DNA from: an uncultured Gammaproteobacteria bacterium
Lineage (GTDB): Bacteria > Patescibacteriota > Patescibacteriia > 2-12-FULL-57-11
Assembly: GCA_964648865.1 (NCBI GenBank)
Contig: CAZYLV010000002.1
Coordinates: 79,272 to 143,271, forward strand
Reading direction: 5' to 3'
Length of the DNA stretch: 64,000 nt
How positions within the stretch are numbered: the first letter of the stretch is position 1; every line of letters starts with the position of its first letter. The notes beneath the pieces are model-generated. The model saw only the letters and a list, made by a program, of their open reading frames with translations, made no database searches and was not told the origin of the DNA. This document shows positions 1-64,000 of the stretch, piece after piece. A program made the position numbers and the translations under genes.

Positions 1-62
1 CGCAGCAGCGCCCCGGCGAGGATGAGCGCGATGCCTGCGGGCGCGAAGCCGGCGGTCGTCAT
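1..62 (-). CDS. 5' end of a minus-strand gene running off the left edge. The N-terminus MTTAGFAPAGIALILAGALL looks like a membrane or signal segment.
   Basis: There is an ATG on the minus strand at 60-62, followed leftwards by hydrophobic codons. Too little sequence is present to classify it. Confidence 0.3.
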   Translation of the reverse strand, partial: MTTAGFAPAGIALILAGALL

Positions 63-110
63 AGTCCGACGGAGTGTACCGCGTGCGGCACGGCGGGCCA
101 AGCGCGGCCG

Positions 111-139
111 TTGACCGGCCGGTGCGGCGCTGCTAGATT
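111..139 (+). promoter_or_regulatory. Sigma-70-like promoter TTGACC-17nt-TAGATT. The predicted transcription start coincides with the ATG at 146, so the mRNA is leaderless.
   Basis: TTGACC at 111-116, a 17-nt spacer, TAGATT at 134-139 and the ATG 7 nt downstream. There is no Shine-Dalgarno sequence. Confidence 0.5.
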
Positions 140-145
140 CCGCCC

Positions 146-868
146 ATGCGGGTGCTCGCGATCATCCAGGCGCGCGGCGGCTCCAAAGGCATCCCGGGCA
201 AGAACCTCCGGCCGCTTTGTGGCAAGCCGCTCATCGCCTGGACCATCGCGGCGGCCAAGGCGGCGCGGCGCGTGGAGCGCGTCGTGGTCAGTACCGATGA
301 CGAGGCCATCGCCGCGGTCGCCAAGGAACACGGCGCCGAGGTGCCCTTCCTGCGCCCGGCGGCATTCGCCATGGACACCGCCCCGTCGCTCCCCCTGTAC
401 GGGCACGCGCTCGGCTGGTTCGCCGAGCATGAGGGCTACCGCCCGGACGCCGTGGTCCAGCTCAAGCCGACCAACCCGTTGCGCACCGCGGACCAGATCG
501 ACGCCGGCGTCGCGCTGTTCTTCTCCGCGCCGCCGTGCGACGCCGTGATGTCGGTCCATGAGACGCACGACCACCCCTACAAGATCTGGAAACCGGTCGG
601 CGGCGGCTTCATGGAACCGTTCCTGTCCGCCGAGCGGACCGGCATGCGCGACGCCGCGCGCACGCGCCGGCAGGACCTGCCCACGGCCTGGCGCCATGAC
701 GGCGCGGTCAACGTCATCGCCCCGGCCACGATCCTCGAGAAGGGATCCATGAACGGCGAGCGCGTCAAGGCGCTGGTCATCGACGAGGACAGCGCGCTCA
801 ACATCGACACCCTGCGCGACTTCGCGCTGGCGGAGCTGCTCCTGAAGGGGCGTACCGCGGTCGGTTGA
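146..868 (+). CDS. CMP-nonulosonate / acylneuraminate cytidylyltransferase (NeuA/PseF/KdsB family CMP-sugar synthetase)
   Basis: The N-terminal motif IIQARGGSKGIPGKNL and the overall layout are characteristic of CMP-NeuAc, CMP-Pse or CMP-Kdo synthetases. Confidence 0.8.
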   Translation: MRVLAIIQARGGSKGIPGKNLRPLCGKPLIAWTIAAAKAARRVERVVVSTDDEAIAAVAKEHGAEVPFLRPAAFAMDTAPSLPLYGHALGWFAEHEGYRPDAVVQLKPTNPLRTADQIDAGVALFFSAPPCDAVMSVHETHDHPYKIWKPVGGGFMEPFLSAERTGMRDAARTRRQDLPTAWRHDGAVNVIAPATILEKGSMNGERVKALVIDEDSALNIDTLRDFALAELLLKGRTAVG

Positions 869-958
869 CGCCGCAAACCCGGCAAACGTAGGATGTATCC
901 GCCTGGAGGGGGGCGGGGAACGCCCCATTTTCATACACGAACCGAAGACGCCCGCGCT

Positions 959-2491
959 ATGGCTGAGCATGGCCTCGGGGAAAAGTTCCCGTTCGAGAAC
1001 CTGGTCATCTTCGAGATGGCCAACAACCATCAGGGTGACGTCGCCCATGGCAAGCGCATCATCGCCGAGATGGCCGCGCTCGCCGCCGCCCATCGCGTGC
1101 GGGCCGCCGTCAAGTTCCAGTTCCGCGACCTGGACACCTTCGTCCATCCCAGCCACCGCGAGAAGACGGACAACAAGCACGTGCCGCGGTTCCTCTCCAC
1201 CCGGCTCACCGAGGCGCAGTTCGCCGAGATGGTGGCCGAGGTCCGGGCGCATGGCCTGGTCGCCATGTCGACCCCCTTCGACGAGCGTTCCGTGGACCTC
1301 ATCGAGCGCTTCGGGCTCGACGTGATCAAGATCGGCAGCTGCTCGGCCACCGATTGGCCGCTCCTCGAACGCGTGGCCGAGGCGGGCAAGCCGGTCATCT
1401 GCTCGACCGCGGGTCTCGAGATCTCCGAGGTCGACCGGCTGGTGTCCTTCTTCCGGCACCGCGGCGTGCACTTCGCGCTCATGCACTGCGTTGGCATGTA
1501 CCCGACGCCGCCGGAGAAGATGGATCTGGTCCGGATCGCCACCTTCCGCAGCCGCTACCCCGGCGTGGTCGTCGGCTACTCCACGCACGAGGATCCGTCG
1601 GACCACGTCTCCGTGGGCATGGCCTACGGGATCGGCGCGCGCATCTTCGAGAAGCATGTCGGCGTGCCGACGGAGAACATCAAGCTCAACGCCTACTCCG
1701 CGTCGCCCGAGCAGGTGGATGCCTGGCTGCGCTCGTACGTGCGTGCGACCCAGGCGGTGCGTGCCGACCTGCCGCCGCGTGACGCCGAGGAAGTGCGCCA
1801 ACTCAAGGCGCTGATGCGCGGCGTGTTCGCCAAGCGGGCCATCCGTGCCGGCGAGACGGTGACGCGCGAGGACGTCTACTTCGCTTTCCCCTTCGCCGAG
1901 GGCGGCATCCCGAGCGGCGAGTTCAAGCCCGGCGTGGTCGCCGACCGCGACTATGCGCCGGACGAGGCCATCGGCTTCGGCGCCAAGTCGGCCGAGGACC
2001 GCAAGCGGCGCGCCACCTACGACGCCATCCACGCCATCAAGGGCATGCTCGCCGAGGCCAAGGTCGCCGTCGGCCTGGACTTCAACGTCGAGCTCTCGCA
2101 CCACTACGGCATCGAGAACTTCTCCAAGGTCGGCGTGACCATCATCGACTGCATCAACCGCGAGTACTGCAAGAAGATCCTGGTCCAGCTCCCGGGCCAG
2201 CGTCACCCCGCGCACTACCATAAGAAGAAAGAGGAGACGTTCCAGCTGCTCTCCGGCACGCTCGAGATCGAGATGGAGGGCCGGCGCAAGACGCTCTACC
2301 CGGGCGACATCGCCGTGGTCCCGCGCGGCGTCTGGCATCGCTTCTGGACCGACACCGGCGCGGTGTTCGAGGAGGTCTCGACCACCCATTTCAACGACGA
2401 TTCCTTCTACGAGGACCGGCAGATCGCGCGGATGCCGCGCGAGGCCCGCAAGACCCGGCTCACCAATTGGGGGCGGCACCAGTTCGATTGA
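959..2491 (+). CDS. Nonulosonic (sialic/pseudaminic-like) acid synthase: a NeuB-family TIM barrel plus SAF domain, fused to a C-terminal cupin domain
   Basis: LVIFEMANNHQGD is the NeuB signature. The SAF region contains GETVTREDVYFAFP. The C-terminal ~110 aa (HPAHYHKKKEETFQLLSGTLEIEMEG...GVWHRFWT) is a cupin. The ORF track starts at 893; the ATG at 959 (MAEHG) is more plausible. Confidence 0.8.
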   Translation: MAEHGLGEKFPFENLVIFEMANNHQGDVAHGKRIIAEMAALAAAHRVRAAVKFQFRDLDTFVHPSHREKTDNKHVPRFLSTRLTEAQFAEMVAEVRAHGLVAMSTPFDERSVDLIERFGLDVIKIGSCSATDWPLLERVAEAGKPVICSTAGLEISEVDRLVSFFRHRGVHFALMHCVGMYPTPPEKMDLVRIATFRSRYPGVVVGYSTHEDPSDHVSVGMAYGIGARIFEKHVGVPTENIKLNAYSASPEQVDAWLRSYVRATQAVRADLPPRDAEEVRQLKALMRGVFAKRAIRAGETVTREDVYFAFPFAEGGIPSGEFKPGVVADRDYAPDEAIGFGAKSAEDRKRRATYDAIHAIKGMLAEAKVAVGLDFNVELSHHYGIENFSKVGVTIIDCINREYCKKILVQLPGQRHPAHYHKKKEETFQLLSGTLEIEMEGRRKTLYPGDIAVVPRGVWHRFWTDTGAVFEEVSTTHFNDDSFYEDRQIARMPREARKTRLTNWGRHQFD

Positions 2492-2500
2492 CCATCTCTC

Positions 2501-3601
2501 GTGAAGCGTATGGCGTACAGGGTGAAGATCATCGGCGCGGGCTCGGTGGGTAACCACCACGCCAACGCTTGCCGCACCGTCGGCTGGGACGTCACGGTCG
2601 TGGACGCGAGTCCTGACGCGCTCACGCGGATGCGCGAGGAGATCTATCCCAAGCGATACGGCGCATGGGACGAGGCGATCGTGCTGGCATCGCCGGCCGA
2701 AGCGGCCAAAGGGTTCGATGTGGTCATCATCGGCACGCCGCCGGACACGCACCTGCCCATCGCCACCGCGATTCTGCGGGAGGAGGCGCCGCGCGTCCTG
2801 CTCATCGAGAAGCCGCTCTGCTCGCCGACCCTCGAGGGCCTGGACGAGTTCCTCGCCGAGGCCCGGAAGCGTCCGGAGACCGCGATCCTTGTCGGCTACA
2901 ACCATATCCTCGCGCAGAACACGCTCCAGGCCGAAGAGATCGTCCGCGCCGGCGCGTTCTCCGATCCGCAGGCCTTGGATTGCGAGTTCCGCAGCAACTG
3001 GACGAACATCCTGAAGGCCCATCCCTGGCTCGCGGGGCCGGCGGACACGTACCTCGGATTCTGGAAGCGCGGCGGCGGGGCCGGCGGGGAGCATTCGCAC
3101 GGGCTCAACCTGTGGCAGCATTTCGCGCACGTCGTCGACGCCGGCCGGGTGACCGAGGTCGACGCCATGATGGAGTACGTCACCGACGGCGGCGCCGATT
3201 ACGACCGCTCCTGTTTCCTGAACCTGGTCACCGAGAAGGGGCTGGTCGGGCGCCTGGCCCAGGACGTCATCACGCAGCCCAAGCGCAAGTTCCTGGACAT
3301 CCATTTCGGCGACGGCACGCTGGGTTGGCGGAACGACGTCACCAAGACCACCGACGAGGTGCACGTGCAGAAGCATGGCGCCGACGCCGAGACCATCACC
3401 ATCGAGAAGACGCGGCCGGAGGAGTTCGGCCGCGAGACCGAGCATGTCCGGAAGATCCTGGACGGCGAGCTGTCGATCGGCGAGTCCCCGATCCGGCTGG
3501 AACGCGGCGTCGACACCATGTTGGTGTTGGCCGCGGCGCACCGCTCGCATGCCGAGCGGCGGCGCGTCGGCATCGATTACGTCAACCACAAGACCGTCTG
3601 A
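2501..3601 (+). CDS. Gfo/Idh/MocA-family NAD(P)-dependent sugar oxidoreductase
   Basis: Rossmann motif KIIGAGSVG near the N-terminus. It overlaps the longer alternative-frame ORF 2665..4212, which I rejected. Possible starts are the GTG at 2501 or the ATG at 2510. Confidence 0.7.
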   Translation: MKRMAYRVKIIGAGSVGNHHANACRTVGWDVTVVDASPDALTRMREEIYPKRYGAWDEAIVLASPAEAAKGFDVVIIGTPPDTHLPIATAILREEAPRVLLIEKPLCSPTLEGLDEFLAEARKRPETAILVGYNHILAQNTLQAEEIVRAGAFSDPQALDCEFRSNWTNILKAHPWLAGPADTYLGFWKRGGGAGGEHSHGLNLWQHFAHVVDAGRVTEVDAMMEYVTDGGADYDRSCFLNLVTEKGLVGRLAQDVITQPKRKFLDIHFGDGTLGWRNDVTKTTDEVHVQKHGADAETITIEKTRPEEFGRETEHVRKILDGELSIGESPIRLERGVDTMLVLAAAHRSHAERRRVGIDYVNHKTV

Positions 3602-3603
3602 CG

Positions 3604-4212
3604 ATGAAGACGACCGTCTATCTCGTCCGCCATGCGGAAAGCGAAGCCCGTACCCGCGGCATCGTCCAGGGTGCGGGTCTGCATATCCCGCTGACGGCCG
3701 AGGGCCGCGCCCAGGCCGAGCGGTTGGCGGAGCGTCTGCGCGAGGTGCGCATCGACCGCATGTACGCCTCCACCGCGCTTCGGGCGCGCGAGACCGCTGC
3801 GGCCATCAGGGGCGTCCATCCCGACGTGCCCTATGAGGAGCTCGCCGCGCTCGGCGAGCGCTCCAAAGGGGAGCTTGAAGGGATGGCGTACGCCGATGCC
3901 GCGGCGCGGTACCCGGAGATCCATGCCGCCTGGAACCGAGGCGAGGATCCGCGGCCGCCCGGCGGGGAGGATTTCGTCGACGTGCAGCGGCGGACCGCAC
4001 CGATCCTGGAGCGGCACGTGCGCGCGGCAGGGGAGGCGACGCTGCTGTACGTCATCCACGGCAATGTCATCCGGACGCTCCTCGGCCACATGCTCGGTGT
4101 CCCGGCCTCGGATTGCGCGCGCATCGCGCAGGACCACTGCGCCGTGAACATCGGCGTCTTCGACCACGGCCGCGGGTCGTGGCGGGTGGAGTGCGTCAAC
4201 CGTACGCCGTGA
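3604..4212 (+). CDS. Histidine phosphatase superfamily protein (phosphoglycerate-mutase-like sugar-phosphate phosphatase)
   Basis: Begins YLVRHAESE with the RHAES catalytic His motif. Length and layout fit branch 1 of the histidine phosphatase family. Confidence 0.75.
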   Translation: MKTTVYLVRHAESEARTRGIVQGAGLHIPLTAEGRAQAERLAERLREVRIDRMYASTALRARETAAAIRGVHPDVPYEELAALGERSKGELEGMAYADAAARYPEIHAAWNRGEDPRPPGGEDFVDVQRRTAPILERHVRAAGEATLLYVIHGNVIRTLLGHMLGVPASDCARIAQDHCAVNIGVFDHGRGSWRVECVNRTP

Positions 4213-4214
4213 GT

Positions 4215-5318
4215 ATGCGCAGCCACACGGTGCCGATCGCGCTCGTGCCCGCCGACCCGTCGATACGGCAAGCGGTGGCCGCCGCGCTGCGCGAGGGCTA
4301 CGGGATCCCGGCGGACGCGGACGGCATCCGGGCGTTCTCCGAGGAGACGGTCGGCAGCACCGTCTTCTTGGCGGAGACCGATCGGGGGCCGGTCGTCATC
4401 AAGCGCTACGTCCATGCGGACCGCCGCGCGCTCGAGATGTCATCGACGGTCTCGGAGGCGCTGCGGGAGCGCGGGGCGCCGCTCGCGCCGGTCTTCCGCA
4501 CCCGCTCCGAGGGTCACGTGCATCCGGACGGATCGGCCGCGGTCGTCGTCTCCGGGTTCGTCGATGGCGCCCACTTCGACGCCCGACCCGTGGAGTTCGC
4601 CGCTGCGGGGGAGGCGCTCGGCCGGTTCCACGCCGCCGGCGCCGCCTACCTGCGCGAGCGCCCCGAGGCCTGGACGGCGATCGCGGACGCCATCCCCGAA
4701 GACAAGCCCTACGGGGAGTCGGTGGGCCTCTATGCCGACGGTCTCCGGGAGGAGCTCCTCGCCGGACATGTCTGCGCCATCCCCGAGGTCTGCGAGGCGT
4801 TCCGCGCGGGCGTCGGCACCGTGGACGCGGCCGTCGCCCTCGTGGCGGCGTCGGGGCTGTGGGCGCCGGAGAGGACGCGCGGCATCCTCCACAACGACTG
4901 CCACGCCAATAACATGCTCTTCGCACCGGACGGCGCGCTGCGCGCGGCGCTCGACGTCGACCAGATGGGCATCGGCCCGTTCGCGGCCGACCTCGGCAAC
5001 ACCATCGCCTCGCTGTCCTCGAACGTCGCGACGCGCGGCAGGGAACAGGAGGTCGAACCCGGGGCCCGCGCCTTCCTGCGCGCGTACCATCGCGCCTTCC
5101 CTTTGCCGACCGAAGAATACCTGCGTGTCCTTGCCGGGACGCAGGCCTGGGACGTCCGGCGCGTGCTGCGCCGGCTCCGGGAGCACCGCGACGGTCGGGA
5201 GGTCCCGCCCGTGCTCTTGCGCAAGGTCGTGGAGCGTTTCCTGCCGCGGCTATCGCGGACGCCCGCGCTGTTCGCGTTCCTCACGGAGGGGTGGGTCCGC
5301 GAGACCCTGGCGCCTTGA
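4215..5318 (+). CDS. Phosphotransferase-family (APH/choline-kinase-like) small-molecule or sugar kinase
   Basis: Brenner-type motif HNDCHANNMLF (HxDxxxxN) and a downstream DVDQMGIG matching the DFG-equivalent region, typical of the APH/ChoK fold. Confidence 0.65.
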   Translation: MRSHTVPIALVPADPSIRQAVAAALREGYGIPADADGIRAFSEETVGSTVFLAETDRGPVVIKRYVHADRRALEMSSTVSEALRERGAPLAPVFRTRSEGHVHPDGSAAVVVSGFVDGAHFDARPVEFAAAGEALGRFHAAGAAYLRERPEAWTAIADAIPEDKPYGESVGLYADGLREELLAGHVCAIPEVCEAFRAGVGTVDAAVALVAASGLWAPERTRGILHNDCHANNMLFAPDGALRAALDVDQMGIGPFAADLGNTIASLSSNVATRGREQEVEPGARAFLRAYHRAFPLPTEEYLRVLAGTQAWDVRRVLRRLREHRDGREVPPVLLRKVVERFLPRLSRTPALFAFLTEGWVRETLAP

Positions 5319-5367
5319 CGGCGCGTCGTGCGGCCGCTATCCTCAAGCCACTTTCCGCATCTCCGCT

Positions 5368-6171
5368 ATGCAGATCCGTTCGATCGGCATCATGGGCACC
5401 GGGATGGTCGGCGGCGCGGTCCGCCGCTATTACGAATCCCGGGGCGTCACGCCGTTCGTCTACGACAAGGGCAAGAACGAGGGGTCCGTCGCCGAGGTCA
5501 ACCGGGCTGACGTCGTCTTCATCTGCGTCCCCACGCCCTACGACGAGGCCAAGGGCGGCTTCGACCTCTCCTACGTCAAGGAAGCCATCGGCAACCTGGC
5601 GGGGGAGAAGACGGTGGTCCTCAAGTCGACCATCATGCCGGGTTCGACGGAAGCGCTCCAGAAGGAGTTCCCGCAGCACCGGATCATGTACAACCCGGAG
5701 TTCCTCACGGAGATGACCGCCGATCAGGACATGGCCTTCCCGGACCGCCAGATCCTCGGCGTCACCGATCGCAGCTTCACCGGCGCGGCCGACGTCATGG
5801 CCATGCTGCCGCTCGCTCCGTATGAGCGCATCATGCCGGCCACGTCCGCGGAGATGGTCAAGTATTTCGGCAACACCTGGTTCTCCACCAAGGTGGCCTT
5901 CGCCAACCAGATGTACGACCTCTGCCAGAAACTGGGCGTGGAGTACGACCAGGTCCGCGACGGCGTCGCCGCCGACAAGCGCATCGGCCGCACCCACCTC
6001 GAGATCTTCCACAAGGGCTACCGCGGCTACGGCGGCAAGTGCCTGCCCAAGGATACGCGCGCCCTCATCCAGCTCGGCGACCGCGTCGGCTCCGAGATGC
6101 GTCTCCTCAAGCTCGTCGAGGAGCTGAACGCCGAGATCCACCGCCTCCAGGGGCTCGAACCGCCGAAGTGA
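5368..6171 (+). CDS. UDP-glucose/GDP-mannose dehydrogenase family protein, short form (N-terminal and central domains, catalytic Cys present, C-terminal UDP-binding domain absent)
   Basis: GIMGTGMVGG Rossmann motif and GYGGKCLPKD catalytic-cysteine motif. The protein ends ~35 aa after the Cys and is ~268 aa, against ~400+ aa for a normal dehydrogenase of this family. Confidence 0.6.
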   Translation: MQIRSIGIMGTGMVGGAVRRYYESRGVTPFVYDKGKNEGSVAEVNRADVVFICVPTPYDEAKGGFDLSYVKEAIGNLAGEKTVVLKSTIMPGSTEALQKEFPQHRIMYNPEFLTEMTADQDMAFPDRQILGVTDRSFTGAADVMAMLPLAPYERIMPATSAEMVKYFGNTWFSTKVAFANQMYDLCQKLGVEYDQVRDGVAADKRIGRTHLEIFHKGYRGYGGKCLPKDTRALIQLGDRVGSEMRLLKLVEELNAEIHRLQGLEPPK

Positions 6172-6173
6172 CC

Positions 6174-7121
6174 ATGGGTCCCGTCGTCGTCACCGGCGCC
6201 GCCGGTTTCATCGGCTCGCATGTCGTGCGCGCGCTCCTCGACCGCGGGGAGCGCGTCTTCGGCATCGACAACTTCGACGCCTACTACGATCCCGCGATCA
6301 AGCGCGCCAACGCCGCAGCGCTGGCCCATCCGTCCTTCACGATGGTCGAGGCCGACATCCGCGACGCCGCCGTCATGCGCTCGGCGTTCGCCGACGCCGG
6401 GCCGCACCGGCTCATCCATCTGGCCGGCCGCGGCGGGGTGATGCCGTCGCTGCGCGATCCGTCCCTCTATTTCGACCTCAACCTGATGGGGACCGTGCAG
6501 GTCTGCGAGGCGGCCCGTGCCGCCGGCTGCACGCATGCCGTGGTGGCCTCGAGCTCCACGGTCTATGGCGTGCGCACCGACGGCACGCCGTTCCGCGAGG
6601 ACGAACCTCTCGGTGCGGCGCTCTCGCCCTACGGCGCGTCCAAGCAGGCCATGGAGCGGTACATCGAGGAATTCTCCGGCCGTGCGGGCGTCCCCGCCAC
6701 CGCGCTGCGCTTCTTCTCCGTCTACGGCCCGGGGCAGCGGCCGGACATGGCCGTCCATACCTTCGTGCGGAAGATGCTCGCCGGCGAGACCATCACCGCC
6801 TACGGCGACGGCTCCGCGACGCGCGACCACACCTACGTCGCTGACGTCGTCCAGGGGGTGCTGGCCGCGCTCGACCGCCCGCAGGGGTACCGCGTCTACA
6901 ACCTCGGGGAATCGCGGACCGTGGCGTTGCGCGACCTGCTCGCCGCCATCGAGGCGACGCTCGGCGTCACGGCACATGTCGTCTGGGAGCCGGCGCGCGC
7001 CGGGGAGATGCCGGCGACGTTCGCCGACATCAGCCGCGCCCGCACCGAACTCGGTTACGACCCGACGTTCCCGCTGGAACGTGGGCTCGAGGAGTTCGTG
7101 CGTTGGTACTGCATGCGCTGA
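6174..7121 (+). CDS. NAD-dependent nucleotide-sugar epimerase/dehydratase (UDP-glucuronate/UDP-GlcNAc 4-epimerase-like SDR)
   Basis: VVTGAAGFIGSHV, then the YxxxK region YGASKQAMERY. The start overlaps the upstream stop codon. Confidence 0.8.
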   Translation: MGPVVVTGAAGFIGSHVVRALLDRGERVFGIDNFDAYYDPAIKRANAAALAHPSFTMVEADIRDAAVMRSAFADAGPHRLIHLAGRGGVMPSLRDPSLYFDLNLMGTVQVCEAARAAGCTHAVVASSSTVYGVRTDGTPFREDEPLGAALSPYGASKQAMERYIEEFSGRAGVPATALRFFSVYGPGQRPDMAVHTFVRKMLAGETITAYGDGSATRDHTYVADVVQGVLAALDRPQGYRVYNLGESRTVALRDLLAAIEATLGVTAHVVWEPARAGEMPATFADISRARTELGYDPTFPLERGLEEFVRWYCMR

Positions 7122-7142
7122 CACGCGCAGGACGGGGACGGG

Positions 7143-7994
7143 TTGACGCGCCCGTCCCTTTTTGATACACACGCGGCACGACAGGAGGCGAACGTGGATA
7201 CGAAGCGGCAGATGTTGGAGGCGGCCCTTGCGGATGCGCGAGCCACGCGGGAGCGGCGGTTCACACGCTACTACGGGCTCTTGGTGAGGCTGCCCTGGGG
7301 CAAGGGAAGCGTCGCTGAAGGGACGCACGAGATCGTCGATGACGACGGGGAGATGGTGGCGCTCGAGGAGGAGTCCATGCGTCGCTGCCACGAGCGCGGG
7401 GAGGACCCCAATGACGGTCGCGTCGGCGTCGTCTTCGAGGATCCGGTCGGCGCCGTCGTGGCGCACCCGATCCGCACCGCGGACGGCAGGCGGCGCACCT
7501 GGAAGGCCGTCTACTGGTGGAACGGGGTGGTGGGCAAGACCGTCAACCTCGTTCCGCACACCGACGACGGACGCGTGATGCTCGTCCCGGCCTGGCGCGG
7601 CCCGGTGGTCTGCCGCTGGGAGCTGGAGTTCCCGGGCGGCGGCGACATCCACGCCAAGCAGGAGGAGCAGGCGGTGCGCACCGAGTTGTTCGAGGAGTGC
7701 GGGTACGAGGTCCTCTCGTGCCGGCGTCTCGGCGGCGAGGAGCTCTTCATCGTCGACCCGTCGACGAACGGTACGCCGCAGTCGGTGTGGGCGGTGCGCC
7801 TCGGCGAGAAGGTCGGGCAGCGGCCGGAGGACGGCGAGATCTTCCGCGAACCGGTGCTGCTCGACCGGCAGGAGCTCGTCGACGCCCTGCAGTGCGGCTA
7901 CCACACGCTGGCCCACGGGCGCCGGTACGCGGTGCTCAACGGGCGCAACGGCATCTGCGCGGCCATGGCCTTCGCCTACGGCCTGGTGCGCTGA
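7143..7994 (+). CDS. Nudix hydrolase with a ~130-aa N-terminal extension of unknown function (possible nucleotide-sugar pyrophosphatase)
   Basis: Nudix box GGGDIHAKQEEQAVRTELFEECGY. The annotated start is TTG and an internal start is possible. Confidence 0.6.
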   Translation: MTRPSLFDTHAARQEANVDTKRQMLEAALADARATRERRFTRYYGLLVRLPWGKGSVAEGTHEIVDDDGEMVALEEESMRRCHERGEDPNDGRVGVVFEDPVGAVVAHPIRTADGRRRTWKAVYWWNGVVGKTVNLVPHTDDGRVMLVPAWRGPVVCRWELEFPGGGDIHAKQEEQAVRTELFEECGYEVLSCRRLGGEELFIVDPSTNGTPQSVWAVRLGEKVGQRPEDGEIFREPVLLDRQELVDALQCGYHTLAHGRRYAVLNGRNGICAAMAFAYGLVR

Positions 7995-8003
7995 CGCACG
8001 GCA

Positions 8004-8028
8004 GCGGTCCCCCTGGGACCGCTTTTTC
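8004..8028. terminator. Bidirectional intrinsic terminator between convergent genes
   Basis: Hairpin GCGGTCCC-CCT-GGGACCGC followed by CTTTTTC. Confidence 0.55.
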
Positions 8029-9409
8029 ATTGCCCCTTGGCGCGGACGATGATGTTGAGCGTCCGCAGCAGGATGAAGAGGTCGAGCGGCACGCCTCGAT
8101 GCTTGACGTAGTAGAGGTCGTACTGGAGCTTCTTGAGGTTCTGCGCGATGGTGTTGGCGTAGGGGAACTCGATCTGCGCCCAGCCGGTGAGCCCGGGCCG
8201 CACCAGGTGGCGCATGGCGTAGAACGGCATCTCGCGCTCCAGCTCGGCCACGAACTCCGGCCGCTCCGGCCGCGGGCCGACGAAGCTCATCTCGCCCTTG
8301 AACACGTTCCAAAGCTGCGGCAGCTCGTCCACCCGCGTGGCCCGCAGCAGACGCCCGAGCGGGGTGACGCGCGGGTCGCCCTTCTCGGCGAAGCGCGCGC
8401 CGTCCTTCTCGGCATCGCGCACCATGGTGCGGAGTTTCCACATGCGGAACCCCTTGCCGCCACGGCCCACCCGGACCTGCGAGAAGAAGACCGGCCGTCC
8501 CTGCGTCAGGAGCATCGCCAGCAGCACGATCGGGAGCAGGACGACGCAGAGCGCCAGGCCGACGAGGGCCAAACCGACGTCAAGCGCGCGCTTGAAGAGG
8601 TCTCCGGCGTGCTTCTCGGCCTCGCGCAGGTTCTCCAGGAACCAGGCATGCGTGATGGCGGCCACCGGGACGCGGCGCGTGATGGTCTCGGAAAAGGACA
8701 CGGCGTCGACGAAGCGCACGCCCAAGAAGACGCTCTCGTAGAGCTGGCGGGCGAGCTCCGGCGACTGCCGCGGCGAGGCGCCGAGCACGACCGTGTCGGC
8801 GCGGCTCTCGCGCACGCGGCGCGCGAAGTCGGCGAACCCGCGCACCGTGAGCGGCGGCGGGTCTTCCGGCAACCAGGTGCCGCCTTCCGGCAGGATGATG
8901 CCGGCCACGTCGTAGCCGAGCGCGGGATTCGCGCGCAGTGCGGGCAGCAGCTCGCGCACCTCGTCGCTGTCGCCGACGAAGAGCACGCGCTGGCGCAGCA
9001 GCACGCCGCCGAACAGCGCGTTATAGGCCGCGCGCCAGGACGGGAAGAGCAGGGCGAAGGTCGCCAAGTGCAGGAGGAGCGTCGTCTTGGGGGCGATGCC
9101 CACGAACGGCGTGAGGTAGAAGAAGCCGATGGCCAAGAGCGCGGCCACGGCCAACGACGCGAAGAACGTGCCGAAGAACCGCAGCGTGTTGCGCGCCGCG
9201 CGCAGGTCGTACAGGCCGTTGGCAGCGAAGGTCAGCAGCCACAGCGCGAAGACCGCGGAATAGGGGATGACGTGCTCCCCGAAGTCGGGCCGCACCCCCG
9301 CGGCCCCGAGGCCGCGCAGGGACACGGCGATCCAGAGCGACGCGTACAGGACAAGCGCGTCGCCCCCCAGGAGAATGGCCCGTTTCAGCTTGACGGCGCG
9401 CGTTTCCAC
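8027..9409 (-). CDS. Polyprenyl glycosylphosphotransferase (WbaP/CpsE-type bacterial sugar transferase) that initiates glycan assembly on undecaprenyl phosphate
   Basis: N-terminal TM segments, then the C-terminal signature FRMWKLRTM...GPRPERPEFV of the bacterial sugar transferase family. The likely start is the GTG at 9409 (METRAVK). The remainder of the 742-aa ORF is antisense to the TPR gene. Confidence 0.75.
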   Translation of the reverse strand: METRAVKLKRAILLGGDALVLYASLWIAVSLRGLGAAGVRPDFGEHVIPYSAVFALWLLTFAANGLYDLRAARNTLRFFGTFFASLAVAALLAIGFFYLTPFVGIAPKTTLLLHLATFALLFPSWRAAYNALFGGVLLRQRVLFVGDSDEVRELLPALRANPALGYDVAGIILPEGGTWLPEDPPPLTVRGFADFARRVRESRADTVVLGASPRQSPELARQLYESVFLGVRFVDAVSFSETITRRVPVAAITHAWFLENLREAEKHAGDLFKRALDVGLALVGLALCVVLLPIVLLAMLLTQGRPVFFSQVRVGRGGKGFRMWKLRTMVRDAEKDGARFAEKGDPRVTPLGRLLRATRVDELPQLWNVFKGEMSFVGPRPERPEFVAELEREMPFYAMRHLVRPGLTGWAQIEFPYANTIAQNLKKLQYDLYYVKHRGVPLDLFILLRTLNIIVRAKGQ

Positions 9410-9469
9410 ATGGTCCAATACATGCCGATTGGGCCGAACGTACCACAGGAAACCGCCCGCTTCAAGCCT

Positions 9470-10180
9470 ATGCGGAACCGTCTTTTGGTCAGTCTCCTCG
9501 TCGCCTTCGGCATCGTCGTCATCGCCGGCGCCGGCTGGGCCTTCGTGGGCCGCGGCTGGTGGGACGAGCGGCAGCTCTCCGCGGAGATCGCGGCGCTCAA
9601 GGCGGACCCGCGCACCGCCGAGTCCGCCGAGCGGCTCGAGAAGAACATGCAGCGCGTCGCCGAGGATCCGGCGGACGTCGAGGCGCTCATCGGCCTGGGC
9701 AACTCCTGGAAGCAGGTCTTCGACATGACCGGTGAGGACACGCACGTCGTCCGTGCCATCGCCGCCTATGAGCGCGCCGTCGACGCGAGCCAGGGCAAGA
9801 ACACGGTGGTGCTCTCCAACCTTGCCACGGCCTATCGTCTGGCCAAGCGGCCCCAGCAGGCCGAGAACGTGCTGCGCGAGGCCATCGCCGCCAACGCCGG
9901 CGACCCCACGCTCTATATCCAGCTCGTGGAGGTGCTGCGCATCGACCTCAAGCGCGGGAGCGAGGAGATCATCGACGTCTATCGCCTCGGCCTCGACCAG
10001 CTCGTGGACAACGCGCCGCTCGTGCAATCGCTGGCCATCTACCTGGAGGACATCGGCCGGCTGCGCGACGCGCTCACCTACTACAAGCTGCTCGCGCCGA
10101 CGTATCCGACCATCGCCGAGAAGGTCGCGGAATTGGAGCGCCGCATCGCGCAGGAGGAGTCCGAATCCGCCGCCCCATGA
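9470..10180 (+). CDS. Membrane-anchored TPR-like repeat protein
   Basis: One N-terminal TM helix, followed by helical repeats rich in A, L and Y (AYERA, ATAYRLA). It is divergent from the WbaP-like gene. Confidence 0.55.
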   Translation: MRNRLLVSLLVAFGIVVIAGAGWAFVGRGWWDERQLSAEIAALKADPRTAESAERLEKNMQRVAEDPADVEALIGLGNSWKQVFDMTGEDTHVVRAIAAYERAVDASQGKNTVVLSNLATAYRLAKRPQQAENVLREAIAANAGDPTLYIQLVEVLRIDLKRGSEEIIDVYRLGLDQLVDNAPLVQSLAIYLEDIGRLRDALTYYKLLAPTYPTIAEKVAELERRIAQEESESAAP

Positions 10181-12414
10181 ACCGCATCGCCCTCCGTGCG
10201 GGGAGCGTCGCCGTCGCGGCCGCGTGCCTGACGGGCCTGATGCGGCTCCCCGCATCCGCCGCCGCCCCGACTGCGGCCTTCGCCGTGCAGTTCTCCGGGC
10301 TCGAAGCGCCGGTCCGCTTGTCGGTGCCGGCCGCCGCCGCCGCGGAGACGCTCGCCGCGCTCCAGGCCGACCCGCGTGTCCGCATCGCCGAGCCGATGGC
10401 CTCCTACCGCGTCTCGGCCTTGGCCGCGAACGACGCGCATTTCGACGAGCAGTGGTATCTGCGCAAGGTCACTGCGCCGGACGCCTGGGACCGTTCGGTG
10501 GGCAGCGCCGACGTGGTCGTCGCCATCCTCGACACCGGCGTCGACGTCAGCCATCCGGACTTGCGTGACAACATCTGGCAGAACCCGCGGGAGATCGAGG
10601 ACGGGCGCGACAACGACGGCAACGGCCTGGTCGACGACCTCCACGGATGGAATTTCTACGACGGCAACGCCGAAGTCGCGCCCGTGTTCGAGTCCTTCAC
10701 CGCCACGGGCATCAACCACGGCACGCTCATCGCCGGGGAGATCGGCGCCATCGGCGGCAACGGGCAAGGCATCGCGGGGGTCAACTGGCGCGTCTCGCTG
10801 ATGCCCATCCGGGTGCTTTCCAGCTCCGGCATCGGCGACATCGTCCATGTGGTCGACGGCATAAACTACGCCATCCGCAACGGCGCCGACGTCATCTCGT
10901 TGAGCTTTTCCGGCCTCAACCGCAGCGCCATCCTCGACGACGCCATCCGCCGCGCAAACGAGGCCGGCATCCTGGTGGTCGCCGCCGCCGGCAACGACGG
11001 CAACGGCAACGGCGGCACGGACCTCGACCGGACGCCGCTCTACCCGGCCTGCTCCGACGGACCCAACGGCGAGAACTGGGTGCTGGGCGTGGCCGCCACC
11101 GACGAGGAGGACCGCAAGGCGCAGTTCTCCGATTTCGGCCGGCGCTGCGTGGACATCTCGGCTCCGGGCGTGCGCATCTTCAGCACGCTGGTGGCGCGCG
11201 CCGACCAGCCCGGCTTCGGCCAAGCGTACGGCGGCTACTACAGCGGCACCTCGCTGGCCGCGCCGCTCGTGGCCGGCGCCGCGGCGCTCCTCAAGTCCTA
11301 CAGCCCGGGGCTGACCCTGCCTGCGCTGCGTGACCTGCTGCTCGCCAGCGCCGACGGCATCGACCCCGCCAACCCCGCCTACGCCGGCAAGCTCGGCCGC
11401 GGCCGGCTCAACATCGCGCGCGCCCTCACCTTGGCGCCGACCTCCATCGCGCCGCAGCCTCCGGGAGCGCCCGTCGCGCCCCCCGCGCCGGCCACCGGGC
11501 AGGGCCTGCAGGCGGTCGTCACGGCGAGCGGTCCGGGCACGGCGTCGAGCGTGGCCTTCCGCGGCATCGACGGCGTGACCTTGGCGTCGTTCGCCCCCTA
11601 CGCCGCCGGTTTCCGGGGCGGCGTCCTGGCCCAGGCGGGCGACGTCGACGGCGACGGCAACTTCGAGATCGTCACCGTCCCGGGCCCCTCCGGCGGCCCG
11701 CACGTGCGCGTCTTCACCTTGGGCGGCACGCTCAAGTCCGAGTTCTTCGCCTACGAGTCCGCCTTCCGCGGCGGCTTGTCGCTGGCGGTGGAGGACGTCG
11801 ACGGCGACGGCATCAGCGACATCGTCGTCAGCCCGCTCGCCGGACGGGCGCCGGAGGTGCGCGTCTTCGATGCGGGCGGGGCGCGCAAGGCCTCCTTCCT
11901 GGCGTACGCCTCGGGTTTCCGCGGCGGGGTGCGCGTCGCCGCGGGCGACGTCGACGGCGACGGCGACGCGGAGATCGTCACCGTGCCGGCCTCGGGCGGC
12001 GGGCCGCATGTGCGCCTCTGGCAGGGCGACGGTGGCGTCTTCTCCGGCTACTTCGCGGAGGATCCCGGCCTGCGCTCCGGCTATCTCGTGGCCATGGGCG
12101 ACGTCAACGGCGACGGCCGCGCCGACATCGGCGTGCTCGATGCGGTCAACGGGTCGCGCATCCGCTTCCGCTCGGCCTACGGCGTGCTGGTGGGGGAGAT
12201 CGAGATCGAAGGCATCGGCAAAGGCTTCACCTACGCGCTCGCCGACGTCAACGGCGACGGCCGCGCGGACCTCATGCTCGGCGTCCAGCCGACGGGCCGC
12301 CTGATCCTCCGGAGCTACGACGTGGTCGGCAAGCTGTTGCGCGAGGCGACCATCGGTGCCGGCACGGCGACGAGCGAAGTGCGCGTGGCGCCGGTCACCG
12401 GCTTCGTGCTCTGA
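10177..12414 (+). CDS. Secreted subtilisin-like (S8) serine protease with C-terminal FG-GAP/VCBS beta-propeller repeats
   Basis: A signal peptide and the Asp, His and Ser catalytic motifs (AILDTGVD, HGTLIAGEI, GTSLAAPLVAGAAAL), followed by at least six GDVDGDG...EIVT repeats. Confidence 0.85.
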   Translation: MNRIALRAGSVAVAAACLTGLMRLPASAAAPTAAFAVQFSGLEAPVRLSVPAAAAAETLAALQADPRVRIAEPMASYRVSALAANDAHFDEQWYLRKVTAPDAWDRSVGSADVVVAILDTGVDVSHPDLRDNIWQNPREIEDGRDNDGNGLVDDLHGWNFYDGNAEVAPVFESFTATGINHGTLIAGEIGAIGGNGQGIAGVNWRVSLMPIRVLSSSGIGDIVHVVDGINYAIRNGADVISLSFSGLNRSAILDDAIRRANEAGILVVAAAGNDGNGNGGTDLDRTPLYPACSDGPNGENWVLGVAATDEEDRKAQFSDFGRRCVDISAPGVRIFSTLVARADQPGFGQAYGGYYSGTSLAAPLVAGAAALLKSYSPGLTLPALRDLLLASADGIDPANPAYAGKLGRGRLNIARALTLAPTSIAPQPPGAPVAPPAPATGQGLQAVVTASGPGTASSVAFRGIDGVTLASFAPYAAGFRGGVLAQAGDVDGDGNFEIVTVPGPSGGPHVRVFTLGGTLKSEFFAYESAFRGGLSLAVEDVDGDGISDIVVSPLAGRAPEVRVFDAGGARKASFLAYASGFRGGVRVAAGDVDGDGDAEIVTVPASGGGPHVRLWQGDGGVFSGYFAEDPGLRSGYLVAMGDVNGDGRADIGVLDAVNGSRIRFRSAYGVLVGEIEIEGIGKGFTYALADVNGDGRADLMLGVQPTGRLILRSYDVVGKLLREATIGAGTATSEVRVAPVTGFVL

Positions 12415-12418
12415 GCGT

Positions 12419-12853
12419 ATGCGGGCGCTGTTCTGGCAGACCGTCCGCTACGGGCTGGTCGGCGCCTCATCGACGGCGGTCGATTGGCTGATCTACTACG
12501 GCCTGACGCGGTCCGTGCCGCAGCTGCGCGAGTGGTACCTGGCGGCCAACGTCTGCTCCTTCTCCCTTGCCGTGATCTGGGGGTACCTCATGCATCGGCG
12601 TTTCACCTTCCGTGCCGGCGGCGCCCACCGCCATCAGTTCCCCAAGTTCCTTACGGTCACGCTCATCGGGTTGGGCATCAACAGCGCGACGCTGCACGTC
12701 GGCGTCGCGGTCCTCGGCCTCTACGACCTCACGGCCAAGGTCGCGGCCGTCGGCGTGACCGCCGTCTGGAACTACCTCGGCCAGCGTTTTTGGACGTTCC
12801 GCTTGTCCGCACCCCCCGGCGGCCCGTATACTGGGCCTGCCGACACGCCGTAG
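12419..12853 (+). CDS. GtrA-family membrane protein (flippase-associated subunit for polyprenyl-phosphate sugars)
   Basis: Small four-TM protein with the GtrA-like motifs (VRYGLVGASSTAVDWLIYY, WNYLGQRFWTF). Confidence 0.7.
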   Translation: MRALFWQTVRYGLVGASSTAVDWLIYYGLTRSVPQLREWYLAANVCSFSLAVIWGYLMHRRFTFRAGGAHRHQFPKFLTVTLIGLGINSATLHVGVAVLGLYDLTAKVAAVGVTAVWNYLGQRFWTFRLSAPPGGPYTGPADTP

Positions 12854-12857
12854 ACCT

Positions 12858-13877
12858 ATGCCTGTCACGCCCATATTCGAGAAGAAGAACGTGCTCGTCA
12901 CCGGAGGCGCAGGCTTCATCGGTTCGCACCTCTGCGAGAAGCTGCTCAAGGACGCCAAGGTCATCTGCCTGGACAGCTTCATCAACTCCGACGAGCGCAA
13001 CATCGACCACCTCCTCCAGAACCCCAACTTCGAGTTCATCCGCTGGAACGTCAACGAACCGCTCGACCTGGAGCAGTTCCCGGAGCTCGAGAAGTTCAAG
13101 GTGCGCTTCCAGGGCATCCAGGAGATCTACCATCTCGCCTGCCCCACGAGCATCAAGAATTTCGACCAGTTCCGGATGGACACGCTGCTCACCAACTGCG
13201 TGGGCATGCGCAACGCGCTCGACCTTGCGGTCAAGTACAAGGCCAAGTTCCTGTACGCCTCGAGCTCCGTGGTCTACGGACCGCGGCGGCCGGACGGCCT
13301 GCCCTTCCGGGAGGACGACATCGGCGCGGTCAACCACATGACGCCGCGCGGCTGCTACGACGAGGGCAAGCGCTTCGGCGAGACCATGGTCCAGACCTAC
13401 GCCGAGGTCTACGGGATGGACGCCAAGATCGCGCGCATCTTCCGGACCTACGGTCCGCGCCAGCGCCTCTTCGACGGCGAGCTGTTCTCGGACTTCATCG
13501 TCAACGCCATCGACGGCAAGGAGCTGACCATCTACGGCGACGAGACCTTCACGACCTCTCTGACCTACGTGGATGACGTCGTCGACGGCATCCTCAAGCT
13601 GATGAAGGCGCCGGCGACCATCGGGCCGGTCAACTTGGGCACGGACCACGACGTGCGCATCGTCGACGTGGCCAAGCTCATCTTGACGCTGACCCAATCC
13701 GGCTCCAAGGTCGTCTTCGAACCGGCCCTCATGTTCCTGACCCCGCTCGGTCTGCCCGACATCGGCAAGGCCAAGGAGCGCCTCGGCTGGTTGCCCTTGG
13801 TGCGGCTGGAGGACGGCATCAAGAAGGCCATCGACTACACGCAGGCCCATCGCTCGCTCATCTCCTTCGGCACATGA
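12858..13877 (+). CDS. UDP-glucuronate decarboxylase / UDP-xylose synthase-like SDR (NAD-dependent epimerase/dehydratase)
   Basis: VLVTGGAGFIGSHL, and the YHLACPTS...TN region resembles the UXS/ArnA decarboxylase core. Confidence 0.65.
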   Translation: MPVTPIFEKKNVLVTGGAGFIGSHLCEKLLKDAKVICLDSFINSDERNIDHLLQNPNFEFIRWNVNEPLDLEQFPELEKFKVRFQGIQEIYHLACPTSIKNFDQFRMDTLLTNCVGMRNALDLAVKYKAKFLYASSSVVYGPRRPDGLPFREDDIGAVNHMTPRGCYDEGKRFGETMVQTYAEVYGMDAKIARIFRTYGPRQRLFDGELFSDFIVNAIDGKELTIYGDETFTTSLTYVDDVVDGILKLMKAPATIGPVNLGTDHDVRIVDVAKLILTLTQSGSKVVFEPALMFLTPLGLPDIGKAKERLGWLPLVRLEDGIKKAIDYTQAHRSLISFGT

Positions 13878-14560
13878 AGACCGTCGCGGTCGTCCCGGCA
13901 TGGAACGAGGCGCAGGCCATCGGGGAGGTCCTCGATGGCCTTTTGCCGCGCGTCGACGCCATCGTCGTGGTCGATGACGGTTCGAGCGACCGCACGGGCG
14001 ACGTGGCCGCAGCCCGCCTGCGCGCCCATCGGCTGCGCGGCGGGGTGGTGCGCCATGTGCTGAACCGCGGTTTGGGCGCGGCGCTGGCTACCGGGATGCG
14101 CGCGGCGCTCGACGACGGCGCCGACGCCATCCTCACCTTCGACGCCGACGGCCAGCATCAGAGCGATGACGTGCCGGCCGTGCTCGCGCCCATCAAGGAG
14201 GGGAGCGCGGACGTGGTCATCGGCAGTCGCCTGCTCAATCCCCAGGGCATGCCGCTCGTGCGGCGCATCGCCAACCGCATCGGCAACGCCGTCACGGCCC
14301 TGCTCTTCGGCGCGCGCGTCACGGACTCGCAGTCCGGGCTGCGCGCCTTCTCGCGCCACGCCGCCGAGCGCATCGAAATCCGCACCGATCGGATGGAAGT
14401 CTCCTCTGAGATCGTGGCTGAGATCTTCCGCCACAAGCTGCGTCTCACCGAAGTGCCCATCAAGAGCGTCTACAGCCGCTACTCGATGTCCAAGGGCCAG
14501 GGCTTCTTGATGGGGCTGAAGACGTTGGGGCGGCTGATTATTCGGAGGGCGTTGCGATGA
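13874..14560 (+). CDS. GT2 polyprenyl-phosphate glycosyltransferase (GtrB/dolichol-phosphate-mannose-synthase-like)
   Basis: VVDDGSSD and DADGQH (DxD) motifs. The gene order GtrA, GT2, DUF2304 matches this family's usual context. Confidence 0.8.
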   Translation: MKTVAVVPAWNEAQAIGEVLDGLLPRVDAIVVVDDGSSDRTGDVAAARLRAHRLRGGVVRHVLNRGLGAALATGMRAALDDGADAILTFDADGQHQSDDVPAVLAPIKEGSADVVIGSRLLNPQGMPLVRRIANRIGNAVTALLFGARVTDSQSGLRAFSRHAAERIEIRTDRMEVSSEIVAEIFRHKLRLTEVPIKSVYSRYSMSKGQGFLMGLKTLGRLIIRRALR

Positions 14561-14901
14561 ACCTCTTCCTCCTCAAATACCTCGTCCCGCTCGTCGGCCT
14601 CATCGCCGTGCTCTTTGCCGTGCGGCGCTGGCGCAAGCGGGAGCTGCCGACGGGCCTGCTCGTCGCCTGGACGCTCTTGTGGGTCGCGCTCTCGCTCGTC
14701 GTGCAGCTGCCGCAGCAGACGGACGTGCTGGCTCGCATCCTCGGGGTCGGCCGCGGCGTGGACGTGCTGCTCTTTGCCTCCGTGGTGGCGCTGGTCCTCC
14801 TGCTGTTCCGTGTCTATCTGCGCATCGAGCGGATGGAACGCGAGATCACGACCGTGGTGCGCGAGCTGGCGCTGTTGCGTGCGGAGCAGGACAAGAAATG
14901 A
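14557..14901 (+). CDS. DUF2304-like small membrane protein, typical partner of GtrB-type GT2 enzymes
   Basis: ~114 aa with three TM helices and a charged C-terminal helix. Its start overlaps the upstream gene (ATGA). Confidence 0.6.
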   Translation: MNLFLLKYLVPLVGLIAVLFAVRRWRKRELPTGLLVAWTLLWVALSLVVQLPQQTDVLARILGVGRGVDVLLFASVVALVLLLFRVYLRIERMEREITTVVRELALLRAEQDKK

Positions 14902-14943
14902 CCTTTGGGATTCCTCGCTCCCGCTCGGAATGACAAATCCCGC

Positions 14944-16035
14944 ATGACGCCCAAGGTCGCCATCATCACCGTCTCCTACGGGCACGCCAAGTTCATGCCC
15001 GCGTTGTTCGTCTCGCTCGACCGGCTGACGTATCCCAGGGAGGCGCTCAAGATCTGGCTCCTCGACAACCAGTCGCCGGACGAAACCTACGAGGTGGTGC
15101 GCGGCTTCCTGGACGAGACCGGCACCAAGACCAAGGCCGGCATCCCGTGCGCGCTCATCAAGAGCCCCACCAACCGCGGCTTCGCCGGCGGCAACAACGA
15201 TTGCATGAAGCTGGCCCTGGCCGAGGGCTACGAATGCATCTTCCTCCTGAATCCGGACACCGAGATCGCTCCGGACGCGTTGCAGCCCCTCGTCGCCGCG
15301 CTTGAGCCGTCCGGCGTCGGCGCCGTGCAGCCGCTGCTCCTCCTCGCCCAAGACCGCACGCGCATCAACTCCGCGGGCAACGCCATCCACTACCTGGGCA
15401 TGAGCTGGTGCGACGGCTACCGCCAGACGCTCGACGATCCGGCGGCCAAACCGCTCCTCCAGCCGCGCGAGGTGGTCTCGCTCTCCGGCGCCGGGATGAT
15501 GCTGCGCGCCGCCGCGCTCAAGGAGGTCGGCCTCTTCGACGAGCTGCTCTTCGCCTACCACGAGGACGTCGAGCTCTCCTGGCGGCTGCGGCTCGCCGAT
15601 TGGTCGCTGCGTCTCGTGCCGGAGTCGCGCGTCTGGCACGCCTACGAGTTCAGCCGCAGCATCAAGAAGTACTACTGGATGGAGCGCAACCGATTCCTGG
15701 TGCTGCTGATGTGCTACCAGCTGCCGACGCTCATCCTCATCGCGCCGATGCTCCTGGCGCTCGAAATCGGCATGCTGTCCTTCGCCTTCCTGCGCGGGTG
15801 GGGGAGGGAGAAGCTGCGCGTCTACGGGTATTTTCTCAAGCCGTCGTCGTGGCGCGCGTTCCTTCCCGGATGGCGCCGCAACCGCCACCTGCGCAAGACC
15901 ACGGATCGCGCCATCACCGCCGGGTTCTCGACGCGCGTGCTGTATCAGGAAGTCGATTCTCCGGCGTTGCGCTACGTCGCCAATCCGCTGATGACGCTGT
16001 ATTGGCGCCTCTGCCGCCTGCTGTTGTGGTGGTGA
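14944..16035 (+). CDS. Glycosyltransferase family 2 (rhamnosyl/galactofuranosyl-transferase-like, WbbL-type)
   Basis: VAIITVSYG, an NPDTEI-type DxD region, and a C-terminal membrane-association segment. Confidence 0.7.
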   Translation: MTPKVAIITVSYGHAKFMPALFVSLDRLTYPREALKIWLLDNQSPDETYEVVRGFLDETGTKTKAGIPCALIKSPTNRGFAGGNNDCMKLALAEGYECIFLLNPDTEIAPDALQPLVAALEPSGVGAVQPLLLLAQDRTRINSAGNAIHYLGMSWCDGYRQTLDDPAAKPLLQPREVVSLSGAGMMLRAAALKEVGLFDELLFAYHEDVELSWRLRLADWSLRLVPESRVWHAYEFSRSIKKYYWMERNRFLVLLMCYQLPTLILIAPMLLALEIGMLSFAFLRGWGREKLRVYGYFLKPSSWRAFLPGWRRNRHLRKTTDRAITAGFSTRVLYQEVDSPALRYVANPLMTLYWRLCRLLLWW

Positions 16036-16083
16036 GCCGGAGCATTGCCACGGTCACCCTTTTCCCGTAGGGTGCGGCCTGTT

Positions 16084-17247
16084 ATGCGCATCGCCATCGC
16101 CGTCTCCACGTTCCCGCCGTATCGCGGGGGGATGGGCAATCTCGCCGCCACGCATGCGGCGCTCTTGGCTGCGGCAGGCCACACGGTGGAGGTGCTGACG
16201 GCGGTGGCCGGCCCGTCGCGCGTCGAGGAGCGCGACGGCTATACGGTGCGCTATCTCCGCGCGCCCGTGACCATGGGCAACGCGGCGTTCACGCCCCAGC
16301 TCTTCCAGGCGGTGCGCGGCGCGGACCTGGTGTTCCTGCACTATCCGTTCATCGGCGGGGCCGAGGCCGTGGCCCTGGCGCGGCGCACCCGGCAGTGGGG
16401 CGGGCGGTTGGCCGTCTATTACCACATGGACCTGGTGGGGCAGCCGCCGCGCGACGCGCTCTTCAGCGTCTACACGCAGCTGCTCATGCCCTGGATCGTG
16501 AAGAGCGCCGACCGCTTGGCCGTCTCCAGCTTCGACTACGCCATGACCGGCCAGCTCGCGGCGCTCTGGGGCCGCACCCCGGCCGACCATCTCGCCGAGC
16601 TGCCGCTCGCCGTGGACACGCAGGTCTTCTCGCCCGGACCGGCATCCGCGGCGCTGCGCGAACGCTTCCATCTGGCGCCCGACCTGCCGATCGTGCTCTT
16701 CGTCGGCGGCCTGGACGCCGCGCATTACTTCAAGGGGCTGGAGGTGCTGCTGCGCGCCGTGGCGCACAACGCCCGCAGCGGCGCACCATGCCAGCTCCTT
16801 GTCGTCGGCGACGGCGACCTGCGCCAGCGCTACGAGGCCATGGCGCACACCCTCGGCATCGTCGAGCAGGTGCGCTTCGCCGGTAACGCGCTGCGCGAGG
16901 AACTCCCCGATTTCTACCGTCTGGCCGACGTCTTCGTGCTGCCCTCCGTGGGACGCTCCGAGGCCTTCGGCATGGTGCTGCTCGAGGCCATGGCCTCCGG
17001 GACGCCCGTCGTGGCCTCACGGCTGCCGGGCGTGCGTACCGCCGTCGAGGACGGACGCACCGGACTGCTCGTCGAGCCGGCCAACGTCCAGGAACTGTCG
17101 TTGGCGCTCGCCCGGTTGCTTGCCGACCCTGAGGAGCGTTCCCGCATGGGTGAGGCCGGGCGCGCGCGCGTCGAGCGGCAGTATGCGCTGCCGGTGCTCG
17201 CGGAGGGGCTCACGCGCCTCGTCCATGACTTGACCTTCGGCGCATGA
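16084..17247 (+). CDS. Glycosyltransferase family 4 (GT-B, group 1)
   Basis: The C-terminal EAFGMVLLEAMASGTPVV matches the E-x7-E GT4 motif. Confidence 0.8.
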   Translation: MRIAIAVSTFPPYRGGMGNLAATHAALLAAAGHTVEVLTAVAGPSRVEERDGYTVRYLRAPVTMGNAAFTPQLFQAVRGADLVFLHYPFIGGAEAVALARRTRQWGGRLAVYYHMDLVGQPPRDALFSVYTQLLMPWIVKSADRLAVSSFDYAMTGQLAALWGRTPADHLAELPLAVDTQVFSPGPASAALRERFHLAPDLPIVLFVGGLDAAHYFKGLEVLLRAVAHNARSGAPCQLLVVGDGDLRQRYEAMAHTLGIVEQVRFAGNALREELPDFYRLADVFVLPSVGRSEAFGMVLLEAMASGTPVVASRLPGVRTAVEDGRTGLLVEPANVQELSLALARLLADPEERSRMGEAGRARVERQYALPVLAEGLTRLVHDLTFGA

Positions 17248-19262
17248 AGATCGCGCTCTTGGGCGGGCTGTACCCGCCGCACGGCGGCGGCGCCGAGCGC
17301 GCCACGGAGCTCCTGGCGCGCGGCTTGGTCGCGCTCGGGCACGAGGTCCATGTGCTGACCACGGCCCGCGAGGCCGTGACGGAGACGCGCGACGGCGTCG
17401 TGGTGCATCGCCTCGCGCCGCGGCATGCCTGGATCGGCGACGTCTTTTCCCGACCGTTCGCGGAACGGGCGCGGTGGAACGTCGCGGAACTGCTCGACCG
17501 TCGCATGACCGCGGCGATCGTGCGTGAGCTCGAGCGGCTCGCGCCCGCGCTGGTCATCACTTCCAACCTGAAGGGGCTCGGCGGAGCGCTGCCGGCCGCG
17601 CTCGGCCGCCTGCCGTGGCCGTACGTCCACGTCGCCCATGATTTCGAGCCCGTCGAACCGATGCTGCTCGGCGTCCATGACCGCGCCGACCGGGTGCGCA
17701 ACCGCGCCTGGGCCGCGCTCTCGCGCCGGCGCTGGGGCGCGCCGGATGCTGTCGTCTACCCGAGCGCCTGGCTGCAGCACTTGCTCGCGACGCATCGCGT
17801 GTTCGCGGGCAGCCGGCAGGCGGTGATCCCCAATGCGGTGGATGTGTCCGGTGTAGGGGCGTATGGCAATACGCCCCTACCGAATGGACCGTTCCGCCTG
17901 CTGTTCATCGGCCAGCTCGAGCCGCACAAAGGGGCGCTCTGGGCGGCCGAGGCGCTGCGTTCCTGGGACGCGCCCTGGACGCTCGACGTCGTCGGCGAGG
18001 GGAGCGAGCGTGCCGCCATCGACGCCAAACGCGACGGCCGCATCCGCACGCACGGGCGGCTCGCCGGCGCCGCGCTCGAGGAGCGGTGGACCCAGGCCGA
18101 CGCGCTCATCGTCCCCTCGCGCTGCCTGGAGAACGCGCCGCTGGTGGTCTTTGAGGCCGCGGCACGGCGCGTCCCCGTGGTGGCCGCGGACGTCGGCGGC
18201 ATCCCGGAGTGGGTGCTGCCCGGAGAGAACGGCTGGCGGTTCGCCGCCGAGGACGGCAAGGCCTTCCGTTTCGCGCTGGCCACGGCCGCGGACCCGACGC
18301 GCCGCGCGGCGTTGCGCTGGCAGCAGCTGCCGCCGTTGCGCACGCCCGAGCAGTACGCACGGGAGATCTTGGCGCTCGCCCCGCAGGCGCCGACCGCACC
18401 GCCCGTGGCGCCGGCCCCCGGCATCCTCGACCTGCTGCCCGCAGACCTGTCCGGTTTCAAGAAAGACGAGGCGCATTACCACGACCACGCCACGCACGAC
18501 GCCGTGCACGTCCATCAGCTCAACGCCTTCCGCAACCGCTTCTATCACGCCCGCATCTTCCGGCATCTGCGTCCGGTGGCGCCGGACGGTTGGGTGCTGG
18601 AGCTCGCAGGCGGCAGCGGCGAGGACGGCGCCGATGCGGTGCGGCGCGGGCTGAAGGTGATCGAGACGGACATCTCCAAAGGCGCGGTCGAGGATGCGGT
18701 ACGGACGCTCTCCGCCGTGCCGGGCAGCGACGGCCGCTTCATCGCCGCGACCATGGACGCCGAGCGCATCCCGTTCCCGGAGGGGAGCGTCGCCGGCGCC
18801 TGGATGACGGCGAGCTTCCACCACGCCGAGGATCCCGCGGCCGTGCTGCGCGAGGTCCGTCGCGTGCTCGCGCCCGGCGCGCGGTTCGCCGCGGCCATCG
18901 AGCCGCATCGCCTGTACTTCGGGACGATCAACTTCTTCAAGCCCGCGCTCGACGCGTTGCTCGGCAGGCGTGCCGAGAAGTCCGTGGCCGACGAGGAGCA
19001 CAGCGGCTTCTGGCGCGGCGAACTGCGTGCGCATTTCGAGAAAGCCGGCTTCACCGACATCCGCGTCGAGCCGATGTGGTTCACGGCCGGCATCCTGCAT
19101 TACAAGCTCGAATTCCTCTCGCGCCTCTTCAAGACGGAACAGCGGCTGCGCGTGCCGTTGTGGATCGAGAAAGCGTGCGTGTACTTCGACGAGTTCGTCT
19201 TCCGTCTGCCGGGCGGCGTGTATCTCGCCTGGCACTGGACGGCGTCGGGCAGGAAACCCTAG
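17244..19262 (+). CDS. Bifunctional GT4 glycosyltransferase fused to a C-terminal class I SAM-dependent methyltransferase
   Basis: The GT4 half contains FEAAARRVPVVAADVGGIPE. The methyltransferase half contains VLELAGGSGEDG (motif I) and VLAPGARF (post-I). Confidence 0.75.
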   Translation: MKIALLGGLYPPHGGGAERATELLARGLVALGHEVHVLTTAREAVTETRDGVVVHRLAPRHAWIGDVFSRPFAERARWNVAELLDRRMTAAIVRELERLAPALVITSNLKGLGGALPAALGRLPWPYVHVAHDFEPVEPMLLGVHDRADRVRNRAWAALSRRRWGAPDAVVYPSAWLQHLLATHRVFAGSRQAVIPNAVDVSGVGAYGNTPLPNGPFRLLFIGQLEPHKGALWAAEALRSWDAPWTLDVVGEGSERAAIDAKRDGRIRTHGRLAGAALEERWTQADALIVPSRCLENAPLVVFEAAARRVPVVAADVGGIPEWVLPGENGWRFAAEDGKAFRFALATAADPTRRAALRWQQLPPLRTPEQYAREILALAPQAPTAPPVAPAPGILDLLPADLSGFKKDEAHYHDHATHDAVHVHQLNAFRNRFYHARIFRHLRPVAPDGWVLELAGGSGEDGADAVRRGLKVIETDISKGAVEDAVRTLSAVPGSDGRFIAATMDAERIPFPEGSVAGAWMTASFHHAEDPAAVLREVRRVLAPGARFAAAIEPHRLYFGTINFFKPALDALLGRRAEKSVADEEHSGFWRGELRAHFEKAGFTDIRVEPMWFTAGILHYKLEFLSRLFKTEQRLRVPLWIEKACVYFDEFVFRLPGGVYLAWHWTASGRKP

Positions 19263-21325
19263 CGTCGATAGACGAACACCGTCACCGAATCGTCCACCTC
19301 GAACACGTCGTCCGCCTCCCGCATCGCCTCAGCCGCGATGCGGGCGCTGTCTTTCCAGAAGGCGTTGACGACGAAGTAGGCTTCCTCCACGACGTTCGCT
19401 TCCATGGCCCGTTGCGCGGTCGCACGGGTGGGCGCGGCGTTCATCTCGAGGAAGAGGGCGTTGAGCTCCGGCGCGCCTGACTCGTTGGCGTAGGCGAAGG
19501 GGATGCCGGGGAAGGAGACGAAGCCGTGCTCGCGGATGGCGGCAGCGGCGATGGTCTGGTCGGCCAGGACGATGTGCCGACGGCCTTCGGCGTGCGCCTC
19601 GATCCACTGCGCCGCGGCGACGGCGCCTGCGGAGACGGCGTACCCTTTGGATGGCTCGATGCGGTCGACGCGCGGGAAGGAGACGTAGGTCGTGGCCGCG
19701 ACCAGCGCCGCCAGCATGCCCGCGGATGCCAGGCGGCTCGCGACGTGGCGCGCCAGCCGCTCCCACAGGAAGACGAGTCCGGCCCCGGCCACCGGCAGCA
19801 GGACGACGGCGGCCAGTTCGACGAGCCGGGCGCGGAACGGGAAGGCCGCGGCACCGACGTCGCCGGCTTCCGGGAAGCGCAGGAATTGCAGGAGCAGGAA
19901 GGCGAGGATCAATCCGCTCGTGGCCGCCTGGAGGGAGCGGATGCCTGCGCGCCAAGCGGGCGGTGCGTTGCGGGCGGCGAACAGCATCCCGCCGACCAAT
20001 GCAATCGGGACCGTGGCACGCCAGAGGTAGGGAAGATCCAGGACGAGGTCGCCGGAGGGGGCGAACGGCGGCCAGCTCGCCGCGAGCGAGCGGAGCGCGT
20101 CGAAGGGGGCGAAGGTCCACGCGATCCTCATGCCGCCGACGAGCGCGTTGGCGATGAACGCGGCCGGGACGCCGAGGGCGGTCAGCGCGAACCCGGCCGT
20201 ACGGGCGAGGCGCTCGGGGAGACCGGGCTTCTTCCGTTCGGCGACGATGAGCAACAGCAGCCCGAGCGTGGGGATGCCGACCAGCGGATGCACGGCCAGC
20301 GCGGCCAGCGTCCCGGCGACGGCCGGTGCGAGCGGGAGCGCACCGGCGCGCCAGGCGATGCCGGCGCCGGCCACGAGCAGCGCAAAGAGGTAGGCCACGC
20401 CGGTCGGCGTGGTCGCGGCGTAGGCCCCGAAGGGCAGGAGCAGCGGCGCGAGCGCGGCCAGGCGGTGGCCGGCCTTGGCGGTCATGCCGCGCGCGGTCCA
20501 GGCGCACACCAGCGGCGCGAGGATGGCGAAGCCGAGCGGCACGGCCAGGCGATCGAGCGGGATGTGCGGCAGGAGCGTGACGCGGGAGAGCAGGGTCACC
20601 AGCGCGTACTGGCCGATGTAGTACGGCGTCTTGGGCTCGACGACGCCCTCGCGCAGGATGATGCCCTCGGCCGCCTGGTGGACGAACTGGTCGAAGCCGT
20701 ACCCGATGCCGTAGACGGCGAGCGCAGGGGAGGCCGCCACGAACGCCAGGAGGATGGCGGCCGGCAGGGCGGCGCGCGTCTTGCCGCGCACCAGCAGGGC
20801 GACAAGCGGCAGCCCGGCGGCCGCAAGCAGCGTGAAGAACGCCGGGGAGACCGTCTGCCACGGCGACGAGACGGCGGTGAGCGTCCGGCCGGCAGCGAGG
20901 ACGCCCATGGCGGCCAGAAGCACGGCGCCCGCCAGGCCGACGAGCGCGACGTCCATGAGCGGCGGCGCGGGGCTCCGGATGATGCGGAAGACGGGCACGA
21001 CCTGCGTCCGCCAGGCGAGCACGGCGGCCAGCGCCGCCGTGCCGACCCAGAGCACCATGCAGGAGACCGGCGAGAGGTCGACCGCCGCGTAGAGCCCGGC
21101 TCCGGCGACCATGAACCAGCACAGCAGCAGGAAGGTCCCGCCGAGGTGCTGGTCGAGCAGGCCGCGGCCCCGGAAGAAGATCGCCCCCAACGCCGCCGCC
21201 TCGAGCAGCAGGAGCGCCGCTGCCGAGACCGCGGCCAGGACCGGGACATCAAGAAAAACCGCGAGCAGGTTCGCGGCTAGGAGGGCAAAAACGGCCGTGC
21301 TATAGTGCCTCGGTACCAATTGCAT
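19259..21325 (-). CDS. Large polytopic membrane protein (~689 aa, 14 or more predicted TM helices) with a C-terminal soluble domain. Candidate GT-C-fold glycosyltransferase or polymerase.
   Basis: Long hydrophobic stretches across the N-terminal ~520 aa and a hydrophilic C-terminal ~170 aa. The opposite-strand ORF 19526..21280 is Arg/Gly/Glu-rich and was rejected. Confidence 0.6.
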   Translation of the reverse strand: MQLVPRHYSTAVFALLAANLLAVFLDVPVLAAVSAAALLLLEAAALGAIFFRGRGLLDQHLGGTFLLLCWFMVAGAGLYAAVDLSPVSCMVLWVGTAALAAVLAWRTQVVPVFRIIRSPAPPLMDVALVGLAGAVLLAAMGVLAAGRTLTAVSSPWQTVSPAFFTLLAAAGLPLVALLVRGKTRAALPAAILLAFVAASPALAVYGIGYGFDQFVHQAAEGIILREGVVEPKTPYYIGQYALVTLLSRVTLLPHIPLDRLAVPLGFAILAPLVCAWTARGMTAKAGHRLAALAPLLLPFGAYAATTPTGVAYLFALLVAGAGIAWRAGALPLAPAVAGTLAALAVHPLVGIPTLGLLLLIVAERKKPGLPERLARTAGFALTALGVPAAFIANALVGGMRIAWTFAPFDALRSLAASWPPFAPSGDLVLDLPYLWRATVPIALVGGMLFAARNAPPAWRAGIRSLQAATSGLILAFLLLQFLRFPEAGDVGAAAFPFRARLVELAAVVLLPVAGAGLVFLWERLARHVASRLASAGMLAALVAATTYVSFPRVDRIEPSKGYAVSAGAVAAAQWIEAHAEGRRHIVLADQTIAAAAIREHGFVSFPGIPFAYANESGAPELNALFLEMNAAPTRATAQRAMEANVVEEAYFVVNAFWKDSARIAAEAMREADDVFEVDDSVTVFVYRR

Positions 21326-21349
21326 GGGGGCATCATAGCACGGCCGGAT

Positions 21350-21922
21350 ATGCGCGACCCCGCGATCCCGTACCCGCACGACCGGTTGCTGGCGGCGACC
21401 CTGCTGCGGCTCATCCCGCGCTGGGTCCAGCCCAACCACATCACCATCCTGCGCTTCCTGGCGACGCCCTTCGTCGTCTGGCTTGTCGCCGCCGGACATC
21501 TCTACGAGGGCATCGTCGCCTTCGTCGTCGTGGCCTCCACGGACGCCATCGACGGGGCCATGGCGCGCACCCGCAAGCAGATCACCGAGTGGGGGACGCT
21601 CATGGACCCGCTCGCCGACAAGCTGCTCATCGGCGCCATGGTCGTGGTCATCGTCTTCGAGCACGTCAATCCGATCCTCGGCGTCACCATCATCTCCCTC
21701 GAGGCGCTGATGCTCGTCGGCGGTTACATCCGCCTGCGGCGCGGCATCGTGAAACCCGCCAACACCTGGGGCAAGATCAAGATGATCCTGCAGTGCGCCG
21801 GCGTCCTGCTGCTGCTCGTCGCCGTGGCCACCGGCATCGACCTGTTCATCCCGGTGTCCGGTGCCGTCTTCGCGCTGGCGTTGGTCTTCGCCCTGGTCTC
21901 GCTGCTGACCCACGGCATATGA
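21350..21922 (+). CDS. CDP-alcohol phosphatidyltransferase family protein
   Basis: DAIDGAMAR...G...DPLADK matches D-G-x2-A-R-x8-G-x3-D-x3-D. Possible starts are 21305 or 21350. Confidence 0.75.
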   Translation: MRDPAIPYPHDRLLAATLLRLIPRWVQPNHITILRFLATPFVVWLVAAGHLYEGIVAFVVVASTDAIDGAMARTRKQITEWGTLMDPLADKLLIGAMVVVIVFEHVNPILGVTIISLEALMLVGGYIRLRRGIVKPANTWGKIKMILQCAGVLLLLVAVATGIDLFIPVSGAVFALALVFALVSLLTHGI

Positions 21923-23517
21923 GGCGTCTGTTGCTCGCCGCCGCGGCGTCCTTTTTGGTATCGACCTCGCTCCTCGCCTGGCAGAACGTCGCGCAGGCGC
22001 CATGGCGTTTCGATTGGCCGGATGAGACCGGCACCGCCTTCTTCCTGCGCCGCGCCGCCGCGGGACGCCCGCTGGCCGCGCCGGACCCGGACATCGCCGT
22101 GCTGGAGCGGCGGCTGCATCCGCGCAGCGTCAACGTGCTCGGCTCGTCGCTCGTGCCCGCCGGCTTCCTCGGGTTACCCATCCTCGGCGGCGCGGTCGGC
22201 CGCGTCCTGGGCCCTGGAGCGGCGCTCTTCCTGACTCCGCTGCTCGCCGCCGCCGCGGCGTTGGCCCTGGCGCGGGCCTTGCGCGGACCGCTCTCGGCGC
22301 GGCACGCGACGTTCTCGGCCGTGCTCTTCCTCGCGCACCCGGCGACGCTCTACTTCTCGAGCTTCTCGTTGCTGCCGAACGTCCCGTTCCTCTCCCTGCT
22401 CGTCCTGGGCGCTTCCGGCGCGGCGATCGCGCGCGACGCCCGCCGCTTCGCCGTCCCGCTCTCCGTGGCCGCGGGCATCGCCGCCGGCCTGGCCTTTGCC
22501 GTCCGTCTCTCCGAGGCCGTCTGGGCGGTACCGCCGCTCGCGGTCCTCCTCGTCTGGGCCTACCGCAAGCGCCCCCGCTCCGGGCTGGCGTGGGCCGCAG
22601 GCGCGGGCCTGGCGCTCCTGCCGTTCGTCTTCCTGCAACAGGCGCTCTACGGGTCGCCGCTGGCCGGATACGCGCGGCTCGGCGTCGACGGCGCGGTCCT
22701 GCCCACGGAGGCGGTCGGCGGCGCCTGGACGTTCCTGTTGCCGTTCGGCGTCCACCCGTGGCACGCGGCGGTGCGATTCTGGGACAGCTTCCTGCTGCCG
22801 TTCTGGTGGTACGCCCTGCCGGCGCTGGTCGGCCTGGCGCTGGCAGGCCATGCGGCCTGGGCCGAGCCGGTGCGCTCCCGCCGGATGTCCGCACGCGTCG
22901 CGCTCGCGGGCGGCTTGCTGGTCGCCGGTTATCTCGTGCTGCTCTACGGCTCGTGGGTCTTCGCGGATCCGCTGACGCTGCTGCTCAATACCGTCGGCCG
23001 TTCCTACGTGCGCTACTGGCTGCCGATCGCCCTGCTGATGGGCGTGGCTGCGGCGGCGCCGTTGGCGCGGCTCGAGGGCTTCCCGGAGCTGCGCGTGCGC
23101 ATCGTCGGCCGCCTGCTGCTCGGGGGCATGATCGCGGCCTCGGCGCTCACGGCCTTCGTCCTGCCGCGCGAGAGCGTGCTTGCGGTGCGCGGCCGCATCG
23201 CCGAGTACAAGCGCATGGCCGCCGCGGCCGAGGCGGTCGTGCCGGAGGACGGCATCATCCTCACCGAGCGGCTGGACAAGGTCTTTTTCCCGGAACGGCG
23301 CGTCATCGCGCTCGAGGGCAAGGTGGGGGACGATCGTCAGGCCGTGGAGCTGGTGGCCGCGCATGCCGAGGAGTACCGCTTCTACTTCGCGGACGCGCTT
23401 TCGGAAGACGAGGACATCGCCGCGCGGTCGGAGTTCTTGAAGCGCCGGATCCAAGCCACCGAGGTCGCCCGCCTGCGCGACGACGTCCGGTTGTACGCGT
23501 TGACCCCGCTCGAATGA
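21919..23517 (+). CDS. Polytopic membrane protein (~532 aa) with a C-terminal soluble domain. Candidate GT-C (ArnT/PMT-like) glycosyltransferase.
   Basis: About 11 hydrophobic helices, then a charged C-terminal ~130 aa. It lies in the same operon as the CDP-alcohol transferase. Confidence 0.5.
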   Translation: MRRLLLAAAASFLVSTSLLAWQNVAQAPWRFDWPDETGTAFFLRRAAAGRPLAAPDPDIAVLERRLHPRSVNVLGSSLVPAGFLGLPILGGAVGRVLGPGAALFLTPLLAAAAALALARALRGPLSARHATFSAVLFLAHPATLYFSSFSLLPNVPFLSLLVLGASGAAIARDARRFAVPLSVAAGIAAGLAFAVRLSEAVWAVPPLAVLLVWAYRKRPRSGLAWAAGAGLALLPFVFLQQALYGSPLAGYARLGVDGAVLPTEAVGGAWTFLLPFGVHPWHAAVRFWDSFLLPFWWYALPALVGLALAGHAAWAEPVRSRRMSARVALAGGLLVAGYLVLLYGSWVFADPLTLLLNTVGRSYVRYWLPIALLMGVAAAAPLARLEGFPELRVRIVGRLLLGGMIAASALTAFVLPRESVLAVRGRIAEYKRMAAAAEAVVPEDGIILTERLDKVFFPERRVIALEGKVGDDRQAVELVAAHAEEYRFYFADALSEDEDIAARSEFLKRRIQATEVARLRDDVRLYALTPLE

Positions 23518-24011
23518 CCTCCCGCACCCAGGCCATAGCCGGCATCGCCTTCAGTGCCGTTGCCCTGCTCGGCCTGCTTGCCGCGGACGGGTTCTTCTCC
23601 CGGACGTGGACGCTTCGGCACCCCATCACGGGCGGCACGTCGCAGCTCTCGCCCTTCGGCCCGCCGACCCGGCTCGCCGGCCGCACGGTGGTGGCCGAAC
23701 CGCTGTACGTGGACGCGCGCATCCCGGTCTTCTTCCGTCGCGTCTCGGTTGAGGCGCGGCTGCTGAACTCCGCGTACGACCCGAGCATGGCGCGCATCGC
23801 CATCGAGCTCCCGGGCGGCGGCCTCCATTTCCTGCCGACGACCGTCGAGGTCTCTCCGATCGACGCCGGCTTCGTCCTTCGGGCCGAGGGCGACATCGCC
23901 GACCTTCCCGTCGAGGCGCGGCGCTTCCGTTTCCTGCTGTCCGTGCCGGGCGTGACGTCGGAGCGGCCGCTGACGCTCGACTCCTTCACCGTCACCGCAG
24001 CGCGGCTATGA
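23514..24011 (+). CDS. Hypothetical membrane-anchored protein
   Basis: N-terminal TM helix and no recognisable motifs. Its start overlaps the upstream stop codon. Confidence 0.4.
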   Translation: MTSRTQAIAGIAFSAVALLGLLAADGFFSRTWTLRHPITGGTSQLSPFGPPTRLAGRTVVAEPLYVDARIPVFFRRVSVEARLLNSAYDPSMARIAIELPGGGLHFLPTTVEVSPIDAGFVLRAEGDIADLPVEARRFRFLLSVPGVTSERPLTLDSFTVTAARL

Positions 24012-24331
24012 CCTTCCTGACCGTCGCCACCTGGCTCGTCGTGACCATCACGCTGCTTGAGGTCGTCGACCCCGGCATCTTCTCCACGGCGCTGCCGCTG
24101 CCTGTGTTGTGGGTGGCGCTGCTCGCGTCGTGGCTGGTGCATGGGCGGAAGGCGGAGCGGGGGAGACCCACCCCTCCGCCGGTACGCATCGCCTTGACCG
24201 TGGGGGTCGGGCTCTCTACCATTGCGATTGCCGTCCTCCTCGCTTCCGGGGCGCCGTACGCCCTGCCTGCCGCGCTCGCGGCCGGGGCTGCCGCGGCCGC
24301 CGTCTGTCGGACGCTCATGGAGTCGAGCTGA
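24008..24331 (+). CDS. Hypothetical small membrane protein (three TM helices)
   Basis: Hydrophobic 107-aa ORF in an operonic position. Confidence 0.4.
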   Translation: MTFLTVATWLVVTITLLEVVDPGIFSTALPLPVLWVALLASWLVHGRKAERGRPTPPPVRIALTVGVGLSTIAIAVLLASGAPYALPAALAAGAAAAAVCRTLMESS

Positions 24332-24343
24332 GCCCGAAGGAGC

Positions 24344-24679
24344 ATGCCTATGCCGACCACCCGCTACGACAAGATCGTCCGCGACCGCATCCCCGAGCTC
24401 ATCGCGGCCAAGGGAGGCTCGCCCGTCTCCCGCGTCCTGGCGCCGGATGACTTCGCCCGGCTGCTGCGCGAGAAGCTCGTCGAGGAGGCGCGCGAGCTCG
24501 TCGGCGCCCAGACCTACGACGCGCTCGTGGCCGAGCTCGCCGACGTCTGCGAGGTCGTCGCGACGCTGCAGCGCATCCACGGGGTGAGCGATGAGACGCT
24601 CTCCGGGGTGCGTGCCGCCAAGGTCGCCGAGCGCGGCGGCTTCGACGGCCGCGTCTTCCTGGAATCCGTGACCGAATGA
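24344..24679 (+). CDS. MazG-like / phosphoribosyl-ATP-pyrophosphohydrolase-like nucleotide pyrophosphohydrolase
   Basis: The N-terminal YDKIVRDRIPELI motif is typical of the all-alpha NTP pyrophosphatase family. Confidence 0.6.
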   Translation: MPMPTTRYDKIVRDRIPELIAAKGGSPVSRVLAPDDFARLLREKLVEEARELVGAQTYDALVAELADVCEVVATLQRIHGVSDETLSGVRAAKVAERGGFDGRVFLESVTE

Positions 24680-25092
24680 CCATGGAGGGCTGCCTTTTTT
24701 GCATGATCGTGGCCGGGAGCGTCCCCGCGCAGAAGGTCTACGAGGACGGCGCGACCGTGGCCTTCCTGGACATCAAGCCGGTCAACCCCGGCCACACGCT
24801 GGTGGTGCCCAAGGCGCACAGCGTCGGCATCGCGGACGCTTCGGATGAGGCGCTCGCCGCCGTGATGCGTACGGTGAAGAAGATCGCGCCGGGCATCCTT
24901 GCCGCGGTCGGCTCGCAGGGATACAACCTCGGCGTCAACCAAGGCGCGGTCGCCGGCCAGCTCGTCATGCATCTCCATTTCCACCTCATGCCGCGGTTCC
25001 CGACCGACGGCCACGCGCTCTGGCACGGCACCGTGCGCTCGCCGGAGGAGCTCACCGCGGTCGCCGAGAAGATCCGCGCCGCGCTTGCCTGA
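24676..25092 (+). CDS. HIT (histidine triad) family nucleotide hydrolase/transferase
   Basis: CLFC and HLHFHLMPR (HxHxHxx) motifs. Confidence 0.8.
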   Translation: MTMEGCLFCMIVAGSVPAQKVYEDGATVAFLDIKPVNPGHTLVVPKAHSVGIADASDEALAAVMRTVKKIAPGILAAVGSQGYNLGVNQGAVAGQLVMHLHFHLMPRFPTDGHALWHGTVRSPEELTAVAEKIRAALA

Positions 25093-25093
25093 T

Positions 25094-26122
25094 ATGAAGC
25101 TGCTCGTCACGGGCGGTGCGGGCTTCATGGGTTCGGCCTTCGTCCGCCGGATGCTCTTGGCGCACGAGGACGTCGCGATCGTCACCTACGACGCGCTGAC
25201 CTACGCCGGCAACCTCGAGAACCTGCGCGCCGTGGAGGGGGACCCGCGCCACCGTTTCGTGAAGGGCGACATCCTCGACGCGGCCCGGGTGGCCGCCGCG
25301 CTTGACGGCGTCGATGCCGTCGCCCACTTCGCGGCCGAATCGCACGTCGACCGCTCGGTGCTCGACCCGCAGGCCTTCTTCCGCACCAACGTGCTGGGCA
25401 CGCAGACGCTCATCCAGGCCTGCCGCGCCGCGGGCGTGCGGCGCTTCCACCATGTCTCGACCGATGAGGTCTACGGCGACCTGGGGCTCGACGAGGACCG
25501 CGCCTTCCGGGAGGGCGACATGCTCGATCCGCGCTCGGCCTATGCCGCGTCCAAGGCGGGCTCTGACCATGTGGTCCTGGCCTACGCCCATTCCTTCGGC
25601 ATGGAGGTCACGGTGAGCCGCAGCTGCAACAATTACGGGCCGTATCAGTTCCCGGAGAAGCTCATCCCGCTCTTCATCACAAACGCGCTCGAGGACAAGC
25701 CGCTGCCGCTCTTCCGGAGCAGCCGCAACCGTCGCGAGTGGATCCATGCCGACGACCACGCCGCGGCGGTCGCGCTCATCCTGCGGGGCGGGAAGCACGG
25801 CCGGATCTACAACATCGGCACCGGCGTGGAGCGGTCGATCGAGGACATCGCCGACGCCGTCCTGGCGGCGCTTGACAAGCCCTCCTCGCTCAAGACCTAC
25901 GTCCCGGACCGGCCCGGTCACGACCGCCGCTACGCGGTGGACTCCTCCACGCTGCGGCGCGAGCTCGGCTGGGCACCGACGGTGGCCTTCGAAGACGGGC
26001 TCGCCGCGACCATCACCTGGTACAAGGACCATCCGGAGTGGTGGCGCGACGTGAAGTCCGGCGCCTACCAAGCGTATTACGAGCGCTACTACACGGAGAC
26101 GCTCGGCACGCAGACGCCATGA
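25094..26122 (+). CDS. rfbB: dTDP-glucose 4,6-dehydratase
   Basis: LVTGGAGFMGS, YAASKAGSD, and overall RmlB-like architecture. Confidence 0.85.
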   Translation: MKLLVTGGAGFMGSAFVRRMLLAHEDVAIVTYDALTYAGNLENLRAVEGDPRHRFVKGDILDAARVAAALDGVDAVAHFAAESHVDRSVLDPQAFFRTNVLGTQTLIQACRAAGVRRFHHVSTDEVYGDLGLDEDRAFREGDMLDPRSAYAASKAGSDHVVLAYAHSFGMEVTVSRSCNNYGPYQFPEKLIPLFITNALEDKPLPLFRSSRNRREWIHADDHAAAVALILRGGKHGRIYNIGTGVERSIEDIADAVLAALDKPSSLKTYVPDRPGHDRRYAVDSSTLRRELGWAPTVAFEDGLAATITWYKDHPEWWRDVKSGAYQAYYERYYTETLGTQTP

Positions 26123-26682
26123 CGACCATCGAGACCGGCATCCCAGGGCTCGTGCTGCTCGAGCCGACGGTGTTCACCGACGAGCGGGGATCGTTCTTCG
26201 AGGCGTTCAACGCCACGGCGTTCGCGGCGCTCGGCGCGCCCACGGACGTCGTGCAGATCAACCAGAACCGCTCCAAGAAGGGCGTGCTGCGCGGGTTGCA
26301 CTTCCAGGCGCCGCCGCACGGCCAGTCCAAGCTGGTACGCTGCATCCGCGGCGCGCTCTACGACGTCGCCGTGGACATCCGCCGCGGCTCGCCGACCTAC
26401 GGGAAGTGGTTCGGCGCCGAGCTGACCGAGGAGAACCGACGCACGCTGGCCATCCCGAGCGGGTTCGCGCACGGCTTCTGTGCGCTCACCGACGGTTGCG
26501 AGATGCTCTACGTGGTCGGCCACGCCGGGTACGCCAAGGAGGCCGAAGGCGGCCTGCGCTTCGACGACCCGGCGCTCGGCATCGCGTGGCCCGTGCCGGC
26601 GGGGGAGGCGCCGCTCGTCAACGTGCGCGACCGCGCCTGGCCGACGCTCGACGCCCTGGAGTCGCCGTTCGTCTTTTCCTGA
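26119..26682 (+). CDS. rfbC: dTDP-4-dehydrorhamnose 3,5-epimerase
   Basis: RmlC cupin motifs FFEAFN, RGLHFQ and KLVRCIRG. Confidence 0.85.
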   Translation: MTTIETGIPGLVLLEPTVFTDERGSFFEAFNATAFAALGAPTDVVQINQNRSKKGVLRGLHFQAPPHGQSKLVRCIRGALYDVAVDIRRGSPTYGKWFGAELTEENRRTLAIPSGFAHGFCALTDGCEMLYVVGHAGYAKEAEGGLRFDDPALGIAWPVPAGEAPLVNVRDRAWPTLDALESPFVFS

Positions 26683-26753
26683 GGGGCTGGACACGCCGCG
26701 GAATGTCGCGTAGGTTCCTCCGCGAGTCCAGCTCAGCTGGGCGAGGAGGAACC

Positions 26754-27458
26754 ATGCCCTTTACCCCCAAGCCGCCGCCTTCGCCGCCGCGGCTGATCCT
26801 GGCGGACGCCGGCAACGTCCGCGTGGTCTACCGCACCGATCACCGCGCCGAGACCATCGCCCGGTGGCTGTCGCTCGAGGTCGAGGCGGTCACCGCGCTC
26901 ATCCACCGCTCGCACGCCTTCCACCAGCTGGAGCGCGGCGAGTGCACCTGGGAACACTACGTCTCGTTCATCGAGACGACGGTCCAGAAGCGCACCGCCG
27001 CGCCGGAGCTCTGGAACCGCGCGCGGTTCGAGGAGATCTGGGTGGAGGCGCTCACCGGGCCCATCGTGCCGGTCCTCGAGATGCTCGAGGCGCTCGCCAA
27101 GCACGTGCCGGTGGTCTCGGCGTCCAACGTGGACGTCGTGTCCTACGAGCGGGGCGTGGCGCGCGATCCGCGCGTCACGGCGATGCTCTCGGTGCACAGC
27201 GACTCCTTCGTCATCGGTCGCCGCAAAGGAGATCCGGACTACTTCGAGCGCCTGCTGGCCTTCGTCAACGGCGCGCTCGGCACGGACGTCCGGGCCGAGG
27301 AGTGCGTCTTCATCGACGACCGGGTCGAGTACGTGACCGCGGCCATCGGCGCCAAGATGCGCGCCTTGTGGTTCGCCGACCGCCGGCCCGAGGACGTGCA
27401 TGTCCTCCGGCATGAGCTGGTCCAGCGCGGCGGCGTCCCCGCCGAGTGGCTTCCCTGA
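26754..27458 (+). CDS. HAD-like hydrolase, paralog A (degenerate motif I: DAGNV)
   Basis: ILADAGNV at the N-terminus and FIDDR at the C-terminus (motif IV-like). It is similar to the next gene. Confidence 0.55.
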   Translation: MPFTPKPPPSPPRLILADAGNVRVVYRTDHRAETIARWLSLEVEAVTALIHRSHAFHQLERGECTWEHYVSFIETTVQKRTAAPELWNRARFEEIWVEALTGPIVPVLEMLEALAKHVPVVSASNVDVVSYERGVARDPRVTAMLSVHSDSFVIGRRKGDPDYFERLLAFVNGALGTDVRAEECVFIDDRVEYVTAAIGAKMRALWFADRRPEDVHVLRHELVQRGGVPAEWLP

Positions 27459-27516
27459 CGGGGCGGCCCTTTTCTTTTTCCGGCGGATGCCGTAGGTTGC
27501 CGCGCAGGAGGGACCA

Positions 27517-28206
27517 TTGAAACCGTTGAAGTTCATCCTGTCGGACGTCGGCGGCGTGCTGATGCACGTCGATCGGTACGGCCGCGAGCATGCGCTGTCC
27601 CGGCAGTACGGGCTCGACCCGCGCGCGTTGCGCGAGCTGCTCTACGACGAGCGCCTCTTCCACGCCTTGGAGCGTGGGACGCTGGGCTGGGAGGTCTACC
27701 GCGAGACCCGGCTGGCGCACCTGCGCGCGATGGGCGCGGCGCTCGAGGAGGACGCCGAGGGACGCTTCGATGCCACGTGGGTGAGCATCCTGCGCGAGCC
27801 GGTGATGCCGGTGGCGCGCATGTGGCTCGCCCTGCGCAATCGGCTGGAGATCGTCTCGGTCTCCAACGTCGACCCGGTGAGCTACGAGTACGGCGTCCGC
27901 CACCACGCCATGGTCGCCGGGTGCTTCTCGCGGGACGACACGCACTCCTTCCGCTTCGGGCGGAGGAAGGGCGACGACGACTACTTCCCGGCGCTGCTCG
28001 AACGGCTCGACGCGCACCCGGAGGAGTGCCTGTTCGTGGACGACCTGCGGGAGCACGTGGTCGCCGCCAAACGCTACGGCATGGACGTCGTCTGGATGCG
28101 CGAGATCAGCGAGGGCTCGCTGCTCGAGCTCCGGCTGCGGCTCATCGAGCGCGGCGTGGACGCCGAGGCCCTGCCGGAGGGCTGGGCGCCCGGCCCGCGC
28201 TGCTAG
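27517..28206 (+). CDS. HAD-like hydrolase, paralog B (motif I: DVGGV)
   Basis: ILSDVGGVL and FVDD. TTG start with an AGGAGG RBS. Collinear similarity to paralog A (VSNVDPVSYEYGV vs VSASNVDVVSYERGV, FRFGRRKGDDDYF vs FVIGRRKGDPDYF). Confidence 0.55.
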   Translation: MKPLKFILSDVGGVLMHVDRYGREHALSRQYGLDPRALRELLYDERLFHALERGTLGWEVYRETRLAHLRAMGAALEEDAEGRFDATWVSILREPVMPVARMWLALRNRLEIVSVSNVDPVSYEYGVRHHAMVAGCFSRDDTHSFRFGRRKGDDDYFPALLERLDAHPEECLFVDDLREHVVAAKRYGMDVVWMREISEGSLLELRLRLIERGVDAEALPEGWAPGPRC

Positions 28207-28259
28207 CGCCTTCCGGCGCTTTTTCTTTTCTCCCACCGCTGCTAGAGTGGCTGCGACCT

Positions 28260-29099
28260 ATGAAGATCCTGATCATCGGGGCCAAGGGGATGCTCGGCCA
28301 GGAGCTCGCCCGCACCTTCGCCGACCAGCAGCTCACGCTGTGGGACCGCGAGGAAGTCGACATCACCAAGCCCGAGGAATACGGCCTCAAGATCACCGAG
28401 GTCGGCCCCGACCTCATCATCAACGCCGCGGCCATGAACGACGTCGACGGCATCGAGAAGGACGATACCGTCGCGAAACTGGTGAACGGCAGCGCCGTCG
28501 GCTCCATCGCCGACATGTGCTCCATCCTCGGCATCCTGATGGTCCACTACTCCACGGACTACGTCTTCGACGGCATCAAGACCGCGGGCTACGTGGAGAG
28601 CGACAAGCCCGACCCCATCAGCAAGTACGGCGAGAGCAAGCTGCTCGGCGAGCGGTTGCTCAAGCAGGCCACGAGCGAGTATTACCTCATCCGCACCTCG
28701 CGGCTCTTCGGCGCTCCCGCGGCGGCCGAAGGCGCCAAGGCCAGCTTCGTGGACAAGATCATCGCCAAAGCCAAGGAAGGCGGGCCGCTCCAGCTCATCG
28801 ACGCCGAAGTGAGCGCGCCGACCTACGCTCCTGACCTGGCGGCGCGCACCCGGGAGATCCTGGCGCAGCGCAAGCCCTTCGGCATCTACCACGTGACCAA
28901 CGCCGGCGGCTGTACCTGGTACCAATTCGGCAAGAAGGCGCTGGAGCTGGTCGGCCTCGACGTGCCGGTGGAGCCCGTCGGGCCGGATGCCTTCCCACGC
29001 CCGGCCAAGCGCCCGGCGCATTCCGTGCTCAAGAGCACCAAACTCCCCCCGATGCGCTCCTGGGAGGAGGCGCTTGCCGAATACCTGGAGAAGCGGTAA
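28260..29099 (+). CDS. rfbD: dTDP-4-dehydrorhamnose reductase
   Basis: ILIIGAKGMLG, YSTDYVFDG and YGESK are RmlD signatures. Confidence 0.85.
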   Translation: MKILIIGAKGMLGQELARTFADQQLTLWDREEVDITKPEEYGLKITEVGPDLIINAAAMNDVDGIEKDDTVAKLVNGSAVGSIADMCSILGILMVHYSTDYVFDGIKTAGYVESDKPDPISKYGESKLLGERLLKQATSEYYLIRTSRLFGAPAAAEGAKASFVDKIIAKAKEGGPLQLIDAEVSAPTYAPDLAARTREILAQRKPFGIYHVTNAGGCTWYQFGKKALELVGLDVPVEPVGPDAFPRPAKRPAHSVLKSTKLPPMRSWEEALAEYLEKR

Positions 29100-29108
29100 A
29101 ACGCGCGC

Positions 29109-30185
29109 ATGAAAGCGGTCCTCACGGGAGGAGGGCGCGCCACCCGGCTGCGGCCCATCACCTACACCTGGAACAAGCACCTCATCCCGCTTGCCAACAA
29201 GCCGATGATTTTCCACGCCATCGAGAAGGTCGTGGACGCCGGCATCACGGACATCGCCATCAACACCAACCCCGGCGAGACCGAGCTCCAGAAGGCCATC
29301 GGCGACGGCAGCCGCTGGGGCGCGCGTATCCATTTCTTCGAGCAACAGGGCGGCCCGCTCGGCATCGCCAACGTGCCCAAGCAGGCGCAGGAGTGGATCG
29401 GAGACGGTCCCTTCCTGTTCTACCTTTCGGACAACATCGTGCTCGGGGACATCAGGCATCTGGTGTCGAAGTTCAACGACGAGCGGCACGATGCGCTGAT
29501 GACCCTGGCGAAGGTCCCGGACGCACGGCGCTTCGGCGTCCCGGAGTTCCAGGACGGCAAGATCGTCCGGCTCGAGGAGAAGCCGGCGCAGCCCAAGTCG
29601 GACTACGCCGTGACCGGGCTGTACGTGTTCAACAACGACTTTTTCCGCGCCTACGATACCGTCAAGCCATCGGTGCGCGGCGAGTACGAGATCACCGAGA
29701 TCTACAACTGGTACCTCGCCAACGCCAAGAAGGTCGGCCATGCCGAGATCACCGGGTGGTGGAAGGATACCGGCAAGCCCGAGGACCTGCTCGAGGGCAA
29801 CCAGCTCATCCTGGACGAGATGACGCCGGCCGAGGCGGTGCGCGAGGGGACGATCGATCCGGGCGCGACGGTCCAGGGCAAAGTGCGCATCGGAAAGGGG
29901 AGCACGATCGGCCCAGGCACGCTCATCCGCGGTCCGGTGGCCATCGGGGACGACTGCACCATCGAGGCGAGCTACATCGGTCCGTATACCTCCATCGGCG
30001 ACAACGCCACCGTCCGCGGCGCCGAGATCGAGCACTGCATCGTCTTCGATAACGTCACCGTGAACTGCCAGGCCCGCATCGTGGATTCGCTCATCGGCAA
30101 GGATGCCTGCGTGACCTCCAAGCAAGGGACGCGCCCACACGGGCACAAGTTCGTGATCGGGGACAACGCGCGGGTGGAGATTTAA
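29109..30185 (+). CDS. rfbA: Glucose-1-phosphate thymidylyltransferase (long form with a C-terminal left-handed beta-helix)
   Basis: GGGRATRLRPIT sugar-nucleotidyltransferase motif and a hexapeptide-repeat C-terminal domain. Confidence 0.8.
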   Translation: MKAVLTGGGRATRLRPITYTWNKHLIPLANKPMIFHAIEKVVDAGITDIAINTNPGETELQKAIGDGSRWGARIHFFEQQGGPLGIANVPKQAQEWIGDGPFLFYLSDNIVLGDIRHLVSKFNDERHDALMTLAKVPDARRFGVPEFQDGKIVRLEEKPAQPKSDYAVTGLYVFNNDFFRAYDTVKPSVRGEYEITEIYNWYLANAKKVGHAEITGWWKDTGKPEDLLEGNQLILDEMTPAEAVREGTIDPGATVQGKVRIGKGSTIGPGTLIRGPVAIGDDCTIEASYIGPYTSIGDNATVRGAEIEHCIVFDNVTVNCQARIVDSLIGKDACVTSKQGTRPHGHKFVIGDNARVEI

Positions 30186-30253
30186 GGTTTGACAAGCGGT
30201 GTTTTTTTGTGCATGCTCGCGTCGCTGACGCGGTCAGCAGGAGGTGAGGGACA

Positions 30254-31288
30254 GTGGTCTTTTCCAAGGCGTTCGAGACGCTGCTTGAGGCAATCCGGGA
30301 GGGACGCGTGACCGACGCGCATCTCGAGGCCTTCGCGGCCGATCCGGACCGGGTGCTCGATGGGAAGGAAGGCGATGTCGCGACGGACGGGGACTTCCTC
30401 GCCCCGCCGCGTGCCACGCTGAGCGCGGAGGAGTTGCGCCGACGCCGTGCGGGCTTCAGCACGCCGGTCCACGCCGGTGGCGTGCCGCTGCAGCGTGCGG
30501 AGTACGACGGCGACGTGTACGTCGTCGCAGGGGAGGACGTCTGGGGGCCGTTCGAGGCCGCCTACGACCTGGAATTGGCGGACGGCAAGCCGCTCTACCG
30601 CGCCCGCTGCGAGGATGGGTGGTGGCAGGTCTTCCACGGGGAGGAGGCCTCGACGTCGTATCTCGCCATCACGCGCCTGCTGTTCGAGGACGGTAAGCCG
30701 CTGTATGTGGCGCAGCTGCCGACGAAGCTCTGGTGCGTGGTCCACGGAACGACGATCTACCGGGATTGGGCCTCCATCGAGACCGATCCGCGGATCGTCG
30801 AAGGAGCGCCGCTCTACGTGGCGATGTCGGGCGACCACTGCTTCGTCGCCCACGGGAACACGTCTTGGGGCGGCCATAAGTGCAGCTCGTCGCAGGTCTT
30901 ACACCGTCGACTCGAGGCGGGCGAGCCGCTGTACACGGTGGGTCACGAGCTCTATTGGGGGAATCGTCGTATTGGATGGTACGCGAGGGTGGCGAAGGTC
31001 CTGGGTAGCCATGGCGGCGAGCCGGTCTTCGTCGCCAAGGGTTTCAGTTACGAGCCCTGGAGCGTCTATTTCGGCAAGCGCCGTATCGCCCACCGCGTCG
31101 ATACGCTGAGCTGTCGACTCGAGGGGGACACGCTGCGCTTCATCCAGGAGTACCCCTGGCCCCTGAACTTGGTCCGTATCCGGCGGGAACGGTACGTCCC
31201 GCTCGCCACGTCGACGTCGCTCGCGCTTCCTGCCGAAGCAGGGCCCGGGCCGTATCGCAAGCGGCTTCCGGCCAAGACCGGGAGCTAG
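30254..31288 (+). CDS. WG-repeat-containing protein (five ~40-aa repeats of the form G-x-PLY...W...G)
   Basis: Repeats GKPLYRARCEDGWWQVFHG, GKPLYVAQLPTKLWCVVHG, GAPLYVAMSGDHCFVAHG, GEPLYTVGHELYWG and GEPVFVAKGFSYEPWSVYFG. GTG start after the RBS GGAGGTGAGGGA. Confidence 0.6.
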   Translation: MVFSKAFETLLEAIREGRVTDAHLEAFAADPDRVLDGKEGDVATDGDFLAPPRATLSAEELRRRRAGFSTPVHAGGVPLQRAEYDGDVYVVAGEDVWGPFEAAYDLELADGKPLYRARCEDGWWQVFHGEEASTSYLAITRLLFEDGKPLYVAQLPTKLWCVVHGTTIYRDWASIETDPRIVEGAPLYVAMSGDHCFVAHGNTSWGGHKCSSSQVLHRRLEAGEPLYTVGHELYWGNRRIGWYARVAKVLGSHGGEPVFVAKGFSYEPWSVYFGKRRIAHRVDTLSCRLEGDTLRFIQEYPWPLNLVRIRRERYVPLATSTSLALPAEAGPGPYRKRLPAKTGS

Positions 31289-31314
31289 ACGCCTCACAGG
31301 CGTCTTTTTCTTTT
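31288..31314. terminator. Bidirectional intrinsic terminator
   Basis: Hairpin GACGCC-TCACA-GGCGTC followed by TTTTTCTTTT, between convergent genes. Confidence 0.7.
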
Positions 31315-32623
31315 ACGGGACCACGATCGGATACCGATAGACGCCGGGCCGGCCGGCGGGGGCGGCGATGGCATGGATCGCGGCCCCTCTTGCGTCTACG
31401 GCGAAGGCCGAGAAGCCGGGCAGGGAAAACAACCCGGTCACCAGGCGGCGCTCGCGGTCGTCACGCTCGATGGCGGCGAGGGTGTCTCCGGTGGCGTAGA
31501 GCACGTGCGTGCCGCCGGGATACCAGGCGGCGTCGCGGATCGGTGCGCCGAGGCGCGTCAGGAGTTTGATGCTGCCGTCCGCTTCCATGACGGAGAGCTC
31601 CAGATCGTCCCAGAACAGCAGCTCCTGCGGGCCGTCCGTGCGCCATGCGGCGCCGGTCGCCGTCCGCTCCAGACGCACGTCGCCCTCGGCGGAAAAGACG
31701 CGCACCTTGCCCTCGCCCACGACGGTCAGCAGCCCGTTCGGGGAGGGGATGAAGCGGACGTCGTCCCCGGGGATGCGCAGCAGGCCTTGGCGCAGCACGG
31801 CGCCGTTGGCGGCGAGCGTGTCGATGCGCAGCCCGCCGGGCTCGGGACGGCCCACGTAGAAGATGCCGTCCTGGTGCCACACGGCGCCGGCCGTGCCGGT
31901 GGCCATGCGTTGCGGCGCGCGGCCCGGGGCGATGAACCAGGCCGCGTCCCCGGCCAAGCCGAACAGCGCCTCGCTGGGGCCGCGCACCCAGGCCCAGCGG
32001 GTGAGCGGCGCAGGCAGGTCCAGCGTCTCGGTGCGCGGTCCGGCGGGGGTGATGAGCGCGGACGAGGCTTCGCCTGCCGCCAGCAGGAGGCTGCCGGAGG
32101 GGCTCCAGGACAAGGCCAGGGTCGAGGTCGCGGGCAGCCGCGTGGCGACGGAGGAGGCGCCGGTCCCGCGCCGCAGGACGACTTCCACGAGTCCCGCGGC
32201 GGCATCGTCGTGGGCGAGCGTCCCGTCCGGGCCGACGGCCAGCGCGGTGGCCGTGACGTCCGCCGAGCGCACCGGGAGCTGGTCGGGGAACAGGACGACG
32301 TGCTCGGCGAAGGTCGTGCTGCGGCTTGCCACAGTCAAGGATTTGCTCCAGGGATGATAGCCGTCGCGGCGTACCGTGACCCGATACTCCCGCGGCAGGA
32401 GCGCCGTGAACCGGGCCGGGGTGCGCTGGCGCTGGGCGATGCCGTCGAGCAGGACGTCGGCGCCGGACGGCGCGGAGCGCAGCACCAGGATGCCGGTCTG
32501 CTCCAGCCGCCGGGTGCGCAGGTTGATGCGGTAGCCGGCCGTGGTCAGCAGCACCAACGGCACGCTGGCCAGGAAGAGCAGGGTGAACAGCAAGGCGATG
32601 ACGGTCTGGATGCGGATGCGCAT
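31313..32623 (-). CDS. Membrane-anchored PEGA-domain protein with a C-terminal beta-propeller-like (TolB-like) region
   Basis: An N-terminal TM anchor, a PEGA-like segment (GILVLRSAPSGADVLLDG...YRVTVRRDGY) and a repetitive W/G-rich C-terminal region. The opposite-strand ORFs are Arg-rich and were rejected. Confidence 0.6.
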   Translation of the reverse strand: MRIRIQTVIALLFTLLFLASVPLVLLTTAGYRINLRTRRLEQTGILVLRSAPSGADVLLDGIAQRQRTPARFTALLPREYRVTVRRDGYHPWSKSLTVASRSTTFAEHVVLFPDQLPVRSADVTATALAVGPDGTLAHDDAAAGLVEVVLRRGTGASSVATRLPATSTLALSWSPSGSLLLAAGEASSALITPAGPRTETLDLPAPLTRWAWVRGPSEALFGLAGDAAWFIAPGRAPQRMATGTAGAVWHQDGIFYVGRPEPGGLRIDTLAANGAVLRQGLLRIPGDDVRFIPSPNGLLTVVGEGKVRVFSAEGDVRLERTATGAAWRTDGPQELLFWDDLELSVMEADGSIKLLTRLGAPIRDAAWYPGGTHVLYATGDTLAAIERDDRERRLVTGLFSLPGFSAFAVDARGAAIHAIAAPAGRPGVYRYPIVVP

Positions 32624-32634
32624 GTATATGCTGG

Positions 32635-32662
32635 GTAGGGGCGTAATGCATTACGCCCCTAC
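32635..32662. repeat. Perfect 28-bp palindrome GTAGGGGCGTAATGCATTACGCCCCTAC (copy 1 of a recurring motif). It ends 5 nt upstream of the murA -35 element and 12 nt upstream of the divergent PEGA gene start.
   Basis: The reverse complement is identical to the forward sequence. The candidate murA promoter is TTGCAT (32667-32672), a 17-nt spacer, and TACATT (32690-32695). Confidence 0.8.
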
Positions 32663-32704
32663 GGGCTTGCATGATCCCCAAAAACCTGATACATTCACCG
32701 TCTT

Positions 32705-33961
32705 ATGGCGCATTTTTCGATCGTCGGCGGCACCCCGCTCTCCGGGGAGATCCGCGTATCCGGTGCCAAGAACGCGGCGCTCAAGTTCTTGGCGGCGACC
32801 GTGCTTTTGGACGGCCCCGTGACCCTGCGCAACGTCCCGGACATCGAGGACGTGCGGCGCATGGCAGAGCTCCTCAAGGGCCTTGGCGCGGCCGTGGAGG
32901 CCTCGGAGCGCAACCAGTATACCATCGACCCCTCCGGCATCTCGACGGAACGGCTGGACCCAGTCTTGGCGCCCAAGATCCGCGTCTCGACCCTGCTCGT
33001 GGCCGGGCTCCTGGTGCGCCGCGGCTCGGCCACCCTGCCGTTCCCGGGCGGCTGTGCCATCGGCCGCCGGCCGATCGACCTGTTTTTGGAGGGCTACCGC
33101 GCCTTCGGGGCGACGGTCGAGGAAGACGACAAGGAAATCCGCTTCTCGACCAAGAAGCTCACCCCGGCCCGCTTCGTCTTCCCCATCGTCAGCCATACGG
33201 CCACGGAGGCCCTGATGATGCTGGCGGCCCGCGTCCCGGGGGAGAGCGTCCTGGTGAACTGCGCCATGGAGCCCGAAGTGGGCGCGCTGGCCGATTTCCT
33301 CAACTCCTGCGGAGCCAAGGTGAGCGGCGCCGGCACGCCGACCATCCGTATCCAGGGCGTGGCGCGGCTCTCCGGCGGCGAGGCCGACATCATCCCGGAC
33401 CGCATCGAGGCCGGCAGCTTCTTGGCGCTGGCTGCGGCGACGCGTAGCGCCATCACCGTGCGCGGCGTGGATCCGGAGCACATCGAGGTGCCGCTCCAGT
33501 ACCTGCGGCGTATGGGGGTGCCCGTCGAGGTCCGCGGCGCGGACGTCGTCGTCTCGCCCTGGACGGAGCTCAAGGCCGTCAACATCACCACGCACGAGTA
33601 TCCGGGTTTCCCCACGGACATGCAGCCGCCGTTCACGGTGCTGCTCACCCAGGCCACGGGCAGCGCGCTCGTCCATGAGACGCTGTTCGAGAGCCGGCTG
33701 TTCTTCACGGACAAGCTCAACAAGATGGGCGCCGAGATCGTGCTCTGCGACCCGCACCGCGTGCTCGTCCAAGGGCCGACGGCGCTGCGGGGGACGACGC
33801 TGGAATCCCCGGACATCCGGGCCGGTCTGGCGCTCGTCATCGCGGCGCTGGCGGCCGACGGCACGAGCCGGATCGAGAACATCTACCAGATCGACCGCGG
33901 TTACGAGGCCATCGAGGAGCGCCTCCGGGCCCTCGGGGCGGATATTCACAGGGTCGAATAG
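32705..33961 (+). CDS. murA: UDP-N-acetylglucosamine 1-carboxyvinyltransferase
   Basis: The MurA-type N-terminus (GAKNAALK) and full-length collinearity with MurA (~418 aa). Confidence 0.9.
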   Translation: MAHFSIVGGTPLSGEIRVSGAKNAALKFLAATVLLDGPVTLRNVPDIEDVRRMAELLKGLGAAVEASERNQYTIDPSGISTERLDPVLAPKIRVSTLLVAGLLVRRGSATLPFPGGCAIGRRPIDLFLEGYRAFGATVEEDDKEIRFSTKKLTPARFVFPIVSHTATEALMMLAARVPGESVLVNCAMEPEVGALADFLNSCGAKVSGAGTPTIRIQGVARLSGGEADIIPDRIEAGSFLALAAATRSAITVRGVDPEHIEVPLQYLRRMGVPVEVRGADVVVSPWTELKAVNITTHEYPGFPTDMQPPFTVLLTQATGSALVHETLFESRLFFTDKLNKMGAEIVLCDPHRVLVQGPTALRGTTLESPDIRAGLALVIAALAADGTSRIENIYQIDRGYEAIEERLRALGADIHRVE

Positions 33962-33965
33962 CGAA

Positions 33966-34018
33966 TAGGGAATGACGAATAGCGGGACTTGTAGGGGTCC
34001 CGCTATTCTCTATTCGCC
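33966..34018. terminator. Large imperfect inverted repeat or hairpin between convergent genes (CGAATAGCGGGAC-TTGTAGG-GGTCCCGCTATTC core)
   Basis: A 12-bp GC-rich stem flanked by further partially complementary GAATAG repeats. There is no clean U-tract, so terminator function is inferred from position only. Confidence 0.4.
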
Positions 34019-34023
34019 ATTCC

Positions 34024-34401
34024 TCACTCCGTGACGGTCACAGCACCGGTTTTTGCCGGGTTCAGATGGTCGTGGAAGCGCCAGGTGCCGGGCCGGTCGA
34101 AGGTGAAGCGGTAGTGGTCGCCCGGCGGGATGCTCCGAAAGGCGTCGAATCCCGGGTATTCCTGGTGCGTGGGGTGGACCGCGGACGCCGGCCAATGATT
34201 GCGGACGCCGTCGTTGCGGAAGTAGACCGTCGTCCCTGTGGGGACTTCCAGGCTGGGCGGGGTAAAACCGTCGCTGGTCATGGAGATGACCGGCGCGCCC
34301 TCCGGGATGGCTGCGGGCGGCGCGTTTGACGTCGCCGGCGTGCAGCCCGCACCCAGGAGCAGGAGGGCTGCGGAGATGGGGATAACGGCCAGACGACGCA
34401 T
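34024..34401 (-). CDS. Cupredoxin-like lipoprotein
   Basis: Lipobox LLLLGAGC after MRRLAVIPISAA, followed by a beta-rich domain with EVPTGTTVYFRNDG and several His residues. The ORF track extends to 34557, but the lipoprotein start is at 34401. Confidence 0.5.
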   Translation of the reverse strand: MRRLAVIPISAALLLLGAGCTPATSNAPPAAIPEGAPVISMTSDGFTPPSLEVPTGTTVYFRNDGVRNHWPASAVHPTHQEYPGFDAFRSIPPGDHYRFTFDRPGTWRFHDHLNPAKTGAVTVTE

Positions 34402-34477
34402 AGCTTTCTCGACATTAGGGGACCATTGCCCGAAGGCATCATGCGACTTATCATACGGGAGGTTTCCCGAGTCTTCC

Positions 34478-35053
34478 ATGAGCCATCCTCTCGTCATCGA
34501 CATCGAGACCCAGAACACCTTCCAGGAGGTGGGCAAGTACGACCACCGGTTGCTCAAGGTCTCGCTTGTCGGGGCCTACGACTATGCCACCGGGCAGTAC
34601 GAGTCCTATCTCGAGCAGGAACTCCCGGCGCTCTGGAAGAAGATGGAGCAGGCTTCGGCCGTCATCGGCTACAACATCATCGGGTTCGACCTCCCGGTCC
34701 TCAACAACTACTACCCGGGCGACCTCACCAAGCTCCCCACGGTGGACCTGATGTACATGCTCGAGAAGCAGATCGGGTTCCGTCTCAAGCTCGATGACGT
34801 GGCCCACGGCACGCTCGGGGTGGGGAAGAGCGGCACGGGGCTCCTGGCCGTCGAGTACTGGAAGAAGGGGGAGCTCGACAAGCTCCGGGAGTACTGCCTG
34901 CAGGACGTGAAGGTCACCAAGGACCTCTACGACTACGTCCAGTCCTACAACCACCTCAAGTACCGGGATCGGCAGGGGACCGAGGTAATCGTCCCGCTGG
35001 CCGTGCTGGCGCCGGCCGCCCGGCCGCCCGTGAACCTGACCATGCCGTTTTAG
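34478..35053 (+). CDS. DEDD-family 3'-5' exonuclease (DnaQ/RNase T/oligoribonuclease-like)
   Basis: LVIDIETQN (exo motif I, with Asp and Glu) and YNIIGFDLPVL (motif II). Confidence 0.65.
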   Translation: MSHPLVIDIETQNTFQEVGKYDHRLLKVSLVGAYDYATGQYESYLEQELPALWKKMEQASAVIGYNIIGFDLPVLNNYYPGDLTKLPTVDLMYMLEKQIGFRLKLDDVAHGTLGVGKSGTGLLAVEYWKKGELDKLREYCLQDVKVTKDLYDYVQSYNHLKYRDRQGTEVIVPLAVLAPAARPPVNLTMPF

Positions 35054-35082
35054 GGGCTTTTCTCGGGCCGAAGGGTCGCACA

Positions 35083-35131
35083 ACACAAGATGTTGTGGTC
35101 AAAGAGTTGTGGATAACACTATATGTTGTGG
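35083..35131 (+). promoter_or_regulatory. Two tandem NrdR boxes (ACACAAGATGTTGTGG and ACACTATATGTTGTGG) upstream of the ribonucleotide reductase gene
   Basis: Both 16-mers match the NrdR-box consensus acaCwAtATaTwGtgt. Their centres are ~33 bp apart, in a locally AT-richer stretch 60 bp upstream of the nrdJ ATG. Confidence 0.75.
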
Positions 35132-35190
35132 TCGATACCCGAGCGGTGGTATCGTAGGAGGGTCGCTCACCCGTAACCACGTCGGAGGAT

Positions 35191-38349
<3,159 letters not shown>

Positions 38350-38350
38350 T

Positions 38351-38611
38351 ATGACGCGCGACCAGCTGCGAGGGATGATCCAGAAGCTCGACCTCGGCAA
38401 GGCGGACGAGGAGTTGGCCGGGGAGATCCTGGCCGAGACGCCGGACGAGGAGCTTGATACGTTGGCGGCCATCGTCGGCGACCGCGAGGCGCTGCGCACG
38501 CTCATCCGCAACTACCGCGAAGAGGCGGCCGGGGAGAAGGAGGAGGACGTCTTCGAGGGCGCGCCGGACCTGATCGGCCATGCCGTCGCAGAAGACGAAA
38601 AACAGGAGTAG
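38351..38611 (+). CDS. Small acidic hypothetical protein, translationally coupled to nrdJ
   Basis: Its ATG overlaps the nrdJ stop (TGATATG). 86 aa, rich in Glu and Asp. Confidence 0.4.
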   Translation: MTRDQLRGMIQKLDLGKADEELAGEILAETPDEELDTLAAIVGDREALRTLIRNYREEAAGEKEEDVFEGAPDLIGHAVAEDEKQE

Positions 38612-38631
38612 GGGCGTGATGCGTCACGCCC
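38611..38631. repeat. Copy 2 of the recurring palindrome (GGGGCGTGATGCGTCACGCCC). It lies exactly between the AGGAG RBS (38604-38608) and the ATG (38633) of the corrinoid adenosyltransferase gene.
   Basis: A 20-bp near-perfect palindrome with one central G.T pair. The arms are identical to those of copy 3. Confidence 0.8.
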
Positions 38632-38632
38632 T

Positions 38633-39211
38633 ATGAAGAATCGGCCCCCCGAGGAGTGGGGGAAGCTCCAGGTCTTCACCGGTACCGGCAAAGGCAAGAC
38701 CACGGCGGCGCTCGGCACGGCTCTGCGCGCGTTCGCCGTCGGCAAGCGCGTGGCCGTCGTCTGGTTCGACAAGGGCGGCACGCACTACAGCGAACGCGGG
38801 TTCCTGGGGTGGCTGCGGGAGCAGGAGACCCCGTGGGGCGGCAGCATCACCGTCGCCGCGTCCGGGCTCGACCGCATCGACCCGGAGACGGGGCGCTTCC
38901 GCTTCGGCGTCACGGATGAGGACAAGGCCGAGGCGGCCCGCGGCTGGGCCATCGCAGAGGGCCTCATCCGCGACGGACAGCACGATCTGGTCGTCCTGGA
39001 CGAGATCAACACCACCGTGGCCTTGGGCATGCTCCCCGAGGCACCGGTGCTCGCGGCCCTTGACGCACGCCCCGCGCACGTGGAGATAATCTGCACCGGA
39101 CGCGATGCGCCGCCGGGCATCCGCGAGCGGGCCGATCTCCTCACCGAGATGACGCTCGTCAAGCACTACTTCTACCACGGCGCCGCCGCCCGCGAGGGCT
39201 TGGATTACTAG
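38633..39211 (+). CDS. cobO: Cob(I)alamin / corrinoid adenosyltransferase (cobO/cobA/btuR family; family symbol only)
   Basis: P-loop FTGTGKGKTTAALG and VLDEI, ~190 aa, typical of ATP:cob(I)alamin adenosyltransferases. Confidence 0.8.
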   Translation: MKNRPPEEWGKLQVFTGTGKGKTTAALGTALRAFAVGKRVAVVWFDKGGTHYSERGFLGWLREQETPWGGSITVAASGLDRIDPETGRFRFGVTDEDKAEAARGWAIAEGLIRDGQHDLVVLDEINTTVALGMLPEAPVLAALDARPAHVEIICTGRDAPPGIRERADLLTEMTLVKHYFYHGAAAREGLDY

Positions 39212-39213
39212 TC

Positions 39214-39233
39214 GGGCGTGATGCATCACGCCC
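39214..39233. repeat. Copy 3 of the recurring palindrome (GGGCGTGATGCATCACGCCC, a perfect 20-mer), 11 nt upstream of the DUF4430 gene start
   Basis: The reverse complement is identical to the forward sequence. The flanking bases C/T...CCTAC resemble the arms of copy 1. Confidence 0.8.
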
Positions 39234-39244
39234 CTACAGCCGGT

Positions 39245-39685
39245 ATGAAACCCAAACTCGCCGCTTCCTTCATCGTCGTCGCGCTGGCCGCCTTCCTGCT
39301 CGGCTGGAGTTTCGGTCCTTCGCTGGCGCCGGCCCCGGCCGCTCCCGCGCCGGCCATGGACCAGAAGGAGCGCACCGTCTCCGTCATGCTCGACTTCGGC
39401 GACGGCACGGTGCGGACGTATGAGGGCGTGGCCTTCGCCGAGGGGGAGACGCTCTTCGACGTCATGCTGCGGCTCTCCGAGCGCGGCGACGGCTTCGTCT
39501 TCCGCCACCAACCGCCGGGCCAGTACGGCATCCTCATCGACCAGATCGGCAACATGGCCAGCGGTGCGGACGGCAAGTACTGGTTGTGGTACGAGAACAA
39601 CCGCATGGGGCAGGTGGCCTCGGACGCCTATGTCCTGCGGCCAGGCGACGTCATCGAGTGGAAGTTCATCAACCTCAAGATGTGA
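39245..39685 (+). CDS. DUF4430-domain secreted protein (transcobalamin-like, putative corrinoid-binding)
   Basis: A signal peptide and anchor, then the C-terminal KYWLWYENNRMGQVASDAYVLRPGDVIEWKF, which matches the DUF4430 signature (YW.Y.VNG....G...Y.L.DGD.I.W). Confidence 0.65.
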   Translation: MKPKLAASFIVVALAAFLLGWSFGPSLAPAPAAPAPAMDQKERTVSVMLDFGDGTVRTYEGVAFAEGETLFDVMLRLSERGDGFVFRHQPPGQYGILIDQIGNMASGADGKYWLWYENNRMGQVASDAYVLRPGDVIEWKFINLKM

Positions 39686-39687
39686 GC

Positions 39688-40230
39688 ATGCCCTACTTCA
39701 TGGCCGCCATCCTGGCGCTCCTGACCTTCGGCCTGCGCCTGGTCGAGCACCCCGAGAACGTCGCCCCCACGGCCGCGGCGATGCTCTTTGCGGGCGCCGT
39801 CCTGCCTCGGCGCTGGGGCTGGACCGCGCCGCTCGCGGGTTCCCTCGCCGCCGACGCCGTCATCGGGCTCTACGCCTGGCAGGTCATGGTCGCGGTCTAT
39901 GTCTCGTTTGCGGCCGTCTGGGCGCTCTCGGCGCTCGTCAACCGCGCCGCGCGTCCGGCCCGCACCGCGGTGCTGGCGATGACCGGTTCGTTGCTCTTCT
40001 TCCTGGTCACCAACTGGGCGACCTGGATGTGGACCGACCTCTACCCGGCCACATGGGCGGGGCTCGCCATGAGCTACGCCATGGGCGTGCCGTTCTTCCG
40101 CAACACCCTGCTCGGCGATCTCCTCTTCACCGGGGCGCTGTTTTCCGCGTATGCTGGATCGGTCTGGATCGTCCGCCACCGCACGGAACTCTTCGCCCAT
40201 CGGGTGATGCTGCGCGCGCGGGATCAATGA
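39688..40230 (+). CDS. Small six-TM membrane protein. Possibly an ECF-transporter S-component (candidate corrinoid substrate-capture subunit).
   Basis: ~180 aa with six hydrophobic helices, located directly after the DUF4430 gene. The assignment rests on context only. Confidence 0.4.
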   Translation: MPYFMAAILALLTFGLRLVEHPENVAPTAAAMLFAGAVLPRRWGWTAPLAGSLAADAVIGLYAWQVMVAVYVSFAAVWALSALVNRAARPARTAVLAMTGSLLFFLVTNWATWMWTDLYPATWAGLAMSYAMGVPFFRNTLLGDLLFTGALFSAYAGSVWIVRHRTELFAHRVMLRARDQ

Positions 40231-40234
40231 ACCT

Positions 40235-40915
40235 ATGATGGAGGGGAAGCTTTTCCAGGACATCACGGAGAAGGACAAGGTGGGCGTGGTCCAAAAGCTC
40301 GTCGAGGAGAGCGCCGCGCGGCCGCCGCAACTGTTCCTGCTCGTGGCCTCTTCGCTGATGGCCGCCTTCGGGCTGCTGCAGGACAACGCCACGGCGGTCA
40401 TCGGCAGCATGCTGCTGGCGCCGCTGCTCGCGCCGATCCTCGGCTTCTCGATGGGCGTGGTCATGGCCGACGGGCGCCTCATCGCCAAGGCCCTGCGGAC
40501 GCTGGGCATCTACGCGGCACTGGTCATCGCTGCGGCTGCGGTGGTGACGTTCCTCTTCGCCTTCCGCGGCGACCCGCTCGGCGTCGAGGTCCTCTCGCGC
40601 ACCAGCCCGTCTCTGTTTTCGGCCGGCATCGCCGTGGCCGCCGGCGCCGCCGTGGCCTACGCGCTGATGCGGCCCGAGCTTTCCGCGGCCATCCCGGGCG
40701 TGGCCATCGCCGTGGCGGTGCTGCCGCCGCTCGCCGTGGTCGGCGTGACCTTGGCCCGCGGCCGCTGGGACCTCGTGGGCGGCGCCTTCCTGCTGTTCCT
40801 GGTCAATGCCGCGGGCATCGTCTTCGCCAGCATGGTCATCTTCTCCCTGATGCGCATCATGCTCAAACGCGGCGTCGCCGAGCAGACGCTCGACAAGGTC
40901 GAACGGGGAGCGTGA
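40235..40915 (+). CDS. DUF389-family membrane protein
   Basis: A hydrophilic N-terminus, then about five TM helices with GSMLLAPLLAPILG, typical of the DUF389/TIGR00341 family. Confidence 0.5.
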   Translation: MMEGKLFQDITEKDKVGVVQKLVEESAARPPQLFLLVASSLMAAFGLLQDNATAVIGSMLLAPLLAPILGFSMGVVMADGRLIAKALRTLGIYAALVIAAAAVVTFLFAFRGDPLGVEVLSRTSPSLFSAGIAVAAGAAVAYALMRPELSAAIPGVAIAVAVLPPLAVVGVTLARGRWDLVGGAFLLFLVNAAGIVFASMVIFSLMRIMLKRGVAEQTLDKVERGA

Positions 40916-40923
40916 GCAGACGA

Positions 40924-40950
40924 AAAGACGCCCGGTGCGGGGCGTCTTTT
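40924..40950. terminator. Bidirectional intrinsic terminator
   Basis: AAAAGACGCCC-GGTGC-GGGGCGTCTTTT. The hairpin is flanked by an A-run and a T-run, between convergent genes. Confidence 0.75.
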
Positions 40951-40954
40951 CCGT

Positions 40955-41356
40955 TCAGGGAAGGTCGTTCACCTTGACGATCGTCATCACCACGCGGCCG
41001 CCGCGGGCGTCCATCTGGTGCGGCATGCCCCGCGGGATGGAGACGACGTCGCCTGGCGCGGCGCGGAAGGTGCTGCCGCCCTCGATGCGCTCGGCCTTAT
41101 GCTCGCCGGGCCTGGTCACCCGGTCGCCGACGGGCGCGCCGCCGAGGACGAAGGTCACGGCGCCTTCGACCACGGTGAAGACGTCGGCCGCGGCGTCGTG
41201 GATCTCGGCCTCGGGCATGACGTCGTGGAGCACGATGACGGCCACGGCGTAGCGCTCGGAAAAGTCGCCGGCGACCAGCGTGACATGTTTTCCAGGCGCC
41301 GTCGTCGACGCGGCGATCTCCGTGATGCGCGTGGCGGGGATGGGGAGGTGTTCCAT
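40955..41356 (-). CDS. Cupin-domain protein
   Basis: A conserved-barrel His/Glu pattern (HKAERIEGGSTF...GDVVSIPRGMPHQ). The start is at MEHLPIP, not at the upstream M of the ORF track. Confidence 0.6.
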   Translation of the reverse strand: MEHLPIPATRITEIAASTTAPGKHVTLVAGDFSERYAVAVIVLHDVMPEAEIHDAAADVFTVVEGAVTFVLGGAPVGDRVTRPGEHKAERIEGGSTFRAAPGDVVSIPRGMPHQMDARGGRVVMTIVKVNDLP

Positions 41357-41357
41357 G

Positions 41358-41798
41358 TCAGGCGGCGGTCGGCACGGGCGGCCGGGCTTTGCGCCAGGCA
41401 AGCACTGCCAACCCTGTCACGCCGATGATCAGGGTCTGCGACAACAGGCAGAGCACGCAATAGGCGCCGAGGACGAAGAACTCGATGCCGGTGAGGTACA
41501 AGGAAAAGCCCAGCGCGCCGAGCGCGAGCGTCAGGTAGAGCGCCGCGGCGTTGCGCGGATGGCGCAGCAGCCACAGCCCGGCGGCCAGCAAGGCCAGGTT
41601 CCCGAGGATGCCGATGAGCGCCACGGGGATGCCGAACAGCTCGGAGAACGTGCTCTTGTTGACGATGTCGCAGGAGAACGTGGCCGAGATGTTGCAGAAG
41701 GCCGACCCCGCCGGCGCGAAGTGCTGCCAGAGGGCATAGCCGGCGTTGGCGGTGCCGATGCCGGTGAGCGCGGTGTTGGTGGCGACGAGCTTCCTCAT
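41358..41798 (-). CDS. Vitamin K epoxide reductase (VKOR) family protein
   Basis: A loop cysteine pair (CNISATFSC) and a CVLC active-site CxxC within TM4, on a four- or five-TM scaffold. Confidence 0.75.
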   Translation of the reverse strand: MRKLVATNTALTGIGTANAGYALWQHFAPAGSAFCNISATFSCDIVNKSTFSELFGIPVALIGILGNLALLAAGLWLLRHPRNAAALYLTLALGALGFSLYLTGIEFFVLGAYCVLCLLSQTLIIGVTGLAVLAWRKARPPVPTAA

Positions 41799-41799
41799 G

Positions 41800-42177
41800 T
41801 CAGGACGGGAGGGCGCAGCCGGTCTTCTCGGCGAGGTCCTCGAGCGATTGTTCGCCCGTCAGCCGCGTGCCGTCGGCGAAGATCCAGGTCGGGTAGCCCT
41901 CGATCTTGGCTTCCTGGCAGGCAGGCGCGACGGCGCTCTGGTTGCCCGGGATGGCGCACTCGATGTAGGGAAGCTTCTTGGCCGAATTGCCGAAGAGCTT
42001 CTTCTGGTTGGCGCAATGCGGGCACCAGAACGCGCCGTAGAACTTGGCGCCTCTCTCGCCGAGGCAGGAGGCGAAGCCGTCCAGCGGGCCGGGCTGGCTG
42101 TTGGTGTACCAGATGCCGCCGCCGATGCCGCCGACGACGAGCACCACGATGAGCGCGATGAGTGCGGGGAACTTCAT
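41800..42177 (-). CDS. Membrane-anchored thioredoxin-fold disulfide oxidoreductase (DsbA-like partner of VKOR)
   Basis: An N-terminal TM helix and the WCPHC active site. It is immediately upstream of the VKOR gene, with the stop codon abutting the VKOR start. Confidence 0.75.
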   Translation of the reverse strand: MKFPALIALIVVLVVGGIGGGIWYTNSQPGPLDGFASCLGERGAKFYGAFWCPHCANQKKLFGNSAKKLPYIECAIPGNQSAVAPACQEAKIEGYPTWIFADGTRLTGEQSLEDLAEKTGCALPS

Positions 42178-42224
42178 ATCCTCCCTACTATACGCCGTAG
42201 TAGTGGACTTGAGAAGCGGTGGCA

Positions 42225-42254
42225 TTGACATATGCAACTGAGTTGCATTAGCAT
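42225..42254 (+). promoter_or_regulatory. Promoter TTGACA-17/18nt-TAGCAT whose spacer is a perfect 17-bp palindrome, ATGCAACT-G-AGTTGCAT (42232-42248). This is a candidate Fur-family operator for autoregulation of the downstream regulator, and possibly of the divergent dsb operon.
   Basis: A perfect dyad sits between consensus -35 and -10-like hexamers. The ATG at 42261 is ~7 nt after the -10, so the transcript is leaderless. Confidence 0.65.
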
Positions 42255-42260
42255 TGCCCC

Positions 42261-42683
42261 ATGCCTGCCGCCCACCCCTCCCTCGACGGCCTGCGCGCCG
42301 CCGGGCACCGCATCACGCCGGTGCGCCAGGAGATCGTCGCCCTGCTGGCGCGCTCCCGGATGCCGTTGACCGCCGCCGAGATCGGCGTGCGGCTTTCCCG
42401 CGTCCGTCCCGGGACCAACAAGACCACCGTCTATCGCGAGCTGGAGTTCCTGGTGGCACAGGAGGTGGTTTCCGTCGTCCGCTTCGGCGAGCGCAGCGCC
42501 CGCTACGAGATCGCCGGCGGCGAGCACCATCATCATCTCGTCTGCACGCGCTGCGGCCGCGTCGTCGACATCATGCTGTCGGACGATCCGGACCGCCACG
42601 CCGCGCGCATCCGCCGCGAGACCGGCTTCACCGTGACGAGCCACGCCCTGGAGTTCTTCGGGTCCTGCAGGGATTGCTCCTGA
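42261..42683 (+). CDS. Fur-family metal-responsive transcriptional regulator (Fur/Zur/Nur/PerR-like)
   Basis: A winged-helix N-terminus, an HHHH run and CTRCGR...CRDC (two CxxC pairs), at ~140 aa. Confidence 0.8.
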   Translation: MPAAHPSLDGLRAAGHRITPVRQEIVALLARSRMPLTAAEIGVRLSRVRPGTNKTTVYRELEFLVAQEVVSVVRFGERSARYEIAGGEHHHHLVCTRCGRVVDIMLSDDPDRHAARIRRETGFTVTSHALEFFGSCRDCS

Positions 42684-42686
42684 GAT

Positions 42687-43676
42687 ATGCGCATCGCTTT
42701 CGTCGGCAAGGGGGGCGCGGGGAAGACGACCAGCGCCGCGCTGTTCGCGGCCTATGCCAGGACGCGCGGCGTCCCGGTGCTGGCCGTGGACGCGGACATC
42801 AACATGCATCTTGGGCCGCTGCTCGGCCTGCCGGAGGCGCCTGCCGCGTCGCACATCTCGCATCCGGAAGCGGCCGCGTCACTCAAGACGCATCTCAAGG
42901 GCGACAACGAGCGCATCGCCAGCCTCGGCGCCTTCCGCAAGACCACGCCGCCCACGCGCGATTCGCGGTTCGTGGTCCTCGGCGACGAGGCCGATCCGCT
43001 GCTCGCGCGCTTCGCCGCAGGCGCGCCCGGGTTCCGCCTGCTCACCGTAGGGACGTATGAGGAGGAACGGATCGGCGCCAGCTGCTACCACAACAACCTC
43101 TCGGTGCTCGAGAACCTGCTGACGCATCTCGTGGACGCGCCCGGCGTGCTGGTCTGCGACATGGTCGCCGGCACGGACGCCTTCGCCAGCACGCTGCATG
43201 CGCAGTTCGACGTGCTCGCGCTCGTCGTGGAGCCGACGCGCCGCGGACTCGAGGTCTACGGCCAATACGCAGCGCTGGCCGCGGCCGCCGGCGTCGCGGA
43301 CCGGCTGGCCGTCATCGGCAACAAGGTCCGTGGTGGGGAGGACGAGGCCTTCCTGCGCGCGGCCATCCCGGCCGCGCGGTTCCTCGGTGTCATGGGCGAT
43401 GCCGCGGAGTTGCGGCGCCTGGACCGCGAGGGCGGCGCCGTCGACCTGGCCCGCATGGAGCCGGAGCACGTCGGCTGGTTGCCGGCGCTCTTCGCGCGGC
43501 TGGCCGCCCGCCCCGCCGACCCGGACGAGCGCTACCGCCAGCTGCTTGCCCTGCACCGCACCTATGTGGCGCAGGCCTCCATCATCGAGCGCTTCGGCGA
43601 CCTGACGACGCAGATCGACCCGGGCTTCGACTACGCGGGCCATCTCTCCCGGCTATGGCCGATCCGCGCCACCTGA
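42687..43676 (+). CDS. CooC/ParA/MinD-family P-loop ATPase (SIMIBI class; possible metallochaperone or metal-centre maturation ATPase)
   Basis: A deviant Walker A motif (IAFVGKGGAGKTT) and a DADIN Walker B-like motif. Confidence 0.65.
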   Translation: MRIAFVGKGGAGKTTSAALFAAYARTRGVPVLAVDADINMHLGPLLGLPEAPAASHISHPEAAASLKTHLKGDNERIASLGAFRKTTPPTRDSRFVVLGDEADPLLARFAAGAPGFRLLTVGTYEEERIGASCYHNNLSVLENLLTHLVDAPGVLVCDMVAGTDAFASTLHAQFDVLALVVEPTRRGLEVYGQYAALAAAAGVADRLAVIGNKVRGGEDEAFLRAAIPAARFLGVMGDAAELRRLDREGGAVDLARMEPEHVGWLPALFARLAARPADPDERYRQLLALHRTYVAQASIIERFGDLTTQIDPGFDYAGHLSRLWPIRAT

Positions 43677-45127
43677 ACGTCTTTTCCGGGCCCACGGCTC
43701 TGGCCGATTCCCTCGATCCGGACAAGCAGCCCTATTTCCCCCTGATCGAGCTGCCGCCGGACCTCAACCCCCTGGCCGGGGATCGGGTGCGCATCTTCGC
43801 CAAGGCCATGCACCAGCACCCGCTCGGCAACGTCAAGGCGCTGCCGGCCTTGCGCATGCTCCGCGAGGCCGACGCCGCGCGTCCCCTGGCCGGGGAGTCG
43901 CTCATCGAGAACTCCTCGGGCAACACCGTGGCCTCGCTGGCCGTGTTGGGCCGCCTGTTCGGCGTCGCGCGCACGCGGGCCGTCGTCTCCCACGAGGTGA
44001 CGCCGGGCAAGCTGCAGCTGTTGCGGCTGTTCGGCGTCGAGGTCCAGGTCAACGAGGAGCCAATCTGTCCGGATCCGCACGACGCGACGAGCGGCATCCA
44101 CCTGGCAGCGCAGAAGGGCGCGGAGCCGGGCTGGCGCAACCCTGGCCAGTACGACAACGCCGCCAACCCCGCGGCGCATGAGGCCTGGACCGGCCCACAG
44201 ATCTGGGAGCAGACCGCCGGAGCGGTCACGGTCTTCTGTTGCGGCTTGGGGACCACCGGCACGGCGGTCGGCGCGGGCGGCTACCTCAAGCGGCGCGTGC
44301 CGCAGCTCGCGCGCATCGGCGTGGTGCGCGCGCCCAACAACCCGGTACCCGGCGTCCGCACGGAGAACCTGCTGCGGGAGATCGCCTTCGATTGGCGTGG
44401 TGCCGTGGATCGGCTCGTCGAGGTCGGCACCGTGGACGCGTACCGCGAGAGCCTGGCCCTCATCCGGCGCGGCATCGTCTGCGGCCCGAGCGCGGGCTTC
44501 GCCTACGCCGGCCTGCTGCGGTTCCTCGAGGAAGCGCGGGAGGCCGGCGGCCTGGACGCCCTGCGCAACGCGGCAGGCGAGGTCGTCGCCGTGTTCGTAT
44601 GTCCGGACTCGCCGCTGCCGTACCTCGACGAGTACTTTTCGTGCCTCGATGCCGCGCACTTCCCGGAGATCGTCGGGGAAGAGCTGCTGCTGCATCGCGC
44701 GGCGCGACCGAGGCGCGCCCCCGCGATGGCAACCGCGCTCGACGCTGCGGCCGCCTACGGGCGCCTGTACGACATGCCGGCGCCTGCCCTCGCGCGGGCC
44801 GTCGCCGCGGGGACGGCCGCCATGCGTCCTGGTGTGGCGCTCCTCGACCTGCGATCGGCTGAGGACTTCGCGCATTTCCACCTCATCGGCGCCGAGCGCC
44901 TGGAGTATCGGGACGCCTTACGGGATGTCGACAACATCGCCGCGGTCCTGGCAGGACGCACGGCGATCGTCATCTGCGCGCACGGGGCGCGGTCGCAGGT
45001 CCTGGCCGGGTTGCTGCGGCAACATGGCGTCGATGCCTGGAGCGTGGCGGGCGGCACCACGGAATGGTCCCGCCGCCACTTGCCGCGCTGGCGCGCCGAC
45101 GCTTGCCGGGTCCGGGACCGCACCTAA
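43655..45127 (+). CDS. PLP-dependent cysteine-synthase/CBS-family (fold type II) enzyme fused to a C-terminal rhodanese domain
   Basis: A PLP-Lys region (HPLGNVKALPAL), SGNT, the glycine loop GLGTTGT, and a C-terminal rhodanese with an active-site CAHGARS (CxxGxR). Confidence 0.7.
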   Translation: MADPRHLNVFSGPTALADSLDPDKQPYFPLIELPPDLNPLAGDRVRIFAKAMHQHPLGNVKALPALRMLREADAARPLAGESLIENSSGNTVASLAVLGRLFGVARTRAVVSHEVTPGKLQLLRLFGVEVQVNEEPICPDPHDATSGIHLAAQKGAEPGWRNPGQYDNAANPAAHEAWTGPQIWEQTAGAVTVFCCGLGTTGTAVGAGGYLKRRVPQLARIGVVRAPNNPVPGVRTENLLREIAFDWRGAVDRLVEVGTVDAYRESLALIRRGIVCGPSAGFAYAGLLRFLEEAREAGGLDALRNAAGEVVAVFVCPDSPLPYLDEYFSCLDAAHFPEIVGEELLLHRAARPRRAPAMATALDAAAAYGRLYDMPAPALARAVAAGTAAMRPGVALLDLRSAEDFAHFHLIGAERLEYRDALRDVDNIAAVLAGRTAIVICAHGARSQVLAGLLRQHGVDAWSVAGGTTEWSRRHLPRWRADACRVRDRT

Positions 45128-45522
45128 GCGCGGTCCTTCTTGCCGTTCCTGCCGCCGAAGAACTTCTGGATGCGGTCGATGATGCCCTGGAGCGGGATGT
45201 TGACCTTCACCAGGTAGTCGACGATGCCGAACTTGCGGGCGCGCTCGATGTCCGTGTCCTGCGAGAGCACCGAACAGACGATGACCGGCGTCTTGTCGGC
45301 GCTGTCCTGCTTCTCCTTGAGGAACTCGAACCCGTCCATGCGCGGCATGCGCAGGTCCAGGAGGATGAGGTCGTAGCGGTTCTTCTTGAGCATCGCAAGC
45401 GCCTCGATCCCGTCCTTGGCCAGGGTCGTGTCGAACCCGTCGGTCCGCAGCTTCAACGTGAGGATCTTGGAGATCCCCATGTCGTCCTCGACGAGAAGGA
45501 TGCGCTTTTTGCGGCCGGGCAT
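45124..45522 (-). CDS. Stand-alone response-regulator receiver (CheY-like) protein
   Basis: LLVEDD, the phospho-acceptor in LILLDLRMP, and the conserved Lys in DYLVKV. Confidence 0.8.
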
Positions 45523-45560
45523 AGGTCACTGGGAGTATAGCACGCCCAAGCGGAGAAGGC

Positions 45561-45589
45561 TTGGCAGGAAGGCCGACCCATAGTATGCT
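45561..45589 (+). promoter_or_regulatory. Candidate tRNA promoter TTGGCA-17nt-TATGCT
   Basis: Hexamer spacing matches the other promoters in the window. It is ~22 nt upstream of the tRNA 5' end. Confidence 0.4.
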
Positions 45590-45611
45590 CCCGCCAACTC
45601 CGTTGTTGTGT

Positions 45612-45684
<73 letters not shown>

Positions 45685-45711
45685 CAGAGCAACGGATTTT
45701 CGCGTCCTCTC

Positions 45712-46401
45712 ATGGAACCGCACGGCATCCGCCACCTCGGCATCATCCTGGACGGCAACCGCACCTGGGCCCGCGGTCGTGGCCTGCCGACGTTGGAGGG
45801 CCACCGCCGCGGCTACGATAGGCTCAAGGAGTTCGGGGACTGGTGCATCGCCCGCGGCATTCCCATGGTCACGGCGTTCGCCTTCTCCACGGAGAATTGG
45901 AACCGTGCGCCGGAGGAGGTCGCGTACCTGATGGAGCTGCTCGAGCGCGCGCTCAGCCGCGAGGTCGACGAGTTCGACAAGCGTGGCGTGCGGCTGCGGG
46001 TCATCGGGCGGCGCGAGGGGCTGCCCACGGCAATCGTCCGGGCCGCCGCGGCCGCCGAGGAGCGCACCAAGAACAACGGCAAGATGACCCTGCAGCTGGC
46101 CATCAACTACGGCGGCCGTCCGGAGATCGTCGATGCCGCCAAGCGCGCCCTGGCGGCGGGCCTCACGCCGGAGACGCTCACCGAGGAGGCCTTCACCCGT
46201 TTCCTGTACGCGCCGGAGACCCCCGATCCCGACCTCATCATCCGTACCGCCGGCCACCGGCGGCTCTCCGGATTCCTGCTCTGGGAGGCCGCCTACAGCG
46301 AGCTGCATTTCACCAAGACGCTCTGGCCGGACTTCTCGGAGGTCGACCTCGACGCCGCTCTGGCCGACTACGCCGGCCGTGTACGCAAGTTCGGGAAGTG
46401 A
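45712..46401 (+). CDS. uppS: Undecaprenyl-diphosphate synthase (cis-isoprenyl transferase)
   Basis: HLGIILDGNRTWA and FAFSTENWNR, the UPP synthase signatures. Confidence 0.9.
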   Translation: MEPHGIRHLGIILDGNRTWARGRGLPTLEGHRRGYDRLKEFGDWCIARGIPMVTAFAFSTENWNRAPEEVAYLMELLERALSREVDEFDKRGVRLRVIGRREGLPTAIVRAAAAAEERTKNNGKMTLQLAINYGGRPEIVDAAKRALAAGLTPETLTEEAFTRFLYAPETPDPDLIIRTAGHRRLSGFLLWEAAYSELHFTKTLWPDFSEVDLDAALADYAGRVRKFGK

Positions 46402-46410
46402 GCTATACTG

Positions 46411-46421
46411 GGCGTGATGCC
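46411..46421. repeat. Half-site GGCGTGATGCC, identical to the left arm of palindrome copies 2 and 3. It is preceded by TATACT, upstream of the antiporter gene.
   Basis: An 11-mer shared with the 38612 and 39215 arms. The right arm does not complete a palindrome here. Confidence 0.4.
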
Positions 46422-46458
46422 CAGGAGGAAAGGGGGGAAGACATCGTTCTGGAAGGAC

Positions 46459-47811
46459 ATGATGCGGACGATCGTGCGTCCGCTGCTTCCGTATGGCGGC
46501 CTGCTCATCGGCGTGGCGGCCGTCTCCGTGGTGACCCGCGAGGTGCCGGCCTTCCGGGGCTGGTTCGGTGGCGGCGAGGCCGGCATCCCGCTGGTCGTCG
46601 CCGTCATCTTCCTGCTCGGCTACTGGACCAACCGCCTTGCCCCCAAGACGACCATCCCGTCGTTCGTCTGGGCGATCTTCTTCGGCATGGCGCTGGAGCC
46701 GGCGCTCTCCACGCTCACCGGCGACCTCTCGGCCATCCGCGTGGTCATCGAGCTGTTGGCCGCCTTGGTGCTGTTCGGCGGCGGGGTCGAGGTGCCCTTC
46801 GCCAGCTTCAAGAAGTGGTTCGCGCCGATCGCGCTCCTGGCCATCCTGGGGGTGCTCTTCACGGCCTTCGGCTTCTCCTCGGCGCTCTCGCTCGTCGCTC
46901 CGGCGCTCGGTTTCGAGGTGCCGGTGGTCGCCGCCGTGCTGCTCGGCGCCATCCTCTCGTCGACCGACCCGACGGCCATCATCCCGTCGCTCAAGAAGCT
47001 GCGCTTCGTGCGTCCGTTCCTCAAGGACATCGCCGTCAGCGAGAGCGCGGTCAACGACGTCAGCGGCACCATCCTGACGCGCTTCCTGCTCGTGGGCGTG
47101 GCGGCGCTCGGCGCGGCCGGCGCCGGATCGGTCGCGGAGTGGTACGCGCCGCTGCTGCGCAAGGCCACGCTTGAGGCCTTCGCGCTGCAGGCGCTCTACG
47201 GCACGCTGGTCGGTCTCGTCGGGGCCTGGATGCTGCGGCGCTGGGCGGAGCGCGCCGCCAAGGAAGAGCATGCCAAGAGCGACCCGGCGCTGTTCCTCTC
47301 GGTGCCCATCCTGATGTACGCGGCGGGCAGCATCGTCGGCGGTTCCGGGTTCCTGGCGGCCTTCGTCGCTGGCCTGCTGTTCGACGCCCAGAGTCCGACG
47401 CGCGAGGTGCGCCACTTCTTTGAGCGGACCGTCGACGGCTTCGTGAAGCCGGTCATCTTCATCCTGCTCGGCGCGTTGGTGCCGCTGCCGGCCCTGCTCG
47501 CCGTGCTGCCCTTGGGCGTCGTCGCGGCCGCCGTCTTCATGTTCGTCATCCGACCGCTGGTCATCTTCCTGACGCTGCTGCCCTGGACCTGGGGCCGCGG
47601 CGCGTTCCATCTCCAGGACCTGCTGTTCCTGTCTTTCGTCCGTGAGACCGGCGTCATCCCGGCGGTGCTGCTGGTCATCACCGCCTCAACCGGGCTCGTG
47701 GGCAGCGGGCTGGTCCTGGCCGTCGGCATGTGGGTCATCCTGCTGACGCTCGTCATCGAACCGCCGCTCACGCCGTGGGTGGCCAAGAGACTGGGCGTCG
47801 CACGCCCCTAG
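46459..47811 (+). CDS. Monovalent cation:proton antiporter (CPA1/NhaP-type Na+/H+ exchanger)
   Basis: ~12 TM helices. Motifs SSTDPTAIIPSL and SAVNDVSG match the conserved TDP and ND motifs of Na+/H+ exchangers. Alternative start at 46414. Confidence 0.65.
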   Translation: MMRTIVRPLLPYGGLLIGVAAVSVVTREVPAFRGWFGGGEAGIPLVVAVIFLLGYWTNRLAPKTTIPSFVWAIFFGMALEPALSTLTGDLSAIRVVIELLAALVLFGGGVEVPFASFKKWFAPIALLAILGVLFTAFGFSSALSLVAPALGFEVPVVAAVLLGAILSSTDPTAIIPSLKKLRFVRPFLKDIAVSESAVNDVSGTILTRFLLVGVAALGAAGAGSVAEWYAPLLRKATLEAFALQALYGTLVGLVGAWMLRRWAERAAKEEHAKSDPALFLSVPILMYAAGSIVGGSGFLAAFVAGLLFDAQSPTREVRHFFERTVDGFVKPVIFILLGALVPLPALLAVLPLGVVAAAVFMFVIRPLVIFLTLLPWTWGRGAFHLQDLLFLSFVRETGVIPAVLLVITASTGLVGSGLVLAVGMWVILLTLVIEPPLTPWVAKRLGVARP

Positions 47812-47821
47812 CCGCATCGCC

Positions 47822-48217
47822 ATGGCGTACTTCACGCATCTGCTCGACCAGACCCTCGGCAACGAGCGCTTCCGCACGGTGCTGCACACCGGGCGACGCA
47901 GCCAGCTGGTGCTGATGGCCATCCCGCCGGGAGGGGACATCGGCGAGGAGACGCACCCGCACGTCGAGCAGACCCTCTTCTTCATCTCCGGTTCGGCCGA
48001 GGCCGTGCTCGACGGCGAGGTCCGCAAGGTCATGGCCGGGGACGTGGTCGTCGTCTCGCCGGGCGTCCGTCACAACGTCCGTAACGTCGGCGCCATCCCG
48101 CTCAAGCTGTATACTGTCTATGTGCCGCCGAACCACATCGACGGCCGCGTCCATCGCACCAAGGCCGACGCCGAGGCCGATACGGAAGACGAAGCTTTCG
48201 GCGAGGCGGTGCGCTGA
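47822..48217 (+). CDS. Cupin-domain protein
   Basis: G-x5-HxH...E-x6-G...P-x-G-x2-H-x3-N pattern (EETHPHVEQTLFFISG...SPGVRHNVRN). Confidence 0.7.
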   Translation: MAYFTHLLDQTLGNERFRTVLHTGRRSQLVLMAIPPGGDIGEETHPHVEQTLFFISGSAEAVLDGEVRKVMAGDVVVVSPGVRHNVRNVGAIPLKLYTVYVPPNHIDGRVHRTKADAEADTEDEAFGEAVR

Positions 48218-48247
48218 TCCCCTCCGTTCACTCCTCATTGGACGACT

Positions 48248-49150
48248 ATGCATGACGTCATGCGCAAGGCCACGGGCGTGGCCACATCGCTGATCGTCAC
48301 CTTGTCGCTGGTGCATCCCACGCTGGCGCAGGAGGTGACCCTCTCGCTCACGGAAGAGGAAGCGGCCGAGGAACAGGTCGTGGCTGCGCCGACGGACGCA
48401 CCGCTCGTGCGCTTCGCCAAGCTCGACCGTTCCTGGGTGGTCTACCGCGAGTCCGACTCGCAGCAGATCTGGGCCATCGGCGCCGACGGCACCACCAAGC
48501 ACGAGATCCAGACGCTCGCCTTCTTCTCCGCCTTCGACGCCAACTACCTGGTGAAGCTGCTCAAGCCCGGCCGGCTCGACGGCCTGACCGTCGGCGCGCC
48601 CATCACCTCCGCGGACGGGCTCGACGAGGACGCCTACCGCAAGCGTCCCTTCCAGTGCCGGCTCGTGAAGGTCGCCGACCGCCCGGCCGTCTACGTGGTC
48701 TGCTTCGGCAAGCGCCGCGCCGTCGTCCATGAGGACGTCTTCCACCGCTTCGGCTGGGAGTTCCGCGACGTCGAGACCGTCCCGCAGGCCGAGCTCGACG
48801 GCTACACGGACGAGGGCGTCGTCACCGACGACACGGTCTTCGAGGAGGGCGTGGAGATCGAGGGTACCGAGGACCGGCAGCTGCGCGAACGCCTTACGAC
48901 GCGCCTCGACCTGCGCGGCAAGCGCGTCGTGCGCCAGCGGGTGGTGCGCGTCATCGGCCGGCCGGACCTCTACGTCATCACGCGCGACGGCCTGCGTCGC
49001 CGCATCCGCGACGTGGCCGCGCTGCGCCGTCTCGCCATCGACGTCGGCGAGGTCTCCGAGGTGACCGCCGACGAGCTGGCGGCCTTCCCGGAAGGCGAGC
49101 CGCTGACCGCCGAAAGCGACGACGACTTCCTGGAAGAGGAGGTCGAGTAG
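48248..49150 (+). CDS. Secreted hypothetical protein, acidic at both termini
   Basis: A signal peptide (SLIVTLSLVHPTLAQE) and no recognisable domain. Confidence 0.5.
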   Translation: MHDVMRKATGVATSLIVTLSLVHPTLAQEVTLSLTEEEAAEEQVVAAPTDAPLVRFAKLDRSWVVYRESDSQQIWAIGADGTTKHEIQTLAFFSAFDANYLVKLLKPGRLDGLTVGAPITSADGLDEDAYRKRPFQCRLVKVADRPAVYVVCFGKRRAVVHEDVFHRFGWEFRDVETVPQAELDGYTDEGVVTDDTVFEEGVEIEGTEDRQLRERLTTRLDLRGKRVVRQRVVRVIGRPDLYVITRDGLRRRIRDVAALRRLAIDVGEVSEVTADELAAFPEGEPLTAESDDDFLEEEVE

Positions 49151-49164
49151 GCATCGGACGCATG

Positions 49165-49200
49165 GCCCCCGGTCCGCACGGACCGGGGGCTTCCGTCTTT
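49165..49200 (+). terminator. Intrinsic terminator
   Basis: An 11-bp GC stem (GCCCCCGGTCC-GCAC-GGACCGGGGGC) followed by TTCCGTCTTT. Confidence 0.6.
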
Positions 49201-49240
49201 CCAGGACGGCGCGGATGCGCTAGGGTCGGCTCGGAGGTGA
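49189..49240 (+). promoter_or_regulatory. Promoter and leader, copy 1: TTTCCA-17nt-TAGGGT, then the RBS GGAGGTG, driving the Nudix gene
   Basis: A 52-nt segment, 51/52 identical to 49852-49903. It contains two small hairpins (CCGTC-TTTCCAG-GACGG and GCGC-GGAT-GCGC). Confidence 0.6.
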
Positions 49241-49243
49241 GGG

Positions 49244-49756
49244 ATGATTGAGGACGACACCGACGACGCGAACGTCTACAGGGACGCGCGGGGTGAGCGG
49301 CACATCAAGCCGGACGCCGAGCCCATCCACCCGCGGCCCTCGGGGTACGCCTGGATCATGGACCACGAGACGGGAGAGGTCCTGGTCGTGAAGCAGGTCT
49401 GGGGAAGGGTCTGGAGCCTTCCCGGCGGAGGCATCGACGAGGATGAGGTCGATCTCGACGGTGCCGTGCGCGAGTGCAGGGAGGAGACGGGGTACGATGT
49501 CCGTCTCGACGGCACGTGCGTCATCGCGATGCGGAACAACTTCTACGACGACGTGACCCCCGGGCGTGCGCCGCGCTACTGTGACGCGGTCGTCACCGTG
49601 TTCCGGGGGCGGATCGTCGGGGAGCGGCGTCCCGTCGAGGAGGTCCCCCCGTACGCGGTGGAGGAGGTCATCGAGATCGCTTGGAAGCGACCGGACGACT
49701 TGCGAGCGGATGGATGCGATCGCATCTTGCGGGCGGTTCTCGAGCGGATGCGCTGA
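49244..49756 (+). CDS. Nudix hydrolase
   Basis: Nudix box GGGIDEDEVDLDGAVRECREETGY. Confidence 0.8.
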   Translation: MIEDDTDDANVYRDARGERHIKPDAEPIHPRPSGYAWIMDHETGEVLVVKQVWGRVWSLPGGGIDEDEVDLDGAVRECREETGYDVRLDGTCVIAMRNNFYDDVTPGRAPRYCDAVVTVFRGRIVGERRPVEEVPPYAVEEVIEIAWKRPDDLRADGCDRILRAVLERMR

Positions 49757-49851
49757 GCATCGCGTCCCGTACGGTGACATGACAAGGCCTTCACGGACGT
49801 GTCGACCGCGGGCGTCGCAGAGCGGCGCCTTCTTTCTTTCTTGTGAGCGGC

Positions 49852-49903
49852 GCTTCCGTCTTTCCAGGACGGCGCGGATGCGCTAGGGTCGGCCCGGAGG
49901 TGT
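49852..49903 (+). promoter_or_regulatory. Promoter and leader, copy 2 (duplicate of 49189-49240), driving the NlpC/P60 gene
   Basis: The same -35, spacer, -10 and RBS, with a single T/C difference. Confidence 0.6.
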
Positions 49904-49904
49904 G

Positions 49905-50549
49905 ATGGAACAACCGGAACCGTTCCGTACGGTCCAGGGCCGGTGCGCCGTGGTGCTCGGGGAGCTGGCGCCGCGCGTCTCGATGGCCGCGGTCGCCGCG
50001 GCGCTCGCGGAGCATGGCTGCAGGATCCTGGAAGGGGAAGAGGCGACCGATCCCGTCGCCGAGGCGCGTGCGCTCCTGGGGCGGGCGACCTACCGGCGCG
50101 GCGCCAGGATGCGCGAGGCGCCCGAGACGGTGGACTGCTCATCGCTCGTCAAGTGGAGCTTCGGGCGCTGCGGCATCTCCTTGCCGCGCTTGAGCGTCCA
50201 GCAACGCCGCTGCGGCCGCCCGGTGCCGCCGGCCGCGCTCCGCGCCGGCGACCTGCTGTTCACGACCGGAGGGCGCAACTGGTACGAGCACGACCCCGCG
50301 GACGGCGTGGGCCACGTGTACCTCGCCACCGGCGCGGGCACGCTCCTGCACGCCGACCGCCGCGACAGGACGGTGGTCGAGGAACCGCTCGAGGAGGTCT
50401 TCGGGCGCTGCCCGGAGCGGCAGCTGCGTGGGTGCCGGCGCATCCTGCCGGACCGTCCCTGGCGCACGCTGGAGATCCCGGCCGAGCTGGAGATCGAGAG
50501 CGCCGACCATCTGCGCTGGAAGGTCCTGGCCTGGACCTGGCGAGGCTGA
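49905..50549 (+). CDS. NlpC/P60-family cysteine peptidase or amidase without a signal peptide (cytoplasmic)
   Basis: The catalytic-Cys region DCSSLVKW and the His region GHVYLATG. The N-terminus is not hydrophobic. Confidence 0.7.
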   Translation: MEQPEPFRTVQGRCAVVLGELAPRVSMAAVAAALAEHGCRILEGEEATDPVAEARALLGRATYRRGARMREAPETVDCSSLVKWSFGRCGISLPRLSVQQRRCGRPVPPAALRAGDLLFTTGGRNWYEHDPADGVGHVYLATGAGTLLHADRRDRTVVEEPLEEVFGRCPERQLRGCRRILPDRPWRTLEIPAELEIESADHLRWKVLAWTWRG

Positions 50550-50600
50550 GCCATGCTCGGCCTTTTTTCTTTTCCCGCGGCGACGTACCCTCAGAGGGCT

Positions 50601-51821
50601 ATGGCCGACCTCTTCGACCACAAATTGCGGAAGGAAACGGCCAGGACCGCGCCGCTGGCCGACCGCATGCGGCCGCAGTCGCTCGACGAGTTCGTCGGCC
50701 AGGAGCAGCTGGTCGGCGAGGGCGCCCCCATCCGTACGCTCATCGAGGCCGACGAGACGCCGTCGTTGCTGCTGTGGGGTCCGCCCGGATCGGGCAAGAC
50801 CACCCTGGCGCGCATCGTCGCCAAGATGACGCGCTCGACCTTCGTGCCGCTCTCGGCCGTGTCCTCGGGCATCGCCGACCTCAAGAAGGTCGTGGCCGAG
50901 GCCCAGGAGCGGCGCAAGCTCTTCGGGCTGCGGACCATCGTCTTCGTGGACGAGATCCACCGCTGGAACAAGGCCCAACAGGACGCGCTCCTGCCGCATG
51001 TCGAGGACGGCACGGTCACCCTCATCGGCGCGACCACCGAGAATCCCAGTTTCTCCGTGAACGCCGCCTTGCTCTCGCGTTGCCGTGTCTTCCTGCTGGA
51101 GATGCTGCGCACGGAGGACATCACGCGGCTGCTGCGGCGCGCCGTGGCCGACGCCGAGCGTGGCATCGGCGGTTGGGGCGTGGGCTTCACGGACGAGGCG
51201 CTCGCGTACCTGGCCGCCATCGCCAGCGGCGACGCCCGCAATGCCTTGTCGATGCTGGAGATCGCCGCATCCGCGGCCCGCAAGAAGCGGGGAGCGGGCG
51301 TGGTAGAATTGGACAAGGCCGCGGTCTCGGCTGCCGTGCAGAAGCGCCACCTCCTCTACGACAAGACCGGAGAGGAGCACTACAACATCATCTCCGCGCT
51401 GCATAAGACGATGCGCGCCTCGGACGCGGACGCCGCGCTCTACTGGCTCGGGCGGATGCTCGAGGCGGGGGAGGACCCGCTCTACGTGGCGCGTCGGCTG
51501 ATCCGCTTCGCCTCCGAGGACATCGGGCTGGCCGATCCGCAGGCGCTGGTCCAGGCCGTCGCGGCCTACGAGGCGAGCCGCAACATCGGCATGCCGGAGT
51601 GCACCGTGGTGCTCGCGCAATGCGTGGCGTACCTGGCCCGCGCGCCCAAGAGCCGCGCCGTGGACAGCGCCTACGCCGCCGTGAAGCGCGACATCGCCGA
51701 GCAGCCCAACGACCCGGTGCCGCTCCACCTGCGGAACGTCGAGCCCATCGGCCTGCAGGGCGAGAAGGAACGGCAATCGAACCTGCCCGAGAGGCTGAAG
51801 CACAGGAAATACCTGCAATGA
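50601..51821 (+). CDS. rarA: Replication-associated recombination protein A (AAA+ ATPase)
   Basis: Walker A LLLWGPPGSGKTTLA, Walker B IVFVDEIHRWNK, and the C-terminal MgsA helical and tetramerisation domain. Confidence 0.85.
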   Translation: MADLFDHKLRKETARTAPLADRMRPQSLDEFVGQEQLVGEGAPIRTLIEADETPSLLLWGPPGSGKTTLARIVAKMTRSTFVPLSAVSSGIADLKKVVAEAQERRKLFGLRTIVFVDEIHRWNKAQQDALLPHVEDGTVTLIGATTENPSFSVNAALLSRCRVFLLEMLRTEDITRLLRRAVADAERGIGGWGVGFTDEALAYLAAIASGDARNALSMLEIAASAARKKRGAGVVELDKAAVSAAVQKRHLLYDKTGEEHYNIISALHKTMRASDADAALYWLGRMLEAGEDPLYVARRLIRFASEDIGLADPQALVQAVAAYEASRNIGMPECTVVLAQCVAYLARAPKSRAVDSAYAAVKRDIAEQPNDPVPLHLRNVEPIGLQGEKERQSNLPERLKHRKYLQ

Positions 51822-53050
51822 AGAAGATCGTCGTCACCATTTCCGCGCTGGCCGCGACCGGCGCGCTCGCCGCCATCCTGCTGGCGCTGGGAATCACCAG
51901 CCCGGAGTTCGTGCTGGCGCGGGCGGCCAAGCGCGCGGCCGCGCTCCGGAGCGTGCGCGTGGAGGGCACGGTGACCGGCATCTACTCCACGTACTTCGAT
52001 GCCAGCTACCGTACGCACATCACGCCGCACCCGGAGACGGACGCCGAGGTCCTGGCGTTCATGGATCCCGGCGCCCGCTTGACGTTCCGGATGGACGCGG
52101 CCGGGGATCTCCTCACTCCGGATGTCGACGCTGAGGCCGTGAGCGGCGGACCCAAGCACGGGCCGATGCGCCTGCGTCTGCGGCGGGTGCTGCTCAAGAG
52201 CTTCGTCCGGTACGACGATGTGCCGACCGCGGATCGGCGCGGCCAGCCCGGCTATGTCGGCCAGTGGTTCTCCGTCGAACCGTTCCTGCTCGTCTCCTGG
52301 TTCAGCGGCAACGAGCCGCGCGTCTACATCCCGGCGCAGGATGAGGCGATCCGCACGGCATTCGGCCGGAATCGCATCTTCCAGCCCGACGGCCCCATGG
52401 CCACGCGTACCGTCGCTGGGCGGGAGGCCTGGGTCGTGCCGGTGCGCATCTCCGCCGAGGGGGTCGCGGCATTCCGGACGGCGGTCGCCGACGTTGCGGC
52501 GCAGGGCGACCCCGGTGCCGGCGACCTGGTCGGTGAGGTCCGTCATTTTCCGCGACTCGAGGATGCCGCCTGGCACGGGACGCTGACGGTGGACAAGCGC
52601 AGCTTCGACCTGCTCGCCGTGGCCCTGACCAATGTCCCGACGGACGCCTCACCCGGGCCGCAGGCCGCGACCCTGGCCTTGGCGTTCTCCAAGCACGATG
52701 AGCCGGTCGAGATCCTCATGCCGGAGAACGCCCGGCCCGTCGGCGCCCTCGACCCGCTCACACCACCCGCATTGGCTTCCGCCGGAACCGCGACGTCGAC
52801 GCCATCTGGTTCGGGTGCGGAAACCGCGCCCCTCCAGCCCGCAGCGGCGACCACCTCGACCCCGCAGACAGACGACACCGACGGCGACGGGCTGACCGAC
52901 GTGCTCGAGAATTTCTACGGCTCGGACCCGCGCAACCCGGACACCGACGGCGACGGCCGCGGCGACGGTGCCGAGGTCGAGGCCGGGGACGACCCGGCCG
53001 GCCCAGGCAAGCTCTTCCAGTTCGGTGCCGGAGCCACATCGACCCGCTAG
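51818..53050 (+). CDS. Membrane-anchored secreted protein with C-terminal thrombospondin-type-3-like calcium-binding repeats
   Basis: An N-terminal TM helix and the C-terminal TDDTDGDGLTDVLENFYGSDPRNPDTDGDGRGDG (DxDxDG repeats). Confidence 0.55.
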   Translation: MKKIVVTISALAATGALAAILLALGITSPEFVLARAAKRAAALRSVRVEGTVTGIYSTYFDASYRTHITPHPETDAEVLAFMDPGARLTFRMDAAGDLLTPDVDAEAVSGGPKHGPMRLRLRRVLLKSFVRYDDVPTADRRGQPGYVGQWFSVEPFLLVSWFSGNEPRVYIPAQDEAIRTAFGRNRIFQPDGPMATRTVAGREAWVVPVRISAEGVAAFRTAVADVAAQGDPGAGDLVGEVRHFPRLEDAAWHGTLTVDKRSFDLLAVALTNVPTDASPGPQAATLALAFSKHDEPVEILMPENARPVGALDPLTPPALASAGTATSTPSGSGAETAPLQPAAATTSTPQTDDTDGDGLTDVLENFYGSDPRNPDTDGDGRGDGAEVEAGDDPAGPGKLFQFGAGATSTR

Positions 53051-53051
53051 C

Positions 53052-54821
53052 ATGCTGCCGCGCGCCCGCCAACGCACCGACCGTGCCTCCATCCGCTCCC
53101 GCAAGGGACGCGGGCCGCTGTCGCGGTTCCTGCTGTTCCGGTACCTGCTCGGCGGCGTCGCGGCCTTCCTGGTGCTGCGGATGTCGGTGCTCCAGGTCAT
53201 CGAGAACGATTTCTACGAGGCGCTGGCCTCGGGCCAGCACGAGTTCTTCCAGCAGCTCTTCCCGGAGCGCGGCGACATCCTGCTGCGCGACCGCTTTGAG
53301 GAGAAGTACTACCCGGCGGCCACCAACCAGCAGCTGACCCTGATCTTCGCCGACACCCGTAGGGTCGAGGATCCGCGCACGGCAGCCGAGGCGCTGGCGC
53401 CGCTCGTCGGCCGCCCGCCGGAGGAGCTCCTGCCCATCCTCTCCAAGCCCGACGATCCCTACGAGCCGCTGCTGCATTACGCCTCGGACGCGCTGGTTGA
53501 GCAGGTGCGGGCGTTGGCGCTGCCGGGCATCGCCTTCGCTCCGGAGAAGGCGCGCGTCTACCCGGAGGCCGGGCTCGGCGGTCACCTGCTCGGCTTCCTC
53601 GGCTGGGACGAGACCGGCGCGCGCAAGGGCCGCTACGGCCTGGAAGGGAAGTGGGACGCCGAGCTGGCCGGGAGCGTCGGCACGCTCAAGGCGGAGAAGG
53701 ACGTCGCCGGGCGCTGGATCGCGGTCACCGACCGCGAGTTCACGCCGGCCCAGGACGGCAGCACGCTGGTGCTCACCCTGGACCGCACCGTCCAGTACTT
53801 CGCCTGCCAGAAGATCCGCGAGGCCGTGCGCCGTCATGGCGCCGCGAGCGGGCAGCTCATCGTCATGGACCCCAAGACCGGCGCCATCCTGGCGATGTGC
53901 TCGGAGCCCGACTACGACCCCAACACCTACAATCAGGTGACCGACATCCGGGTCTTCGCCAACCCCACGGTCTCGGACGCGTGGGAGCCGGGCTCCATCA
54001 TGAAGCCCATCACCATGGCCGCGGCCATCAACGAGGGCGCGCTCGGCCCGCGCTCCACCTACACGGATGAGGGCTCCGTGAAGTTCGGACCGTTCACCAT
54101 CAAGAACAGCGACGGCAAGGCCCACGGCGTCGTCGACATGACCACGGTGCTCGAGGAGTCGCTCAACACCGGCGCCATCTACGCGCAGGAGCGCGTCGGG
54201 ATCGAGCGCTTCCGCGACTACCTCAAGAACTTCGGCTTCGGGGAGAGGACGGACGTCGGGCTGACCGGAGAGGCCGCGGGCGACCTGACCTCGCTGGATC
54301 GGCGCGGGCAGATCTATGCGGCCACGGCATCCTACGGCCAGGGCATCGCCGTGACGCCCATCCAGATGCTCCAGGCCTGGGGCGCGTTGGCCAACGGCGG
54401 CACCATGATGCGGCCGACGATCGTCGCCGAGATCCGCAGGCCGGACGGCACGGTGGAGCCGGTGCGGCCGACGCCCGTGCGGCAGGTGGTCTCGGAGCGT
54501 ACGGCCACGCTGCTGGGCGGCATGCTGGTGTCCGTGGTCGAGAACGGCCACGGCAAGAAGGCCGCCGTCCCCGGCTACCGGGTGGCCGGCAAGACGGGCA
54601 CCGCGCAGATCGCCCGCGCCGACGGACCAGGCTACGAGACCGACGCCACCATCGGCTCCTTCGTGGGTTACGCGCCGGTGGACGACCCCAAGTTCGTCAT
54701 GCTGGTGCGCATCGACCGCCCGCAGACCACGTCCTTCGCCGAGGCCACGGCCGCGCCGGTCTTCGGGGAGATGGCGGCGTTCCTCCTGCAGTACTTCGGC
54801 GTGCCTCCGGGGCGGCGGTAG
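53052..54821 (+). CDS. Penicillin-binding protein 2 / FtsI-type peptidoglycan D,D-transpeptidase
   Basis: An N-terminal TM helix and dimerisation domain, then SIMK (SxxK), SLN (SxN) and KTGTA (KTG). Confidence 0.85.
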   Translation: MLPRARQRTDRASIRSRKGRGPLSRFLLFRYLLGGVAAFLVLRMSVLQVIENDFYEALASGQHEFFQQLFPERGDILLRDRFEEKYYPAATNQQLTLIFADTRRVEDPRTAAEALAPLVGRPPEELLPILSKPDDPYEPLLHYASDALVEQVRALALPGIAFAPEKARVYPEAGLGGHLLGFLGWDETGARKGRYGLEGKWDAELAGSVGTLKAEKDVAGRWIAVTDREFTPAQDGSTLVLTLDRTVQYFACQKIREAVRRHGAASGQLIVMDPKTGAILAMCSEPDYDPNTYNQVTDIRVFANPTVSDAWEPGSIMKPITMAAAINEGALGPRSTYTDEGSVKFGPFTIKNSDGKAHGVVDMTTVLEESLNTGAIYAQERVGIERFRDYLKNFGFGERTDVGLTGEAAGDLTSLDRRGQIYAATASYGQGIAVTPIQMLQAWGALANGGTMMRPTIVAEIRRPDGTVEPVRPTPVRQVVSERTATLLGGMLVSVVENGHGKKAAVPGYRVAGKTGTAQIARADGPGYETDATIGSFVGYAPVDDPKFVMLVRIDRPQTTSFAEATAAPVFGEMAAFLLQYFGVPPGRR

Positions 54822-54835
54822 GGTAGAATGGGCGC

Positions 54836-56131
54836 ATGAGGTCCTTCGTCGCATCCGTCATCGCGGTCTTGGCACGACGCATCCTGGCCAAGTATCGGCC
54901 CACGGTCGTGGGCGTCACCGGGTCGGTCGGCAAGACGGCCACCAAGGACGCCGTCTTCGCCGTGCTTTCCAAACGGTTCCGGGTACGCCGCAGCCGCAAG
55001 AACTACAACACGGAGTTCGGCGTGCCGCTCACGGTCATCGGGCTGGAGTCGCCGGGCAAGAACCCGCTCGGTTGGCTCCTGGTGCTGCTGCGCGGAGCGG
55101 GGCTCCTGCTGTTCCGTGAGGAGTATCCCGAAGTGCTGGTCTTGGAGCTGGGCGTCGATCGGCCGGGCGACATGGCCCGGCATCTGGGCGTGGCGGCGCC
55201 CACCATCGGCGTGCTCACGGCCATCTCGCCGGCGCATCTCCAGAACTTCGCTTCCTTCGAGGATTATGCCGCGGAAAAGGAACAGCTCATCACCGCGTTG
55301 CCGGAGGACGGACTGGCCGTGCTCAACGCCGACGTCCCGCGCGCCGTCGCCGCGCGCGCGCGGGCCCGTTGCCCCGTGGTGGCCTACGGTCTGGCGCCCG
55401 ACGCCGACCTGCGGGCGCTCGCCCTCCAACCGAGCATGTCGCGGCCGCGGGGCGAAGAGGGGATCGCCGTGGCCGGCATGGACATGAAGGTCGCGTGGAA
55501 GGGCCAGCTCGTGCCGGTGACGCTGCGCGAGGCCATCGCGCCCGCTGCGGCGCAGGCGGCGCTCGCCGCCGTGGCCGTGGGCATGCGGATGGGCCTCAAC
55601 CTGCTGGAATGCGTCGAGGGGTTGGCCGCCTTCACGCCGCCGCCCGGCCGCATGCGCGTCCTCCCCGGCATCAAGTACACGACGCTCATCGACGACACCT
55701 ACAACTCCTCGCCGCTGGCCGCGGACCACGCCCTCCGCACGCTGCGCGCCATCGAGCTCGACGAGGACGACCGCCGCATCGCCGTCCTGGGCGACATGCT
55801 CGAGCTCGGGTCCGACAGCGAGCGGCTGCACCGCGAGGTCGGCGCGCTGGCCGCGCAGCTCGGCTTGGACATGCTCGTGACCGTCGGCGAGCGTTCGCGG
55901 GACGCCATCCGCGCGGCCCGCGAGGCCGGCTTCCCGGAGTCGCATCTGCTGGCCTTCTCGACGCCGGAGGAGGCCGGCCGCTACCTCCAGGGCATCATCA
56001 AGATCGGCGACGTGCTGCTCATGAAGGGTTCCCAGGGCGCACGCATGGAGAAGGTCGTCCGGGAGCTGATGGCCGAACCGCTCCGGGCACCCCAATTATT
56101 GGTGCGTCAGGAACCGCCCTGGGTGACCTGA
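54836..56131 (+). CDS. murF: UDP-N-acetylmuramoyl-tripeptide--D-alanyl-D-alanine ligase
   Basis: GVTGSVGKTATK P-loop, NYNTEFGVPLT, and the Mur ligase C-terminal domain. Confidence 0.85.
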   Translation: MRSFVASVIAVLARRILAKYRPTVVGVTGSVGKTATKDAVFAVLSKRFRVRRSRKNYNTEFGVPLTVIGLESPGKNPLGWLLVLLRGAGLLLFREEYPEVLVLELGVDRPGDMARHLGVAAPTIGVLTAISPAHLQNFASFEDYAAEKEQLITALPEDGLAVLNADVPRAVAARARARCPVVAYGLAPDADLRALALQPSMSRPRGEEGIAVAGMDMKVAWKGQLVPVTLREAIAPAAAQAALAAVAVGMRMGLNLLECVEGLAAFTPPPGRMRVLPGIKYTTLIDDTYNSSPLAADHALRTLRAIELDEDDRRIAVLGDMLELGSDSERLHREVGALAAQLGLDMLVTVGERSRDAIRAAREAGFPESHLLAFSTPEEAGRYLQGIIKIGDVLLMKGSQGARMEKVVRELMAEPLRAPQLLVRQEPPWVT

Positions 56132-56325
56132 GTGCAACGGAACCTGAGGATTTCCGTATATCCAGCCGGTGGGCGACCACCGGCGTTCGCGTCCAGGCCT
56201 GTCGATGACCGGCTTGACAGAACGCCAAAAACCGCGTATCTTTCGCGGTTCCGTGGGGTGGGCGTTCGGGAAGGTCCCGGCGCCTGCGTCTCCACGGATG
56301 CTCCTACGACAGCAGAGGAGGACAC

Positions 56326-57900
56326 GTGTCCTCGAGCAAGACCAACGGCAGTCACCTCAAGCTCGTCAGCGACGGGCCGGAGGAGGACGTGGATGGCTTG
56401 GTGGGCAAGACGCTCACCAAGAACTATACGGTCCTCGCGAAGCTGGGGCAGGGCGGCATGGGCGCGGTCTACAAGGCCAAGCACCATACGCTCCGCACCC
56501 AGGTGGCCATCAAGGTCCTCAGGGCCGGGATGGGCAAGCTGGCCGCCGAGCGCTTCATCTACGAGGCGCGGACGGTGGCTCAGGTCAAGTCTCCGCACAT
56601 CGTGCAGGTGATGGACTTCTTCCAGGACGATGACGAGCGCTACTGCCTCGTCATGGAGCTGGTCGAGGGCATCGACCTCGGCGAGGTCGTCGAGCGCGAG
56701 GGGCCGCTCCCGGTGGAGCGGGTGGTGGCCGTGGTCCAGCAGATGGCGTGGGCGCTCGCCGCCGCGCACAAGCTGGGCATCGTCCACCGCGACCTCAAGC
56801 CGGAGAACGTCATGGTCACGGACGTCGGCGGCAGCGACTTCGTCAAGATCATGGACTTCGGCATCGCCGCGGTGACGGACCCCGAGACGCGCGAGCGCCT
56901 CGACCGTCGCCAGATGACGCTCTCCATGGGCGGCATCGTCGGCACGCCGGAGTACATGGCGCCGGAGCAGGTGGCCGGCGATCCGCCGGACGCGCGGACC
57001 GACATCTACGCGCTCGGCGTGGTCACCTACTTCCTGCTCACCGGCAGCATGCCGATCGCGCAGGTCGAGGGCGGAAGCGTCGCCGGATTGCTGACGCGCA
57101 TCCTGCACGAGCAGCCGACGCCGATCGGGCAGCACATGCCCGAGCTGGCGCCGCTCTGGCTGCCGCTCTCCAAGGCGCTCGCCAAGGACCGGGCCGACCG
57201 CTATGCGGACGTCCAGGCCTTCGCCGACGCGCTCATCGAGGCGGCCGGCCTGCCGGCACGGCCCTCCCGCGTCAGCGGGCAGCACCAGGCGATCGGCGCC
57301 GCGGCCCATGCCCCGACGCTGGACGCCACCGGCACCCGCCGCGCCGTGGACACCGCGGCACCGACGCGCGACGCGCCCCAGGCCGCGGCCGCCCCTCCCA
57401 TGCGGAAGGAGCCGTCGGCCTTGCCGCTCATCGCCGGGCTCGGCGTGTTGCTGGCCGTCTGCGTCGGGCTGGCGTACGCGATCACGCTGCGCGGCGGCAC
57501 GGTCACGGAGCCCGCGCTCGAGGGGTCGGCGGCGGAGACGTCGCCCCTTCCCGAGCCGGAGCCCCGGCCGCGCGTCGAGCGCGTCGCGGCGCCCCGGCCG
57601 GAACCGCGTGAGCCGCCGCGCGTCGAGCGGGTCGTCGCACCGCCGCCCCGCGTCGTCGAGACGCGGCCGGAGCCGAGCACGGCTCGGCCGGAGCCGGCAC
57701 CCCCGCCGCGCATGGAGACGTCGACGGCGCTCAGCGCGGACGAGGAGACGCTGCTGCAGCGGGCGTGTGGCGAGCGAGGCAATCCCGCGCGGTGCAGGAG
57801 CGCGGTCCGCGACCATTGCCCTGCCTGCGACGAGGAGCAGCCGCTGCGCTGCCGGCTGGCCCGCGTCCGCGCGGGACTGGCCTGCCCCGGCGGCAGGTGA
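56326..57900 (+). CDS. Ser/Thr protein kinase with a Pro-rich linker, one TM helix and a short extracytoplasmic four-Cys tail
   Basis: Motifs GQGGMGAVY, AIK, HRDLKPEN, DFG and GTPEYMAPE. A TM helix (LPLIAGLGVLLAVCVGLAYAI). The C-terminus CGERGNPARCRS...CPACDEEQPLRC. GTG start after the RBS GAGGAGG. Confidence 0.85.
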   Translation: MSSSKTNGSHLKLVSDGPEEDVDGLVGKTLTKNYTVLAKLGQGGMGAVYKAKHHTLRTQVAIKVLRAGMGKLAAERFIYEARTVAQVKSPHIVQVMDFFQDDDERYCLVMELVEGIDLGEVVEREGPLPVERVVAVVQQMAWALAAAHKLGIVHRDLKPENVMVTDVGGSDFVKIMDFGIAAVTDPETRERLDRRQMTLSMGGIVGTPEYMAPEQVAGDPPDARTDIYALGVVTYFLLTGSMPIAQVEGGSVAGLLTRILHEQPTPIGQHMPELAPLWLPLSKALAKDRADRYADVQAFADALIEAAGLPARPSRVSGQHQAIGAAAHAPTLDATGTRRAVDTAAPTRDAPQAAAAPPMRKEPSALPLIAGLGVLLAVCVGLAYAITLRGGTVTEPALEGSAAETSPLPEPEPRPRVERVAAPRPEPREPPRVERVVAPPPRVVETRPEPSTARPEPAPPPRMETSTALSADEETLLQRACGERGNPARCRSAVRDHCPACDEEQPLRCRLARVRAGLACPGGR

Positions 57901-58040
57901 CGGACGGTTCTGGAAGGTCAGCGGACCTTCCGGACCCATCCGTTATTCTTTTTGTCCCGATGCTTGACGGCCCCGGAAAAGCATGCAAGGTTGGTGCAGG
58001 TCCCGCCACATCCACCCGGCGGAGAAAGGACATTCACATC

Positions 58041-59735
58041 ATGGCACGCAGCGTCCCTCCGCCGGCCATGGAGCCGGGGAAGGATCCCTATCTCGGCGCG
58101 GTCCTCGCGCGGCGCGACGGCGAACCCGTCATCATCCTCGAACGCCACATCGGCGGCGGGGGGATGAGCGTGGTCTACGCCACCAAGGCCCTGCCCGGGC
58201 ATCCGGCTCGGGCGGTCAAGATGCTCAAGCACGAGCTCCTCAAGTCCGAGGAGGCCCTGGCCCGCTTCGGCCGGGAGGCGCGCATCCTGGAGCGGCTGGG
58301 TGAGCACCAGCACATCCTGCCGGTCATCGAGTACGGCATCGCCAAGGCGACGCCGTTCCAAGGCGAGCCCTACATCGTGATGCCGCTCGTCCGCGGCAAG
58401 ACGGTGGAGGACATGATGGCCGACGCCCGTGACCACGGCGTCCCCGGGCGGTTCCCGCTCGAGTACGCCGTCAAGGTCATCGGCGACGTCTGCAGCGCGC
58501 TCATCGCGGCGCACGAGCACGTCGGCGAGGACGGCCGGGCGCTCCCCATCATCCACCGCGACGTCAAGCCCTCGAACGTCTTCGTCGAGGAGCAGCGCGG
58601 CGCGACGCGGGTCATGCTCGCGGACTTCGGGATCGCCCGGTTCTCGGATCCGGCGGTCTTCAAGGCCACGCTGGCCACCGACGTCAACACCATCGTCGGT
58701 ACGCCGTGCTACATGGCGCCCGAGCAGGCCTTGTGCGAGCCGCTGACTCCTGCCGCGGACGTCTACGCGGTCGGGGTGATGGTCTACGAGATGCTCTCCG
58801 GTCGGCTGCCGATCGAGGAGCGCAAGACCGACGACACCGAGAGCCTGCTGCGTCGGATCGTCGTCGAGCCGCCGCGCCCGCTCAAGGACGTCATCCCGAG
58901 CTGCCCGGCGGCGCTCGACGCGCTGGTCATGCGGGCGCTCTGCAAGAGCCCCAAGGACCGGCCCAGCATCCGTGAGTTCCGTGACGGGCTCTCGGCGGCG
59001 ACCGGCGCCCAAGTCAACCGCTCGGTGCGGCCGTCGGCGGAGCATCTGTCGTCGATCGGCGTGCCGCGCCTCGACCTGACGCCTCCCAAGGTGCCGCTCG
59101 ACCTCCCGGCCCTGCCGGCACCGGGATCCAAGCCGCCGACCGTCGGCGTCAAGGGCGTCGGCGTGTCGGCGGACGAGGACGCCGAGACGCGCGAGTGGTC
59201 GCGCGGCGGCGAGGAGGACGGGCCGTCGTCCGGGCGGCTGTCCTTCCTGGTGTTCGCCGTGGTCCTGCTCCTGATGGCCGGCGGCATCGGCCTCATGGCC
59301 CTGAGCGTCGGACGCGGGGAGCACGCCGGCGTGACGCCCGTCGCGCGGCACGAGCGCCCGGACGCCGGCGTGCGTCTCCGGGAGCCTCCCGAGGTACGCC
59401 CGGACGCGGGCACGCCCCTCCTCGTCGAGCCGGCGCCTCCGCGCCCGGTGGCCGTGGTGCCTCGCGCCACGGCGCCGCCCGTCGATCCGGCGCTCGACGA
59501 GCATCATCGGCTCTGTCGGGCCGAGGTCGCCGCGCGTGCGCCGTCGACGGCCTGGCTCGGGCATTGCGCGGCCTACCTGGCCGCGCGGTGCGCGGAGGCC
59601 GACCGTCCGGTGGACTGCGGGCTCATCGAGATCCGCGTCCGCCAGGAGGCCGAGGCGCGCCGCCGCGCCCGCGAACGCCGACGGCGGGAGCGCGAGGAGC
59701 CGGAGCCGGACACGCCGTCCGCGGACGGCGAGTGA
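58041..59735 (+). CDS. Ser/Thr protein kinase, second tandem copy, with a TM helix and an extracytoplasmic Cys-containing tail
   Basis: Motifs GGGGMSVVY, AVK, HRDVKPSN, DFG and GTPCYMAPE. A TM helix (LSFLVFAVVLLLMAGGIGLMAL). The tail HHRLCRAEV...HCAAYLAARCAEADRPVDCG. Confidence 0.85.
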   Translation: MARSVPPPAMEPGKDPYLGAVLARRDGEPVIILERHIGGGGMSVVYATKALPGHPARAVKMLKHELLKSEEALARFGREARILERLGEHQHILPVIEYGIAKATPFQGEPYIVMPLVRGKTVEDMMADARDHGVPGRFPLEYAVKVIGDVCSALIAAHEHVGEDGRALPIIHRDVKPSNVFVEEQRGATRVMLADFGIARFSDPAVFKATLATDVNTIVGTPCYMAPEQALCEPLTPAADVYAVGVMVYEMLSGRLPIEERKTDDTESLLRRIVVEPPRPLKDVIPSCPAALDALVMRALCKSPKDRPSIREFRDGLSAATGAQVNRSVRPSAEHLSSIGVPRLDLTPPKVPLDLPALPAPGSKPPTVGVKGVGVSADEDAETREWSRGGEEDGPSSGRLSFLVFAVVLLLMAGGIGLMALSVGRGEHAGVTPVARHERPDAGVRLREPPEVRPDAGTPLLVEPAPPRPVAVVPRATAPPVDPALDEHHRLCRAEVAARAPSTAWLGHCAAYLAARCAEADRPVDCGLIEIRVRQEAEARRRARERRRREREEPEPDTPSADGE

Positions 59736-59742
59736 GACCGGC

Positions 59743-59775
59743 GCGAGCCCCCACCAGGGCTCGCCTTTTTCTTTC
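59743..59775 (+). terminator. Intrinsic terminator
   Basis: GCGAGCCC-CCACCA-GGGCTCGC followed by CTTTTTCTTT. Confidence 0.65.
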
Positions 59776-59825
59776 CCGACCCTTGCCAGGGGAGGCGGAA
59801 GATGCTATCTTTTCCCTCACATCGC

Positions 59826-59900
59826 GGCCCCATCGTCTATCGGCTAGGACAGTTGGTTCTCATCCAACAAAGAGGGGTTCGATTCCCCTTGGGGCTACCA
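59826..59900 (+). tRNA. tRNA-Glu (anticodon CUC), 3' CCA encoded
   Basis: Folded by hand: acceptor GGCCCCA/TGGGGCT, D-stem GTCT/GGAC, anticodon stem GTTGG/CCAAC with loop TTCTCAT, T-arm AGGGG-TTCGATT-CCCCT, discriminator A, then CCA. Confidence 0.8.
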
Positions 59901-59960
59901 AAGACGCGTCTCGTGGAAGCGAGGCGCGTTTTTGCGTCCTGTGCTAGAATATCCCCGTTT

Positions 59961-60482
59961 ATGCTCTCGATCGCGGTCCTGCTGCTCGGCGCGCTGCTCG
60001 TCATCGCCACCTGGCATCTCGGGACGCATCTCATCTCCATCCTCGGCGGCGCGCCGTACGTGCCGTCGTCCGACGAGCGCATCCGGATGATGCTGCGCAT
60101 GGCGCGCATCCAGCCGGGGGAGCGCGTCGTCGACTTGGGCTCCGGCGACGGGCGCCTGGTGATTTCCGCGGCCGCGCTCGGGGCGCGGGCCATCGGTTAC
60201 GAGATCAACCCCTTCCTGACGCTGCGGGCCCGCGTCCTGGCCTGGCGTGCCGGATTGGGACACCGCGTCGACTTCCGGAACAGCACCTTCCTCAAGGCCG
60301 ATCTGGGGGAGTACGACGTCGTCTTCTGTTATCTGCTTCCGTCGTTGATGGCCAAGGTGCAGGAAAAGGCCGAGCGGGAGCTCCGTCCCGGGTCGCGCAT
60401 CGTGGTCAACGCCTTCCCGCTCCCGGCGTGGAAGCCCATGGCGCAGCGCGACCATGTCTACGTCTATGAGAAACGTTCCTGA
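59961..60482 (+). CDS. Small membrane-anchored class I SAM-dependent methyltransferase
   Basis: An N-terminal TM helix and motif I VVDLGSGDGRLV. It is preceded by an extended -10 (TGCTAGAAT, 59942-59950) that ends ~10 nt before the ATG. Confidence 0.65.
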   Translation: MLSIAVLLLGALLVIATWHLGTHLISILGGAPYVPSSDERIRMMLRMARIQPGERVVDLGSGDGRLVISAAALGARAIGYEINPFLTLRARVLAWRAGLGHRVDFRNSTFLKADLGEYDVVFCYLLPSLMAKVQEKAERELRPGSRIVVNAFPLPAWKPMAQRDHVYVYEKRS

Positions 60483-60483
60483 T

Positions 60484-62400
60484 ATGGATGGGAAGCCCTG
60501 GTACCGCAAGAAACGGATCTGGATCGGCGCCGCGCTCGTCGCCCTGGCGGCCGTCATCGCCTATGCCGCGTACCAAGGCAGCCGGCCCTCGCCCGAGATG
60601 CGCGAGACCGTGGCCGTGCGTCGCGGCATGCTGGAGCGCACCGTCGAGGCCACCGGCGCCGTCAAAGCCGCGTCCGAGTTCGCGCTCGACTTCGACACCG
60701 CCGGTCGCGTCAAGGACGTCTTCGTGGAGGTCGGTGAGGAAGTGAAGGCCGGTCAGGTGCTGGCCGAGCTCGACGCCTCGGAGATCGACCTGGAGGTGCG
60801 CCGCGCCCGCGCCGTATTGGCCGTGGCCGTCGCCAACCTCAACCAGAAGCTCGCCGGTGAGGCGCCCGAGGCCATCCGTGCCAGCGAGGCGGACGTGGCC
60901 AAGGCCGCCGCGTCGCTCACCGAAGCGCAGACGACGCTGGCCAACCTGCGGCGGACCACGGCGCTCGACGTCCGCGACGCCGAGCTGGACGTCGCCGCCG
61001 CCGAGATCGCGCTCACCCAGGCGCAGCGCGACCAGCAGGACAGCGCCGCGCTCGACGCCGAGACCCTCATCAAGAAATACGACACGGCCCGCGCCGACCT
61101 GCTCAAGGCCGTGGTGACCTTCTCGACCGCGCTCAACGACATGGACGTCATCCTCGGCGTGGACAGCACCACGGCCAACGACGCCTTCGAGAGCATCCTG
61201 GGCGCGCAGCGTCCGCCGACGGTGGAGGCGGCCAAGAACGCCTACCTCGCCGCCAAGGCGCGCAAGGCCGAGGCCGACGCCGCGGTGCTGGCGCTGAGCG
61301 TCGGCTCTTCCGCATCGGCCGTGGACGCGGCCTTCGCGCCCGCGCTCGCCGCCAGCGAGGCCTTCACCGACGCCTTGGCCAAGACGCGTGAGGTGCTCGA
61401 CGCCACGGCGCCGAGCAGCCAGTTCACGCTGACCGAGCTCAACACCAAGAAGACGACCATCAGCACGGACCGCACCGGCGTGGCCACGGACTACGGCACC
61501 ATGCTCGGCGACCGCAACGGCATCGCCACCACCAGGATCGAGAACGCCAACGGCGCGCACGACGACGCCGAGGCCGTGGAGGACGCGCGCATCGCCCTCG
61601 ACCAGGCCAGGCACGCGCTGGAGGCCGCACGGCTCGACGCGGAGACCACGGTCGCCGCGCAGGAGGCCGCCGTGGCCGTGGCCGTGGCCGGCCGCGACGG
61701 CGTCCAGGCCACGCTCGACCTCAAGAAGGCCGCGCTGCGCGCCTCGGACCGCGGCCCGCTCGATGCCGCCGTGGAGGAGGCACGCGCCGCCGTCGCCATC
61801 GCCGAGGAGGGCCTGCGCAAGGCGCGCATCGTGGCGCCGGCCGACGGCATCATCACCGACGTGGCCGTGAGCCCCGGCGAGGACGCCACGCCGCGCGTGG
61901 CCACCTCGGGAGCCATCCAGTCGACGTCGGCCGTGACCATGCTCGGCACGTTCGCCGAGATCGAGGCCGACGTCTCGGAGAACGACATCACCCAGGTCAG
62001 CGTCGGGCTCGACGTGACGCTCACCTTGGACGCCTTCGGGAACGACCGCGTCTTCCGCGGGCGCGTCATCGCCGTCAACCCGGCGGAGACGCTCATCCAG
62101 GACGTCGTCTACTACAAGGTGCGCATCGCCATCCTCGACGACGGTCCGGACATCCGCCCGGGCATGACCGCCAACATCACCCTCACCGGGACCCGCAAGG
62201 ACGGCGTGCTGATCGTCCCGTTCCGCGCCGCCCGCGAGGTGGACGGCACGCGCGTGGTGCGCGTGGAGAAGGCCGACGGGAGCATCGAGGACCGCACGGT
62301 CACGCTGGGGCTCCGCGGCGACGGCGGCCTGGTGGAGATCGTCGACGGGCTGGCGGAAGGGGAGACGGTCATCGTCAGCATCCGTCCCGCAAGCCCATGA
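60484..62400 (+). CDS. HlyD/MacA-family periplasmic adaptor (membrane fusion protein) with a long coiled-coil
   Basis: An N-terminal TM helix, a lipoyl/biotinyl-like beta region (AVKAASEFALDFDTAGRVKDVFVEVGEEVKAGQVLAELD), a ~350-aa Ala-rich coiled coil and a C-terminal beta-barrel region. Confidence 0.75.
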   Translation: MDGKPWYRKKRIWIGAALVALAAVIAYAAYQGSRPSPEMRETVAVRRGMLERTVEATGAVKAASEFALDFDTAGRVKDVFVEVGEEVKAGQVLAELDASEIDLEVRRARAVLAVAVANLNQKLAGEAPEAIRASEADVAKAAASLTEAQTTLANLRRTTALDVRDAELDVAAAEIALTQAQRDQQDSAALDAETLIKKYDTARADLLKAVVTFSTALNDMDVILGVDSTTANDAFESILGAQRPPTVEAAKNAYLAAKARKAEADAAVLALSVGSSASAVDAAFAPALAASEAFTDALAKTREVLDATAPSSQFTLTELNTKKTTISTDRTGVATDYGTMLGDRNGIATTRIENANGAHDDAEAVEDARIALDQARHALEAARLDAETTVAAQEAAVAVAVAGRDGVQATLDLKKAALRASDRGPLDAAVEEARAAVAIAEEGLRKARIVAPADGIITDVAVSPGEDATPRVATSGAIQSTSAVTMLGTFAEIEADVSENDITQVSVGLDVTLTLDAFGNDRVFRGRVIAVNPAETLIQDVVYYKVRIAILDDGPDIRPGMTANITLTGTRKDGVLIVPFRAAREVDGTRVVRVEKADGSIEDRTVTLGLRGDGGLVEIVDGLAEGETVIVSIRPASP

Positions 62401-63125
62401 CGCCGCTCCTCGAGATCGTCGACCTCAAGAAGGACTACCTCTCCGGCGAGCAGGTGACACCGGTGCTGAAGGGCGTGAGCGTCTCCGTCAACCCGGGCGA
62501 GTTCGTGGCCATCATGGGGCCGTCCGGGTCCGGGAAGTCGACGCTCATGCACATCCTGGGTTTCCTGGACACGCTGACCTCCGGCACCTACCGCTTCCAA
62601 GGCAAGGACGTCAGTCGGCTTTCGGACGTCGAGTTGGCGGACATGCGCCGCAGCCAGGTGGGCTTCGTCTTCCAGGCGTTCTTCCTCTTGCCCAAGATGA
62701 CGGTGCTCGAGAACGTCATGTTGCCGTTGGCCTATGGCGACCTGAGCCCGGCGAAACGGCTGGTGCGGGCGCGCGAGGCCGTGCATGACGTCGGTCTCGG
62801 CCACCGCATGGAGTATCCGGCCGTGAAACTTTCCGGCGGCGAGAAGCAGCGCACGGCCATCGCCCGGGCGCTGGTCAACGATCCGCAGGTGCTGTTCGCG
62901 GACGAACCCACCGGCAACCTGGACTCCAAGTCCGGCGCGCAGGTGATGGTGCTGCTCGATGAGCTGCACCAGAAGGGACGCACCATCATCGTCGTGACGC
63001 ACGAGACCGCGACCGCCGAGCATGCCCAGCGCATCCTGCGCATCCGCGACGGCCTCATCGTCAGCGACGAGACGGTCGCGCACCGCCGCAACGCCTCCAC
63101 CGACAACGGCGACCTGGGCAAGTAG
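62397..63125 (+). CDS. ABC transporter ATP-binding protein (MacB/LolD-type)
   Basis: Walker A GPSGSGKST, signature LSGGEKQR, Walker B LFADEPT. Confidence 0.9.
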   Translation: MTPLLEIVDLKKDYLSGEQVTPVLKGVSVSVNPGEFVAIMGPSGSGKSTLMHILGFLDTLTSGTYRFQGKDVSRLSDVELADMRRSQVGFVFQAFFLLPKMTVLENVMLPLAYGDLSPAKRLVRAREAVHDVGLGHRMEYPAVKLSGGEKQRTAIARALVNDPQVLFADEPTGNLDSKSGAQVMVLLDELHQKGRTIIVVTHETATAEHAQRILRIRDGLIVSDETVAHRRNASTDNGDLGK

Positions 63126-63126
63126 G

Positions 63127-64000
63127 TATGCGCATCCGCGACGTGCTGCAGACCGCCTGCCGCGGCCTCACGCAGAACCTGTTCCGCTCGTTCCTGGCCA
63201 CGCTCGGCATCGTCATCGGTGTCGGCTCCGTCATCGTCATGCTCTCGCTCGGCAAGGGCGCGGAGGGGCTGATCCTGGGGCAGGTCTCGAGCTTCGGTCC
63301 GGACACCGTCTTCATCCAGCCCGGCGGCGGGGAAGCGGGCCCGCCGCGCTTCGGGGCCCTGACCACCATCAAGTACCGCGATTGGCAGCAGCTGCGCCGC
63401 AGCACGGACGTGCTCTCGGCCATGGCGCCGGTGCAGCTCCTGGAGGCCCGGGCCACCGCCGGCAGCGAGAAGAAGACGGTCAACCTCAACGGCACCGCGC
63501 CCGGAATCGCCGCGGTCAACAACCTGCGCATGGCCGCGGGCGGTTTCTTCACGGACGACGACCTGTCCTCGGCCCGCAGCGTGGCCGTCATCGGTTCCCA
63601 GATCGCCGCGGACCTCTTTCCTGGGCAGGACCCGCTCGGCCAGACGGTGCGGCTCAATCGCAAGCCCTTCGAGGTCATCGGCGTGGTGGAGCCTCAGGGC
63701 ACCCAGTTCTTCCAGAACCTCGACGAACGCATCTACGTGCCCATCACGGCCATGCGCAAGGAGCTCGCGTCGCCCGACTACGTCAACTTCATCACCGGCG
63801 TGGCGGCGGTGCCGCTGGAGACCGCGCAGGAGGAGCTGCAGCGGGTGATGCGCGAGCTGCACGGCATCGACAACCCCACGGACGATCCCGACAAGGACGA
63901 TTTCCGCGTCGGCAGCTCCGTGGAAGCCGCGGCCGTCTTCGGCAGCATCTCCACCGTGCTGACGCTCTTCCTTACGGCCATCGCCAGCATCTCGCTGGTC
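63127..64000 (+). CDS. ABC transporter permease (MacB/FtsX-type), truncated at the right edge of the window
   Basis: An N-terminal TM helix, then a large periplasmic domain typical of MacB-like permeases. No stop codon occurs before position 64000. Confidence 0.75.

Follow-up and report, generated by a model that had tools for sequence, protein, structure and literature searches.

The window analysed, meaning the whole stretch of 64,000 nucleotides, contains a cluster of sugar genes that runs from position 146 to approximately 30185. The limits of 8027-24331 given for this cluster in an earlier note were too narrow, in that nucleotide-sugar genes also lie at 146-7994, and the region at 24676-30185 encodes an HIT protein, RmlB, RmlC, two HAD proteins, RmlD and an RmlA-like gene. 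The parts named in that note were all recovered, those other than the two large membrane proteins with a domain match in Pfam and NCBIfam (E-values of 1e-13 to 1e-62), and these gene-family assignments are far beyond chance; two additional genes, encoding an SDR-family epimerase/dehydratase and a TPR protein, had been missing from its list. The genes do not form one same-strand block, as had been claimed, since those encoding a phosphoglycosyltransferase (8027-9439) and a 688-amino acid membrane protein (19259-21325) are both located on the minus strand. The strand of the phosphoglycosyltransferase gene was called from codon-position GC (GC3) profiles and domain matches. In comparisons with other genomes, counts out of 50 refer to informative loci with enough flanking sequence, and counts out of 61 to informative loci. 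The two large membrane proteins are designated GTC688 and GTC532.

The minus-strand gene at 8027-9439, divergent from the plus-strand operon, encodes a WbaP/WcaJ-like polyprenyl-phosphate glycosyl-1-phosphate transferase of approximately 460-470 amino acids (Bac_transf PF02397, 7.7e-62), which scored 343.7 bits against TIGR03025 (above the cutoff of 295.55) and 185 bits against the WbaP model TIGR03022 (under the cutoff of 403). This transferase was found near the cluster in just two of 80 other loci and is specific to this lineage. A 742-amino acid ORF at 8027-10255 was rejected as a spurious extension and lies antisense to the plus-strand TPR gene. The latter (9470-10180), the first plus-strand gene of the operon, encodes a membrane-anchored protein (TPR_14, 4.4e-07) with a single predicted N-terminal TM segment, for which no tblastn matches were obtained in other loci. 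It is followed on the plus strand by a gene encoding a secreted subtilisin (10177-12414), composed of a Peptidase_S8 domain (PF00082, 2.8e-47), a Pro-rich linker and a C-terminal FG-GAP propeller (FG-GAP_3, 2e-17), in which a signal-peptide-like N-terminus and the D/H/S motifs were evident upon inspection of the sequence. This protease is a conserved head of the cluster, occupying the same position in 29 of the 50 loci, and it is only this position that suggests a tie to glycosylation, the earlier note having put the protease forward as a candidate substrate or processing enzyme. The adjacent plus-strand gene (12419-12853) encodes a small GtrA-family membrane protein (PF04138, 2.2e-26), a candidate lipid-phosphate-sugar flippase, which was present in 9/50 loci and is often missing from the cluster in other lineages; in many other loci the S8 gene lies directly after the SDR gene. 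Neither GtrA nor the initiating phosphotransferase is a conserved part of the cluster in other genomes. The SDR-family NDP-sugar epimerase/dehydratase (12858-13877, plus strand; PF01370, 5.8e-43) is encoded beside the neighbouring GT2 gene in 32 of the 50 loci, is the positional counterpart of Rv3634c/Cgp_0391 in the PpgS locus, and may supply the donor for that GT2.

All of the cytoplasmic glycosyltransferase genes that follow are on the plus strand. A soluble 228-amino acid GT2 (13874-14560; PF00535, 9.2e-24), found in 26/50 loci, is best read as a PpgS/GacI/DPMS/ArnC-type polyprenyl-phosphate glycosyltransferase; its best NCBIfam match was to PpgS (1.7e-46), at 158.5 bits under the equivalog cutoff of 370, and matches to solved structures in the PDB included DPMS (5mlz, 1.2e-12) and ArnC (4.7e-11). 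The stop of this gene is overlapped by 4 nt by the start of a gene encoding a DUF2304 protein (14557-14901; PF10066, 7.8e-23) with three predicted TM segments, present in 22/50 loci, such that the two genes are translationally coupled. GacJ and Rv3632 also belong to the DUF2304 family, and stimulate their GT2 partners GacI and PpgS. A membrane-tethered 376-amino acid GT2 (14905-16035; PF00535, 3.5e-13; TIGR01556, 3.4e-09), present in 25/50 loci, is weakly similar to rhamnosyltransferase, GlfT1 and MftF and has a TM segment at approximately 265-296. A retaining-type GT4 (16045-17247; PF00534, 8.3e-42), found in 36/50 loci, has MshA (5.9e-26), PimB' (5.6e-21) and PimA (6.5e-17) as its best PDB relatives. 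The second GT4 (17244-19262; Glyco_trans_1_4, 3.2e-21) is fused to a C-terminal SAM methyltransferase (Methyltransf_11, 1.6e-13) that resembles the D-glucose O-methyltransferase 6uv6 (1.3e-07), whilst its orthologues elsewhere are plain GT4s of approximately 400 amino acids; both GT4s of the cluster occur in 36-37 of the 50 loci.

The 688-amino acid protein, GTC688, has a predicted GT-C fold, comprising approximately 17 TM helices followed by an extracytoplasmic alpha/beta domain at the C-terminus, and gave no sequence match in Pfam, NCBIfam or the PDB. Its AlphaFold (AF2) model (pLDDT 84.5, pTM 0.86) was compared with the PDB using Foldseek, which returned AftA as the top neighbour (9.5e-05) along with STT3, both with probability 1.0, and PimE as a weak match; all matches with a probability of at least 0.5 were GT-C enzymes. 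The earlier suggestion that this protein could be a novel GT-C enzyme was thereby strengthened. Its invariant residues form an outward-facing Asp/His/Lys/Arg set, and include a GxGxDxFxH motif containing D212; here and in GTC532, the loops bearing invariant acidic residues were placed outside the cell from the helix map and the positive-inside rule.

The gene encoding GTC532 (21919-23517, plus strand) adjoins that of GTC688 in 57/61 loci. On the basis of its homologues and of structural comparison, this 532-amino acid protein is a GT-C glycosyltransferase and a divergent relative of the PMT_2 (GT39/GT83-like) family: GTC532 itself had no Pfam PMT or PMT_2 match at E<=0.01, but nine of its 19 homologues matched PMT_2 (best 6.3e-07), and one homologue bears the NCBI name 'glycosyltransferase family 39 protein'. 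The claim that both large proteins lack a recognisable family thus held for GTC688, but not for GTC532. With the AF2 model of GTC532 (pLDDT 87.5), Foldseek found 22 GT-C matches at E<=1e-3, and ALG12 (2.4e-06), ArnT (6e-06, TM 0.55), AglB, STT3, AftA and Pmt4 all had a probability of 1.0; ALG9/12 were among the neighbours, and STT3, AglB and PglB were common to both large proteins. The comparison with GT-C folds that had been recommended therefore yielded GT-C enzymes as the sole high-probability PDB neighbours of either protein. A P-D-E motif immediately follows TM1 of GTC532, similar to the loop-1 DE motif carried by PMTs, and residues D35, E36, R196 and D350 were conserved in an alignment of 64 sequences.

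Between the two large membrane proteins lies a plus-strand gene for a PgsA-like CDP-alcohol phosphatidyltransferase (21350-21922; CDP-OH_P_transf PF01066, 1.3e-29), which possibly starts at a GTG at 21305, the ATG at 21350 giving a 24-bp divergent gap to GTC688. The product scored 81.5 bits against PgsA (TIGR00560, under the cutoff of 109.1) versus 44.4 bits against PI-phosphate synthase. Two small membrane-anchored proteins, neither with a Pfam match, are encoded on the plus strand at 23514-24331. The first, u165 (23514-24011), is an N-terminally anchored extracytoplasmic protein with one TM segment, coupled translationally to GTC532, and belongs to a family of partner proteins that is conserved in other genomes, where members of 170 and approximately 516 amino acids occur; in 24 loci its position is taken by ORFs of one family with a median of 179 amino acids, and in 17 loci by a family of approximately 494-516 amino acids. 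The second, u107 (24008-24331), has three predicted TM segments and is conserved in close high-GC relatives only.

The PpgS-like GT2 with its DUF2304 partner and the two GT-C models bear out the central proposal of the earlier note, namely intracellular synthesis of a lipid-phosphate-sugar followed by GT-C-mediated transfer on the outer side of the membrane. From the gene content, predicted folds, motifs, family size and synteny observed, the cluster is probably the form that the multi-component transmembrane glycosylation systems of monoderms take throughout the Patescibacteria (CPR) lineage. In mechanism it comes closest to GacI/J/L, to PpgS/Rv3632/Rv3779, and to lactococcal WpsA/B with two GT-C enzymes. 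The sub-block of epimerase, PpgS-like GT2, DUF2304 and extra GT2 mirrors the arabinogalactan-modification locus of Mycobacterium tuberculosis and Corynebacterium glutamicum, which uses the GT-C enzyme Rv3779/Cgp_0658. In Lactococcus lactis, the pathway opens with a GacI/J-like enzyme, continues with several transferases in the cytoplasm and employs two GT-C enzymes, the polymerase WpsI and the ligase WpsJ.

We infer as follows which donors and acceptors are used, in what order the steps proceed and how the two GT-C enzymes share the work. Homology suggests that, inside the cell, the Rml enzymes and SDR epimerase would supply nucleotide sugars, and that the 228-amino acid GT2, aided by DUF2304, would charge polyprenyl monophosphate with what is probably a hexose or HexNAc. 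We tentatively suggest, by analogy with the lactococcal Wps pathway, that the tethered GT2 and two GT4s might extend a lipid-linked sugar to a short rhamnose-containing oligosaccharide; alternatively, they may build a separate chain begun by the neighbouring phosphoglycosyltransferase. As one GT4 carries an O-methyltransferase in this high-GC lineage, the glycan would be methylated. The lipid-linked glycan may be flipped by GtrA in this genome, and by other or unlinked flippases in other lineages. Outside the cell, both GT-C enzymes would use lipid-linked donors: GTC532, which is ArnT/PMT/ALG-like with its P-D-E motif and u165 partner, most likely transfers a monosaccharide from a monophosphate donor, whereas GTC688, which is AftA/STT3-like, bears one invariant Asp in a loop that faces outward and ends in a domain outside the cell, its most likely role being to polymerise the glycan or join it to the final envelope acceptor. 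The favoured acceptor is a wall- or membrane-associated glycopolymer, and the secreted protease may act on, or belong to, the same surface structure. Counting against this reading, a flippase is inconsistently encoded in the cluster, the phosphoglycosyltransferase that might start any diphosphate-linked chain is not retained alongside it in other genomes, the 228-amino acid GT2 falls under the PpgS equivalog cutoff, and MshA, PimA and PimB' use non-polyprenyl acceptors, such that a glycolipid route would suit the GT4s as well.

A system for protein O-glycosylation is a rather improbable alternative, in which GT2/DUF2304 would provide lipid-linked donors for a PMT-like GTC532 and a possibly oligosaccharyltransferase-like GTC688, modifying proteins that are secreted or displayed at the surface (pilins, S-layer proteins or the S8/FG-GAP protease, for instance). 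It accords with the PMT_2 matches and family 39 name amongst GTC532 homologues, the PMT-like P-D-E motif, the structural proximity of STT3, AglB and PglB to both large proteins, and the co-conservation of a secreted protease bearing a Pro-rich linker. However, GTC532 itself did not match PMT or PMT_2 at the threshold used, its neighbours equally include the lipid/glycan transferases ArnT, ALG9/12 and AftA, and no WWDYG-type motif was seen among the conserved residues of GTC688, whilst the Rml genes and the presence of three more transferases in the cytoplasm point to a glycan larger than PMT-type mannosylation needs.

We consider a lipoglycan pathway analogous to that of PIM/LM/LAM to be unlikely. 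The CDP-alcohol phosphatidyltransferase would here make a phospholipid anchor, the GT4s would add the first sugars at the cytoplasmic face and, after flipping, both GT-C enzymes would elongate the product with polyprenyl-phosphate sugars made by the GT2. The position of the phosphatidyltransferase gene between two GT-C genes, the GT4 relatives MshA, PimB' and PimA, and the AftA and PimE matches of GTC688 are compatible with such a pathway, for which PMC3485146 offers a precedent in the mycobacterial paradigm of GT-C enzymes making lipoglycans from polyprenyl-phosphate-mannose. Against this, the phosphatidyltransferase was present in just 17/61 loci, a subset of lineages, and may be a housekeeping gene, being closer to PgsA than to PI-phosphate synthase; the GT4 similarity is generic, and PIM/LM synthesis has no counterpart for the Rml genes and rhamnosyltransferase-like GT2.

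It is very unlikely that one or both large proteins are transporters, flippases or scaffolds with an artefactual GT-C likeness in the models. The low TM-scores of GTC688 (0.37-0.40), its approximately six additional N-terminal helices, the transporters among its Foldseek matches and the frequent lack of a recognisable flippase in the cluster could be read in this way, but those transporters had probabilities of <=0.2 and TM-scores of ~0.1 where the matches of >=0.5 were all GT-C enzymes, GTC532 has its 22 GT-C matches and PMT_2 sequence relatives, and the invariant outward-facing residues are typical of a catalytic site rather than a transport pathway. It is scarcely credible that this is an ordinary O-antigen/EPS locus of the Wzx/Wzy- or ABC-dependent type, with the large proteins acting as Wzy polymerase and O-antigen-ligase-type enzyme (the case that the earlier note named as refuting its proposal), despite the WbaP/WcaJ-type initiator, GT2, GT4 and Rml genes usual in such loci, given that domain searches of every ORF in 146-30185 yielded no match to Wzy_C, O-antigen polymerase, O-antigen ligase, Wzx, Wzz or an ABC-exporter, that WaaL (7tpg) matched GTC688 with a probability and TM-score of 0.13 each versus a probability of 1.0 for GT-C enzymes, and that conservation of the cluster does not extend to the initiating transferase.

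The transmembrane glycosylation system favoured here retains its gene order and orientation over loci of 26-71% GC, in the order S8/FG-GAP protease, SDR, PpgS-like GT2, DUF2304, GT2, two GT4s, GTC688, and GTC532 with its anchored partner, with the GTC688 gene on the opposite strand to the other cluster genes in every locus. Such gene-for-gene retention across many ultrasmall Patescibacteria (CPR) genomes points to a putative core surface glycan, and one of the predicted GT-C enzymes of the cluster, GTC688, belongs to a large family without a database model, which comprises at least 1361 clusters at 50% identity and occurs in no fewer than 576 species genomes, almost all from Patescibacteria. 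Downstream on the plus strand, a weakly MazG-like 111-amino acid protein and an HIT-family protein (PF01230, 6.1e-27) are encoded at 24344-25092, the HIT gene being present in 34/61 loci and its place taken by NUDIX in others. The genes for dTDP-L-rhamnose supply (24899-30185, plus strand), encoding RmlB, RmlC, two HAD hydrolases, RmlD and an RmlA-like nucleotidyltransferase (GDP_Man_Dehyd, 1.1e-71; dTDP_sugar_isom, 5.2e-65; RmlD_sub_bind, 6.7e-74; NTP_transferase, 3.2e-47), have Rml equivalents flanking the cluster in other loci as well.

The G+C content of the window is ~70% and long spurious open reading frames (ORFs) are therefore common in it; genes were called from the codon-position GC pattern, and each call was then checked by domain search. 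The glycosylation region begins with a Bac_transf phosphoglycosyltransferase gene (PGT; 8027-9439) on the minus strand, followed on the plus strand by genes for an anchored TPR protein (9470-10180), a Peptidase_S8 protein with FG-GAP repeats (10177-12414), GtrA (12419-12853), an SDR epimerase/dehydratase (12858-13877), a 228-aa GT2 (13874-14560), a DUF2304 protein (14557-14901), a second GT2 (GT2_376; 14905-16035), a GT4 (16045-17247) and a GT4-methyltransferase fusion (17244-19262). The polytopic 688-aa protein GTC688 is encoded on the minus strand (19259-21325), after which the plus strand encodes a CDP-alcohol phosphatidyltransferase (21305/21350-21922), the polytopic 532-aa protein GTC532 (21919-23517), the small membrane-anchored unknowns u165 (23514-24011) and u107 (24008-24331), a weakly MazG-like protein (24344-24679) and a HIT protein (24676-25092). 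RmlB, RmlC, two HAD proteins, RmlD and an RmlA-like nucleotidyltransferase are encoded at 24899-30185. An ORF of 742 aa (8027-10255) was rejected as a chimera of the real minus-strand gene (~465 aa) and a shadow ORF antisense to the TPR gene.

Domain searches gave strong statistical support to the parts that an earlier note had listed for this island, all of which are real, though the SDR gene had been missed. The description of the island as one same-strand block is incorrect for the PGT and GTC688 genes, both of which lie on the minus strand. Upstream, a sugar-nucleotide block (146-7994) encodes a CMP-sugar cytidylyltransferase, a NeuB-cupin fusion (532 aa), a GFO/IDH/MocA oxidoreductase, a histidine phosphatase, an APH-like kinase, a UDP-glucose dehydrogenase, a UXS-like SDR and a NUDIX protein, which points to additional synthesis of a nonulosonic-acid-type sugar and of UDP-xylose or UDP-glucuronate. 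In the UDP-glucose dehydrogenase ORF (~5290-6171), only the central domain and a part of the N-terminal domain were matched, the C-terminal domain giving no match, and each end of the ORF overlaps an adjacent ORF; truncation, a frameshift or mis-called starts may explain this.

The 228-aa GT2 belongs to PF00535 (9.2e-24), its top NCBIfam models being PpgS, AglJ, Dol-P-hexose transferase and ArnC, and its top PDB matches were DPMS and ArnC, so that its closest likeness is to lipid-phosphate-sugar synthases. Its score of 158.5 bits falls below the 370-bit cutoff of the PpgS equivalog, a cutoff that denotes the same substrate (GalNAc), and it is therefore not a PpgS equivalog. The DUF2304 gene (PF10066, 7.8e-23, above the 25.5-bit cutoff) overlaps the stop codon of the GT2 gene, to which it is translationally coupled, and has the position of an adjacent activator. 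The DUF2304 proteins GacJ and Rv3632 stimulate GacI and PpgS, respectively (bioRxiv 10.1101/180810). The PGT had been described as a WbaP-like initiating transferase; membership of the Bac_transf family (PF02397, 7.7e-62) and of TIGR03025 (343.7 bits, cutoff 295.55) was upheld, but the scores lie below the WbaP-specific (185 versus 403) and WcaJ-specific (260 versus 411) cutoffs, hence the enzyme is a generic EPS-type transferase and not WbaP proper. The CDP-alcohol phosphatidyltransferase belongs to PF01066 (104 bits, cutoff 22) but does not reach equivalog level with the PgsA model TIGR00560 (81.5 bits, cutoff 109.1).

The two large membrane proteins had been proposed as possible GT-C enzymes, and comparison of their predicted structures supports this, the high-probability neighbours of both being GT-C enzymes. 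The AlphaFold2 model of GTC688 (pLDDT 84.5, pTM 0.86) has ~17 long helices and, C-terminal to them, a soluble domain, and a hydropathy scan gave at least 14 segments against a threshold of at least eight transmembrane (TM) helices. Compared with solved structures, the model showed similarity to the GT-C fold, its neighbours being AftA (E 9.5e-05, probability 1.0), STT3 (probability 1.0), PglB, AglB and DPY19. Its predicted fold has in common with AftA (8if8) and STT3/AglB/PglB a polytopic core, an acidic residue in the first loop that faces outward, and an extracytoplasmic domain at the C-terminus. Unlike the solved GT-Cs, to which it has no sequence-level relation, GTC688 has ~6 extra N-terminal helices and does not carry the WWDYG motif; the identity of both GTC688 and GTC532 to their solved GT-C neighbours is 10-15%. 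No Pfam family matched GTC688 at E<=0.01, including PMT, PMT_2, STT3, YfhO, DUF2079 and Arabinose_trans, 18 members of its family gave only chance-level Pfam matches at E<=0.1, none of them credible, and no NCBIfam model was matched. PDB sequence and profile searches with the GTC688 and GTC532 families returned nothing meaningful. The two families are also without detectable relation to one another, given an hhalign probability of 24%.

Alignments of 80 sequences and of 41 diverse sequences revealed D212, in the motif G-x-G-x-D-x-F-x-H, as the sole invariant acidic residue of the membrane part of GTC688. Also conserved are P231, K232, Y235/Y236, G238, Y240, H346-P347, G350 and R500, and, in the C-terminal domain, P551, R552, D554, Q590, F602 and W657. 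The helix map and the positive-inside rule together predict a cytoplasmic N-terminus and ~17 membrane-spanning helices, with D212, H346, R500 and the C-terminal domain outside; by the same reasoning, loop 207-236, which is preceded by about six helices, would be extracytoplasmic and would hold the acidic residue (modified DxD) of a GT-C enzyme. A polyprenyl-phosphate-linked sugar is a candidate donor, as supported by the conserved neighbourhood with a polyprenyl-phosphate-sugar synthase.

The AlphaFold model of GTC532 (pLDDT 87.5, pTM 0.89) had 22 PDB neighbours at E<=1e-3, every one of which is a GT-C enzyme; those at probability 1.0 were ALG12 (2.4e-06), ArnT (5f15; 6e-06, TM 0.55), AglB, STT3, ALG9, AftA, Pmt4 and PglB. 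With ALG12/ALG9, ArnT (5f15), AglB/STT3 and Pmt4 it shares the predicted fold, including the first-loop acidic residue and a C-terminal extracytoplasmic domain. GTC532 itself had no Pfam match at E<=0.01 (PMT_2, PF13231, included) and no PDB sequence match, and was tied to PMT_2 only through its homologues: nine of 19 close relatives from a word-indexed search matched this family (best 6.3e-07), and one relative is named 'glycosyltransferase family 39 protein [Patescibacteria]'. A weak match was obtained to the NCBIfam LA_3751/3752 putative glycosyltransferase family (1.3e-05, 24 bits versus a 200-bit cutoff). Directly behind TM1 (helix 2-25), P34-D35-E36 is 97-98% conserved among 64 orthologues, which places acidic residues in the first extracytoplasmic loop; R196, E199, D350, R365, D453 and K454 are also conserved in these orthologues. 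The protein u165, whose gene is coupled to that of GTC532, is a member of a conserved, N-terminally anchored, extracytoplasmic family that has no Pfam model, shares motifs near both ends and exists in forms of ~170 aa and ~516 aa (e.g. L006:7382-7894 and L074:1760-3310, in related loci of other genomes). It may be an accessory subunit of GTC532.

A word-indexed search with GTC688 retrieved 18 relatives, one of which is labelled Patescibacteria, and a further search with the 41-sequence profile returned essentially the same 19 proteins, with no new names and no gain in taxonomic breadth. A profile search of 1.84 billion representative proteins recovered 1361 clusters at E<=1e-3, with 997 passing E<=1e-30, and almost all of these proteins are full-length (640-750 aa). 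This sets the family size at 1361 clusters or more at 50% identity. When one genome per GTDB species was scanned for a pattern, more than 599 stretches matched, and at least 576 of them encode a GTC688 relative. The best 80 of these at least 576 loci were nearly all from Patescibacteria (CPR), namely Falkowbacteria, Buchananbacteria, Uhrbacteria, Parcubacteria and Minisyncoccota. One complete genome, CP129476.1, is represented among the loci. Several TPA co-assembly contigs (L012, L015, L022, L033, L034 and others) are titled 'uncultured Gammaproteobacteria', and one Lysobacteraceae, with synteny as in the CPR loci; we suspect that these titles are placeholder or mis-binned names.

Synteny was assessed by tblastn and ORF clustering in the best 80 loci. 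It was found that gene order and orientation were constant over loci of 26-71% GC (median 39%), hence the cluster marks a core function. The shared order is S8/FG-GAP protease, (GtrA), SDR, PpgS-like GT2, DUF2304, GT2, GT4, GT4, [GTC688, on the opposite strand], (CDP-alcohol transferase), GTC532, u165-like partner, HIT/NUDIX and Rml genes. GTC532 adjoins GTC688 in 57 of the 61 loci in which the relevant flank spans 7 kb or more, and some loci retain this pair alone. Among the 50 loci in which the opposite flank spans 9 kb or more, the two GT4 genes were present in 37 and 36, the SDR in 32, the S8 protease in 29, the PpgS-like GT2 in 26, the second GT2 in 25, DUF2304 in 22 and GtrA in nine. The methyltransferase fusion, GtrA, the PGT (2/80 loci) and the TPR protein are lineage-specific here. 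The GT4-methyltransferase fusion (672 aa) is limited to a high-GC subclade, with a length of 692 aa in GCA_004297205.1; in most other loci (e.g. L009, L038, L082) its orthologue is a plain GT4 of ~400 aa. GCA_004297205.1, the closest relative with a long contig among the matches listed, also encodes an EamA-type transporter within the cluster. With ~70% G+C, against a median of 39% (range 26-71%) for the carriers of the cluster, the window is an outlier, and high-GC Patescibacteria seem to form a small subclade (L001/L005, L004, L040).

The strand of GTC688 was opposite to that of all other cluster genes in every locus (0/66 and 0/108 same-strand). Over the 80 loci the median gap, from longest-ORF calls, was 48 bp on the divergent side and 5 bp on the convergent side. 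In the window, the stop codons of GTC688 and of the convergent GT4-methyltransferase gene share a CTAG (19259-19262), whilst the GTC688 ATG and the ATG at which the divergent CDP-alcohol transferase gene probably starts are 24 bp apart (21325-21350). With gaps this short, the promoters must sit within neighbouring coding sequence.

Several known systems resemble the cluster. The Wps system of Lactococcus lactis comprises a GacI/J-like starter (WpsA/WpsB), several cytoplasmic transferases (WpsC-F), the flippase WpsG and two GT-C enzymes, WpsI and WpsJ, one a polymerase and one a ligase (PMC9574508). The cluster likewise combines a GacI/GacJ-type GT2 and its small activator with several cytoplasmic transferases, two outside-acting GT-Cs and nearby rhamnose genes. 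Unlike Wps, it is without a Wzx flippase, a WpsH-like co-polymerase and a rhamnan ABC exporter, its GT-Cs are, as far as could be tested, unrelated in sequence to those of Wps, and it includes a conserved secreted S8/FG-GAP protease and the anchored partner u165, in a CPR host. GacI/GacJ/GacK/GacL of Streptococcus pyogenes form a four-component GlcNAc side-chain system (bioRxiv 10.1101/180810), with which the cluster shares the pair of a GT2 polyprenyl-phosphate-sugar synthase and DUF2304, an outside-acting GT-C and a locus rich in rhamnose genes. In Gac a lone GT-C works with a Wzx flippase, and one GlcNAc is added onto polyrhamnose; the cluster has two GT-Cs, three additional transferases, and a GtrA-type flippase or none.

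In Mycobacterium and Corynebacterium, PpgS-Rv3632-Rv3634c-Rv3779 carry out GalN modification of arabinogalactan, the additional GT2 of C. glutamicum being Cgp_0396 (PMC9671496). The cluster matches this locus in its NDP-sugar epimerase, PpgS-like GT2 (best NCBIfam match), DUF2304, extra GT2 and acceptor-side GT-C; it differs in that its GT2 is not the equivalog. To our knowledge there is no arabinogalactan in CPR. In the three-component systems GtrA/GtrB/GtrC and CsbB/GtcA/YfhO, a GT-A enzyme makes a C55-P-sugar, which is moved by a GtrA-family flippase before a GT-C transfers the sugar outside (PMC8035078, PMC9574508). The logic is the same and all three component types occur in the window, but the cluster GT2 does not have the C-terminal TM helices of GtrB and CsbB, having a separate DUF2304 partner instead, and GtrA is dispensable across the family. 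Neither GTC688 nor GTC532 matched the YfhO and GtrC-type Pfam models. The pentofuranose (GT136) system relies on a polyprenyl phosphoribose synthase and a MATE flippase (PMC11127046) and was rejected as a model, neither component having a counterpart among the annotated genes.

On the strength of the GT2/DUF2304, PpgS-locus and Wps parallels, the cluster is probably the CPR counterpart of multi-component transmembrane glycosylation systems. The GT2/DUF2304 pair would make a lipid-monophosphate sugar, which the second GT2 and the two GT4s may extend with dTDP-rhamnose; the lipid-linked glycan would be O-methylated in this lineage, flipped, and then used outside the cell by both GT-C enzymes. 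That the route follows Wps in such detail is possible, though we hold it with considerable doubt. Tentatively, GTC532 may transfer monosaccharides, as its likeness to ArnT, PMT and ALG enzymes suggests, and GTC688 may polymerise or ligate, a role to which its AftA/STT3 likeness and C-terminal domain point.

Among the alternatives, a protein O-glycosylation system is unlikely, and a lipoglycan route resembling that of PIM/LM, to which the CDP-alcohol transferase and the PimA/PimB'/MshA-like GT4 point, is less likely again; both concern the acceptor and overlap with the general statement that the cluster is a CPR transmembrane glycosylation system. Non-transferase roles for the membrane proteins are highly improbable, transporters among the structural matches of GTC688 having reached a probability of at most 0.2 and a TM of ~0.1. 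An ordinary Wzy/ligase locus, the outcome that the earlier note had set against the GT-C interpretation, can be practically discounted: neither protein matched such a family in Pfam or NCBIfam, WaaL (7tpg_B) had a probability of 0.13 with GTC688 and was not among the structural matches of GTC532, and searches of 146-30185 revealed no Wzx, Wzy, Wzz, O-antigen ligase, LCP or ABC exporter.

The logic of the cluster and most of its parts are known from the three- and four-component systems, GacI/J/L, PpgS/Rv3632/Rv3779 and Wps. Literature searches did not find the cluster or the family described in CPR, an absence that is not proof of unpublished status. As far as we found, what is undescribed is a large sequence-orphan GT-C family in Patescibacteria whose gene keeps a constant antisense placement, is almost always paired with those of a PMT_2-like GT-C and an anchored partner protein, and is co-conserved with that of a secreted S8/FG-GAP protease.

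Much of bacterial diversity belongs to the CPR, whose members live attached to other microbes, and we are aware of almost nothing that is known of their cell-envelope chemistry. We propose, speculatively and with considerable doubt, that GTC688 founds a new sequence-orphan GT-C family, that it comes close to being a signature gene for much of the Patescibacteria, and that with GTC532, u165 and the S8/FG-GAP protease it assembles the main surface glycoconjugate of these ultrasmall episymbionts. If so, this surface structure would be chemically never described and could mediate host attachment or envelope integrity, and a conserved mode of regulation would account for the invariant antisense placement of GTC688 and its near-zero intergenic space. 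The cluster offers concrete targets in the GT2/DUF2304 pair, the two GT-Cs with their candidate catalytic residues (D212; D35/E36) and the co-conserved protease. The interest lies mainly in CPR envelope biology and in the annotation of a large 'hypothetical' family: the GT-C superfamily gains at least 1361 clusters (50% identity) missed by current Pfam, NCBIfam and PDB sequence searches, and 'hypothetical protein' labels in hundreds of genomes could be replaced by a testable function.

Other features of the window were also observed. Just past the Rml block, 30353-32623 encodes a 311-aa protein with no Pfam match and a PEGA-domain protein (436 aa, minus strand), both possible envelope proteins. 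In 35191-40230, the gene for a class II (B12-dependent) ribonucleotide reductase, which carries ATP-cone and TSCPD domains, precedes those for a corrinoid adenosyltransferase (BtuR/CobO), a DUF4430 protein and a DUF6580 protein; the stretch looks like a module for B12 salvage and use. An Rfam scan of the window returned two tRNAs only, with no regulatory RNA and no cobalamin riboswitch. At 52968-59735, genes for a PBP2/FtsI-type transpeptidase and a Mur ligase precede two genes for Ser/Thr protein kinases, a neighbourhood of cell-wall synthesis and regulation in this CPR genome.

Follow-up and report, generated by a model that had tools for sequence, protein, structure and literature searches.

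Polypeptides that combine a glycosyltransferase with a methyltransferase are already known, examples being WsaE, A064R of chlorovirus PBCV-1 and ORF6 of Klebsiella O7. WsaE of Geobacillus stearothermophilus NRS 2004/3a acts in S-layer glycan assembly, and its methyltransferase methylates the sugar which the same protein adds (PMC2943079). In A064R, the C-terminal methyltransferase was found in vitro to 2-O-methylate the terminal rhamnose, which is attached by the domain before it (PMC9614988). In Klebsiella pneumoniae O7 ORF6 and in WbdD/WbdA of E. coli O9a, the methyltransferase is physically coupled to polymerising glycosyltransferases (PMC11231755). Since such fusions have already been characterised, the advance in enzymology brought by a further one is incremental. 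The mycobacterial methylmannose polysaccharide system is also comparable, in that ManT, a retaining GT4 enzyme, works with the SAM-dependent sugar O-methyltransferases MeT1 and MeT3. ManT, MeT1 and MeT3 are, however, separate proteins, and their product is a cytoplasmic polymethylated polysaccharide and not an envelope glycan.

Here we analysed a 64-kb stretch of DNA, the whole of which is referred to as the window, where a single gene encodes an N-terminal GT4 domain followed by a C-terminal SAM-dependent methyltransferase. A comparison with characterised loci, as proposed in the original prediction, yielded glycosyltransferase-methyltransferase fusions, namely the three listed above. Going by its description, WsaE resembles the window protein in having a glycosyltransferase and an O-methyltransferase in one polypeptide, a lipid-linked pathway and rml genes in the locus (PMC2943079). 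It differs in that an N-terminal methyltransferase is followed by two rhamnosyltransferase domains, whereas the window protein has one N-terminal GT4 domain and a C-terminal methyltransferase, and in its Wzm/Wzt ABC transporter and terminating 2-O-methyl cap, whereas no ABC transporter was found in the window. In A064R, too, a class I SAM methyltransferase lies C-terminal to the glycosyltransferase domain(s), but the protein is viral, acts on a protein N-glycan, uses UDP-L-Rha as the donor and contains two rhamnosyltransferase domains, one founding a new GT family and neither belonging to GT4. O7 ORF6 and WbdD/WbdA share the coupling of a methyltransferase to glycosyltransferases in a cytoplasmic glycan assembly line, but have a kinase partner, a methyl-phosphate cap, a coiled-coil ruler and an ABC transporter, none of which is present at the window locus; neither a kinase domain nor a long helical region was detected in the window fusion by Pfam, alignment or model. 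WbdA is itself a GT4-type mannosyltransferase.

Within high-GC Patescibacteria, the fusion gene is real and is conserved across a small group. Its 672 codons were uninterrupted in one frame, and third-position GC was about 0.9 in that single frame all the way from 17240 to 19260, the inter-domain region (18320-18440) included; since this value was steady in one frame, neither a frameshift nor a junction of two genes was indicated. The start ATG shares bases with the TGA that ends the upstream GT4 gene (ATGA), which suggests translational coupling, and the TAG shares bases with the stop of the convergent downstream gene (CTAG). Contigs of two other sequencing runs encode the same 672-aa protein, 100% identical. 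Full-length orthologues (672-701 aa, 53-83% identity) made up nine more clusters, drawn from NCBI, JGI, ENA and Logan assemblies, and these had the same two-domain Pfam content and kept all the catalytic motifs. A scan of genome contigs revealed only two species-level genomes with the fusion, both of them Patescibacteria group bacterium. Read-through of two ORFs, the error which the original prediction had considered capable of producing a spurious fusion, was thereby ruled out, as was a frameshift. An internal start near 18400 was also rejected, as the coding signal is unbroken there and the linker is simply non-conserved. No transmembrane segment was found in the 672-aa protein. The full-length model was of moderate confidence (pLDDT 74), and the inter-domain geometry is not readable from it. 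The features of the locus are collected in Table 1.

Table 1. Features of the fusion gene and of its neighbourhood, with positions counted from the first nucleotide of the window.
Feature	Position	Strand	Basis or remark
Polyprenyl glycosylphosphotransferase (Bac_transf), initiating enzyme	8027-9499, start approximate	-	TIGR03025 343 bits vs 296
GtrA-like protein	12356-12853	+	
SDR epimerase/dehydratase	12858-13877	+	
PpgS-like polyprenyl-phosphate sugar synthase GT2	13874-14560	+	PpgS model 158 bits, end to end, below cut-off
DUF2304	14557-14901	+	
GT2 glycosyltransferase, 376 aa	14905-16035	+	weak TIGR01556 match
Upstream GT4 glycosyltransferase, 400 aa	16045-17247	+	conserved at this position in all orthologous loci
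GT4-methyltransferase fusion gene, complete, 672 aa	17244-19262	+	ORF, Pfam, codon-position GC
GT4 domain (GT-B, retaining-type), residues 1-377	17244-18374	+	Pfam, invariant columns, Foldseek, PDB profile search
Inter-domain linker, Pro/Ala-rich, residues 378-395	18375-18428	+	0/18 invariant columns
Methyltransferase module, 280 aa, residues 393-672	18420-19259	+	Pfam, invariant columns, model
Convergent polytopic membrane protein, likely 688 aa	19259-21325	-	~13 hydrophobic segments, soluble C-terminal domain
CDP-alcohol phosphatidyltransferase	21305-21922	+	
Membrane protein, ~532 aa	about 21919-23517	+	orthologues: weak PMT_2 (GT-C) matches
rmlB	about 25094-26122	+	RmlB 420.8 vs cut-off 365.1 (NCBIfam)
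rmlC	about 26130-26682	+	RmlC 211.9 vs cut-off 155.75 (NCBIfam)
rmlD	about 28242-29099	+	RmlD 253.6 vs cut-off 224.05 (NCBIfam)
rmlA, long form	29109-30185	+	RmlA 376 vs cut-off 320.25 (NCBIfam)

Both domains were matched by Pfam above the curated cut-offs in the domain scan that the original prediction had proposed, and together with the orthologues, the invariant motifs and the identical copies elsewhere, this upheld its claim of a GT4 and a SAM methyltransferase in a single polypeptide. Glyco_transf_4 covered residues 15-201 (E 6.5e-19, 69 bits against a cut-off of 28.5), while Glycos_transf_1 and Glyco_trans_1_4 covered residues 211-345 (E 1.7e-16 and 3.2e-21, respectively; 60.7 bits against a cut-off of 26.4 for Glycos_transf_1). 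G14-G16, K229 (HKG) and both glutamates of the EX7E motif (E296-NAPLVVF-E304) were invariant in ten orthologues. Foldseek matched the domain to MshA, tll1591, ManT, PimA, BshA and WaaG (E 1e-14 to 1e-10), with a target-normalised TM of up to 0.68, the model being moderate in the C-lobe; ManT (7qsg) was among the top matches, its likeness being no greater than that of MshA, PimA or tll1591. The presence of both lobes, the EX7E motif with the lysine, and the likeness of fold assign the N-terminal domain, as a prediction, to CAZy family GT4. MshA, PimA, tll1591 and ManT, which the domain resembles, are retaining enzymes with UDP-GlcNAc, UDP-Glc or GDP-Man as the donor, and neither the PDB profile search nor Foldseek discriminated the donor sugar of the domain. 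Invariant columns accounted for 34% of the GT lobes and 35-39% of the methyltransferase parts, and for 0% of the linker. Orthologues P0008-P0010 have a CxxC...CxxC zinc ribbon at the position of the linker, which is deleted in the window copy.

The methyltransferase module opens with a helical cap (396-444), continues with a Rossmann core (445-555) and closes with a conserved extension (556-672), in which the motifs SVADEEH and LAWHW occur. Methyltransf_11 matched residues 452-549 (E 1.6e-13, 51.5 bits against a cut-off of 21.2). The motif LELAGGSGEDG (residues 452-462) forms the beta1-loop of the core; the original prediction had placed motif I and the post-I motif in the linker, but they lie in the methyltransferase core, at residues 452-476. 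Within motif I (E453-L-A-G-G457-S-G459-E-D461), E453, L454, A455, G457, G459 and D461 were invariant in ten orthologues, as were D476, D505-A-E507 and H526-H527. The model of residues 393-672 reached a pLDDT of 94.4 and a pTM of 0.91, and matched many class I methyltransferases with a Foldseek probability of 1.00. The module is thus predicted to be a class I SAM methyltransferase of the Methyltransf_11 type. A word-indexed search with the module alone returned only three weak generic methyltransferases, and it was only an exhaustive HMMER search that brought up its family of stand-alone proteins of about 310 aa (range about 300-330 aa), with 106 library representatives at E<=1e-10, each representing a cluster at 50% identity. 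Members of the family are fused elsewhere to GT4+GT2 (P0103), to GT2 (P0116) and to a lipid A-type acyltransferase (P0130). The stand-alone relatives and those in alternative fusions had no name in any source.

The gene directly upstream of the fusion encodes another GT4 and not a GT2. The two adjacent GT4 genes were considered as recent duplicates, which was rejected as they share weak local similarity only. The 376-aa GT2 was not WbbL-like as had been proposed, since its TIGR01556 score of 36.3 bits was far below the cut-off of 200.55, and its best match was MftF (51.9 bits). The rml genes, on the other hand, were indeed nearby, a complete rmlABCD set lying 6-11 kb downstream, with all four genes above the NCBIfam equivalog cut-offs; the set (25094-30185) is predicted to serve dTDP-L-rhamnose synthesis. 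Genes for HAD-type hydrolases are interspersed among the rml genes. The genes at 12356-14901 are assigned to a three-component extracytoplasmic glycosylation system, in which they form the arm that supplies the sugar donor on the lipid carrier. For the convergent membrane protein, neither Pfam nor the PDB gave a match. In the orthologous loci of which enough sequence was read, its gene and the GT4 or GT4-methyltransferase gene are arranged tail-to-tail; in some of these loci the two abut or overlap, and in others one or two genes stand between them. The window copy of the ~532-aa membrane protein had no Pfam match, and a PDB sequence search with it gave nothing. The gene order conserved in orthologous loci was polyprenyl glycosylphosphotransferase (minus strand), TPR, S8 peptidase, GtrA, epimerase, PpgS-like GT2, DUF2304, GT2, GT4, GT4-methyltransferase, membrane protein (minus strand), CDP-alcohol transferase and GT-C-like protein, followed after further genes by RmlB and RmlC. 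No flippase, Wzx or Wzm/Wzt transporter that would define the type of pathway was recognised among the large ORFs of the 64-kb window.

Comparison of the orthologous loci suggests that this one conserved envelope-glycan cluster of Patescibacteria presents an evolutionary series of GT4 and methyltransferase states: a GT4 orthologue alone with the methyltransferase absent nearby, a stand-alone zinc-ribbon methyltransferase beside a stand-alone GT4, a fusion retaining the zinc ribbon, and a fusion without it, as in the window. The slot of the fusion is taken elsewhere by the unfused GT4 orthologues P0011 and P0012, and no methyltransferase gene was present up to 8 kb away. Distant unfused orthologues have the same core cluster with only an RmlB-like or epimerase gene nearby or none, and not the full rml set. 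Metagenome loci scanned with a 6-sequence alignment gave only two loci, one of them informative. Contig L016, of low GC, encodes a stand-alone zinc-ribbon methyltransferase that shares 40% identity with the module; immediately downstream of it is a stand-alone GT4 with 30% identity to the GT4 domain (E 8e-50), and a homologue of the minus-strand membrane protein (E 2e-51) is present as well. This arrangement is a Rosetta-stone link between the GT4 and the methyltransferase.

We therefore consider it most likely, with a probability of about 0.6, that the fusion adds a hexose to a lipid-linked glycan and then O-methylates that glycan. The protein would act in the cytoplasm as a bifunctional enzyme, either soluble or peripheral, and would belong to a lipid-linked cell-envelope glycan pathway in which the neighbouring polyprenyl glycosylphosphotransferase would start the oligosaccharide, and the GT2 and the upstream GT4 would extend it. 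The fused GT4 domain, a predicted retaining GT-B enzyme, would move a sugar from a nucleotide sugar onto that oligosaccharide, and the C-terminal methyltransferase would then O-methylate the glycan, most probably at the newly added or an adjacent residue. The methyl group would be a lineage-specific decoration and not an obligatory step, because related Patescibacteria have the same pathway without any methyltransferase. We infer the acceptor, the sugar, the methylated position and the order of the two reactions. Coupled glycosylation and methylation, as originally proposed, is the most reasonable reading of two intact domains in one polypeptide, and WsaE and A064R are characterised precedents for a methyltransferase domain acting on the sugar that its fused glycosyltransferase adds. 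The methyl-rhamnose or methyl-mannose product named along with it was a guess, because the GT4 domain resembles enzymes with varied donors and the distant unfused orthologues are without the full rml set. Given the CDP-alcohol phosphatidyltransferase of the locus, a phospholipid-anchored glycolipid could serve as the acceptor in place of an undecaprenyl-linked glycan.

In the PDB, the profile of the methyltransferase family matched first RebM (E 2e-26) and then AtmM (E 9e-24). The LHHxPD motif was aligned in these matches, and AtmM was also the best Foldseek match of the pLDDT-94 module model. These indolocarbazole glucosyl 4'-O-methyltransferases (PDB 3bus, 6uv6), the best-scoring solved relatives of the family profile, both methylate a sugar hydroxyl of a glycoside; they differ from the module in being stand-alone natural-product tailoring enzymes without the helical cap, the zinc ribbon or the 117-residue C-terminal extension, and the alignment covered the Rossmann core only (~105 residues, identity ~20%, TM 0.55-0.62). 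Close behind in both searches came phosphoethanolamine N-methyltransferase, TleD and a geranyl-diphosphate C-methyltransferase, with a TM of 0.55-0.65 for all. The target might therefore be something other than a sugar hydroxyl, such as a protein, a lipid head group, or a phospho-alcohol or amine substituent (e.g. phosphoethanolamine) put in place by way of the neighbouring CDP-alcohol phosphatidyltransferase, as phosphoethanolamine N-methyltransferases and lipid/terpenoid methyltransferases score almost like the sugar O-methyltransferases, the CDP-alcohol phosphatidyltransferase is conserved in the cluster and P0130 carries a lipid A-type acyltransferase. We regard such a target as unlikely, since the partners of the family by fusion or adjacency are mostly glycosyltransferases (the window protein, P0103, P0116, P0070, L016), and the top two profile matches are glycoside O-methyltransferases in which the HH motif of the catalytic region is aligned.

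Most of the characterised methyltransferases that are fused or associated in the assembly of glycans terminate the chain, as do WbdD of E. coli O8/O9a, WsaE and Klebsiella O7 ORF6, and the fusion is the last cytoplasmic glycosyltransferase gene of the operon. The methyltransferase might thus be a chain terminator, its methyl cap at the non-reducing end stopping elongation and marking the glycan for ABC export. However, Wzm/Wzt genes were found neither in the window nor in the orthologous loci, and ABC transporter domains were absent from the large ORFs of the former and from the latter; moreover, there is no coiled-coil ruler, the linker being of 18 residues. Relatives run the same cluster with a GT4 orthologue and no methyltransferase, so a methyl cap is not an essential export signal of the pathway. 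Taken together, a terminator role is quite improbable.

The window copy has lost the zinc ribbon that the stand-alone relatives and the deeper-branching fused orthologues possess, a loss that would fit a catalytically dead methyltransferase domain serving the GT4 as a structural, oligomerisation or SAM-sensing appendage. This is very improbable, as ten orthologues, with identities as low as 53%, show no change in any of the SAM-binding motifs or in the HH/E-P residues, and conservation is as high in the methyltransferase part as in the GT lobes. That the fusion is an assembly or read-through artefact of two genes can be practically dismissed in view of the unbroken coding-frame signal across both domains, the identical protein in two other runs and the nine full-length orthologue clusters.

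Returning to an enzyme that glycosylates and then O-methylates a lipid-linked glycan, we propose, as a tentative possibility, that the fusion marks an envelope glycoconjugate pathway that is uncharacterised and spread throughout Patescibacteria, and in which one high-GC groundwater lineage captured a zinc-ribbon methyltransferase into the last cytoplasmic glycosyltransferase. The core of this pathway may comprise the GT2, the two GT4 proteins, the ~690-aa 13-TM protein, the CDP-alcohol phosphatidyltransferase, the GT-C-like protein and small proteins. Patescibacteria (CPR bacteria) live attached to other cells, and their surface glycans are almost without experimental knowledge; a literature search on Patescibacteria envelope glycans found nothing relevant. 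The gene offers a testable handle, being a soluble two-domain enzyme that ends a conserved envelope-glycan operon, with natural controls among its orthologues, some of which lack the methyltransferase, some have it as a separate gene, and some are fusions that have kept or lost the zinc ribbon. The gene also lends a likely glycan-methylating role to a family of uncharacterised zinc-ribbon methyltransferases. If the proposal is true, the cluster would make a novel type of glycopolymer anchored to lipid or to the wall, the surface glycan of that groundwater lineage would bear an O-methyl sugar, and recognition by hosts or phages would be altered by the methyl group.

The GT4-methyltransferase gene was an open reading frame of 672 codons without a stop. 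Since high GC content (about 69-70%) fills the window with spurious long ORFs, GC was examined by codon position; in the single frame spanning 17240-19260, third-position GC was about 0.9 and second-position GC about 0.5, and the pattern was unbroken across the inter-domain region. Pfam analysis revealed Glyco_transf_4 (residues 15-201), Glycos_transf_1/Glyco_trans_1_4 (211-345) and Methyltransf_11 (452-549), all above curated thresholds, while NCBIfam returned generic GT4 and UbiE/MenG-like matches only, all sub-threshold. The 672-aa sequence was found unchanged on contigs from two other sequencing runs. Homologue search in NCBI, JGI, ENA and Logan assemblies identified nine more clusters of full-length orthologues (672-701 aa, 53-83% identical), all carrying the GT4 and methyltransferase Pfam domains and two of them labelled "Patescibacteria group bacterium"; when each species was represented by one genome, scanning located the fusion in two Patescibacteria MAGs. 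The Pfam domains, unbroken frame, repeat assemblies and orthologue clusters confirmed that the fusion is a genuine protein, as originally predicted. Motif I, LELAGGSGEDG (residues 452-462), had been assigned to the linker but sits within the Rossmann core of the methyltransferase. No transmembrane segment was found in the fusion protein. Its ATG start and the stop codon that ends the upstream GT4 gene overlap in ATGA, and its own stop codon shares CTAG with that of the convergent gene.

In an alignment of ten proteins, the EX7E glutamates E296 and E304, K229 and the N-terminal Gly-rich loop of the GT4 domain were invariant. So were E453, L454, A455, G457, G459 and D461 of methyltransferase motif I (E453-L-A-G-G457-S-G459-E-D461), D476 at the end of beta2, D505-A-E507 and H526-H527. 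Each GT lobe was invariant in 34% of its columns and the methyltransferase, counted as three segments, in 35-39%, against 0% for the 18-residue linker; the similar shares in both halves indicate comparable purifying selection on GT4 and methyltransferase. The C-terminal extension of the methyltransferase module carries SVADEEH and LAWHW motifs.

Exhaustive HMMER search with residues 393-672 retrieved 1863 representatives at E<=1e-3, of which 106 reached E<=1e-10. Those that matched best were stand-alone proteins of about 300-330 aa with an N-terminal zinc ribbon, which aligned end to end at 28-44% identity. The GT4-fused family contributed one representative (the orthologue P0008), so this form is rare and confined to one lineage. 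Relatives of the methyltransferase were also joined to further enzymes of the envelope, namely to GT4 and GT2 (P0103, 916 aa), to GT2 (P0116), to a GT4 fragment and zinc ribbon (P0070), or to a lipid A-type acyltransferase (P0130); no name for the stand-alone or otherwise fused relatives was found in any source searched. The three most divergent orthologues (P0008-P0010) have a CxxC...CxxC zinc ribbon in the linker, which has been lost from the window protein and the orthologues nearer to it (alignment A1 columns ~410-440; window 18375-18428). The ribbon is carried by stand-alone family members and deeper-branching fused orthologues and is cleanly deleted in the window's clade, which suggests that tethering the methyltransferase to GT4 makes it dispensable.

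The full-length structure model was of moderate quality (pLDDT 74). Its GT part resembled the retaining GT4 enzymes MshA, glycogen synthase, tll1591, ManT (the methylmannose-polysaccharide mannosyltransferase), PimA, BshA and WaaG, and sequence-profile search gave equivalent matches. The methyltransferase module, modelled from 32 family members, reached pLDDT 94.4 and pTM 0.91. Its top Foldseek match was the glucosyl O-methyltransferase AtmM, though TM-scores were only 0.55-0.65, and phosphoethanolamine N-MT, TleD and geranyl-diphosphate C-MT scored close to it. In the PDB, the family profile matched RebM best (E 2e-26) and AtmM next (E 9e-24), the LHHxPD motif falling in register; both histidines are proposed as catalytic in RebM. 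A sugar O-methyltransferase is thus modestly, not decisively, favoured by these sequence and fold comparisons.

The fusion gene is the final gene of a co-directional block. A TPR protein gene lies just before a subtilase gene with FG-GAP repeats, and orthologous loci keep this pair in place, with the phosphoglycosyltransferase on one side and the GT block on the other. The GtrA-like protein, PpgS-like synthase and DUF2304 protein (12356-14901), together with the GT-C-like protein downstream, resemble a three-component extracytoplasmic glycosylation system, for which we take mycobacterial Rv3631/Rv3632/Rv3779 and Gtr systems as the comparison. The order of the three small ORFs after the GT-C-like gene is kept in all related loci, and a HIT gene follows them. 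Elsewhere in the window, a CMP-sugar style block, whose NeuB-family synthase carries a C-terminal cupin domain as an unusual partner, suggests nonulosonic or ulosonic acid synthesis. Two tandem, apparently overlapping Ser/Thr kinase genes follow transpeptidase and Mur ligase genes.

Features of the window and of the fusion protein
Feature	Position	Strand	Remarks
CMP-sugar style block	146-3598	+	CTP_transf_3 cytidylyltransferase, 532-aa NeuB-family synthase, GFO/IDH/MocA oxidoreductase
Polyprenyl glycosylphosphotransferase	upstream of block	divergent	TIGR03025, above cut-off
Subtilase (Peptidase_S8)	10177-12414	+	745 aa
GtrA-like protein	12356-12853	+	first in block
SDR epimerase/dehydratase	12858-13877	+	
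GT2, 228 aa		+	aligns end to end with polyprenyl-phospho-GalNAc synthase PpgS model, 158 bits, below cut-off
DUF2304 protein	after PpgS-like GT2	+	
GT2, 376 aa		+	
GT4, 400 aa	after 376-aa GT2	+	followed by fusion gene
GT4-methyltransferase fusion	17244-19262	+	
GT4 domain of fusion	ends ~residue 377		
Linker of fusion	residues 378-395		Pro/Ala-rich, 18 residues
Methyltransferase module of fusion	residues 393-672		helical cap, Rossmann core, 117-residue conserved C-terminal extension
Membrane protein	19259-21325	-	likely 688 aa, ~13 hydrophobic segments, soluble C-terminal domain ~130 aa
CDP-alcohol phosphatidyltransferase	21305-21922	+	E 1.3e-29
Membrane protein, ~532 aa	~21919-23517	+	orthologues with weak PMT_2 (GT-C) matches
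Three small ORFs, ~166, 107 and 111 aa	23511-24679	+	without family assignment
HIT-family protein	24676-25092		after small ORFs
rmlB, rmlC, rmlD, long-form rmlA	downstream of HIT gene		all above NCBIfam cut-offs
Undecaprenyl-diphosphate synthase	45634-46401		
PBP2-type transpeptidase	52896-54821		upstream of kinase genes
Mur ligase	54827-56131		upstream of kinase genes
Two Ser/Thr protein kinases	56218-59735	+	

The window gene order was retained around fused orthologues in three other assemblies. The next-best GT4 matches (P0011 and P0012; 386-394 aa, 28-29% identity) were unfused and occupied the same slot of the same core cluster (GT2/GT4, GT4, minus-strand membrane protein of ~680 aa) in more distant Patescibacteria, with no methyltransferase gene within 8 kb of either. 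A CDP-alcohol transferase gene follows the minus-strand membrane protein in the P0011 locus but not in the P0012 locus; a large membrane protein ends the core cluster in both, with a weak PMT_2 match in the latter. On a contig of 37-41% GC (L016), a separate zinc-ribbon methyltransferase gene (40% identical to the window module) lies directly upstream of a separate GT4 gene (30% identity across the entire GT4 domain, E 8e-50), after which comes a minus-strand membrane protein homologue (28% identity, E 2e-51). Thus, one orthologous GT4 exists in four states: alone, beside a methyltransferase gene, fused with a zinc ribbon and fused without it. By the classic Rosetta-stone argument, both activities would serve the same step in the same pathway; the series also shows methylation to be an optional add-on. 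In related loci examined, low-GC relatives included, the minus-strand membrane protein lies tail to tail with the GT4 or fusion gene, the stop codons overlapping in some and one or two genes intervening in others. No Pfam or PDB match was found for it; the pathway's missing flippase, polymerase or ligase might be this protein. The window has a GC content of 64-73% although its orthologues are labelled Patescibacteria, usually a low-GC group, and orthologues occur in the groundwater MAG FW602_bin.41; the source is apparently a Patescibacteria lineage of high GC content.

We consider it probable (roughly 0.6) that the fusion couples glycosylation and O-methylation of a lipid-linked glycan. The phosphoglycosyltransferase would start a polyprenyl-PP-linked glycan, which the GT2 and first GT4 would lengthen. 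The GT4 domain of the fusion, acting as a retaining enzyme, would attach one more sugar, and the methyltransferase domain would O-methylate the newly added or a neighbouring residue, using SAM at the cytoplasmic face. Domains, motifs, conservation, gene order and the split and unfused forms were observed; for the fusion, we infer the acceptor, the donor, the site of methylation and which reaction comes first. After export, the three-component system (PpgS-like synthase with DUF2304, GtrA-like and GT-C-like proteins) would add another sugar outside the membrane. Of the large ORFs in the 64-kb window, none was recognised as a glycan exporter of the Wzx or ABC type.

The original prediction, correct in its observation, is partly supported in its interpretation. 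The rml genes were indeed nearby. The WbbL-like label of the upstream GT2 did not hold up, with 36 bits for TIGR01556 against a cut-off of 200, and the gene directly upstream encodes a GT4 rather than this GT2. GT4 is a retaining family, and most known L-rhamnosyltransferases belong to the inverting families GT1 and GT2, apart from a few in GT4. The full rml set is also missing beside the distant unfused orthologues (P0011 and P0012 loci). A methylated deoxyhexose is possible but unsupported, the observations pointing to neither dTDP-rhamnose nor GDP-mannose in particular as donor of the GT4 domain.

The methyl acceptor could instead be something other than sugar, for example a phospho-alcohol substituent or a lipid, which we regard as unlikely; in its favour are a CDP-alcohol transferase in the cluster and fold matches that do not discriminate. 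Most related loci retain that transferase within the glycan cluster, a hint of a phospho-alcohol substituent or, by PIM-like logic, of a glycolipid anchored on a phospholipid. Slightly less probable is a terminating methyl cap set by the methyltransferase domain, as no ABC transporter was recognised among the large ORFs, no ruler is present and relatives without the methyltransferase exist. A dead methyltransferase domain with a structural role is very improbable, its motifs being invariant, and an assembly artefact can practically be dismissed given the repeat assemblies.

Coupled glycosylation and methylation by the fusion would be alike in principle to known enzymes that hold both activities in one polypeptide. 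WsaE has an N-terminal methyltransferase and two rhamnosyltransferase domains and yields a 2-O-methyl cap (PMC2943079); PBCV-1 A064R has two rhamnosyltransferase domains and a C-terminal 2-O-methyltransferase, with in vitro proof (PMC9614988); Klebsiella O7 ORF6 comprises methyltransferase, kinase, coiled coil and two GT2 modules (PMC11231755). In contrast, the window fusion has a single GT-B/GT4 domain and a C-terminal methyltransferase from a separate zinc-ribbon family, has neither a ruler nor, among the large ORFs of the window, an ABC transporter, and occurs in Patescibacteria. Two aspects are the most useful: nature supplies unfused, split and fused forms as a series, and the enzyme is tied to an uncharacterised, conserved envelope-glycan cluster of Patescibacteria.

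Follow-up and report, generated by a model that had tools for sequence, protein, structure and literature searches.

Why would a Patescibacteria genome place a Fur-family regulator in front of a CooC-like ATPase and a cysteine-synthase-like enzyme fused to a rhodanese? In the window, the whole 64-kb stretch of DNA analysed here, open reading frames and profile searches reveal three tightly packed genes behind one promoter, all on the + strand: a 140-aa regulator (42261..42683; PF01475 FUR, E 6.7e-25), a 329-aa SIMIBI ATPase (42687..43676; PF01656 CbiA) that starts 3 nt past the regulator stop, and a PLP beta-replacement enzyme with a rhodanese domain (43655..45127; PF00291, E 1.7e-38; PF00581, E 3.3e-9) whose reading frame overlaps that of the ATPase by 22 nt. 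The trio is kept in about 48 Patescibacteria genomes, and of 49 CPR loci, 47 have the ATPase gene immediately ahead of the PLP-rhodanese gene and 35 have the regulator gene adjacent. We propose, with a probability of roughly 45%, that the locus is a CPR zinc-starvation operon combining a chaperone-like ATPase with a zincophore-type beta-replacement enzyme. If true, this suggests that tiny CPR bacteria make a zinc-scavenging molecule.

The promoter offers the first clue. Its -35 hexamer TTGACA (42225..42230, +) and -10 hexamer TAGCAT (42249..42254, +), recognized by sequence and in a consensus promoter scan (a 10/12 match; four promoter-like sites in a 4-kb region against 0.3 expected from shuffles), are separated by an 18-nt spacer (42231-42248) that is filled from 42232 to 42248 by the 17-bp palindrome ATGCAACTgAGTTGCAT (unstranded), the last T of which directly abuts the first T of the -10 hexamer. 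The palindrome reads as an 8-1-8 repeat, ATGCAACT-G-AGTTGCAT, and as a 6-5-6 / 7-3-7 box with the consensus ATGCAA-N5-TTGCAT; it had been described in the initial annotation, and its coordinates are confirmed here. It is very likely the regulator's operator, and its place in the regulator's own promoter implies autoregulation; because the ATG at 42261 follows the -10 hexamer by only 6 nt, the mRNA is probably leaderless. Both proposals of the initial annotation are thus upheld, the latter also by the orthologous promoters, where the start codon lies 6-9 nt past the -10 in 61 of 79 cases and a Shine-Dalgarno-like tetramer occurs in only three. The 17-mer occurs once in the window, against a chance expectation of 0.02 for matches with up to three mismatches.

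The box ATGCAA-N5-TTGCAT recurs at the same promoter position in orthologous loci with 25-54% GC and in the window, which has 69%. At least one box lies upstream of the ATPase or regulator gene in 36 of 44 CPR genome loci, with 50 of 82 boxes falling within about 5% of the sequence, and in two loci where the regulator gene is not adjacent (L027 and L031) it directly precedes the ATPase gene. The box is followed by the consensus T-A/T-A/T-A-A/C-T in the 79 orthologous promoters and preceded by TTGAC(A) in most co-directional genome loci found via the PLP-rhodanese protein. In metagenomes, the promoter-operator pattern TTGACNNATGCAACNNNGTTGCAT was found at least 120 times, although TTGAC is present at these sites by construction because it is part of the search pattern. 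Judged by its conservation in dozens of orthologous loci and at these metagenome sites, the palindrome behaves as a real operator.

What else does this operator control? The initial annotation had envisaged a small regulon responding to an unnamed metal, and the relatives revise both points. Behind the metagenome pattern, the regulator is found in 58-79 operons, ZIP transporters in 34, ZnuA in 32, ZnuC in 26, ZnuB in 21, the ATPase in 13, the PLP-rhodanese enzyme in at least seven and YibE/F in five; the transporters are diverse, forming 30 ZIP and 27 ZnuA clusters at 80% identity, and one locus (L203) unites ATPase, PLP-rhodanese, ZIP and YibE/F genes in a single operon. Ligand 3 is His in 25 of 27 regulated ZnuA proteins, the three-His zinc type, whereas manganese-type PsaA has Glu at this position. 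Regulators heading transporter operons and those adjoining the ATPase belong to one family. Because its operator also heads ZIP and three-His ZnuA operons in relatives, we consider the regulator to be probably a zinc-sensing repressor of the Zur type. Membership of the present locus in this regulon is read from the relatives, because neither a ZIP, ZnuA or YibE/F gene nor, by a degenerate 6-5-6 search, a second convincing box is present in the window.

This arrangement recalls the Zur regulons of Bacillus subtilis, Mycobacterium and Streptomyces, which contain znuABC and the P-loop metallochaperone COG0523, and that of Amycolatopsis japonicum, where Zur also controls the zincophore EDDS. As in those regulons, the regulator belongs to the Fur family and has a Cys4 structural site, and the operator overlaps the promoter; in the relatives, the regulon takes in ZnuABC, a ZIP importer, a SIMIBI NTPase and an enzyme that may synthesize a chelator. 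By contrast, the NTPase is CooC-like instead of COG0523, and the operator is of the 6-5-6 / 7-3-7 form, unlike the 7-1-7-type Zur boxes.

In the mechanism that we propose, a metal-bound Zur-type dimer on ATGCAACTgAGTTGCAT, filling the spacer between the -35 and -10 hexamers, would block RNA polymerase and shut off its own leaderless transcript along with the two translationally coupled genes; when zinc drops, the repressor would leave and all three genes would be expressed. The ATPase would act as a CooC-type nucleotide-driven metallochaperone, a role analog of the COG0523 zinc chaperones, serving either the PLP-rhodanese enzyme or the surrounding zinc traffic. The enzyme would most likely activate O-phosphoserine (or O-acetylserine) to aminoacrylate, which would be combined with an amino-acid amine, or with a sulfur nucleophile relayed via the rhodanese cysteine, into a zincophore, here a small amino-acid derivative that chelates zinc.

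The enzyme itself is, as initially annotated, a CysK-fold domain (about residues 37-330) fused to a rhodanese (about residues 391-473). Its closest solved homolog over both domains (8H4Q/8H4H, E 6e-86, residues 4-480) was identified through Foldseek (E 2.7e-46, 35% identity) as the fungal aspergillomarasmine A (AMA) synthetase, of which our enzyme is the closest bacterial relative, 8H4H being the apo form and 8H4Q the complex with O-phosphoserine. Like AMA synthase, it has the CysK-fold PLP domain followed by a C-terminal rhodanese and keeps the PLP lysine, the Asn loop and the rhodanese cysteine; K61 (the PLP lysine), S87-S88-G89-N90-T91 (the Asn loop) and G197-x-G199-T200-T201-G202-T203 are at least 90% conserved and mostly invariant. 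Unlike AMA synthase, it is bacterial, lies under the control of a metal regulator, is paired with an ATPase, and carries two extra invariant cysteines. One of these, C138 in the loop EPICPDP (codon 44066..44068, +), is invariant only in CPR fused enzymes (44/44); the position is taken by Q in AMA synthase and by N, A or other residues in proteobacterial PLP-only relatives. The other, C484 in the C-terminal tail PRWRxxxC (45104..45106, +), is found in 43 of 44 CPR orthologs and is invariant in alignment A1, while the alignment with AMA synthase stops short of it. The third cysteine, C441 in the rhodanese active-site loop C-A-H-G-A-R-S (44975..44977, +), is present in 44/44 and aligns with that of AMA synthase.

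In some operons, accessory genes accompany the enzyme. In three operons, a gene for an Orn/DAP-type decarboxylase separates the ATPase gene from the PLP-rhodanese gene, and the SbnH and AesC proteins of metallophore pathways are decarboxylases of this type; in five genome loci, SAM methyltransferase genes are adjacent. AMA is made from O-phosphoserine and Asp (bioRxiv 10.1101/2025.10.30.685158) and is a natural Zn2+ metallophore (PMC8829947). Because the homology to AMA synthase is full-length, the initial lean toward a metallophore gains support, and we tentatively suggest, at clearly less than even odds, that the putative product is a chelator or zincophore. Identification of the PLP domain as SbnA or CysM, also considered initially, did not hold: it shares fold, PLP-binding residues and probably the aminoacrylate mechanism with CysM, CysK and SbnA, but has the extra rhodanese and misses all NCBIfam equivalog cut-offs for the three (cysM, 117 against 394 bits; SbnA, 84 against 350).

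Could the enzyme instead perform sulfur chemistry under the same Zur-type control? We regard this as possible but doubtful. C441 would accept sulfane sulfur, with thiosulfate or a DsrE-like carrier as donor, and relay it via C484 and C138 to PLP-bound aminoacrylate, yielding cysteine, cysteine persulfide or another thiol that would serve to buffer or ligate zinc, or to meet Fe-S or thiolation needs under metal stress, with the ATPase assisting the relay or carrying a metal or cluster. In six loci, a DsrE/SaoD-like gene for sulfur relay follows the box, in one of them (L016) between regulator and ATPase, and this together with the three invariant cysteines, of which C138 is confined to the CPR enzymes with a fused rhodanese, favors sulfur chemistry or a metal site over simple C-N formation. 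In NCBIfam, the rhodanese region hits the GlpE model (E 8e-6), and its loop C-x-x-G-x-R-S resembles the active-site loop of this sulfurtransferase; the PLP domain there is most similar to CysM/CysK. CysM-type enzymes accept thiosulfate or thiocarboxylate donors. However, the CysM and CysK cut-offs are widely missed, DsrE-like genes occur in only a minority of operons, zinc repression of cysteine synthesis would have no evident reason, and the closest characterized two-domain homolog forms C-N bonds despite having the rhodanese cysteine. C-N bonds are also the products of fungal Fda4 (PMC12751119), an enzyme of fusadapamide biosynthesis compared with ours in its two-domain architecture, which is the same.

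The regulator's sequence leaves room for a different metal, such as manganese (Mur-like), iron (Fur) or nickel (Nur-like), which the ATPase would then handle, the operon responding to starvation for that metal. It reaches no NCBIfam equivalog cut-off (40.5 against 167 for the Zur model). In alignments, the Cys4 structural site is present in 36/36 orthologs. In E. coli Fur numbering, E81, H88, H89 and H90 are conserved and so, judging from the consensus line, is H125; PerR's and Fur's N-terminal His ligand is absent, the usual His or Asp ligand of the N-terminal domain is not evident, and the regulatory-site residues match no characterized Zur. Mn, Fe and Co are also among the metals carried by the ZIP and ZnuA families, and the sole ZnuA run against NCBIfam (from L010) scores slightly higher on the Deinococcus MntC model than on AztC. 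CooC and ATPase-type HypB are nickel chaperones, and alpha-proteobacterial Mur boxes also contain TGCAA...TTGCA. One known box that it does resemble is that of Nur, the nickel-responsive Fur homolog of Streptomyces coelicolor (tTGCaa-N5-ttGCAA; PMC2691836), with which our operator shares the 17-bp 6-5-6 palindrome and the TGCAA / TTGCA core. The initial annotation had matched the operator to neither the classic Fur box nor the Zur box; the box is Nur-like, but the protein lacks the Nur Ni-site: His70, His72 and His126, which define the subfamily, are found in 0/36 orthologs, M-site His33 is also absent, and the regulon is without sodF or nik genes. We regard the regulator as most likely a Zur whose operator is new and Nur-box-like. 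With 25 of the 27 regulated ZnuA proteins of the three-His and not the His2-Glu-Asp manganese type, no NRAMP, Nik or siderophore-receptor genes in the 16 largest gene families that follow the box, and the nickel-binding C-x-C of CooC not kept in the ATPase, sensing of another metal appears unlikely.

The ATPase is best matched by CooC1 of Carboxydothermus hydrogenoformans, the nickel-insertion ATPase of CO dehydrogenase, in both sequence (3KJE, the best PDB match, E 3.5e-10) and predicted fold (Foldseek E 2.7e-11; model pLDDT 89.5), in line with the CooC-type assignment made initially. The deviant Walker A (GKGGAGKT in our protein, which also has DADxN and DMVAGTDAF) and the switch motifs are shared, and so is the chain position of the metal-site motif: C133-Y134-H135 (43083..43091, +) aligns with the Ni-binding C112-x-C114 of 3KJE. 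Unlike CooC1, the protein has C-x-H in place of C-x-C, about 80 extra C-terminal helical residues (about 250-329) that form a family-specific extension with the conserved motif LH..YVAQ...ERFGDLT.QID, and a PLP enzyme as partner, with no CO dehydrogenase in the neighborhood. C133 and H135 are kept in 96% of 47 orthologs (invariant in alignment A2), and H147, H171 and H290 in at least 94%. The dimer-interface Cys4 site, which binds nickel in CooC, would thereby become a Cys2His2 site that would suit zinc. The two conserved partners found with the family behind the box are the PLP-rhodanese enzyme and PF20704 proteins, neither of which is a CO dehydrogenase, hydrogenase or urease; together with the C-x-H, this leaves the earlier idea of a Ni or Fe insertase unsupported. 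ATPase paralogs behind the same box have other partners, which would be expected if a chaperone served several clients. By analogy, we put the chances that this ATPase is a metallochaperone at about even.

Such a chaperone might also be a dedicated insertase, co-induced to keep the PLP-rhodanese enzyme working when zinc is scarce. The enzyme would then be a replacement in primary metabolism, either requiring zinc (at a Cys3 site) or working without it, and no chelator would be made. Client-chaperone pairs are known for COG0523 (ZagA-FolE, Zng1-MetAP1), a metal site could be built from the three invariant cysteines, and the coupling of the ATPase and enzyme genes is nearly exceptionless, extending to a seamless fusion protein (P0063), although this stems from one 4.3-kb contig and may be an artefact of a frameshift. 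We consider this improbable: we know of no zinc-dependent enzyme that the PLP-rhodanese would replace, and the decarboxylase and methyltransferase genes that accompany some of the operons resemble small-molecule tailoring.

A cluster unrelated to metal supply, with a PerR-type peroxide sensor as regulator or a true ParA partition protein as ATPase, is scarcely credible: PerR models score nearly as high as Fur models on the regulator, and the ATPase fold matches include Soj, MinD and ParA structures, but His37, the ligand oxidized by peroxide in PerR, is Pro or Leu in all orthologs, the regulon is made of metal importers, no ParB-like gene adjoins the ATPase at the locus or occurs among its conserved neighbors, and the ATPase is coupled to the PLP enzyme, with CooC1 as its best match and a conserved Cys/His motif at the CooC metal site. 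The initial annotation had named this alternative.

Other observations weigh against the proposed zinc-starvation operon with its zincophore-type enzyme. A chelator-synthase reading does not account for an obligatory ATPase partner. The three-gene operon encodes no chelator exporter or importer. The closest bacterial relatives of the PLP domain lie in arsenic-resistance clusters, not zinc clusters. The locus is flanked upstream, on the opposite strand, by a thioredoxin-like gene and a VKOR gene, and downstream by a convergent response regulator gene.

The trio lies on the forward strand with almost no space between its genes: a Fur-family regulator of 140 aa (42261-42683; PF01475, E 6.7e-25) is followed by a P-loop ATPase of 329 aa (42687-43676; PF01656), whose gene is overlapped by 22 nt by that of a 490-aa PLP enzyme fused to a rhodanese (43655-45127; PF00291, PF00581). 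A convergent response regulator gene and then tRNA-Pro lie downstream. How widely is this arrangement kept? Homologs of the fused enzyme are numerous, and the few that name their source are mostly Patescibacteria, Saccharibacteria or Paceibacterota, with a single Acidobacteria and a single Verrucomicrobiae label. Scanning one genome per species yielded 80 loci, 49 of which (48 genome loci and the window) hold the full two-domain enzyme, nearly all of them in MAGs that are labelled candidate phyla radiation (CPR) or unclassified. The ATPase gene is directly 5' of the PLP-rhodanese gene in 47 of these 49 loci, and a Fur-family gene adjoins in 35, either co-directional, as in the window, or divergent. 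Patescibacteria keep the trio as a conserved module. In one protein of 829 aa, P0063, ATPase and enzyme are seamlessly fused, but we give this little weight because it comes from a single short contig. The window has about 69% G+C, versus 25-54% in the 36 orthologous loci with computed composition, and the closest homologs of all three proteins are just 47-57% identical, so its lineage looks like a divergent, unusually GC-rich one within or near CPR; among the regulator's closest homologs, some carry Deltaproteobacteria or Bdellovibrionota labels.

The initial annotation had placed a palindrome within the regulator's promoter, and it is there: ATGCAACT-G-AGTTGCAT, an 8-1-8 palindrome at 42232-42248, lies inside the 18-nt spacer between a -35 element TTGACA (42225-42230) and a -10 element TAGCAT (42249-42254), both read from the sequence on the forward strand, and the regulator's ATG at 42261 is 6 nt past the -10. 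This promoter (42225-42254) matches at 10/12 positions in a consensus scan, in which the surrounding 4 kb held 4 promoter-like sites versus 0.3 expected from shuffles. The 17-mer occurs once in the 64-kb window (chance expectation 0.02 for a match with at most three mismatches); the search for further copies proposed initially finds none there, and a degenerate search of the window gave no second convincing 6-5-6 box.

Across relatives the box has the consensus ATGCAA-N5-TTGCAT. In co-directional loci it is flanked by TTGAC(A) and by the -10 of the regulator promoter, reading ATGCAACACTGTTGCAT in L019 and L045, ATGCAACTTAGTTGCAT in L038, and ATGCAACATAGTTGCAT in L013 and L043; in the divergent loci L008, L040 and L041, one or two boxes occupy the regulator-ATPase intergenic region; and in L027 and L031 a box precedes the ATPase though no regulator gene adjoins. 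Allowing up to two mismatches, the box is found in the short upstream region of 36 of 44 loci, and about 5% of the sequence of these loci holds 50 of their 82 boxes. It is unchanged across loci of 25% to 54% G+C and the GC-rich window. By position and conservation, the box is very probably the regulator's own operator, making the regulator autoregulated. The leaderless transcript predicted at the outset also holds up across relatives: in 61 of 79 promoters the regulator start codon falls 11-14 nt past the box, that is, 6-9 nt past the -10 (the window's distance from box to start, 12, is the commonest value), and a Shine-Dalgarno-like tetramer is present in just 3 of the 79. The short distance and the rarity of such tetramers indicate that a leaderless regulator transcript is a conserved predicted feature.

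Two variants of this layout occur in the metagenome stretches. In L095, L108, L112, L143 and L180 the regulator gene starts 240-390 nt past the box rather than 11-14, a gap that in L095 is filled by a 71-aa ORF without a family match and that may represent a small regulon gene or a long leader. In L087, L090, L094, L103 and L122 a second, weaker box follows just 3' of the first, past the -10 but ahead of the start codon (as in ...GTTGCATTATCATTACGCCACTTAGTTGCAA...), which points to operators in tandem in some lineages, like those of the divergent loci.

The window has one box and no ZIP, ZnuA or YibE/F gene in its 64 kb, and the content of the regulon was therefore taken from relatives. A metagenome search pattern, TTGACNNATGCAACNNNGTTGCAT, with 19 specified bases and limited to one promoter architecture, matched at least 120 stretches, where a rough estimate gives a handful of chance matches; since TTGAC is part of the pattern, its presence at the matches is uninformative on conservation. 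The genes behind each match were clustered and the representatives checked with Pfam. Among the matches listed, the regulator is the first gene in 58-79 operons, a ZIP transporter (PF02535) is present in 34, ZnuA (PF01297) in 32, ZnuC in 26, ZnuB in 21, the CooC-like ATPase in 13, the PLP-rhodanese enzyme in at least 7, a YibE/F membrane protein in 5, and an Orn/DAP-type decarboxylase between ATPase and enzyme in 3. At 80% identity, the ZIP, ZnuA and regulator proteins among the matches listed fall into 30, 27 and 42 clusters, respectively. The L203 operon joins ATPase, PLP-rhodanese enzyme, ZIP and YibE/F, and in the genome set L010 has a regulator-ZnuA-ABC ATPase operon divergent from that of the CooC-like ATPase. 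Regulators heading the transporter operons and those beside the ATPase do not form separate paralog groups.

The third metal ligand of the ZnuA proteins behind the box is His in 25 of 27 among the matches listed, which is the three-His zinc type. From ZIP and three-His ZnuA operons behind the same box we infer zinc sensing of the Zur type for the regulator, with a probability of about 0.7. It would belong to Zur as a functional class, by comparative genomics, in that the same promoter-operator heads the 34 ZIP and 32 ZnuA(BC) operons among the matches listed, but it is no sequence equivalog of Zur (PRK11639, 40.5 versus 167 bits).

A YibE/F-family protein (PF07907, to which Pfam assigns no function) is paired with the regulator in 11 genome loci (L001:3323-4543 and 10 others) and recurs in the 5 metagenome operons. 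Its gene is predicted to share a transcript with the regulator gene or with the genes of the ATPase-enzyme-ZIP operon, and the protein is a candidate transporter for this regulon.

What might the enzyme make? Its PLP lysine K61, Asn loop (S87-S88-G89-N90-T91) and G197-x-G199-T200-T201-G202-T203 are at least 90% conserved, most positions being invariant, and the rhodanese active-site C441, in C-A-H-G-A-R-S, is invariant (PF00581, 37.5 versus 22.2). These PLP-binding residues are those of CysK, CysM and SbnA, but the scores fall far under the NCBIfam equivalog cut-offs (cysM 116.6 against 394.2, cysK 81.4 against 351, SbnA 83.7 against 350), so that the SbnA-type enzyme suggested earlier is an equivalog of neither SbnA nor CysM. 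Of the solved structures, 8H4Q and 8H4H alone match both domains (E 6e-86, residues 4-480 versus 3-484); Foldseek identifies them as aspergillomarasmine A (AMA) synthetase, the former with O-phosphoserine and the latter apo. The homology is full-length and the two-domain PLP and rhodanese architecture is shared, whereas AMA synthase has Q at the position of C138 and the alignment ends before C484. AMA synthase couples O-phosphoserine with Asp and then with toxin A, forming C-N bonds (bioRxiv 10.1101/2025.10.30.685158); AMA itself has been called a natural Zn2+ metallophore (PMC8829947); and the fungal PLP enzyme Fda4, which has a rhodanese-like domain, joins Ala to O-phosphoserine (PMC12751119). 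Decarboxylase and methyltransferase genes accompany the PLP-rhodanese enzyme in some lineages, and a zinc-repressed enzyme with such neighbors fits, by analogy, a homolog of a zincophore synthase.

Two other functions for the enzyme stay in contention because of its extra cysteines and the SaoD/DsrE-family genes that lie behind the box in six loci: it may run a persulfide relay leading to cysteine or a thiol, or it may carry a Cys3 metal site served by the ATPase. C138 is invariant in CPR enzymes, with N, A and other residues in proteobacterial relatives, and C484, also invariant, belongs to a C-terminal tail beyond the AMA synthase alignment. The zincophore-synthase reading accounts neither for these cysteines, which AMA synthase lacks, nor for the SaoD/DsrE-family genes. 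The SaoD/DsrE-family protein (NCBIfam NF040913, 192 versus a cut-off of 152 bits) is encoded in L016 at 4674-5051, between regulator and ATPase, and also in L088, L093, L096, L117 and L194; behind it in L088 come an ORF of the size of a Clp-like ATPase and a protein of 812 aa whose N-terminus is very rich in His.

The ATPase is closest to CooC1 (3KJE) both in sequence (phmmer, E 3.5e-10) and in fold (Foldseek, E 2.7e-11, from a model with pLDDT 89.5), with MinD, Soj and ATPase-type HypB ranking below it among fold matches. Like CooC it has a MinD-type SIMIBI fold and a deviant Walker A, here GKGGAGKT, which is conserved in the family together with DADxN and DMVAGxDAF. The initial view of a CooC-like protein therefore stands, but the role in Ni or Fe insertion is not supported: the Ni-binding C112-x-C114 of CooC1 aligns with C133-Y-H135, and this C-x-H is invariant in the family. 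H147, H171 and H290 are nearly invariant, and the C-terminal ~80 residues form a family-specific helical extension. The partners differ as well, being the PLP-rhodanese enzyme (47/49 loci) or PF20704 proteins versus the CO dehydrogenase of CooC, for which no gene was found among the conserved neighbors in genome loci and metagenome operons. We infer a nucleotide-driven metallochaperone with a Cys/His site. COG0523 proteins, which are G3E GTPases with a CxCC motif, occur in other Zur regulons, and since the ATPase is of MinD/CooC type by sequence and fold, it would resemble them in role and not in family. A ParA partition protein, raised initially as the finding that would undo the metallophore interpretation, is rejected: no ParB-like family is among the conserved neighbors (in the window these are the regulator, the PLP-rhodanese enzyme and the response regulator), the NCBIfam ParA score is 20.8 against 180 bits, the motifs are of CooC type and the PLP partner is fixed. 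In L133, L186 and L200, ATPase paralogs behind the same promoter-operator are followed by PF20704 ('NucS shadow ORF') proteins and no PLP-rhodanese; these are a second, uncharacterised partner family of the ATPase.

The regulator is clearly of the Fur family (PF01475, 88 bits versus a cut-off of 23.1), with a Cys4 zinc site (CxxC...CxxC) that all 36 of 36 orthologs keep in full, and it reaches no NCBIfam equivalog cut-off, with 80 of 220 bits for Fur and 65 of 180 for PerR beside the low Zur score. The early remark that the operator is unlike the classic Fur and Zur boxes is borne out, as the boxes of Fur, PerR and Zur are n-1-n and the operator here is 6-5-6; Mur boxes of alpha-proteobacteria also have TGCAA...TTGCA. 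Its architecture and TGCAA/TTGCA core are shared with the Streptomyces Nur box, tTGCaa-N5-ttGCAA, but the Ni-site residues His70, His72 and His126, which Nur orthologs alone conserve (PMC2691836), are missing. When the 36 orthologs were aligned with reference sequences, whose residue numbering agrees with the literature (Nur: PMC2691836), none had His at any of these three columns, the window residues being V, R and A. The N-terminal-domain His of PerR (His37), Fur and Nur (His33) is replaced by Pro or Leu, the PerR His37 column holding Pro (23), Leu (10), Ile (2) or Phe (1), and the PerR Asp104 column is variable; in PerR the regulatory site joins His37, the target of peroxide oxidation, with His91, His93, Asp85 and Asp104. 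With neither the Ni-site nor the PerR His37, the regulator is neither Nur, despite the matching box, nor PerR, which had been named as the placement that, with downstream genes unrelated to metal handling, would undo the metallophore interpretation; the genes behind the box are metal importers. The conserved candidate metal ligands are E81, H88, H89 and H90 (E. coli Fur numbering), and H125 also appears conserved from the alignment consensus line.

By itself, this sequence names no metal. That the regulator senses manganese, iron or nickel instead of zinc is improbable: one ZnuA (L010) run against NCBIfam scored marginally better on an MntC model, but the predominant third-ligand His contrasts with Glu205 at that position in manganese-type PsaA, and nickel is opposed by the missing Nur Ni-site in 36 of 36 orthologs.

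Building on the observed features, their conservation, the regulon content of relatives and the homologies, a working picture of metal, repression, chaperone role and product can be drawn with zinc as the signal. A zinc-loaded repressor would fill the spacer of its own promoter and, on zinc depletion, would come off and permit a leaderless tricistronic mRNA; the ATPase would handle zinc, and the enzyme would join phosphoserine (or O-acetylserine) to an amine or sulfur nucleophile to give a chelating amino-acid derivative. The odds of this whole chain, from regulation to chelator product, are a little short of even. More doubtful is a fuller proposal, in which Patescibacteria would meet zinc starvation with a Zur that reads a Nur-like operator and makes leaderless transcripts, a CooC-derived C-x-H zinc chaperone, and a single-step, phosphoserine-based aminopolycarboxylate or thiol zincophore, possibly loaded or gated by the ATPase via a Cys3 site.

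The logic is that of a Zur regulon, and what is new is the operator type, the CooC-derived ATPase and the AMA-synthase homolog, the last two of which we do not know from Zur regulons. A literature search of incomplete coverage found no description of such a regulon, and searches on cysteine synthase plus rhodanese in Patescibacteria and on fused PLP-rhodanese enzymes found nothing relevant; those on YibE/F and on the two PDB entries were no more informative. Patescibacteria are ultra-small bacteria with minimal biosynthetic capacity, and the product, if confirmed, would be the first metallophore pathway in CPR. AMA is pursued as an inhibitor of NDM-type metallo-beta-lactamases, so that bacterial relatives of AMA synthase could offer a bacterial source of AMA-like inhibitors. 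If correct, the analysis would also give a CPR metal regulator its first reconstructed regulon and operator motif, and would provide a Nur-type box readable by a Fur-family protein without the Nur nickel site, a possible second, independent origin of zinc metallochaperones beside COG0523, and a direct test of zinc competition by episymbiotic, genome-reduced bacteria. The trio proteins are small, soluble and expressible, with a defined 17-mer as operator.

Outside CPR, the relatives nearest to the PLP domain (L047-L079, for example L053:1848-7382) are 50-56% identical, lack the rhodanese and come from Rhodobacteraceae, Hyphomicrobiales and Gammaproteobacteria MAGs. They lie in arsenic-type clusters in which one strand carries ArsA, ArsD, a class I/II aminotransferase and a MIP aquaglyceroporin while the PLP enzyme and an ArsR-type regulator are encoded on the other, an arrangement kept in 16-18 of 31 loci; no ArsB/Acr3 pump was found nearby in these 31. 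To our knowledge, no role has been described in an ars cluster for a CysK-like enzyme together with an aminotransferase. An arsenic or metalloid reading of the trio was set aside, as these relatives are without rhodanese, C138, CooC-like ATPase and box.

Upstream of the trio in the window, on the opposite strand and divergent from the regulator, are genes for a thioredoxin-like protein bearing a signal anchor and for a VKOR-family member (41358-42177). Their promoter-like site (42215-42187) is about 17 nt from the box, which makes co-regulation of the pair with the trio conceivable. Further upstream, an ORF at 38633-39211 that by eye looks like a cob(I)alamin adenosyltransferase is followed by a DUF4430 protein (39218-39685) and a DUF6580 membrane protein (39586-40230); this block may serve the uptake and adenosylation of cobalamin, apparently without relation to the trio.
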